This document shows, one piece after another, positions 1 to 29,288 of a DNA stretch of 29,288 bases. Source of the DNA: Deltaproteobacteria bacterium (GTDB lineage Bacteria; SAR324; NAC60-12); assembly GCA_038150265.1 (NCBI GenBank), contig JAYOTF010000041.1:1-29288 (forward strand), written 5' to 3'. The notes beneath the pieces were generated by a model that ran no database searches, was not told the DNA's origin, and saw nothing but the letters and a program-made list of their open reading frames with translations. Position 1 is the first letter of the stretch; each line of letters begins with the position of its first letter. The position numbers were made by a program, and so were the translations under genes.

Positions 1-594
1 GGGGACTTCCACATAAGAAAGCTCCGGGTGCTTGATCAGAATTTCCAGAAGCAGTTTAAAGCCATTGGAATTGAGGGTGGGAGCCAGTTGATGAAACACG
101 ACCCGATCAATCAGGAAGAAGCCACTCAGGGGGTCAGAAACCGGTTGAGTCAGAAACCGCTGGGCGAGTTGCGTTCCCAATTCGCTGATGCGCATCCTCC
201 GGGGGTCCCATCCGTCCATGGCTCCTTCGGTCTCATACCGCGTTCCAATGACCAAGTCGGCCTGTTGACTTCTTTCCAGCAGTTCCGGAATCCGAGAGAG
301 GTCATGCTGCAAATCGGCATCCGTCACCAGGAGCTTCGGGCCTCGAGCGGCCAGAAAGCCCTCGACAATCGCGGTGCTGAGGCCCTTGCGGTTGAGGCGC
401 CGAATGAGGGTCAGGTTCGGGAACGTTGCCTGTAATTCCTGAACAACCGCCCAGGTTTCATCGGGGGAGTTGTCATCAACGACCACAAACTCGTGTGGAA
501 TCTGACGCAGCAGCTCGTCCAGCCTTTCCAGAATTTTGACAATGTTCTCCCGCTCATTGTAGGTCGGAAGAATAATGGAAAGTTGCAGATCCAT
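1..594 (-). CDS. Glycosyltransferase family 2, polyprenol/dolichol-phosphate mannose synthase (DPM1)-like; 3' end runs off the window
   Basis: Not in the ORF track. My translation from ATG at 594 is open to position 1: MDLQLSIILPTYNERENI...VVVDDNSPDETW...RKGLSTAIVEG...VTDADLQHD...LVIGTRY...SDPLSGFF...GFKLLLEIL. These are the DPM1-like GT2 motifs, including DxD. Confidence 0.9.
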   Translation of the reverse strand, partial: MDLQLSIILPTYNERENIVKILERLDELLRQIPHEFVVVDDNSPDETWAVVQELQATFPNLTLIRRLNRKGLSTAIVEGFLAARGPKLLVTDADLQHDLSRIPELLERSQQADLVIGTRYETEGAMDGWDPRRMRISELGTQLAQRFLTQPVSDPLSGFFLIDRVVFHQLAPTLNSNGFKLLLEILIKHPELSYVEVP

Positions 595-633
595 GACACC
601 AGTCTGGGCGCAGGGGCACCTGAAAGAGTGTGG

Positions 634-1878
634 CTAGGCCGAAAGGAATCGAGCGATCCGTTCGACCGCCTGGTCCATTTGAGAAAACGAAAAGGGGGCG
701 GTTTGTTGAAGCATTTCGGCTCCGGAATAGTCAACAGCGGCGGCACGAACGGCCAAACCCTCCGCTGGAAAGAAAAACGCCTCTCCGGGCAGCAAGGCCA
801 CCTGTTCTTGCTCAAGAAGCGCTTGGCAGAGTTCCGCGCTGGTGGTGATGCCACGCCTTGCCAGTGAGTCCGAAAACGGCTGGAAGTCGGGAAACAGGTA
901 GAAGCCTCCCTCGGGCTCCGGAGCATTCAGGCCGATTTCCAGAAAGCGCTGGTGCAGGTGCTGGCAGGCCGCTTGGTGGATGCGGGTGCACTGAGACACG
1001 TACGAACGAATCGCCTCATTCGCCTCAAAAGCCGGGACCGCGGCATACTGAATGGGGCTGCTGACACAGCTGAAGGTCTCACTGATCAAGGCGTTCCACG
1101 CGGGCAGAACGCCCTCCAACGCTTCCGGAAGCAAGGCGACTCCCAGCCGCCAGCCTCCCGCAGAAAAAGCCTTCGAGAGCCCGCTGGTGACGATGGTGCC
1201 TTCTGGATAAAATCGAGCCAAGCCGGTAAATCCCTCTCGGCTGTAATCGACCAGTGCGTAAATTTCGTCGGCAATCACAAGCACCTGGTGCTGACGACAG
1301 ACCGTCGCTAGGGCCTCAAGTTCTGCTGCCGTGTGGACGCTTCCGGTGGGGTTGCTCGGGTTGTTCAGAATCAGGAGCTTTTGCCCCGGACCCAGCTCCC
1401 GGCAGGTGGCATCCAGCGCATCGGCCTGCAAGCGGTACCCCTGCTCCCGCTGGGTTGCAACCAGGTGAGACGGCTTGTTGAGCAGGTGGGCCTGTGGACC
1501 ATAGCTGACCCAACTGGGGCTGGGAATGAGCAGGGGGCCTTCAAAGAGGTAGAGCAGGTTGAAGATCAACTCCTTGCTCCCCGGACCAACCACCACCTGA
1601 TGCGGATGGGCCGCGTACCCAAACACTTCGGTAAAGAACCGGGCCACGCTGGCACGAAGTTCCGGAAGCCCCAGTCCCGGAAGGTACGTCTTTTCATGAG
1701 CCGCATCTCGCAGCGCCTGAACCAGCGGTTCCGGAACCGGGAAGGGCGACTCGCCAAACCCAAGGTGACAGACCTCCTTTCCCTCGGCTCGTAGCTGTTT
1801 GGCCAACTGGTTGATCTTCAGCGTGGCTGATTCCTTCAGGCCAGCGAAGGGCGCTTGTAAGACGGGTGCCTGGCTCAT
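634..1878 (-). CDS. PLP-dependent aminotransferase class I/II (aspartate aminotransferase-like)
   Basis: Motifs GFGESPF, NNPSNPTG, IADEIY and SGLSKAFSAGGWRLG (PLP lysine); 414 aa. Confidence 0.92.
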   Translation of the reverse strand: MSQAPVLQAPFAGLKESATLKINQLAKQLRAEGKEVCHLGFGESPFPVPEPLVQALRDAAHEKTYLPGLGLPELRASVARFFTEVFGYAAHPHQVVVGPGSKELIFNLLYLFEGPLLIPSPSWVSYGPQAHLLNKPSHLVATQREQGYRLQADALDATCRELGPGQKLLILNNPSNPTGSVHTAAELEALATVCRQHQVLVIADEIYALVDYSREGFTGLARFYPEGTIVTSGLSKAFSAGGWRLGVALLPEALEGVLPAWNALISETFSCVSSPIQYAAVPAFEANEAIRSYVSQCTRIHQAACQHLHQRFLEIGLNAPEPEGGFYLFPDFQPFSDSLARRGITTSAELCQALLEQEQVALLPGEAFFFPAEGLAVRAAAVDYSGAEMLQQTAPFSFSQMDQAVERIARFLSA

Positions 1879-1879
1879 G

Positions 1880-3527
1880 TTACTTCCCCCAGGAGTCGCG
1901 CAGGGTCACGATTCGATTGAAAACCGGGCGTGCCGCTTGATGATCCCTGACATCAGCACAGAAGTACCCCAGCCGCTCAAACTGGTAGGCCTGCCCGGGC
2001 TCCGCTGCCTGGAGGCTGGGCTCCAGCTTGACGTCTGGCAGCACCTCAACCGAGTTCGGGTTCAGGTCCTTCAGGAAGTCCTTGTCGGGCTGCTCGGCGC
2101 CCGGCGCGGCGGTGGTGAATAAACGGTCATAGAGGCGAACCTCAGCAGTCAGCGCATGCTCTGCCGACACCCAGTGAATGATGCCCTTGACCTTCCGGCC
2201 CTCCGGTTTTTTCCCACGCGCGGTGTCCGGGTCATAGTGGCACTCCAGCTCCACGACTCTTCCCTCGTCGTTCTTGAGGACACGGTCGCAGCGAATCACA
2301 TAGGCATTGCGCAGGCGCACCTCCCCTCCGGGCGTGAGGCGTTGAAAGCCGTCTGGCGGTGTCTCCTCAAAGTCGCTTTGCTCAATGTAGAGGGTCCGGG
2401 ACAGCGGGACCAGGCGGCGTCCGCGTTCCGGAAATTTCTGGTGGACCGGAGCATCAATCTCCTCCACCTCTCCCTCCGGCCAGTTGGTCAGGGTGACCTT
2501 CAGCGGGTGCAGCACGGCCATGGCGCGCGGGGCCTTCGGGTCGAGGTCTTCCCGAATGCAGTCCTCGAGCACGGTCATGTCAATGTGGTTGTCTGCTTTG
2601 GAGATGCCGATCCGTTCCGCAAACAAACGGAGGCTCTCCGGAGTGAAGCCCCGGCGCCGCAGTCCGGAAAGTGTGGGCATGCGGGGGTCATCCCAACCGG
2701 CGACGTGTTGCTCCTGAACCAGCTGAATGAGGCGGCGCTTGCTGAGCACCGTGTACTGGAGGTTCAGGCGGCTGAACTCAATCTGCTGGGGGTGGCAGGG
2801 CACGTCGAGGTGCGCCAGCACCCAGTCATAAAGCGGACGGTGGTCTTCAAACTCCAGGGTGCAGAGCGAGTGCGTGATGCCTTCCAGAGCGTCCGAGAGG
2901 CAGTGGGTGTAGTCGTACATCGGGTAAATGCACCACCTTGCGGATGCGGTACAGCACCGGATCCCGCAGGTTGATGTTCGGGGAAGCCATGTCGATCTTG
3001 GCCCGGAGCACGTGCGCACCATCGGCAAATTCACCGGCTCGCATCTTCCGGAACAGCTCCAGGTTTTCAGCGACGCTCCGGTTGCGGTGCGGGCTCTCCA
3101 CTCCAGGCTGCGTCAGGGTTCCGCGTTGCTCGCGGATCTGCTCCTGCGTTTGGCTGTCCACATACGCAAGGCCCTGCTCAATGAGCGACTCGGCAAAGGC
3201 GTACAGGGGCTCAAAGTAGTCCGACGCGTGCGTGAGGCGGTCGTCCCAGTCAAAGCCCAACCAGCGGACGTCTTCCAGAATGGACCGGACGTACTCCTCA
3301 TCTTCCTTGACGGGGTTGGTGTCGTCAAAGCGCATGAAGCACGTTCCGGAAAATTCTTCGGCCAGTCCAAAGTTCAGGCAAATCGATTTAGCATGCCCAA
3401 TGTGGAGGTAGCCGTTTGGCTCCGGAGGGAAGCGGGTGACCACCTGGGCGTGCTTCCCGGTGCGGAGGTCCTCCTGGACAATGTTGCGAATGAAGTGAGT
3501 GGGGCGGGTGGCTTCTGGAGAGCTCAT
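1880..3527 (-). pseudogene. glnS: Glutamine--tRNA ligase, split by a frameshifting deletion near 2936 (true pseudogene or assembly error)
   Basis: The 5' frame gives [17 protein letters not shown]...MRFDDTNP...[23 protein letters not shown] different frame continues [29 protein letters not shown]...VLSKR...[17 protein letters not shown]...FERLGYF...[11 protein letters not shown]. Confidence 0.9.
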
Positions 3528-3670
3528 GCAGAGTCGCGTGACAAAAGAAACAGGTTCAGTAAAAAGCGAGCAAAACTACCACAATTTTTCCTGAAGTAAC
3601 AAGTGCTTTGCAAGCAGCCGGTGCTTCAGGACAGCAAAGCTTCTGCAATTGGTGTTCCGGAAACGAGGAC

Positions 3671-4795
3671 TCAGCGCGCCAGGGGCGAGGCGCGGAGGAC
3701 AAAACGCTGCTGGGCGGAGAGGGTCTCTTGCACCTTTCCGTTGTTGCGGTCCAGCGTGCTGTACGACGCCCAGAACATCAGGTTGCTGCCGTCTGCCGCA
3801 TCACAGGCGCTGGCTCCGGAAGAGGCCTGATCGCATTCCGGTGTATCCGAGAGGGGGTCATGCTCAAACCCATTGCTTTCGGAGGTGTGGTACAGCCCCA
3901 GAAAGTGCCCGGTCTCATGGGCCGCCGTCTCTCCCAGCAACTGCTCGTCCAGCCCAGAGCCGGTGCTGTGGGCCGCCAGTGAGAGCAAGACGCCATTGAA
4001 GCTCCCCTTGAGGCCAAGTGTTCCCGGAATGCCGGAAGCCATCCCCAGGTAGGTCTGGTTGCTGAAGTCCTCCACAAAAAACAGATTGACGCCATCGTCC
4101 TGCCCGTTGGTGACCAGGGCTCCGGTATCGCTGTCCTGAAAGGACGCCCGTACTGTGGTGAAGCGGCTGTCATTATCTAAAGAAGTCACGGCCTTCAGGT
4201 CAATCGTAATGTCGTTGATCTGGAAGATGCGGGTCATGACCGCGAGGGCTGCGTCCAGGTCACTGGCGGAATACTGGGTACCCGTCAGGTACGGTCGAAC
4301 GGTCAGGGTGGCAGTGGGCTGCAGAGGCGCTTGGCGAGTGAAAATGAAAGGCTCGGAATCGCCCCAGTACTCCACGCGCCAGGGGCCAGCTTCCGGAAGG
4401 GTCCCCTGGGTGACCGGAAGCGGAAAGGCCGAGAAGCCGCCCCAGTTTTGCTCAAAGGCACCAAAGGTGTCGGAACAGTTGGGAGACATCAGGCGGAACA
4501 GGTCCTGACCAGAGGGCTGAATGAGCTGGAGCATCGTTGCGGAGCTGCCCAAGACGGCGATGGAGAAGGACACGGTCCCCTCCGGAATGGTGAAGGAACT
4601 GCCCCGCGTGGCACTTCGGGCGGCAGAAAGCTCCGGCGGACGGCTGCTGCTGAGGGTGGGGCAGAGCGACTCCGGATTGGTGCTGACCTGCTCAAAGCCA
4701 TCACTTCCGGACAATCCGGAGCTGATTTCCGAGGAGCAACCTGCGCTGAGAAGCAGCAGACCGAGGAGGAGGATTAGACCGTTTCGGAGGCCCAT
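3671..4795 (-). CDS. Lipoprotein zinc metalloprotease, metzincin (M43/pappalysin-like)
   Basis: Signal peptide with lipobox LSAG-C, the zinc motif HETGHFLGLYH (HExxHxxGxxH) and a Met-turn NLMF. Confidence 0.8.
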   Translation of the reverse strand: MGLRNGLILLLGLLLLSAGCSSEISSGLSGSDGFEQVSTNPESLCPTLSSSRPPELSAARSATRGSSFTIPEGTVSFSIAVLGSSATMLQLIQPSGQDLFRLMSPNCSDTFGAFEQNWGGFSAFPLPVTQGTLPEAGPWRVEYWGDSEPFIFTRQAPLQPTATLTVRPYLTGTQYSASDLDAALAVMTRIFQINDITIDLKAVTSLDNDSRFTTVRASFQDSDTGALVTNGQDDGVNLFFVEDFSNQTYLGMASGIPGTLGLKGSFNGVLLSLAAHSTGSGLDEQLLGETAAHETGHFLGLYHTSESNGFEHDPLSDTPECDQASSGASACDAADGSNLMFWASYSTLDRNNGKVQETLSAQQRFVLRASPLAR

Positions 4796-5325
4796 TGTTC
4801 CAACAATTCGTGGTAGTGGTCCAAATCCGGAACCGTCAGGTTCGGGTCCTTCCCCAATTCGTCGTAGTGCCGCAGCTGCAACGCGGCTTCAAAGTGAGGG
4901 TTCATCTGGAAACGCTTGGCCTCTGAGGCCGTCAGGGGACCTCCCTGCAGCTGCAGGCTCTGAATGGACGCCTCGGAAAGCTGCCGCAGGTAGTCCGGGT
5001 TGGTGGTACACAGGTAACGCTTGGCAAGAACATGAAACCGGATCGGACCGGTGACGGCTTTGGGAAAGTGCTGGCTCAGGTAATTGGCGCCGATTTCTTC
5101 ATGAACCGTGTCCACACCACGGTCCGCAGCGTCTTCTCCCAGACCGTGGATGAGGTGTCCGTAGTCGTGAAGCAGAGCAGCCAGCACCAGGGCTTCTGGC
5201 GCCTGGTCCTGTTCTGCCAGGTGGGCACACTGCAGAGAGTGTTGCAGCACCGTCACGCCTTCGCCATAGCTGGCCTGCCCTTCGGTTTGCAACGTGTGGA
5301 GGATGTCAGTCACTGCGGTACTCAT
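4774..5325 (-). CDS. HD-domain diiron organophosphonate oxygenase, PhnZ/TmpB-like
   Basis: Motifs YGEGVTVLQHSLQCA, LLHDYGH, HEEIGA, FHVLAKRYL, LSEASIQSLQLQGG and LRHYDELGK match the PhnZ family. Confidence 0.85.
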   Translation of the reverse strand: MSTAVTDILHTLQTEGQASYGEGVTVLQHSLQCAHLAEQDQAPEALVLAALLHDYGHLIHGLGEDAADRGVDTVHEEIGANYLSQHFPKAVTGPIRFHVLAKRYLCTTNPDYLRQLSEASIQSLQLQGGPLTASEAKRFQMNPHFEAALQLRHYDELGKDPNLTVPDLDHYHELLEQWASETV

Positions 5326-5381
5326 GAATGTCTCTTCTTGAAAGCAACAGGCGGGGAGGGGTTCCGGAAGCCTGCCGGGCC

Positions 5382-6143
5382 CTAGCGGCGGCGCAGCAAA
5401 ATGGTTGGCAGGTGCAACTGATCGCTCTTGTAGTCTCCGGACAGCACCAGCATCAAGAGGTTCACGTAAAGCCGCAAGCGAACTTCATCATCGGCGGCAT
5501 TTCCGGTGACCCGTACCGGTGAGTCCCGCAGGCGAGACCAGCTCCACTTGGCCGAATCATTCAGGATCATGATGGGGCGCCCGCCCTCTTCCAGCAGGTG
5601 GATGGGCGTGCCTCCCGGGCCCAGCAGCATCCGCTTTTCCAGGAGGTAAAAGCTGAAGGACAGGGTGTGCTGGCGATTGAGGGGAGCCCAGCTGCTTTGG
5701 GGGTACAGCACGCGCGCCCAGCTCTTCCAGGCCTCAGAGGACGAGTCCTCCACGTCGGTGCAGACATCCAGGAACAGCGTCCCACCGTGGTTGAAGAAGT
5801 CCCGCCAGCGCAGCTTGTCCTCAAGACGGTTGGCCGGCGGCGGGCCACACATTTCCAGGTGCAGGAAGGGGGTCTGGAGTGCGAGTGGGTCGGCAAAGTC
5901 CACCCATTGCTGCTCGGAGCTGAGCGCGATGGTGGTCCGGCCCTCAATGGCAACCTTGGCACGGGCGATCGAGATCGGCTCCGGAGGGGCGCCAAATGTC
6001 AGGGTTTGCCACGTGAGGGCATCCAGGGCCTGGATCCGTTCAGGAGTCAGCGGAGTGGCTTCCGGTGCCTCGGTTGGTTGGGCGCCGAGCAGCGGAGTCA
6101 GGCTGAGCCACAGCAGGGCGCCGAGGAACCCGTTCCGGATCAC
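5382..6143 (-). CDS. DUF4159-domain protein with N-terminal signal/TM segment
   Basis: GGTLFLD, HTLSFSFYLL and the C-terminal VNLLMLVLSGDYKSDQLHLPTIL motif typical of DUF4159. The GTG start overlaps the coaBC stop (GTGA). Confidence 0.75.
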   Translation of the reverse strand: MIRNGFLGALLWLSLTPLLGAQPTEAPEATPLTPERIQALDALTWQTLTFGAPPEPISIARAKVAIEGRTTIALSSEQQWVDFADPLALQTPFLHLEMCGPPPANRLEDKLRWRDFFNHGGTLFLDVCTDVEDSSSEAWKSWARVLYPQSSWAPLNRQHTLSFSFYLLEKRMLLGPGGTPIHLLEEGGRPIMILNDSAKWSWSRLRDSPVRVTGNAADDEVRLRLYVNLLMLVLSGDYKSDQLHLPTILLRRR

Positions 6144-7390
6144 GAGGGCTCACTGATGCGGTCCAGGATCGCCTTGGCAATCCGGGGCTTGCCCTCGACG
6201 CGGTCAGGCTCCTGACCGGGAGCGACCATCCAGGCGACCTGATCGCCTCCGGAAAAGTCTTCTCCCCGGTTGGCGACCACGAGTTGGTAGTTTCCTTCCT
6301 GCAGGCGGTTCCGGGCGATCTGAATCAGCTCGTCATGCGTGACCAGTTCTTCATACTTGAAGGTCACCATCTTCAGGTCCGGAAAGTGGTCGCGCACCTC
6401 TCGGATGACCTTGGCCGTGGGAACCAGCTTGATGCTGACGGGTTGGCTTCCGCTGGCCAGCTTCCCAATGAAGGACTGCTCCGGGCGGTAGTCGGCCACT
6501 GCTGCCGTGAAGATGCCCCAATCTGCCGGTTCTTCCTGGAGGCGGCGGAGCAGGGTCTCGCGGTACTGCTCATAGGTGTGGACAAAGGTGGCATCCAGGA
6601 ATTCCGGGGGCGACTGGCTGCCTTTGCCCAGAATCAGCTCCACCTCCGCGCCTCGGATCCAGGCCTCGGTGGCGACTTCAATGGACAGGCTTCCGGTGAA
6701 GACGGTGGTGATGCGGCGCACGTTGTCGAGCATGACCGGTGTGGGCCCGCCGGTGATGAGCAGGCGCTTGCCCCGGAGGGAGGACTGCGAGAGGGCCCGA
6801 ATGGTGGAGCCAACCAGAACCTCGGCAGAGGGGAGGTTGTTCTTGCCGTGCGCCTGACGGGGCGGGATGATGTGCACCCCCAGGCCCTGCAGACGCTTGA
6901 GGGAGTCGGTCAGGATCTGGTTGTGCATGGTCCCGTGCATGGCGGGGGCAATCAGCACCGGCACCTGCTGCCGTTCCATGCGGCCGATGGCCGTCGCCAG
7001 CGTTGCCAGCACCACCGAGTCGGCAATGCCCAGCGCCATCTTGTTGATGAGGCTGTAGGTGGCTGGAGCGACCAGGTAGGCGTCCACCGGACGGGAGTCG
7101 CTGAGGTGCTCGGCTTCTGGACTGAAGTGGTCGATCACCGGGTGCAACGAGGTCCACTCCAGGGCCTCCTTCGCCACATACCGCAGCGCCTCGCGGGTGG
7201 CATACACCACGACCTCCGCGCCTTCGCGACGCAGGTCCCGCACCAGGTCCGGAGTCCGGTACGCCGCAATGCTGCCGGAGATCATCACCGCAATCCGTTT
7301 GCCCTGCAGGCGCTCTCCACGCTGGGCAACCGCCCGGTCAGACAGGTCGGCAACGTTCGGAGGCGTCAGGCTCCAGTGCGAGTCAGACAT
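6140..7390 (-). CDS. coaBC: Bifunctional phosphopantothenoylcysteine decarboxylase / phosphopantothenate--cysteine ligase (atypical, archaeal-like)
   Basis: Flavoprotein part: ISGSIAAY, VAPATYSLINKMALGIAD, APAMH. CoaB part: LITGGPT..LDNVRRIT, AAVADYRP, LVVAN. Confidence 0.88.
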   Translation of the reverse strand: MSDSHWSLTPPNVADLSDRAVAQRGERLQGKRIAVMISGSIAAYRTPDLVRDLRREGAEVVVYATREALRYVAKEALEWTSLHPVIDHFSPEAEHLSDSRPVDAYLVAPATYSLINKMALGIADSVVLATLATAIGRMERQQVPVLIAPAMHGTMHNQILTDSLKRLQGLGVHIIPPRQAHGKNNLPSAEVLVGSTIRALSQSSLRGKRLLITGGPTPVMLDNVRRITTVFTGSLSIEVATEAWIRGAEVELILGKGSQSPPEFLDATFVHTYEQYRETLLRRLQEEPADWGIFTAAVADYRPEQSFIGKLASGSQPVSIKLVPTAKVIREVRDHFPDLKMVTFKYEELVTHDELIQIARNRLQEGNYQLVVANRGEDFSGGDQVAWMVAPGQEPDRVEGKPRIAKAILDRISEPS

Positions 7391-7414
7391 GAAAGGTAGC
7401 TCGATTTGGGGTCA

Positions 7415-8734
7415 TTAAAGGATGTTTGCGGCCAGTTCAGCCAACGCCGAGCGCTCCCCCTGTTGAAAGGTGACATGTCCCGCAAGGAACTGCCCCTTGA
7501 AACGTTCCACCAGCACGCTCAGACCGTTGGACGTTGTATCCAGATATGGATTGTCAATTTGCTGCGGATCCCCGGTGAGGACGATCTTGGTCCCTTCTCC
7601 GGCCCGGGTCACAATGGTCTTCATTTCATGCGGCGTGAGGTTTTGGGCCTCATCCACAATCATGTACTGCTTCGGGATGCTGCGTCCCCGGATGTACGTC
7701 AGGGGCTCCACCACCAGCACCCCCTGATCCAGCAACTCCTGGTAGCCCTTTCGGGAGCGCTTGGGCAGTTCGCCCATTTTTCCGTTGGAGCCCCCGTCCA
7801 CGAGTTGCTCGAGGTTGTCGAAGATGGGCTGCATCCAGGGCCCCAGTTTATCCTGTAACTCCCCGGGGAGGTACCCTAAATCTTTGCCCATCGGAAAAAT
7901 GGGGCGAGACACCAGCACCCGCGAGTAGCAGCGATCCACCAGCGTCATCTGCAGGCCTGCAGCCAGCGCCAGCAGGGTCTTGCCGGTGCCGGCCTTGCCA
8001 CTGAGGGTGACAATGGGGACCTCCGGATCCATCAGCAGCTCCAGGGCGAGGCGCTGCTCGGCGTTCCGAGGGTGAATCCCCCAGACCAGAAAATCCGGGT
8101 CGAGTCGGAACAACTGTTGCTCTCGAGCCACAAACCGGGTCACAATTGAAGCCCGTGGGTCGCCCTCGTCATGAAGGATGAGGCCCTCATTCGGATGCAG
8201 GGGCGCCTCCCATGGGAAGCTGGGGCGCTTGCGGTACTGCCGAAAGGACTCGGAGTCGACCGTCTGGTGCTGCACCCCATCGAACGAGGAGCGTGTCCGG
8301 GAGCCTTCGTACTGGGCGACCGGGATGCCCATGGCGCCGGCCTTGACGCGCAGGTTGGTGTCTTGGGTGACCAGCACAACGGGCTGCTGCTGCTGGTGCA
8401 GCGCCCAGGCGACGGAGAGGGTCCGGTTGGACGCCCGGCGGGCATCCAGGGCCACCGGCAGGTTCTCGGGAGCACCGGTCCGGAACTCCACCCGGACGGT
8501 TCCGCCGTGTGGCAGCGTGACGCCGTCTGCGAGGCTGCCGTGTTCCCGCAGGGCGTCCAGCCGGTTGGCAGCTTCCCGGGCGCTGTTGCCGGTTTGGCTC
8601 ATCTCGCTCTTGAACTTGTCGATCTCTTCCACCACCCCAATGGGGATGACCACCTCAGCCTGCGGGAACGCCTGCAGGGCTTCCGGGGCATAAAGCAGGA
8701 CGTTGGTGTCCAGCACATACACGCGTGCGGTCAT
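7415..8734 (-). CDS. PIN-domain PhoH-family ATPase (PhoH2/YlaK-like)
   Basis: N-terminal VLDTNVLL PIN motif. ATPase part has GKAGTGKT, DLGYLPG, YIRGRS, IVDEAQNLT and TGDPQQID. Confidence 0.93.
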   Translation of the reverse strand: MTARVYVLDTNVLLYAPEALQAFPQAEVVIPIGVVEEIDKFKSEMSQTGNSAREAANRLDALREHGSLADGVTLPHGGTVRVEFRTGAPENLPVALDARRASNRTLSVAWALHQQQQPVVLVTQDTNLRVKAGAMGIPVAQYEGSRTRSSFDGVQHQTVDSESFRQYRKRPSFPWEAPLHPNEGLILHDEGDPRASIVTRFVAREQQLFRLDPDFLVWGIHPRNAEQRLALELLMDPEVPIVTLSGKAGTGKTLLALAAGLQMTLVDRCYSRVLVSRPIFPMGKDLGYLPGELQDKLGPWMQPIFDNLEQLVDGGSNGKMGELPKRSRKGYQELLDQGVLVVEPLTYIRGRSIPKQYMIVDEAQNLTPHEMKTIVTRAGEGTKIVLTGDPQQIDNPYLDTTSNGLSVLVERFKGQFLAGHVTFQQGERSALAELAANIL

Positions 8735-8924
8735 GCGCCTCTGAGGCAGGAAGAACGTCTGGTTTCAGGGCGAAGGAGACGCGCACCTTGAAACTTTGAG
8801 GAGAGCTGATTATTCAATAGTGTTCCTCACATTGAGCATTTGAGGCTCACAGGGACGGAAGCAGGAGCCGGCGAGTTGCTCGTGATCCCCCCTGAGGCGC
8901 CTTGGGATTTTGCCAGAATCATTC

Positions 8925-9665
8925 ATGAAAGCCTCCCTACTGTCAAGCCTCGGACTCTTCCTCCGGATCAATGCGCGGACCCTCCGGGCCGTTGGGGCAA
9001 CAGCGTGGGCGGCTTGGCGGGGAAATTCGGTCCGGGCGGCAGCCGATCAGAACCTCAAGCAGTGGTCGGATGAGTTACTGGACCTGATGCAGATCAACTG
9101 TGTGGTGCACAACCCGCATCAGGTCCAGATTGAACCGGGGAAGCGGTATGTGATGATGAGCAACCACCGGAGCTTCTATGACATTCCGGTGCTGTACCAG
9201 GCCCTGAACGCCAGCCTGCGCATGGTGGCCAAGAAGGAGCTGTTCAAGTTTCCCATCTGGGGCGCCGGGTTGCGCCTGGGGGAGTTCATCAAGATTGACC
9301 GTTCCGACCGCGAAAAAGCGATTGCCTCCCTGGAAGTGGCCAAGGAACGGATGGAAAGTGGCATTGTGGTGTGGATTGCTCCCGAGGGCACGCGCAGCCG
9401 CACGGGGCAGCTGCTGCCCCTGAAAAAAGGGGGATTCTTGCTGGCAATTCAGGCCGGGGCCCAGCTTTTGCCTGTCGGTCTTCGGGGAACCGACCAGGTC
9501 ATGCCCCCCGATTCGCTTGAGTTTCACCTGGGAAAGCAGGTAGAGATCCACTTGGGCGCCCCCATTGACGCGTCTGCCTACACGACGCAGCAACGAGATG
9601 AACTGATGGAACGGGTTGCCCGTGAGCTCCGTCAGCTCAGTGGCGAAATTCAGTCAACCCCCTGA
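8925..9665 (+). CDS. plsC: 1-acyl-sn-glycerol-3-phosphate acyltransferase
   Basis: NHRSFYD (HX4D), AKKELF, IDR, APEGTRS and KKGGF. I prefer the ATG at 8925 to the TTG at 8910. Confidence 0.88.
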   Translation: MKASLLSSLGLFLRINARTLRAVGATAWAAWRGNSVRAAADQNLKQWSDELLDLMQINCVVHNPHQVQIEPGKRYVMMSNHRSFYDIPVLYQALNASLRMVAKKELFKFPIWGAGLRLGEFIKIDRSDREKAIASLEVAKERMESGIVVWIAPEGTRSRTGQLLPLKKGGFLLAIQAGAQLLPVGLRGTDQVMPPDSLEFHLGKQVEIHLGAPIDASAYTTQQRDELMERVARELRQLSGEIQSTP

Positions 9666-9679
9666 GGCACAAGAGCACC

Positions 9680-10144
9680 ATGATCGCACAAATGACCACC
9701 GGCCTGCAGCTGGACTCCATGGACGAAAAACAAAAGTACTGGTTTGCCGTGGCGATCTGTACAGCCATCACGGCTGACGGAAACATTGCCCCGGAGGAGA
9801 TCCTCTTCATGGAACGGGCCCTCTCCTTCCTCAATTCGGAAGACCAGATCAACACCCTGGTCAAGGCGGTCAAGGACCAGAACCTGCCGCAGCTGGAACG
9901 CTTCCCTGGAGCCGACCGGGACCAGGCCGCCAAGATCTTTCTGGAACTCGTGCTCGTCGTCTGTGCCGATGACGTCCTCGGGGTCCGGGAAATTGACTTC
10001 CTCCTCCGAGCCGGCGGACGCCTGGGGTTCGGACGAGAGTACACCCGCATCCTCATCCGCTGGGGCGCTGAGGGCATTGTGCGTCAACGGAAGATGCACC
10101 ACCTCATTCGCCTTGGCAGCGAACTTCCTCCTGAATTCAGCTAA
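9680..10144 (+). CDS. TerB-like (tellurite resistance B fold) protein
   Basis: Two TerB acidic motifs, AITADGNIAPEE and VCADDVLGVREIDFL...LGF. Confidence 0.75.
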   Translation: MIAQMTTGLQLDSMDEKQKYWFAVAICTAITADGNIAPEEILFMERALSFLNSEDQINTLVKAVKDQNLPQLERFPGADRDQAAKIFLELVLVVCADDVLGVREIDFLLRAGGRLGFGREYTRILIRWGAEGIVRQRKMHHLIRLGSELPPEFS

Positions 10145-10150
10145 CTCATT

Positions 10151-11962
10151 GTGTCTGTTGCCCCTCACCCCCCAACGGGAAGCACGCCTCGCTTTTTAGC
10201 CCACTACCTCAAGCAGCATTGGCTGTCCTACACCTGCGGGGTCCTCGCCATCCTGGGGACCAACGCCATTGCGGTGAGCATCCCGCACTACATCCAGAAA
10301 AGCATCGACCTCATCCAGTCGGAACTGGAGCAGCAGCATGAGCAGCTGACCGAGTACCTCCTCATCATGCTGGTGCTGGCGGTGGGGATGATGGTGGTCC
10401 GGACCCTCTCGCGGGTGCTGTTCTTCAATCCGGGACGGGCCATTGAGTGCCAGGTCAAGGACGACATGTTCCAGCACCTGATGGGCCTGCAGAAGAACTA
10501 CTACGATGCCAACCCCTCCGGAAACATCATCTCGCGCATCAACAACGACATCAACGGCGTCCGGATGATCTGCGGGTTTGCGATGATGCAGGCGTTCAAC
10601 ATCGTGGTGGCGCTCTCGGTGACCCCCTTCCAGATGTGGCAGATTTCGGCAAACCTCACCCTCTACTGCGTCCTTCCCATTGTGGTGGCCTTCACCATTG
10701 TCCGCCTGGGCATGCGGGTGCTGGTCAAGAACATGCGGGCGCGGATGACCGCCCTTCAGGACCTTTCCGGCTTTACGGTCGCCTCGCTCTCCGGGATTGA
10801 CGTCATCAAGAGCTACGAGATGCAGCCGTGGAATGTGGAGCGCTTCGAGCACTCCAACCAGGACATGGTGACCCGGGCGCTCCGCATTGCGTGGGTCCGC
10901 TCGTTCATCATGCCGGTGCTGTCCAACCTCGAGAACATCCTCAAGCTGCTGATCCTGGTCATTGGAGGCAAGATGGCGCTGCAGGAGCAAATGACCCTCG
11001 GAGAACTGACGGCGTTCATCAGCTACGCCGGCCTGCTGACGATGCCGCTGATGGCGCTGGGGTGGGTGACCACGATGATTCAGCAGGGGTTGGTGGGCAT
11101 TGCCAGTGTCCGGACCGTGCTCTCGCAGGAACGCCCCCATGCCGAGACTCCCGACCTTCCAGAAGCCGACCGGAGGGCCCTCTTTCAAACCGGAGGCCTC
11201 CGGGTGCACAACCTGTCCTACCGCTTTCCCGATGGCTCCACCGAGGTCCTCAAGGACGTCAGCTTTGACCTCAAACCCGGGCAGACCCTTGGCGTTCTGG
11301 GGCGGATCGGGTCTGGGAAGTCCACCCTGGTGCAGTGCCTGAACCGGTACCTTGAGGCCCCCGCGGGCACCATTTCGCTGGGAGATCGGGACCTGATGGA
11401 CCTGAGCTTTCAGGACGTTCGCCAGAGCATCCGGACGGTGACGCAGGAGCCGTTTTTGTTTTCAGATACGGTTCGGGAAAACATCGCCTTTGCGCTTCCG
11501 GAACACGATGACCCCTTCAATGGCGCGTTTGAGGAACTCCTCCGGGCCTCGGCACTGGAAGACGAAGTGCGGCGCTTCCCCAAGGGCTCTGAGACCCTGG
11601 TGGGAGAGCGGGGCATCATGCTTTCTGGAGGACAGAAGCAGCGCATCAGCCTGGCCCGAGCGATGAGTCAGCCATGTGATGTCCTGATTCTGGACAACGT
11701 CCTGTCCGCCGTTGACTACGATACCGAGCGCTTCCTGCTCCAGGAAATCCACTCCCTGCTGCATCCGTCCAAGGGGCGCCCGCCGCTGGTGAAGGCGCTG
11801 GTGATCGTCTCGCACCGGGTGACCTCGATGGAGCAGGCGGATCACATTCTGGTGTTGGATGAAGGCAAGGTGGTCGATCAGGGCTCACATGGCGAATTGA
11901 TCCGGCGTCCGGGGTACTATCAGGAAATGTGGCGCCTCCAGAATGAGCCGATGGCTGCGTAG
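10151..11962 (+). CDS. ABC exporter half-transporter (TMD+NBD), MdlA-like, degenerate Walker B
   Basis: Six-TM-type N-terminal domain, Walker A GRIGSGKS, Q-loop QEPFLFS, signature LSGGQ, Walker B VLILDN and H-loop SHR. Confidence 0.92.
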   Translation: MSVAPHPPTGSTPRFLAHYLKQHWLSYTCGVLAILGTNAIAVSIPHYIQKSIDLIQSELEQQHEQLTEYLLIMLVLAVGMMVVRTLSRVLFFNPGRAIECQVKDDMFQHLMGLQKNYYDANPSGNIISRINNDINGVRMICGFAMMQAFNIVVALSVTPFQMWQISANLTLYCVLPIVVAFTIVRLGMRVLVKNMRARMTALQDLSGFTVASLSGIDVIKSYEMQPWNVERFEHSNQDMVTRALRIAWVRSFIMPVLSNLENILKLLILVIGGKMALQEQMTLGELTAFISYAGLLTMPLMALGWVTTMIQQGLVGIASVRTVLSQERPHAETPDLPEADRRALFQTGGLRVHNLSYRFPDGSTEVLKDVSFDLKPGQTLGVLGRIGSGKSTLVQCLNRYLEAPAGTISLGDRDLMDLSFQDVRQSIRTVTQEPFLFSDTVRENIAFALPEHDDPFNGAFEELLRASALEDEVRRFPKGSETLVGERGIMLSGGQKQRISLARAMSQPCDVLILDNVLSAVDYDTERFLLQEIHSLLHPSKGRPPLVKALVIVSHRVTSMEQADHILVLDEGKVVDQGSHGELIRRPGYYQEMWRLQNEPMAA

Positions 11963-11966
11963 GGGC

Positions 11967-13250
11967 TCAGGTCGGCTCCGGAAGAGCGGGCTTGCGGGCC
12001 GCCCAGAAGCAGACGGCTCCCCCTCCGGCCGAGAGGGAGATGAGCTGAAACGCCAGCGAGTAGTCGCCCATCCGGTCCACAAGCATGCCCGACAGCACCG
12101 GTCCCCCCATCGTTCCCAGCATCACAACCATCGACGAAATCCCCATGATCAGCCCAAAGGATTTGGGGCCAAAGTAGTCGGCTCGGAGCGCCACCATCAA
12201 GGGGCCCCGGATGCCCCAGGCCAAGCCATGCAGCACGGCAAAGGCGAAGATCATCGGCAGGCTGCTGAAGAACACCAGCAGCATCAGCCCAAGCCCGTGT
12301 GAGAGCATGCACCCCACACAGAGCAACCGCTTGTCAAAGCGATCCCCGAGAAACCCCCCAAAGAGCTGTCCCGTAAACTGAAAGGTGCTGACGGTGGCAA
12401 ACACCAGCCCGGCTGTGGTGAGGCTCATGTCGAGGCTGGTGGTCAGGAACGGAATGAGGTGCACAATGACGGTGGACACGGTGAGCAGCGCAATTCCGTG
12501 TCCGGCAGAGATCAGCCAGAACGCTGGGGTCCGGAGCGCCTCCTGCCACGTCAGGGAGGGCGTGGTTCCGGAAGGGGCGGTTCGAGCGCGCTCCTGTGGC
12601 GGCGGCCCCCCATCGGCGACGGTGCCCTTTTCTTCCGGGCGGTGCCGGACGACCTGAACCAGCGGAAGCCCCAGGCCGAGGATGAGCACTCCGGACCCCA
12701 CTGCGACAGCTCGCCAGCCATACTGCTCCATCAGAAAGGCCAGCACCGGAATGCTGAGGCCTCCAAAGGAGTAACCCATCTGCGCCCACGCCACGGCTTT
12801 GGTGCGGTGCCGGTTGAACCAATTGACCACCGACACCATCAGCGTGTGGAAGCCTCCGAGGCTGGCCCCGAGGGAAATCAGGACAACGGTCAGGAAGTAG
12901 GTGGTCACCGAGTGGATCTGTGACAGCAGCAGCATCCCCACGCCATACATCAGCATCCCAATGGTGAGGATCCGTCGCGGACCATAGCGGTCCACGAGCC
13001 ACCCCTGGAAGGGCCCCAAGAGGCCGCTTTCCACACGCGTCAGAGCAAACGCGACGGAGATCATCGTCATGCTCCACTGAAACTCCTGCTGCAGCAACAC
13101 CGCATAAGCGCCATAGGACTGCATCCAGAGCAGAGACCCCAGGTACTGAATGCCCATCCCCGCGGCCACAATCCACCAGCCGTAAAACCAGGTCCCGTTG
13201 GGACGGAGAAGGAGGTTCATCCGATGGGGAAGGGCACGGGCGCGCATCAT
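11967..13250 (-). CDS. MFS transporter (MCT/OFA-like)
   Basis: About 12 hydrophobic segments, FYGWWIV, GWLVDRYGPRR, GFLGDRFDKR and ADYFG. Alternative start at 13220. Confidence 0.9.
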   Translation of the reverse strand: MMRARALPHRMNLLLRPNGTWFYGWWIVAAGMGIQYLGSLLWMQSYGAYAVLLQQEFQWSMTMISVAFALTRVESGLLGPFQGWLVDRYGPRRILTIGMLMYGVGMLLLSQIHSVTTYFLTVVLISLGASLGGFHTLMVSVVNWFNRHRTKAVAWAQMGYSFGGLSIPVLAFLMEQYGWRAVAVGSGVLILGLGLPLVQVVRHRPEEKGTVADGGPPPQERARTAPSGTTPSLTWQEALRTPAFWLISAGHGIALLTVSTVIVHLIPFLTTSLDMSLTTAGLVFATVSTFQFTGQLFGGFLGDRFDKRLLCVGCMLSHGLGLMLLVFFSSLPMIFAFAVLHGLAWGIRGPLMVALRADYFGPKSFGLIMGISSMVVMLGTMGGPVLSGMLVDRMGDYSLAFQLISLSAGGGAVCFWAARKPALPEPT

Positions 13251-13381
13251 CAGCCTGCAGGGAGGTGGTCAAAAAACTCCTAATCTAGCCTCAAGCTTGC
13301 CTGAGCGTCAAGCAAGGAGTCACGTTCATGCCACGGGTGCCCGGTTTGCGTGGGTTTTGCTCGGAAACGTCCGAACGCCTG

Positions 13382-13390
13382 TGCTACGAT
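13382..13390 (+). promoter_or_regulatory. Candidate extended -10 sigma70 element for the IOR gene
   Basis: TG-C-TACGAT, about 90 nt upstream of the ATG at 13480, inside a divergent intergenic region. Confidence 0.35.
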
Positions 13391-13479
13391 AACCGCCTAC
13401 CGTGCTTCCTGCCACACCGCCGCCTGCGCACTCAGGCGACCAGGAATTGATCCGTACTCACCAGAAAGGGGGATGAAGC

Positions 13480-16400
13480 ATGACGCTCAGGAAGGTTTCA
13501 CTCGACGACAAGTACACACTCGAATCCGGATACGCGTTCTTAACGGGCATCCAGGCCCTTGTGCGCCTGCCGATGGTTCAGCACCGTCGTGACCAGGCAG
13601 CCGGACACCACACCGCTGGTTTTGTCACCGGTTACCGTGGCTCGCCTCTGGGAACGCTGGATCAGCAGATGCGCAAGGCCCAGAAGCTTCTGGAGCAGCA
13701 CGAGGTGCGCTTTCACCCCGGTGTGAACGAAGACCTGGCGGCCACGTCGGTGTGGGGAACCCAGCAGGCGCATCTTTTCGGCGGGCAAAAGTACGACGGG
13801 GTCTTTGGCATGTGGTACGGCAAGGGGCCGGGGGTGGACCGCTCTGGTGACGCCCTCCGGCATGCGAACCTCGCCGGGACGATGCCCCTGGGGGGAGTGC
13901 TGGCCCTGCTCGGAGACGACCACACCTGTGAGTCGTCAACGACCTGCCACCAGAGCGAGTTTGCGATGATGGACGCGATGATTCCGGTGCTCAATCCTTC
14001 TGGTGTGCAGGAGATCCTCGACTACGGCCTCCTGGGCTGGGCGCTGTCTCGCTTCTCCGGAACCTGGGCGTCGCTCAAGTGCATTCATGACACCGTGGAG
14101 TCCACCGTTTCCGCAGAGGTCAACCCAGACCGGGTGTCCATCATTCTTCCTGATGACCCCGCCTGGTCGGAGGTCCACATTCGCTGGCCCGACACGCCGC
14201 AGGCGCAGGAGCAGCGCCTTCATGAAGTCAAGCTGCCGGCGGTGCTGGCGTTTGCCCGGGCCAACGCGCTGGACCAGCTGGTCTGGCCGGCGCCGGAGGC
14301 CAGCCTGGGAATTGTTTCCACCGGAAAGTCCTTCATGGATGTCCGCCTGGCGCTGGAAACGCTTGGCCTGGATGAAGCCCGGGCTCGGCACCTGGGGGTG
14401 CGGCTGTACAAGGTGGCACTCGCCTGGCCGCTGGAGCCCAATGGCCTGCGCGCGTTTGCTCGGGGCCTCCGGAGGGTGCTGGTGGTGGAAGAAAAGCGCG
14501 GGCTGCTGGAGCCTCAAATCAAGGAAGCACTTTACGGCCTTCCGGAACCACCGCTGGTGGAAGGGAAGCAGGATGCTTCCGGGCGCCGGCTCTTTCCGTC
14601 CACGCTTTCTCTTGACCCCAACCAGATTGCCATTGCGATTGGCGAACGCATCCTGGAGCAGGCTCCGGATGAGGCGTTGCGGGCCAGGGTGGAGGAGCTG
14701 CGGCAGGCGTTGGCCACAGAGCTGCCTGCGGACCCAATGAGCCGGCTGCCGTACTTCTGCGCCGGGTGTCCGCACAATACCTCTACACGTGTTCCGGAAG
14801 GCAGCCGGGCGCTGGCTGGAATCGGGTGCCACTACATGGTGCAGTGGATGGGACGCGGCACCGCCGGCTTCACGCAAATGGGAGGCGAAGGCGCGAGCTG
14901 GATTGGCGAGGCGCTCTTCAGCAAGACCCCGCACGCGTTCCAGAACATGGGCGACGGCACCTATTACCACTCCGGACTGCTCGCGCTGAGAGCAGCGGTG
15001 GCAGCCAACGTTAATGTGACCTTCAAGATCCTCTACAACGACGCGGTGGCCATGACCGGCGGGCAGCCGATGGACGGGCCGCTGACGGTGCCACAAATGA
15101 CGCAGCAGGTGCTTGGCGAAGGCGTCCGGCGCGCGGTGGTCGTGACCGATGAGCCCGAAAAATACGGCTCTGGCTCCGGACTCGCCAGGGGCGTGACCGT
15201 CCACCACCGCAAGGAACTGGAAGCCCTGCAGCGGGAATTTCAGGACCTCAAGGGGGTGACCGTCATCATTTACGACCAGACCTGTGCCGCAGAGAAGCGC
15301 CGCAAGCGCAAACGAGGAGAGTATCCCGATCCCGACCGTCGGATCTTCATCAATGAGGCTGTGTGTGAAGGGTGCGGCGACTGCGGAGTGAAGTCCAACT
15401 GCGTCGCGGTTTTGCCGCTGGAAACGGAGCTGGGCCGCAAGCGGATGATTGATCAGTCGGCCTGCAACAAGGATTACTCCTGTGCGAATGGGCTGTGCCC
15501 AAGCTTCGTCAGCGTTTATGGGGGCACGCTCCGGAAGCGTCAGGCCGTGCAATTGGGAGACGCCCTTCCGGCCCTTCCGGATCCGGAGTTGCCTCCGATT
15601 CATGGAACGTACAACATTGTCGTTACCGGTGTCGGTGGCACGGGGGTGGTGACCATCGGCGCGCTGATTGGCATGGCCGCGCACCTCGAGGGCAAAGGCG
15701 TGGGCATCATCGACATGATCGGCCTGGCCCAAAAGGGTGGGGCGGTGCTTAGCCACCTGCGGGTCGCGGAACGTCCGGAAGAGGTCCATGTGCCACGGAT
15801 TGCCGCTGGCTCTGCAGACCTCATTCTGGGGGGCGACCTGGTGGTGTCCGGAGGCAGCAAGGCGCTTTCCACCGTTCAGCCCGGCCGGACTCGGATGGTC
15901 GTCAACAGTTATGAAATGGTAACCGGTGACTTTACCCGCAATGCCGACTGGCTCTTTCCGGGAATGGAGCTGAAGCAGAACATTGAGGCGGTGGCCGGAG
16001 CCGAGCAGACGGAGTTCATTGATGCCACCCGAATGGCGACGCAGCTGCTGGGAGATGCGATTGGCGGGAACCTCTTCCTGCTCGGGTTTGCCTTTCAGCG
16101 GGGGCGGTTGCCGCTGAGCGCCGAATCGCTGGAAACGGCGATTGAGCTCAATGGGGTGGCGGTGGCGATGAACCTCCAGGCCTTCCAGTGGGGGCGGCAT
16201 GCGGCGGTTCACCTGGGAGCGGTCCGCAAGGCCGCCTTTGCGCAGGAGCAACCGAGCCCGCCGGCTCCGAAGAGCCTGGAGGAGCGGATTGCCCACCGTG
16301 AGCAGCAACTGACGGCGTACCAGAGCCGCTTCTATGCGCAGCGTTACCGGAAGCTCGTGGAGCAGGTCCGGCACGCCGAGCAGCGCCTGGGGAACGATTC

Positions 16401-16935
16401 CACTGCCCTCACGGAAGCCGCCGCGCGGTACTACTACAAGGTGCTGGCGTACAAGGACGAATACGAGGTGGCGCGGCTCTACACCGATGGCACCTTCCAG
16501 AAGAAGCTTGAGGAAACCTTTGAGGGCACGCCCGACCTTCGCCTGCACCTGGCACCACCGCTTTGGTCTCGGCGAGATCCGCAGTCCGGAGAGCCCATCA
16601 AGCAAACCTTTGGGCCGTGGATGTTTCAGGCGATGAAGGTGCTGGCCGCCTTCAAGTTCCTCCGAGGCACACCGCTGGACCTGTTTGGACGAACCGAGGA
16701 GCGGCAGATGGAACGACAGTTGATCCGGGACTACGAAGCCCGGGTGGCGCGGTTGCTTCCGAAGCTGACGGCCGAGTCACACGCCACGGCAGTGGCATTG
16801 CTGTCGCTGCCAGAGCACATCCGGGGGTTCGACTTGGTGAAAAAGCGCCACGTTGCCGAAGTGGAAGCCCAGGAGGCGCAGCTCTGGAGCCAATTGGAAG
16901 CAACCCTGCAGGCTCCTGAAACGGTTTCCACCTGA
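13480..16935 (+). CDS. Indolepyruvate:ferredoxin oxidoreductase family protein (fused alpha/beta single chain)
   Basis: GYRGSPLG, YGKGPGVDRSGD, FCAGCPHN, TPP motif GDGTYYHSG, ferredoxin CEGCGDC...CNKDYSC...CPSF, GVGGTGV, GLAQKGG and YKDEYEVARL. Confidence 0.95.
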   Translation: MTLRKVSLDDKYTLESGYAFLTGIQALVRLPMVQHRRDQAAGHHTAGFVTGYRGSPLGTLDQQMRKAQKLLEQHEVRFHPGVNEDLAATSVWGTQQAHLFGGQKYDGVFGMWYGKGPGVDRSGDALRHANLAGTMPLGGVLALLGDDHTCESSTTCHQSEFAMMDAMIPVLNPSGVQEILDYGLLGWALSRFSGTWASLKCIHDTVESTVSAEVNPDRVSIILPDDPAWSEVHIRWPDTPQAQEQRLHEVKLPAVLAFARANALDQLVWPAPEASLGIVSTGKSFMDVRLALETLGLDEARARHLGVRLYKVALAWPLEPNGLRAFARGLRRVLVVEEKRGLLEPQIKEALYGLPEPPLVEGKQDASGRRLFPSTLSLDPNQIAIAIGERILEQAPDEALRARVEELRQALATELPADPMSRLPYFCAGCPHNTSTRVPEGSRALAGIGCHYMVQWMGRGTAGFTQMGGEGASWIGEALFSKTPHAFQNMGDGTYYHSGLLALRAAVAANVNVTFKILYNDAVAMTGGQPMDGPLTVPQMTQQVLGEGVRRAVVVTDEPEKYGSGSGLARGVTVHHRKELEALQREFQDLKGVTVIIYDQTCAAEKRRKRKRGEYPDPDRRIFINEAVCEGCGDCGVKSNCVAVLPLETELGRKRMIDQSACNKDYSCANGLCPSFVSVYGGTLRKRQAVQLGDALPALPDPELPPIHGTYNIVVTGVGGTGVVTIGALIGMAAHLEGKGVGIIDMIGLAQKGGAVLSHLRVAERPEEVHVPRIAAGSADLILGGDLVVSGGSKALSTVQPGRTRMVVNSYEMVTGDFTRNADWLFPGMELKQNIEAVAGAEQTEFIDATRMATQLLGDAIGGNLFLLGFAFQRGRLPLSAESLETAIELNGVAVAMNLQAFQWGRHAAVHLGAVRKAAFAQEQPSPPAPKSLEERIAHREQQLTAYQSRFYAQRYRKLVEQVRHAEQRLGNDSTALTEAAARYYYKVLAYKDEYEVARLYTDGTFQKKLEETFEGTPDLRLHLAPPLWSRRDPQSGEPIKQTFGPWMFQAMKVLAAFKFLRGTPLDLFGRTEERQMERQLIRDYEARVARLLPKLTAESHATAVALLSLPEHIRGFDLVKKRHVAEVEAQEAQLWSQLEATLQAPETVST

Positions 16936-16944
16936 TTGCGGCTG

Positions 16945-17973
16945 ATGCGTCTCTTTCAGCAGGGAGGGTTCCTGCTTCTCGTGTTCCTGCTGGGGACCTC
17001 TTGGGTGAAGGCCTCTTGCCTGACACCGCTGGTGCACCGCAATCAGCTGCCTCCCAGCATGATCTTCCTGCAACTGCTTCCGGAGTCGCCGTGCGTTCTG
17101 GCTCCGGGCGACACCCGGGTGCTGCTGGGGGTGCAGCACAGCAACACGGCGATTGTGTCCTTTCAGTACCGGGACGATGAAAACTCGTCTCGGCTGGTGG
17201 TGGATCATGAACGGCAGGAGCAGACCCTGCAGGTGGCAATCGGGGGGCCGGAGCGCTGGCAGAGTACCCTGACCGTCCGGCACATCTTTGACAGCGAAGG
17301 CCAGTGGGACAGCTTCATGCGGACGTTTCACCAGGACCTGAACCTGCCTTACACCTCCCGGAAGCTGCTGGCGGATTACGGCTACCTGTACCTGCAGTAC
17401 AACCACTCACGCTACCAAAGTGGAGATGCGTCGGGCTACCTGCGGCAGCGCACTCCGGAGCAGGGAATGGGCGATGCGGTGCTTTCCCTCAAGCGAGGGA
17501 GCCTTCCGGAAGAGGCGCAGACCTGGCGTTGGGGGGTGCGGCTGGACGTCAAGGCTCCGGTGGAACAGGACGCCCCAACGTTGGGTTCCGGCAACTGGGA
17601 CTACGGGCTGGGCGGCATGCTGGAGGGGGACTTCACGAAGTGGGGGCTGCTGCTGAACGCCGGGGTGGTGCGCCTGGGAGAAACCGAACACACCGCGTTT
17701 GAGCAGATGCCTGCGCTGTTGAATGGAAGCGTCACGCTGGAGTGGCGCTGGAGTGAGGCCTGGCACCTGAGCCTGCAAAACCTCACCTCGTCGCCGCGCT
17801 ACCGCATTTCGGCACCCGAGATCCGTGGCCTCAGCACGTGGGAGTGGACCATGGGCGCCTCGGTCAGTTGGAATGAACGTCCCAACCGCATCACCCTCGG
17901 CTTTACGGAGGATCCGAGTTACAACACCTCGGAGGACTTCAGCCTGATCCTGCAGTGGCTCCGGACCTTCTAG
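16945..17973 (+). CDS. DUF3187-like exported / outer-membrane beta-barrel protein
   Basis: Signal peptide, PLVHRNQLP, WDSFMRTFH, GMGD, LGSGNWDYG, GFTED and a C-terminal Phe. Start is ATG 16945 (or TTG 16936). Confidence 0.65.
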   Translation: MRLFQQGGFLLLVFLLGTSWVKASCLTPLVHRNQLPPSMIFLQLLPESPCVLAPGDTRVLLGVQHSNTAIVSFQYRDDENSSRLVVDHERQEQTLQVAIGGPERWQSTLTVRHIFDSEGQWDSFMRTFHQDLNLPYTSRKLLADYGYLYLQYNHSRYQSGDASGYLRQRTPEQGMGDAVLSLKRGSLPEEAQTWRWGVRLDVKAPVEQDAPTLGSGNWDYGLGGMLEGDFTKWGLLLNAGVVRLGETEHTAFEQMPALLNGSVTLEWRWSEAWHLSLQNLTSSPRYRISAPEIRGLSTWEWTMGASVSWNERPNRITLGFTEDPSYNTSEDFSLILQWLRTF

Positions 17974-18401
17974 GCGTTGAAACCCGGGAGGCGTTCCAGC
18001 ATGCAGCCATTGATCTTCCAGGTTCCGTCGGCCTGGCGTTCCATGGTGTAATAGGCGTTGTAGGGAATGCCGTCGGGACCAACCACCTGAACCACCTGAA
18101 CCACGGCGCCATGGTGCTCAACGAGCTGCCCAAACTCAACGGAGCGAGGGCGGTACACGGGCTGGTAGCCCTGGACCACCATGTCCATGAAGCGCTCCGG
18201 GCTCTGGAACATCCGCTTGATGTTCGGAGCCGCATAGGAAAAGGCGAGGGGGCCGTTGTCTTGCTGGAACGCGTCCAGCTGGGCCTGAATCACCGAGATG
18301 ATCGCTTCTTTGTCTCCGGAGGGCTGCTTGATCTCAGACCAGGCGGGAGCGCTCCAGAAGAAGCTCAGGAGCAGGCAAAGGGTCGTCAACAGAGTACGCA
18401 T
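17970..18401 (-). CDS. DUF4864-domain exported protein
   Basis: Signal peptide followed by VIQAQLDAFQQD...AFSYAAP.I..MF..PERFMDMV..GY.PVYRP...YTMERQADGTWKINGC. Confidence 0.88.
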   Translation of the reverse strand: MRTLLTTLCLLLSFFWSAPAWSEIKQPSGDKEAIISVIQAQLDAFQQDNGPLAFSYAAPNIKRMFQSPERFMDMVVQGYQPVYRPRSVEFGQLVEHHGAVVQVVQVVGPDGIPYNAYYTMERQADGTWKINGCMLERLPGFNA

Positions 18402-18563
18402 GAGGCCTCTTGGGAAGGGAGGTGGAAGAAAGCAGGAAGAACTTCTGCAAACCTCTGACCAGCCATTATTGGCGCATTCTCCTCAAATTTCTCTTCTTTT
18501 TTCTCCTGTTTCGATGAAATTCTTGTCTCGCGCTTTTTTCACAATAACTTTGACAGGCACGCC

Positions 18564-19577
18564 ATGAACCGTCAGATCATCATGAAGTCTCGCCCCGTTG
18601 GTGCCCCGCAGCCCCACAATTTTGAACTCCGGGAGGTTCCGATTCCGGAACTCGCTGCAGGAGAGGTGAGGGTGGAAAACCACTGGCTTTCGCTCGATCC
18701 CTACATGCGGGGACGCATGAGCGATGCGCCGTCCTACTCCGCCCCGCTGGAGGTGGGCGACGTGATGGAGGGGGAAACCGTTGGCCGGGTGCAGGCCTCG
18801 CGAGATGCCCGGTTTGCGGAGGGCGAATGGGTGGTGGGCCGAGGACGTTGGCAGACCCACTCGGTGCTGGAGGCCGGGCAGTGCCGCAAGCTGAGTCCAC
18901 AGATTCCGAAGCCGTCTCTGGCCCTGGGCATTCTGGGCATGCCGGGGGTCACGGCGTATGTGGGCCTCAAGCACATCGGACAGCCGAAACCCGGAGAGAC
19001 GGTGGTCGTTGCTGCGGCCTCCGGAGCCGTTGGCGCCGTGGTGGGACAACTGGCCAGGCAGGCCGGATGCCGGGTGGTGGGCATTGCGGGCACCGAGGCA
19101 AAGTGCCAGTACGTTTCCGAGACCCTTGGGTTTGATGTCTGCCTGAACCACCGGGCTCCTGACCTGGCCCGGCAGCTCAAGGACGCGTGTCCGGAGGGCA
19201 TTGACGTGTACTTTGAAAACGTCAGTGGGCCGGTGTTTGAAGCGGTCTTTCCGTTGCTGAACGACTTTGCCCGGATTCCTGTTTGTGGCCTCATTTCCTT
19301 CTACAATGCCACAGGATTGCCCTCTGGGCCTGATCGGACTCCGCTGCTGATGCGGGCGATCCTGACCAAGCGCCTGACCTTCCGGGGCTTCATTGTGACG
19401 GATTTTCTTGCAGACTGGCCGGAGGCGCTCCAGGCCCTTGAGGCCGCCTTTGTGGCGGGCACCCTGCAGTATCAGGAGCACGTTCTTTCCGGGCTCGAAG
19501 CAGCGCCTCAGGGGCTGATTGATCTGCTGGAGGGCAAGAATTTTGGCAAGGTGGTGGTGGACCTGAAGCCTGCGTAA
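18564..19577 (+). CDS. NADP-dependent oxidoreductase (CurA/YncB/prostaglandin reductase-like, MDR family)
   Basis: LSLDPYMRGRM, LGMPGVTAY, AAASGAVG, GIDVYFENV and GKNFGKVVV. Confidence 0.94.
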   Translation: MNRQIIMKSRPVGAPQPHNFELREVPIPELAAGEVRVENHWLSLDPYMRGRMSDAPSYSAPLEVGDVMEGETVGRVQASRDARFAEGEWVVGRGRWQTHSVLEAGQCRKLSPQIPKPSLALGILGMPGVTAYVGLKHIGQPKPGETVVVAAASGAVGAVVGQLARQAGCRVVGIAGTEAKCQYVSETLGFDVCLNHRAPDLARQLKDACPEGIDVYFENVSGPVFEAVFPLLNDFARIPVCGLISFYNATGLPSGPDRTPLLMRAILTKRLTFRGFIVTDFLADWPEALQALEAAFVAGTLQYQEHVLSGLEAAPQGLIDLLEGKNFGKVVVDLKPA

Positions 19578-19584
19578 GCGCCCG

Positions 19585-21123
19585 TCAGAACGGGTAGAAG
19601 GCTCCGACAGAAAGCTGCTGGCGCCCGTAGACGAAGTCGCTGGAGGTGTACTGCTTTTCGGTGGAGTACCGGAACTCCCAGCGGAGCAGCCCGGCAGGCC
19701 AGAAGCCGGTGCCCACCTCCCACAGTTGCGTTGTTTCCAGCGATCCCGCTGAGGTGGCGGGCGCCCGGTACTGGTCAAGCTGCAGGCCGAGGCGACTGAA
19801 GACCTCCACCTGAGGCCAGAGCCACCCGATCCGGAACCACGTCCGGGTCTCCAATCGGTCCTGAGTCGGATCTTCGAGGTTCAGGCGCCGCGCCTGAATG
19901 AGGACACTCCCCCGTTGGGCGCCGACGCGCTGCGTGGCGCGGAGGCTGATGCGATCAACCTGCCCCTTTTGCCCTGCCTCCAGCCCTCCTTGCGGAAGCT
20001 CCTCGGCCCACTCCAGGCTGAGGCGTCCAAGCAGGGAGTGGTCTCGCCAGAGGAGCCCGAAGTAGGGGCGGTGTTCCCGGGCCGAGAGGCCGGTCAGGTT
20101 CTCCTCCGGAAGCGACGCCCAGGCATCCACTCCCCCATGAAGCGCCCACTCGGAACGGTTCCGGAGCCCCTGCTGCCACTCGAAGGCGAAGCGGAGGTGC
20201 GTCTGATCCAGGCCTTGCAGCTCCGGACGGTCGTAGCGGGTTCCGGTCAGGGACAGGCGTGTTTCCAGCCGTTCCTCAATGCTGAGGTGCCGCGTCCAGG
20301 CGAGGTCCAGAAACTGCCGGAGCCGTTTTCCGGAAGGGGCCGATGTGCTGCTGGACGCCTGCAGGGGGTTGGTGTCGTAGAGCCCCTCTGCGCCAACGAG
20401 TCCGTCAAAGTCATTCTTCTTGCCCCGGAAGCTGGGGGCGTCCTCGGTTTCCAGAAACACCTGAAACACCCGTGTCTCTTCTGCGAGCACCGTCCGGACC
20501 CGAACAAGGACCTCGCTGGCCTGAGGCGTCACGGGGAGGCGCTGCCGAGCGACCAATTCATAAGACGGCTCCGACTGGGGCTGTTCCTGCCCATCGATCC
20601 AGACACTGAGAATGGGCGCCATGGCGCTGATCCGGATTTGAAAGAGGTAGGTCTCCTGCTGGGGAACCCGGAGCCTCAGAAGGGAGGCCTCGCCTGCTTC
20701 GTCCGGGACCGCGACGAGGTCTTGCTCCTCCAGCGCATAGACATCCGGCAGGATCGGCAGGAAGAGCAGGTGCGACCGGTCGTCATCAGTTGGTCGCGTG
20801 GGAGGCGCAAGGTAGGCGGAGCAGGCCAGCGCGAGGGCTTCCTGATCGGTTCCCCGGGCCATGAGGGCGCCTTCCAGAAACGGGCGGCACTCCGGAGGCG
20901 GATCGCGCCACACGGTCTTGGGCTTGGGAAGCAGCCGGAGCCGCTCTGCATTTTGAGGAGAGAGGAAGCCACAAAGCGAGTTGATGGCATCTTGAGAAAC
21001 CCCCTGACGTTCCAGCTGGGCGCGCTGCTCCAGCGTACAGGATTCGGTGGCTCTGAGGCGTGCTCCGCTTCCGAGCAGCAGCACCAGCAGGAGGCTTCCC
21101 CAAACCCATGGTTTAACGTCCAT
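19585..21123 (-). CDS. Hypothetical exported protein with N-terminal Cys-bracketed repeats and a probable C-terminal outer-membrane beta-barrel
   Basis: Signal peptide from the ATG at 21123. The C-terminal half has alternating hydrophobic strands (YDTNP... to LSVGAFYPF with terminal Phe). Overlaps the FecR gene stop. Confidence 0.6.
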   Translation of the reverse strand: MDVKPWVWGSLLLVLLLGSGARLRATESCTLEQRAQLERQGVSQDAINSLCGFLSPQNAERLRLLPKPKTVWRDPPPECRPFLEGALMARGTDQEALALACSAYLAPPTRPTDDDRSHLLFLPILPDVYALEEQDLVAVPDEAGEASLLRLRVPQQETYLFQIRISAMAPILSVWIDGQEQPQSEPSYELVARQRLPVTPQASEVLVRVRTVLAEETRVFQVFLETEDAPSFRGKKNDFDGLVGAEGLYDTNPLQASSSTSAPSGKRLRQFLDLAWTRHLSIEERLETRLSLTGTRYDRPELQGLDQTHLRFAFEWQQGLRNRSEWALHGGVDAWASLPEENLTGLSAREHRPYFGLLWRDHSLLGRLSLEWAEELPQGGLEAGQKGQVDRISLRATQRVGAQRGSVLIQARRLNLEDPTQDRLETRTWFRIGWLWPQVEVFSRLGLQLDQYRAPATSAGSLETTQLWEVGTGFWPAGLLRWEFRYSTEKQYTSSDFVYGRQQLSVGAFYPF

Positions 21124-21862
21124 GCTGCTCTCCAAACTCAAACAGGTCCTGACGCTTCAGCAGTTCAAAGAGCTGCTGGTCTCGGCGCTGGGCTTCCTGA
21201 TTGAGGGATAGGGGCGCTGTTTGAAGAGGAAGCGGCGCATGCAGGCCAAGGAGCGTCAGCGGCTCGTCTTCCGGAAAGGCTTCCCAGGCGAGAAAGGACT
21301 TTTGCTGCTCTGGAGTCGCAGGGCGCGGACGGGTGGGCTGCCGGCGGTGCAGGAGGAGGGTGAACTGTCCGGCACTCAGGGTGATCGGCGGCTGATCGGC
21401 GCCAGCGGACTGAACCTGGGCTGCCCCCTGCCGGACCCAGATCAGGGTCTGGGGGTAGTCTGCAAGCACCCGCACCGTTGCCCTTTGCAACCTGAGGGAG
21501 CCCTGAGGCACGTCGATGGTGAGGCTGTGAGAAGGGTCGCTGGAGCGAAAGGAGGCCCGTCCTTGATGCAGGTGAAAGCGGGTGGTCGTGTTGTCCGGCG
21601 TCAGAGCCAGGTAAGCCGAGGGGCCCAGCTCGCCACCTTGAGAACGTCCCTCCAGCCGCAGCGAGATGCCCGAGTCGGGGGCGGTCTGAATGGCTCCTCC
21701 CGGAAAGGGGGCACTCTTGCGGTCTGCCTCGAGCAGCACCTGAGAGGGGTGCAGGCGGGCGGCTCCAGACAGGAGAATGACCTGTCCCAACGGAGCAGCG
21801 CTGCTGAGCAAGGGGCCCATCAGGAGCAGGGCCAGGAGGCTTGTGAGACGAATCAATGGCAT
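21113..21862 (-). CDS. FecR-domain protein (periplasmic)
   Basis: Signal peptide, then GGAIQTAPDS..L.L, LGPSA, LHQGR, TIDVPQG, VRQGAAQV and LSAGQ, the FecR beta-sandwich pattern. Confidence 0.7.
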   Translation of the reverse strand: MPLIRLTSLLALLLMGPLLSSAAPLGQVILLSGAARLHPSQVLLEADRKSAPFPGGAIQTAPDSGISLRLEGRSQGGELGPSAYLALTPDNTTTRFHLHQGRASFRSSDPSHSLTIDVPQGSLRLQRATVRVLADYPQTLIWVRQGAAQVQSAGADQPPITLSAGQFTLLLHRRQPTRPRPATPEQQKSFLAWEAFPEDEPLTLLGLHAPLPLQTAPLSLNQEAQRRDQQLFELLKRQDLFEFGEQHGR

Positions 21863-21959
21863 GAAGGGGGTACGGTAAAAAGCAACCCGGGTCCAACCCG
21901 ATGGACGCCAGCATACCGAGCCTTGGCTTCGAGGAAAAGTCTGGAAATCACTTTGCGGC

Positions 21960-21986
21960 TAAAGTTTTTCGATCAGGTGCCGATGA
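21960..21986 (+). promoter_or_regulatory. Sigma28 (FliA) promoter of flagellin
   Basis: TAAA-N15-GCCGATGA against consensus TAAA-N15-GCCGATAA: exact spacing, one mismatch, ending 51 nt before the flagellin ATG. Confidence 0.88.
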
Positions 21987-21997
21987 AGGAGTTAACG

Positions 21998-22035
21998 CGG
22001 CGGGAAGCCGATTGAGACCCCCTTCAGGGAAACTG
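21998..22035 (+). promoter_or_regulatory. Two GGA-loop hairpins in the flagellin 5' UTR, putative CsrA sites
   Basis: CGGC-GGGAA-GCCG (21998-22010) and CAG-GGAAA-CTG (22025-22035). The second overlaps the Shine-Dalgarno. Confidence 0.55.
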
Positions 22036-22037
22036 TT

Positions 22038-23642
22038 ATGAGAATCCGAAATAACTTTGCGGCTCTGGACAGCTTGCGAATGGCGCAGGCAAACAACAAA
22101 GCCGTCACCAGTTCCATCGAAAAGCTGAGCTCCGGGCAGGCCATCAACCGAGGTGCCGACGGCCCCGCCTTGCTGGTGGGAGCCAACAGCATGCAGAGTA
22201 CCTCAATTGGTCAACTGCAGGGACAGAAAAACGCGGAGACGGCGATTACGTTGCTGCAGATTGCGGAAGGATCTCTCAGTGAAATCAGTGGGATTCTGAC
22301 CGAGATGAAGCAGCTTGCGGTTCACGCTGCCAACGAAGCGGTCAATGATGACGCGATGCTGGAGGCCGATCAGGCGGAATTTGAGCACATGCTCAATGCC
22401 ATCAACTCCATTGTGGACGAAAGCACCTTCGGGGGCCGGAACCTACTGGACGGCAGCTTTGGGGTCAACGGAACCACCGTCGGCGCGAACCTCCGCTTTG
22501 TCAGCGCTGAGCCCAACACCCCGTCCTCTCCGGCGGCGGGCTTCCCGATCGACATCATCCAGGTGCCCAAGCAGGCCTACATCAAGGGGCCTTCGCCGGT
22601 GGTGCTGGACCAGGTTCGGCAACCGCTGCAGCTCACCTTTGAGGTCGATGGGCGGGTTCTGCAGTTTGACTCCAGCACCGGCGAGATCGCCAAGACGCTG
22701 GCAGAACTCGTGGACAATGCCGACAAGCACCCAGACCGCTTCCCTGTAGAGCGCCTCAATCAGGACGTCCGGGAGCAGCTCAACACGTCCCTCAACCGTT
22801 TCTTCGACCGAGCCAACTTTCCCCTGGAGTCCAGCATCACGCATGACGGACACCTTCAGGTGACCCACCATGATTATGGCAGCGACGTTTACTTCACGGC
22901 GACCAGCAACATTCCCGGCATTCTGACGAAGACGGTCGGAGAAGCAGAGAACTGCATCCCGGGCCAAGACGTCCAGGGGACCATCGCAGGAAGTGACGGA
23001 ACGGGAGAAGGACGCTTCCTCACGGCACGAGCCGGCTCTCCGGCGGAAGGCACGACCATTGAGTTTACGGGGCAACCGGCCCTGGTGGAGGAGCCGATCC
23101 TCGACGAAGCCGGGCGCCAGGTGGGAGTGGACTACCGGCTGCAGACGGATGAGGAGTTTGTGGGGGGCTACGACAACCCGGTCATCGAAGGGTACCTGCA
23201 CATTTCTCAGCAGACCCGCTCCATTCAGTATGGGGGCAAGAAGGATGAAGGCGTCGCCTTCTCGATCCAGAGCGTCCGGACCAATCGCTTGGGACAGGGC
23301 ACCCACAACGACAGCCAGTTCCACAGCCTCGCTGATGTGGACCTGCGGACGTCTGAAGGCGCCAAGGATGCCATTGGGGTGGTGAACAAGGCCATTGAAG
23401 ACATCTCCATGCTCCGGGCGGACCTGGGATCCTTCCAGCGGAATGCCGTGGAGAAGCACGTGCAGGCGTCTGCGATCAACTCCGATGCCAACGCTGAAGC
23501 CGGCTCCCTCCTGCGAGACGCTGATGTGGCGGAAGAGGCGGCCAAGCTGGCTCAGAGCCAGATCATGCTCAACGCCAGCCAGTCCATGCTGGCCCAGGCG
23601 AACCAGAAGCCCAAGCAGGTCCTCTCGCTGATTCAGCAGTAA
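22038..23642 (+). CDS. fliC: Flagellin (divergent, large central domain)
   Basis: N-terminal MRIRNNFAAL...EKLSSG..IN...QIAEGSL.E...LAVHAAN...TFGGRNLLDGS. C-terminal RADLGSFQ...RDADVAEE...MLAQANQ.P.QVLSL. Sigma28 promoter upstream. Confidence 0.9.
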   Translation: MRIRNNFAALDSLRMAQANNKAVTSSIEKLSSGQAINRGADGPALLVGANSMQSTSIGQLQGQKNAETAITLLQIAEGSLSEISGILTEMKQLAVHAANEAVNDDAMLEADQAEFEHMLNAINSIVDESTFGGRNLLDGSFGVNGTTVGANLRFVSAEPNTPSSPAAGFPIDIIQVPKQAYIKGPSPVVLDQVRQPLQLTFEVDGRVLQFDSSTGEIAKTLAELVDNADKHPDRFPVERLNQDVREQLNTSLNRFFDRANFPLESSITHDGHLQVTHHDYGSDVYFTATSNIPGILTKTVGEAENCIPGQDVQGTIAGSDGTGEGRFLTARAGSPAEGTTIEFTGQPALVEEPILDEAGRQVGVDYRLQTDEEFVGGYDNPVIEGYLHISQQTRSIQYGGKKDEGVAFSIQSVRTNRLGQGTHNDSQFHSLADVDLRTSEGAKDAIGVVNKAIEDISMLRADLGSFQRNAVEKHVQASAINSDANAEAGSLLRDADVAEEAAKLAQSQIMLNASQSMLAQANQKPKQVLSLIQQ

Positions 23643-23649
23643 TTCGGTT

Positions 23650-23673
23650 CGCCCGGAGCAGGTGCTTCGGGCG
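23650..23673 (+). terminator. GC-rich hairpin after flagellin (possible terminator)
   Basis: CGCCCGGAGC-AGGT-GCTTCGGGCG, a 10-bp stem with one G-U pair just after the stop. It lacks a clean U-tract. Confidence 0.45.
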
Positions 23674-23964
23674 CTCCCCCCTCCCAAGTCTCCAGAAGCC
23701 TCCCCCTTTTCTGCAGCATTTTTCAACACCCTGAATCGAAGGCCATCGGTTCAAGGGCGGGATCCCAACCTGCGCTGGGACGCCTCCAAAGCGGCCGTCC
23801 CCACCAATCGCTCAGCCCACTCTGCCCGCCATTTGGCTCATGCGATGGCCCTGAGGGCTCCTCCCAGCAGCAAATTCTTGCAAATTCCATATTTTTCCAC
23901 CGGCCGTTTGTGTTATGATCGGAATTGAGCCGTTTGATTGTAGCAATGTTTTTTCAGAGGTTGA

Positions 23965-25260
23965 TTGGAGGAGAACAGGCTTTTTGATGGATGGGAGCGC
24001 GCCCTGCTGCTCTCGGTACAACTTCCCGAACAGACCCCCGAAGACGTGAGGCATTCACTGGAGGAACTCCGCTCGCTGGTGGAGTCGCTGGAATGCGCCG
24101 TTGTTGACCAGATCGTTCAAACCCGTTCCCAGATCCACCCGGCCCTGTTTTTTGGCAAGGGCAAGATGCAGGAGATCAAGCACGCCAAGCACCACCTTGA
24201 GGCCGACGCGGTGATTGTGGACCGGGCGCTGAGCCCCAAGCAGGTCCAGAACCTGGAGCGTGAGCTGAAGTGCCCGGTGCTGGACCGGACGCAGGTCATT
24301 TTGGAAATCTTTGCCCGCAACGCGCGCTCACGAGCGGCGCAGCTGCAGATTCGGCTCGCTCAATCGGAGTACCTGTTTCCGCGACTGGTGGGCCTCTGGA
24401 AGCACCTGGACCGAGAACGGGGGGGCATTGGGGTGTCGCGTGGAACCGGGGAGAAGCAGATTGAGAAGGACCGGCAGTACCTGCGCAAGCGCATCAACAC
24501 GCTCAAGGAGGACCTCCGGAGGCTGGAGCGCGAGCGAGACACGCAGAAGAAGCGCCGGGCGCACTGCCTGCGCGTGAGTCTGGTGGGGTACACCAATGCC
24601 GGCAAGTCCACCATCATGAATGCGCTGACCAACGCTGAACTCATTGCGGAAGATCGGCTGTTTGCGACCCTGGACTCGACCACGCGTTTGCTGGAAGAAG
24701 GCATCCGGCCCAAGATTCTCCTTTCAGACACCGTGGGGTTCATCCGGAACCTCCCCACGGAGCTGGTGGCAGCGTTTCGGTCAACGCTGGAGACGGTTCG
24801 CGATGCAGACCTGCTGCTGCATGTGGTGGATGCCAGTGGCGATTACGAGGACCACATCAGCACGACCCTGGGGGTGCTGGATGACCTGGAGGCGAACTGC
24901 ATTCCGGTGCTGCTGGTGTTCAACAAGATCGACCAGCTGGAGCCGATTGAGCTGGCCCTGATGCGTCACCGCTTTCCGGAAGCCGTTTTTGTCTCGGCCC
25001 TGGAGACCGAAATTTCGTTGCTGCAGGACCGCATTCGGGAGTTCTTTGAGCAACGCATGCAGACGGTGACGGTGCAGCTTGATTACCAGCAGTCTCAGCA
25101 ACTTTCGGAAATTTATGAGTGGAGCCGCGTCGATGAAATCGACTACGAGGAGGCGGGAATCCGTTTGCGCCTGACGACCCTTCCGGGGTACCTCAATCGC
25201 CTCCGGAGCCGCCTGGCGCCACACTTCAAGGAGCTACCGGCCGAGGAAGTGGTCGCATGA
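23965..25260 (+). CDS. hflX: GTPase HflX
   Basis: LSPKQVQNLE, DRTQVILEIFA, RGTGEKQIE, G1 GYTNAGKST, LFATLD, DTVGFI and NKID. TTG start with GAGGT upstream; candidate extended -10 TGTTATGAT at 23911-23919. Confidence 0.95.
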   Translation: MEENRLFDGWERALLLSVQLPEQTPEDVRHSLEELRSLVESLECAVVDQIVQTRSQIHPALFFGKGKMQEIKHAKHHLEADAVIVDRALSPKQVQNLERELKCPVLDRTQVILEIFARNARSRAAQLQIRLAQSEYLFPRLVGLWKHLDRERGGIGVSRGTGEKQIEKDRQYLRKRINTLKEDLRRLERERDTQKKRRAHCLRVSLVGYTNAGKSTIMNALTNAELIAEDRLFATLDSTTRLLEEGIRPKILLSDTVGFIRNLPTELVAAFRSTLETVRDADLLLHVVDASGDYEDHISTTLGVLDDLEANCIPVLLVFNKIDQLEPIELALMRHRFPEAVFVSALETEISLLQDRIREFFEQRMQTVTVQLDYQQSQQLSEIYEWSRVDEIDYEEAGIRLRLTTLPGYLNRLRSRLAPHFKELPAEEVVA

Positions 25261-26096
25261 AGCCCACGTTTCGGATCGGCGTGGCGCAGGTGAACGCCCG
25301 GGGAGTGCTTTCGGAAAATTTGGCAGTGGCACAAAAGCTGGTGGCCCAGGCGGCTGAAGAAGCCGTGGACCTGGTTGCGTTTCCAGAGATGTTCCTGCAC
25401 CTGGGCGCCAGCCGGGAGGAAAAGTTTGCGGTCGCTGAGCCGGTAGATGGCCCCCTGGTGCAGCAGTTTCAGGAGTGGGCGCAGCGCTTCAACCTGTCCA
25501 TCTTGATGGGAAGCCACTATGAGCCGATTCCGGAAGATCCGGAGCGACTCTACAACACGTCGGTGCTGCTGGACCGGACGGGAACGGTGGCCGCCGTCTA
25601 CCGGAAGATCCACCTCTTTGACGTCCCCACCCTTGATGTCCTGGAGTCCTCCCTGATTGCCCCGGGCTCTGAGCCGGTTGTGGTGGAGCATGAGCTGGCC
25701 TGCCTGGGGCTGAGCATTTGCTACGACCTTCGTTTTCCAGAGCTGTACCGCTTCCTGGCCGGCGCCGGCGCCGAGGTGCTGCTGGTGCCAGCAGCCTTTT
25801 ACCTGGAGACGGGCAAGGATCACTGGCTCCCGCTCCTGCAGGCCCGGGCGATTGAAAATCAGGCCTACGTGGTGGCTCCGGCTCAGTGGGGCTGGCACTA
25901 CGGCACCCGCCGTTCCTTCGGAAACTCCGTTATCATTGACCCCTGGGGCACCGTGCTGGCCACGGCTCCGGAAGCCACGACGCTCATCACGGCCCGCCTG
26001 GAGCACGACCGCCTGCAGGCGGTCCGGGAACGCGTCCCGGCCTGGCCGCACCGACGTCCTGCCCTTTACCCCACTCCTCACCTTCAAACCGACTGA
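25257..26096 (+). CDS. Carbon-nitrogen hydrolase, Nit1/deaminated glutathione amidase-like
   Basis: Catalytic triad motifs FPE, YRKIHLFDV and ICYDLRFPE, plus TGKDHW..LLQARAIENQ and IDPWG. ATGA overlap with hflX. Confidence 0.9.
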   Translation: MKPTFRIGVAQVNARGVLSENLAVAQKLVAQAAEEAVDLVAFPEMFLHLGASREEKFAVAEPVDGPLVQQFQEWAQRFNLSILMGSHYEPIPEDPERLYNTSVLLDRTGTVAAVYRKIHLFDVPTLDVLESSLIAPGSEPVVVEHELACLGLSICYDLRFPELYRFLAGAGAEVLLVPAAFYLETGKDHWLPLLQARAIENQAYVVAPAQWGWHYGTRRSFGNSVIIDPWGTVLATAPEATTLITARLEHDRLQAVRERVPAWPHRRPALYPTPHLQTD

Positions 26097-26110
26097 TCCG
26101 CCCGCGTCTC

Positions 26111-27394
26111 ATGGATAAATTTTACGTTGAAGGGGGCGTCCCCCTGAATGGTCAACTGACTCCGTCCGGAAACAAGAACGAGGCCCTGCCTGTGTTGGCA
26201 GCGACCCTGCTGACCGAACAGGTGGTGCGCCTCCGGAACGTCCCGGAAATCCTGGACATTGCGACCATGCGAGAGCTGCTGGTCAGTCTGGGAGCCCGGG
26301 TGGAGGAATGCGGCGACCACGCCTTTGAGTTTGAGGCAAAGAGCATTTTGGGGCATGCCCCCGAGTTTACCAAGGCAGCGCGCATCCGAGGGTCCTTTCT
26401 GCTGGCTGGGCCGATGCTGGCGCGGTTTGGCAAGATCTCCCTGCCGGTTCCCGGAGGCGACCAGATTGGCCTGCGTCCGGTGCAGACGCACCTGCTGGCG
26501 CTGCAGGACCTGGGGGCTCGGATTGAGGTGGAGGGGGGCATTTACCGCATGACGACGGATGGCCTCAAGGGGGCTTCCATTCAGCTGGATGAAGCCAGCG
26601 TGATGGCTACCGAAAACGCGGTGATGGCGGCTGTGCTGGCTGAGGGCGACACGGAAATCTACAACGCTGCGTGTGAGCCTCATGTTCAGGGACTGTGCCG
26701 GATGCTGGTCAGCATGGGCGCCCGGATTGAAGGCATTGGCACCAACTGCCTGCGCATCCAGGGGGTGCCCACCCTCAACGGGACGGACTACCGCATCCAG
26801 CCGGATCACATTGAAGTGGGGTCCTTCATTGGGCTGGCGGCGATGACACGTGGAGAGGTGTGCATCAAGAACGCGGGGGTGGAGCACCTCCGGATGGTGC
26901 GCCTGATGTTTGAGCGCCTCGGTGTGACCACGCGCATCGAAGGCGCGGACCTGTGGGTGCCGGGCGAGCAGGACCTGCTGGTGCGTCCGGATACGCCCGG
27001 AGGCATTCCCAAAATTGACGATGGCCCGTGGCCGGCGTTTCCGGCTGACCTGACCAGCATCATGACGGTGACGGCCACGCAGTCCCGCGGCGCCGTGCTG
27101 ATTTTTGAGAAGATGTTTGAAAGCCGCTTGTTCTGGGTGGACAAGCTGATTTCCATGGGGGCTCAGATCATCCTCTGCGATCCGCACCGGGCTGTGGTCT
27201 CCGGCCCCTCGCCGCTTCATGCAGCGAAGGTGACCTCGCCAGACATCCGGGCCGGCATGTCACTGCTCCTGGCTGCCCTGACCGCCAAGGGCACCACTGA
27301 AATTGGCAACGTTTCGCAGATCGATCGGGGATACGAACGCATTGAGCATCGCCTCAACGCGGTCGGCGCCCGCATCCGGCGCGTGAAGGAATAG
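26111..27394 (+). CDS. murA: UDP-N-acetylglucosamine 1-carboxyvinyltransferase (Cys->Asp variant)
   Basis: SGNKNEALP, RGSFLLAGP, PGGDQIGLRP, SVMATEN, NAACEPHV, PWPAFPAD, FESR, DIRAG and IDRGYE. Confidence 0.95.
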   Translation: MDKFYVEGGVPLNGQLTPSGNKNEALPVLAATLLTEQVVRLRNVPEILDIATMRELLVSLGARVEECGDHAFEFEAKSILGHAPEFTKAARIRGSFLLAGPMLARFGKISLPVPGGDQIGLRPVQTHLLALQDLGARIEVEGGIYRMTTDGLKGASIQLDEASVMATENAVMAAVLAEGDTEIYNAACEPHVQGLCRMLVSMGARIEGIGTNCLRIQGVPTLNGTDYRIQPDHIEVGSFIGLAAMTRGEVCIKNAGVEHLRMVRLMFERLGVTTRIEGADLWVPGEQDLLVRPDTPGGIPKIDDGPWPAFPADLTSIMTVTATQSRGAVLIFEKMFESRLFWVDKLISMGAQIILCDPHRAVVSGPSPLHAAKVTSPDIRAGMSLLLAALTAKGTTEIGNVSQIDRGYERIEHRLNAVGARIRRVKE

Positions 27395-27454
27395 CCCCGC
27401 TCCTTCCCCCTTTTCGCTCCCCTCCTCCCCCTCACTCCCTGTCCCCTGATGGTC

Positions 27455-27492
27455 AGCAGCTCCCCTTCTTCAGGGGAGCTGTTACAATTTTT
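27455..27492 (+). terminator. Rho-independent terminator of the hflX-nit-murA operon
   Basis: Stem AGCAGCTCCCCT-TCTTC-AGGGGAGCTGTT followed by ACAATTTTT. Confidence 0.65.
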
Positions 27493-27525
27493 CTGAAAAA
27501 TTTCTTTTCATTTGAAAAATTTCTT
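27486..27525. repeat. AT-rich direct/inverted repeat cluster (putative operator)
   Basis: TGAAAAATTTCTT at 27494-27506 and 27513-27525; palindrome AATTTTTC-T-GAAAAATT at 27486-27502. Confidence 0.6.
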
Positions 27526-27595
27526 ACTAAATCATCCTGACAAACAGGGAGCACATGGGGTGCACCCTGATTTCACCATCAACAGGGGGTTTGTT

Positions 27596-28777
27596 ATGGA
27601 TATGACCAATCATCGGATGCGCTTTGGGGTGTTTCTTGCGCCGTTCCACAAGCCGGGCATCAACCCAACGCTCGCGATTCACAACGACCTGGAACTGGTG
27701 CAGTGGCTGGACCGGTGTGGCTACGATGAGGCGTGGATTGGGGAGCACCACTCTGCCGGTTCGGAAATCATTGCGAGTCCGGAAATCTTCATGTCAGCTG
27801 CTGCGCAGCACACCCGGACGATCAAGCTGGGAACCGGGGTGGTCAGTGTGTCGTACCACAATCCGCTTTGGGTGGCCGAGCGCCTGGTGATGCTGGATCA
27901 CCTGACGCGTGGGCGGGTGATGCTGGGAATGGGGCCGGGCTCGTTGCCGACCGATGGCGCAATGATTGGCCTGTCTCAGTCACAAACCCGGGGGCTGCTT
28001 GAGCAAGGGCTCGACATCATCATGCAACTGCTGACGACCGAGAAGCCCGTGACGTTCAAGAATGACCGCTGGGAGCTGAACGAGGCCCGCCTGCACCTCC
28101 GGCCGTACTCGAATCCGCTCTTTGACGTCACCGTAGCGGCAGTGGCCTCTCCGACCGGGCCCAAGCTGGCAGGCCGCCATGGCATTGGGTTGCTCTCCAT
28201 TGGCGCCACCACAGCGGCTGGCTTTGATGCCCTGGCCCTGCACTGGAACGTCATGGAGGAGCAGGCCCAGTACTATGGCACCACCGTGGACCGTTCCAAG
28301 TGGCGGCTGGTGGGACTCTGCCACATTGCCGAAACGCTCGATCAGGCGTACCGGGATGTGGAGTATGGAATTGAGCAGTGGTTTGATTACTTCCAGGCGG
28401 TGGCCGCGTTCCCGCAAATGGCGGTTCCGGGGAACAACATCAAGGAGATGATCGAGTTCATCAATGAGTCTGGATTTGGCGCCATCGGGACTCCGGAGAT
28501 GTGCACGAAGCAGATCAACCGGCTCTGGGAGCAGTCCAACGGAGGCTTTGGCGCTTACCTGATGCTGGCGCACAACTGGGCCAGCCCGGAGGCGACCAAG
28601 AAGAGCTACGAGCTGATCGCCCGGCACGTCATGCCTCAGTTCCAGGGGCAGGCGCATTCCACCAGCCATGCTGCCGATCGGGCTCGGTCGGCTCGTCCGG
28701 AGCTCGCAGCGGTCCACTCCAAAGCTGTGGAGGTGGCGACCCAGAAGTATCAGGACGAAGTGACTTCCCGCAGCTGA
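27596..28777 (+). CDS. LLM-class (luciferase-like) flavin-dependent monooxygenase, limonene 1,2-monooxygenase LimB-like
   Basis: MRFGVFLAPFH...NPT...GYDEAWIGEHHS, IKLGTGV, LDHLTRGR and GPGSLPTD. Start is ATG 27596 or 27602 after AGGGGG, rather than the TTG at 27512. Confidence 0.88.
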   Translation: MDMTNHRMRFGVFLAPFHKPGINPTLAIHNDLELVQWLDRCGYDEAWIGEHHSAGSEIIASPEIFMSAAAQHTRTIKLGTGVVSVSYHNPLWVAERLVMLDHLTRGRVMLGMGPGSLPTDGAMIGLSQSQTRGLLEQGLDIIMQLLTTEKPVTFKNDRWELNEARLHLRPYSNPLFDVTVAAVASPTGPKLAGRHGIGLLSIGATTAAGFDALALHWNVMEEQAQYYGTTVDRSKWRLVGLCHIAETLDQAYRDVEYGIEQWFDYFQAVAAFPQMAVPGNNIKEMIEFINESGFGAIGTPEMCTKQINRLWEQSNGGFGAYLMLAHNWASPEATKKSYELIARHVMPQFQGQAHSTSHAADRARSARPELAAVHSKAVEVATQKYQDEVTSRS

Positions 28778-28786
28778 CTCCTCCCT

Positions 28787-28805
28787 CGGGAGCGTCCGGC
28801 TCCCG
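28787..28805. terminator. Hairpin between convergent genes (possible bidirectional terminator)
   Basis: CGGGAGC-GTCCG-GCTCCCG, a perfect 7-bp stem in the 28-nt gap between convergent stops. Confidence 0.45.
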
Positions 28806-29093
28806 TCAGCTCTTCAAGATGGAGTGCGAGCGCTTGGCGCTGGAGACCAGGGTCAGGGACCGTCGGTTTCCTCGCAGGCGCCAGTGCTCCATGAACTCGT
28901 CCATCACATCGACTGCCTCCTCCCACATCACTTCTTCGGCCATGAGGGTCAGGTTGGGACCGTCTGCATACAGGGCCATTTTCTGCTTGGGCCAGATTTC
29001 CTGAAAAATCAATCGAGCGGTCTCCTCCGAAATGGGCTGCTCAAAGAGGAAGGAAACGTTGATCGTCTCAAGAGAGGGGTCCGGATGCGCCAT
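28806..29093 (-). CDS. Hypothetical protein (95 aa)
   Basis: From ATG 29093 the translation looks protein-like (MAHPDPSLETINVSFLFEQPISEETARLIFQEIW...) with GC3-biased codons. The upstream extension to 29210 looks non-coding. Confidence 0.6.
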   Translation of the reverse strand: MAHPDPSLETINVSFLFEQPISEETARLIFQEIWPKQKMALYADGPNLTLMAEEVMWEEAVDVMDEFMEHWRLRGNRRSLTLVSSAKRSHSILKS

Positions 29094-29288
29094 GTTGTTG
29101 CCTGGGAAAGCAAAGGAGTGGCTGCCGAAGCAGCAGGAGGCGTTCAGTGTACCAAGCGTTTCGTCTGGAGAGAAGCCGGAAGACGGGCTGGCGCAAAAAG
29201 AGGGTGCCACCCCGCCTCCGGGCTCAAGCGGGGCTCATGGAAGCCGCCAGCAGTCAAAAAGAACTCGATTGTGTGGACGTTTTTTGAT

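Follow-up and report, generated by a model that had tools for sequence, protein, structure and literature searches.

An over-represented and helically phased TCCGGA palindrome in a bacterial chromosome, a candidate site of a chromosome protein

The hexamer TCCGGA is present in 9711 copies in the 3.39-Mb genome of an uncultured marine bacterium (2.86 per kb), far above expectation and independently of what the genes encode, and its copies tend to lie on the same face of the DNA helix. Our best reading, to which we assign a probability of about 0.45, is that TCCGGA is a weakly selected binding site of a predicted, abundant, dimeric chromosome protein. The abundance taken together with the helical spacing suggests that such a candidate protein recognises this word throughout the chromosome. 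No description of this TCCGGA signal was found in the literature searched.

Abundance, coding independence and conservation

The window, by which we mean the whole analysed stretch of 29,288 nucleotides, contains 87 copies against 10.56 ± 3.04 expected from dinucleotide-preserving shuffles (maximum 18; none of 100 shuffles reached 87), and 20 copies of the extended form TTCCGGAA against 0.62 (maximum 3). A preliminary description of this DNA had given about 87 copies, roughly one per 340 bp, where about ten were expected, and about 20 extended copies where fewer than one was; these counts and all coordinates quoted in it hold, including the three codon frames within one oxidoreductase gene, the two intergenic copies and the three close pairs (Table 1). 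In our own crude ORF-based set of gene calls, 81 of the 87 copies lie inside 23 genes (20/21/40 by codon frame) and six outside the calls, and they occupy 81 of 199 places permitted by the proteins (40.7%).

Table 1. Positions of TCCGGA and related features in the window
Feature	Position	Strand	Remarks
Field of 87 TCCGGA	283..29085	.	about 1 per 337 bp, whole window; ordinary housekeeping genes
TCCGGA starts, part 1	284, 721, 917, 1124, 1661, 1730, 2427, 2637, 2663, 3047, 3345, 3421, 3656, 3815, 4392, 4581, 4671, 4706, 4715, 4826		
TCCGGA starts, part 2	5363, 5436, 5980, 6134, 6248, 6378, 7248, 8022, 8479, 8962, 10398, 10517, 10560, 11109, 11430, 11497, 11977, 12530, 12567, 12690		
TCCGGA starts, part 3	13525, 14056, 14468, 14541, 14664, 14793, 14971, 15175, 15530, 15576, 15582, 15774, 15847, 16585, 17079, 17454, 17505, 17960, 18315, 18644		
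TCCGGA starts, part 4	19020, 19190, 19830, 20105, 20160, 20222, 20329, 20493, 20631, 20891, 21270, 23275, 24515, 24743, 24975, 25202, 25529, 25538, 25967, 26165		
TCCGGA starts, part 5	26232, 26889, 26986, 27778, 28492, 28696, 29080		
20 extended copies TTCCGGAA	283..25535	.	starts in next row
TTCCGGAA starts	283, 1123, 1660, 1729, 2426, 3046, 3344, 3655, 4391, 5362, 11496, 12566, 14540, 14792, 17504, 18643, 20328, 21269, 24974, 25528		
Frame-0 TCCGGA (TCC GGA, Ser-Gly)	13525..13530	+	IOR-like 2-oxoacid:ferredoxin oxidoreductase gene 13480-16935; (13525-13480) mod 3 = 0
Frame-2 TCCGGA (xxT CCG GAx)	14541..14546	+	same IOR-like gene 13480-16935; (14541-13480) mod 3 = 2
Frame-1 TCCGGA (xTC CGG Axx)	15530..15535	+	same IOR-like gene 13480-16935; (15530-13480) mod 3 = 1
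Intergenic TTCCGGAA	3655..3662	.	3' of gene 3671-4795(-), 9 bp past stop codon
Intergenic TTCCGGAA	5362..5369	.	56-bp spacer between genes 4774-5325(-) and 5382-6143(-)
Close TCCGGA pair	4706..4720	.	9 bp start to start
Abutting TCCGGA pair TCCGGATCCGGA	15576..15587	.	6 bp start to start
Close TCCGGA pair	25529..25543	.	9 bp start to start

Enrichment confined to this window, a doubt which the preliminary description had raised against itself, is not what we see: the contig of the window has 2.97 copies per kb, the density is about one per 350 bp genome-wide in genic and intergenic DNA, and each of 631 5-kb segments of the genome holds at least three copies (mean 14.5, variance 16.5). The ratio of observed to expected copies (O/E) in the genome falls with the order of the Markov model from 8.7 (order 0, below O/E0) through 7.6, 3.95 and 2.39 to 1.22 at order 4. 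The last value, which had also been named as a possible objection, does not refute the signal, because that model is built from TCCGG and CCGGA, pentamers which are themselves 3.1-fold over-represented carriers of it; a ratio of only 1.22 indicates therefore that the half-sites contribute almost independently. No enrichment, and no phasing with TCCGGA, is seen for AGGCCT, a palindrome of the same composition, or for other GC-rich palindromes. Within the phylum, which is probably SAR324, the enrichment is found in 33 of 88 genomes, so that the earlier claim of a genome-wide and lineage-wide DNA-level signal resembling HIP1 is borne out; some relatives of similar base composition have no enrichment, and one genome, G083, has only 31 copies in 3.4 Mb and a CCGG O/E of 0.07.

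There is, in our estimation, practically no chance that the excess is a by-product of protein sequence, codon usage, repeats or assembly. Coding DNA has 8592 copies against 2067 ± 39 in synonymous shuffles which keep every protein and the codon usage of each gene (O/E 4.2), an outcome that settles the codon-shuffle objection, and the copies in the three codon frames (2015/2361/4216) all exceed the amino-acid-preserving expectation (516/726/826). Spacers of 20-150 bp, with 136 copies against 17.0 expected, are enriched as much as the genes are (O/E0 of 9.4 in convergent, 7.3 in tandem and 6.2 in divergent spacers); one amino-acid pair cannot explain such a pattern, as was argued earlier. It is true that the amino-acid-preserving expectation of 2067 is 1.6 times that of a whole-codon shuffle (1262), a sign of proteins somewhat enriched in permissive di- and tripeptides, and that the permitted places are themselves weakly periodic, at about 10.0-10.3 bp. 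However, the phasing described below is far above the permitted-place null and persists in cross-frame pairs and after the removal of repeats, and the 33 genomes with the trait were assembled independently. About 41% of the amino-acid-permitted places are occupied genome-wide, with little variation across gene classes (0.38-0.43); occupancy drops to 0.23 over the first 30 nt of genes, against 0.43-0.44 beyond 300 nt. The flanks carry no information past position -1/+1, so TCCGGA is not a mobile repeat, and the extension to TTCCGGAA is weak, a T preceding 32% of the copies in the genome against a background of 19%.

Conservation was compared between the genome under study (G000) and its congener G002, which share 81% nucleotide identity over 371 kb aligned. 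At synonymous positions a given codon is retained more frequently within the motif than elsewhere (GGA 0.639 vs 0.464, CGG 0.758 vs 0.594, CCG 0.636 vs 0.549, NNT 0.643 vs 0.485, GTC 0.92 vs 0.55), TCC codons showing no added conservation (0.616 vs 0.610). G002 retains 455 of the 1062 aligned sites, or 42.8%, where the figure for all hexamers is 32.4% (rank 127 of 735), and 57% are not conserved; in-phase sites are not better kept than out-of-phase ones (76/202 vs 73/157). The conservation in orthologues that the preliminary description had suggested to look for is thus present in synonymous codons other than TCC, but the constraint on the single site is weak, and the pattern fits selection or a motif-favouring repair bias alike.

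Helical phasing and graded variants

Distances of 11-26 bp between copies of TCCGGA are under-represented, and multiples of about 10.5 bp are favoured up to some 250 bp, with peaks at 9, 19, 31, 42, 52, 62, 73, 85, 94, 105, 114 and 125 bp. The distance spectrum peaks at 10.5-10.6 bp with an amplitude of 37, against 4.7 ± 2.3 for a frame-preserving null (maximum 12.6 in 200) and 11.1 ± 2.8 for a stricter one, where occupancy is reshuffled among amino-acid-permitted places only (maximum 17.6 in 300). The modulation depth declines from 0.38 at 12-62 bp to 0.10 at 216-266 bp. At 11-17 bp pairs are depleted 3- to 6-fold, to 0.16-0.44 of the null, and the 9-bp spacing is at the null level genome-wide (40 observed, 40.2 expected). 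Among the 151 commonest hexamers this phasing is unique to TCCGGA, which scores 7.8; for the other 150 the median is 1.18 and the 95th percentile 1.91, and the next three phased hexamers all overlap TCCGGA. The depth is 0.275 for same-frame pairs and 0.213 for pairs in different codon frames, and the phasing is present in both halves of the contigs and after dropping 11 of 4475 pairs with similar flanks. It is not visible in the window alone (13 of 30 pairs in phase). A genome of a different genus (G013, 788 kb) shows a period of 10.4 bp with amplitude 4.00, reached in none of 2000 permutations, and G002 (800 kb) the same period with amplitude 2.85 (p = 0.006), subsamples of 800 kb from G000 giving 3.86 ± 0.48; in the first 400 kb of G002 taken alone phasing is absent (p = 0.77).

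Enrichment and phasing are graded by the outer base. For NCCGGA the O/E0 is 8.7 with T, 2.3 with C, 1.6 with A and 1.4 with G, and phasing of the variants with perfect sites follows the same order, T>C>A>G (amplitude 3.6 for C, 1.47 for A, 0.5 for G); bare CCGG, with an amplitude of 0.82, is not phased. A multiplicative model fits the half-sites (joint T..A frequency 0.238 vs 0.195 under independence). With an O/E0 of 2.57 the deamination neighbour TCTGGA/TCCAGA shows no depletion, and none of the one-off neighbours is depleted as a precursor would be.

A candidate reader and the alternatives

We propose that an abundant symmetric DNA-binding protein, a nucleoid-associated one or another enzyme working everywhere on DNA, may prefer TCCGGA and act along the entire chromosome. 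Each half-site (T-C-C toward the dyad) would add binding energy almost independently, and neighbouring bound copies would interact or have to face the same way, which would favour sites on the same face of the helix and disfavour those on the opposite one. Weak selection acting on some 10,000 sites could hold the occupancy near 41% while single sites turn over between species, and a bias coupled to binding could have a like effect. Among the options offered in the preliminary description a nucleoid-protein site is thus favoured, because the copies are helically phased and the variants graded, and its methyltransferase with biased repair is not. Some proteins are known to leave a wrapped-DNA signature; an A/T-G/C helical pattern was looked for around the sites and none was found, so there is no sign of it at TCCGGA. 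Among the few candidate reader families tested, the histone fold had no match; a search for the Bse634I/Cfr10I family was also without a match, its control being equally silent.

SeqA is a methyl-reading protein that binds pairs of GATC sites on one face of the helix. By analogy, an orphan methyltransferase might mark TCCGGA with N4-methylcytosine or N6-methyladenine, and a methyl-reader of same-face pairs, or methyl-dependent repair, might accumulate and phase the sites, which we consider unlikely. HIP1 and its alternates are described as co-occurring with cognate methyltransferases (Elhai 2015, PMC4390886), and two proteins encoded by G000 resemble N4/N6-type methyltransferases and have an SPPY motif. 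One of these, of the C51 type, is a conserved housekeeping gene product and the only methyltransferase-like protein shared by the majority of the strongly enriched genera; it is matched at 1e-35 by a PADLOC model for type II methyltransferases and, in its motif region, by PDB chains of N4-cytosine methyltransferases. However, it also occurs in the non-enriched genera g2 and g9 (48-49% identity) and across family f2, and was not found in the enriched G011, G017 and G018; in a single enriched genus the first residue of its motif IV may be S, C, N or R, and an RNA substrate is plausible in view of weak matches to RNA m2G methyltransferase families. The other gene (C45) has a retron-type reverse transcriptase as its neighbour and occurs in G000 and G001 only, being missing from the enriched G002, so that neither gene tracks the trait. 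C5 methyltransferase, Vsr, DUF559, MutH and N6_Mtase have no match in the genome, which is 97.8% complete, and of the 19 genomes in the phylum whose enrichment is 10-fold or higher, 16 gave no match to a C5 methyltransferase, two had fragments and one an intact gene. The repertoire even runs opposite to enrichment, most methyltransferases being in non-enriched large genomes (26 PF01555 matches in G006) and fewest in strongly enriched ones. The unphased CCGG core and the T>C>A>G grading, unlike the all-or-none specificity of an enzyme, argue in the same direction, and together with the undepleted deamination neighbour these data tell against the CCGG/TCCGGA methyltransferase with Vsr-like repair suggested earlier.

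Nor does it seem probable that the sites are functionless and arise by neutral context-biased mutation or repair, near-cognate words changing to TCCGGA more often than the reverse. The almost independent enrichment of half-sites, the high turnover between congeners, the flat occupancy over gene classes and the lack of preferential conservation of in-phase sites would all agree with it, but a process acting on single hexamers cannot give a 10.5-bp phase between sites 30-250 bp apart, the exclusion at 11-17 bp or a phasing that declines with variant strength; no neighbour is depleted like a precursor, and no Vsr-type gene was found in the genome. Equally improbable, to our mind, is an intrinsic structure acting without a specific reader, in which TCCGGA would be a step that bends or kinks easily and its phased copies would set curvature or supercoil geometry, as is proposed for phased A-tracts. 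The damped same-face period resembles the dinucleotide and A-tract periodicity described by Atzinger and Lawrence (2020, PMC7537859), and A-tracts in G000 are phased, weakly (depth 2-4% near 11.2 bp, against 24% for TCCGGA). Against it stand the missing coupling to A/T-G/C periodicity, the choice of one exact hexamer instead of several similar steps, the lack of enrichment and of phasing in AGGCCT and further GC-rich palindromes, and the relatives of similar composition without enrichment. Known DNA uptake sequences are longer than 6 bp and not palindromic, and a 6-bp word discriminates poorly; a self-DNA tag, by which TCCGGA-bearing DNA would be preferentially taken up or recombined, is the more doubtful as it predicts neither helical phasing nor half-turn exclusion, and we rate it below the three preceding explanations. 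It would suit the even density with Poisson-like variance, and HIP1 has recently been linked, according to the published summaries, to transformation efficiency and to secretion and uptake genes (PMC13756078; bioRxiv 10.1101/2024.09.10.611283).

Comparison with known systems

Avoidance of restriction sites is the usual fate of palindromes of 4-6 bp, and another member of the phylum, G083, behaves so; TCCGGA belongs to the same class of words and has the opposite sign, an 8.7-fold excess. In E. coli, Dcm/Vsr very-short-patch repair shapes CCWGG-related words, and the shared idea is that a repair system tied to a palindrome can shift word frequencies genome-wide, but here the C5 methyltransferase and Vsr are absent and the deamination neighbour is undepleted, and Dcm/Vsr gives no phasing.

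The closest likeness is with HIP1 (GCGATCGC) and the alternate HIPs of cyanobacteria, which, as far as the cited accounts go, are also short GC-rich palindromes in many-fold genome-wide excess in all frames and intergenic DNA (PMC4390886; PMC5861425), lineage-wide yet lost in some members, somewhat more conserved than neutral positions and without an agreed function. TCCGGA differs in being another word, of 6 instead of 8 bp, approximately three times denser and in another phylum, and in having no cognate methyltransferase that tracks it; HIP1 has a reported periodicity of 10-90 kb (Xu et al. 2018, PMC5861425), while TCCGGA is phased at the helical repeat of 10.5 bp. With the periodic dinucleotides and A-tracts of prokaryotes (10-11 bp), as presented by Atzinger and Lawrence (2020, PMC7537859), it shares the same-face, damped, near-helical period, which there is under selection with a function not known. 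Unlike in A-tracts, the periodicity of TCCGGA is carried by one exact hexamer, at a depth of about 24% where A-tracts of the same genome reach 1-4%, and with a period of 10.55 bp against their approximately 11.2 bp.

Abundance of TCCGGA in the window and in the genome

The preliminary description had put the palindrome TCCGGA at about 87 copies in the window and its extended 8-bp form, TTCCGGAA, at about 20, and our recount confirms both figures: 87 copies against 10.56 ± 3.04 in dinucleotide-preserving shuffles (the largest gave 18), and 20 against 0.62 expected. The site coordinates and three codon frames quoted within the IOR-like gene (encoding a 2-oxoacid:ferredoxin oxidoreductase) are all right, as are the intergenic copies at 3656 and 5363 and the three close pairs. 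TCCGGA fills 81 of the 199 places in the window at which the encoded protein permits it. The window genes are ordinary housekeeping ones, coding for an aminotransferase, CoaBC, PhoH, an ABC transporter, the IOR-like oxidoreductase, flagellin, HflX, EPSP synthase and others. The Glu/Gln-tRNA synthetase gene is broken by a frameshift or an assembly error.

Coordinates of the genes and loci discussed in the text
Feature	Sequence	Coordinates	Strand	Content
Glu/Gln-tRNA synthetase gene	window	1880-3527	-	two overlapping ORFs in different frames
Glu/Gln-tRNA synthetase ORF	window	2847-3527	-	catalytic-domain positions 1-167
Glu/Gln-tRNA synthetase ORF	window	1880-3034	-	positions 179-313 and both anticodon-binding domains
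IOR-like gene	window	13480-16935	+	
Retron-type reverse transcriptase locus	contig C45 of G000	~1400-4600		locus L081, 35-3159
Methyltransferase-like gene	contig C51 of G000	248-1384		C-terminal domain of a ~730-aa protein
Full form of the C51-type gene	locus L094 (G002)	451-2643		

The excess is not limited to the window. In the genome to which it belongs (G000; 3.39 Mb in 87 contigs, the longest of 214 kb, 97.8% complete, 61.3% GC) TCCGGA occurs 9711 times, one site per 349 bp, against expectations of 1118, 1284, 2457, 4068 and 7959 under Markov models of order 0 to 4. It is the top hexamer by z-score and by far the most deviant one, the next palindrome by observed/expected ratio at order 0 (O/E0) being CTGCAG with 3.15. 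The distribution is even, since each of 631 five-kb windows holds at least three sites (mean 14.5, variance 16.5). The order-4 test proposed in the preliminary description gives a ratio of 1.22, which is near 1 and yet does not refute the excess, because this model is built from TCCGG and CCGGA, each of them 3.1-fold over-represented. What the ratio tells is that T before and A after CCGG are almost independent: each is found at 44% of the CCGG words, and both together at 23.8% against the 19.5% expected from independence. As to other words in the same genome, CTAG is strongly depleted (O/E0 0.05), TA-containing words are rare, and GTAC-related words are high against the order-1 model only.

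An amino-acid-preserving codon shuffle, the other null suggested earlier, leaves the excess in place. In our own ORF-based gene set (2622 genes, 86% of the genome) there are 8592 coding copies against 2067 ± 39 after shuffling of synonymous codons within each gene and 1262 after shuffling of whole codons; all three codon frames are enriched, 3.3- to 5.1-fold, and 8590 of the 20,776 permitted places (41.3%) carry the word. A codon or peptide artefact is ruled out by both shuffles and by the permitted-place null. Uncalled gaps of 20-150 bp are enriched equally to the genes (136 copies against 17.0), and spacer O/E0 is 9.4 for convergent, 7.3 for tandem and 6.2 for divergent gene pairs. Occupancy of permitted places is flat across codon-score classes, at 0.38-0.43, which rules out expression or foreignness as the driver; within the first 30 nt after the start codon it is 0.23. 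A dispersed repeat element of the REP or MITE type is ruled out as well, because the flanks carry nothing past a weak T at -1 and A at +1: base frequencies are at background beyond -3/+3, and neighbouring copies share a mean flank identity of 0.28.

Helical phasing and graded variants

The spectrum of site-to-site distances in G000 has a peak at 10.5-10.6 bp with an amplitude of 37.2, against 4.7 ± 2.3 (largest 12.6 of 200) in a null that keeps the gene and frame of each site. Permitted places alone are weakly periodic at ~10.0-10.3 bp, and we therefore used a null that reshuffles the occupied permitted places within gene and frame; its amplitude is 11.1 ± 2.8, with the largest of 300 at 17.6. 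The preferred spacings are 9, 19, 31, 42, 52, 62, 73, 85, 94, 105, 114 and 125 bp, spacings of 11-17 bp fall to 0.16-0.44 of the permitted-place null, and the modulation depth, 0.38 at 12-62 bp, has dropped to about 0.10 by 216-266 bp and is lost in noise beyond. In the window alone, which is too small a sample, the phasing is not visible (13 of 30 pairs in phase).

Among the 151 commonest hexamers TCCGGA alone is phased, with a score of 7.8 against a median of 1.18 and a 95th percentile of 1.91 for the others, and the three hexamers that follow all overlap it; a general alpha-helix or dinucleotide periodicity is thereby ruled out. The phasing is kept in same-frame pairs, in cross-frame pairs and in both contig halves, and it survives removal of the 11 of 4475 pairs having similar flanks, which, together with the uninformative flanks, rules out repeat elements or tandem repeats as its source. 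A helical period in A/T content around the sites of G000 was looked for and none was found, so that an A/T-G/C wrapping pattern is ruled out too. The A-tracts of G000 show a weak period near 11.2 bp with a depth of 2-4%; differing in period and reaching roughly one tenth of the depth of TCCGGA, they are ruled out as the cause of the phasing. In a sample of G013, a relative from another genus (loci L103-L122 and L164-L183), A-tracts (AAA/TTT, AAAA/TTTT) have a period of 10.4-10.5 bp and a depth of 4.6-7%.

The imperfect forms of the word make a graded series. By O/E0 the abundance of NCCGGA falls from T (8.7) through C (2.3) and A (1.6) to G (1.4), and the one-sided variants are phased with perfect sites in the same order, with amplitudes of 3.6 for C, 1.47 for A and 0.5 for G, while CCGG lacking T and A on both sides shows no phasing with them (0.82) and none of the unrelated palindromes tested is phased with TCCGGA sites. 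TCCNGGA as a spaced variant is ruled out, its phasing being due solely to TCCCGGA and TCCGGGA, which contain the half-site. Such a series resembles what a symmetric reader with graded binding energy would give more than the all-or-none specificity of an enzyme.

Relatives, viruses and methyltransferases

The same signal is found outside the genus. In G013 (56.7% GC) TCCGGA is again the top hexamer, with O/E0 of 7.6, and over 788 kb it is phased at 10.4 bp with an amplitude of 4.00, which none of 2000 permutations reached. For G002, a congener of G000 at 81% nucleotide identity, the first 400 kb gave no phasing (p = 0.77) and 800 kb gave a period of 10.4 with an amplitude of 2.85 (p = 0.006); 800-kb subsamples of G000 give 3.86 ± 0.48. 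The orthologue check proposed in the preliminary description bears out conservation, 455 of 1062 sites (42.8%) being kept between G000 and G002 over 371 kb of alignment against 32.4% for all hexamers, which places TCCGGA at rank 127 of 735. Where the amino acid is conserved, the same codon is kept more often inside the motif than outside it (GGA 0.639 vs 0.464, CGG 0.758 vs 0.594, CCG 0.636 vs 0.549, NNT 0.643 vs 0.485, GTC 0.92 vs 0.55), so that wobble positions are 9-37 points more conserved in it than in the same codons elsewhere, with the exception of TCC, for which there is no extra conservation (0.616 vs 0.610). In-phase sites are not better kept than out-of-phase ones (76 of 202 vs 73 of 157). 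From this modest conservation of sites and codons it follows that constraint per site is weak and turnover high.

In a census of 88 species genomes of the phylum, which is probably SAR324, the score was the ratio of TTCCGGAA to its reversed control word. It is at least 4 in 33 genomes and at least 10 in 19, and the 4-fold enrichment is distributed by family as 27 of 45 genomes in f1, 1 of 1 in f4, 5 of 19 in f7 and 0 of 19 in f2. Genus g2 has ratios of 0.6-1.1 in its nine species and is without enrichment, as are g5, g8 and g9, three further genera of its family; a 170-kb sample of G014 (g2, 44.6% GC) has O/E0 of 1.14. Seven genomes (G083, G084, G081, G085-G087 and G029), belonging to other families of the phylum, have the opposite pattern, with TTCCGGAA at no more than 0.1 of its control. 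In G083 the O/E of CCGG is 0.07, with 31 copies of TCCGGA in 3.4 Mb. AGGCCT as an alternate iterated palindrome of these other families is ruled out, since its O/E at order 1 in G083 reaches just 1.46 and it is the avoidance of CCGG that makes the contrast.

Among 80 named loci with relatives of the IOR-like protein the median O/E0 is 0.62 and only two exceed 3; the closest relative (71% identity) has 18 TCCGGA against 4.3 expected. The other of the two, a MAG contig at locus L002 (CAJJCY010000004.1, titled uncultured SAR324 cluster bacterium), which lends indirect support to the SAR324 label of the genome, has 36 copies in 23.5 kb against 3.8 expected, an O/E of 9.4 at 42% GC, and provides a public handle for the phenomenon; with G013 it shows that the enrichment is independent of high GC, which is ruled out as the cause. 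In practical terms, the word is a strong compositional marker by which these genomes can be binned and foreign DNA within them recognised.

Some viral records are rich in the word too: the one behind locus L246 (G089, 110 kb, CheckV 100%) has 364 TCCGGA (3.3 per kb) and zero AGGCCT, and G090 (38 kb) has 60 against 4. Viral loci that had been selected for holding two copies give inflated ratios. In viral G088 (249 kb) the copies crowd into the stretch at 74-79 kb, where the distances between them are multiples of 9 or 18 bp, apparently as part of a tandem repeat within a gene. A search of five TCCGGA-rich viral records gave no N4/N6 methyltransferase.

A cognate CCGG/TCCGGA methyltransferase with Vsr-like repair had been named as one possible source of the excess, and our analysis speaks against both. 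No methyltransferase family among those searched (PF00145, PF01555, PF02384, PF02086) and no orthologue tracks the enrichment, the specificity of such enzymes being unreadable from sequence. G000, at 97.8% completeness, has no match to the C5 methyltransferase (PF00145), Vsr (PF03852) or DUF559 (PF04480) profiles, all of which matched in known control genomes, nor to MutH, N6_Mtase (PF02384) or the histone fold; the Bse634I/Cfr10I family search was uninformative, the control being as silent as G000. The deamination neighbour TCTGGA/TCCAGA is not depleted (O/E0 2.57, order 1 1.51), and with the enzymes missing as well a Dcm/Vsr-type signature is not seen. Of the 19 genomes enriched at least 10-fold, 16 have no C5 methyltransferase match, two have fragments and one an intact gene; intact genes are present in most of the seven avoiding genomes and in four of the five genomes of G083's family that share the avoidance, G083 itself apart. 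Strongly enriched genera have the lowest numbers of PF01555 matches, and large non-enriched genomes the highest.

Two N4/N6-type methyltransferase-like genes do occur in G000. The one on contig C45, a 258-aa SPPY protein, is common only to G000 and G001 (71% identity); together with a 311-aa ORF without family match it follows a 469-aa retron-type reverse transcriptase (retron St85 family, 4e-59). In the C51-type protein some 300 residues of RPRREDRPRYED-type charged repeats are fused to the methyltransferase-like domain. It is conserved across the order, non-enriched g2 and g9 included, and searches of enriched G011, G017 and G018 did not find it. An alignment of ten sequences has 95 invariant columns out of 444, and within one enriched genus the protein's motif IV (S/C/N/R-PPY) differs in its first residue. 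An RNA substrate is plausible for this protein because of weak matches to RNA m2G methyltransferase families.

A putative chromosome-wide reader and the comparison with known palindromes

Taken together, the abundance, the coding independence, the same-face rule, the exclusion at short range and the grading of the variants lead us to favour, with a probability of roughly 45%, a putative symmetric DNA-binding protein acting along the chromosome. It would bind TCCGGA over the whole chromosome, its bound copies would interact on the same face of the helix, and weak selection, or a bias coupled to binding, would be spread over some 10,000 sites. Phasing, exclusion and grading are indirect support for an array of a nucleoid-associated protein. 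One may go further and suggest, more tentatively, that many members of the phylum possess a sequence-specified chromatin, in which a dimeric protein would sit on ~10,000 TCCGGA words along one face, and that the viruses in which the word is hyper-abundant may copy the host code. Under such a scheme both the position and the rotational register of the coat on the chromosome would be written in the genome sequence itself.

The other explanations seem to us unlikely to different degrees. A methylation-linked signal would have the precedent of HIP1, the cyanobacterial highly iterated palindrome, and has against it the methyltransferase census, and we hold it improbable. Hardly different is our judgement of neutral biased repair, with which the conservation data agree, since they fit selection and motif-favouring repair alike, and of whose Dcm/Vsr form there is no sign; the same low probability is given to an intrinsic structural element, to which helical spacing would be natural and the missing A/T pattern around the sites is adverse. 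An uptake or recombination tag is still less probable: DNA uptake sequences (DUS/USS) are non-palindromic words of ~9-12 bp that come with matching competence machinery, and in both length and asymmetry TCCGGA differs from them by its sequence itself. As for an artefact, the codon shuffles and the recurrence in 33 of 88 genomes leave it a negligible chance.

For thirty years highly iterated palindromes have remained unexplained, and to our knowledge they are known almost only from cyanobacteria. They are defined as short GC-rich palindromes, over-represented many-fold throughout a genome. According to Elhai 2015 (PMC4390886), abundance of the word always goes with a methyltransferase specific for it or for its core, and Xu et al. 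2018 (PMC5861425) report HIP1 sites conserved between relatives beyond the neutral level and a periodicity at 10-90 kb; a further source on HIP1 is Rodriguez-Cruz et al. 2026 (PMC13756078). Neither helical phasing nor a grading of variants is reported for HIP1 in the consulted portions of these three papers, and in the literature on TCCGGA palindromes or methyltransferases, SAR324 methylation or motifs and helically spaced palindromes, supplements aside, we found no description of the signal.

HIP1 and the alternate HIPs are the closest known phenomenon, sharing with TCCGGA a hyper-abundance that does not depend on coding, a modest degree of conservation and a patchy spread among lineages. Like them TCCGGA is in excess genome-wide, in all frames and in non-coding DNA, and is conserved beyond the neutral level with a modest effect; unlike what Elhai 2015 (PMC4390886) describes, none of the methyltransferases searched for tracks it, and it is phased on the helical scale where a 10-90 kb periodicity is reported for HIP1. 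Since no cognate methyltransferase was found, the tie between such palindromes and methylation is loosened, while phasing and grading point to a protein reader. The 88 genomes, 33 of them enriched and 7 strongly avoiding TTCCGGAA, offer a natural basis for comparison, and all this together makes the question of the reader testable in a second, unrelated lineage, whose iterated palindrome is a different word in a different phylum, at three times the density of HIP1.
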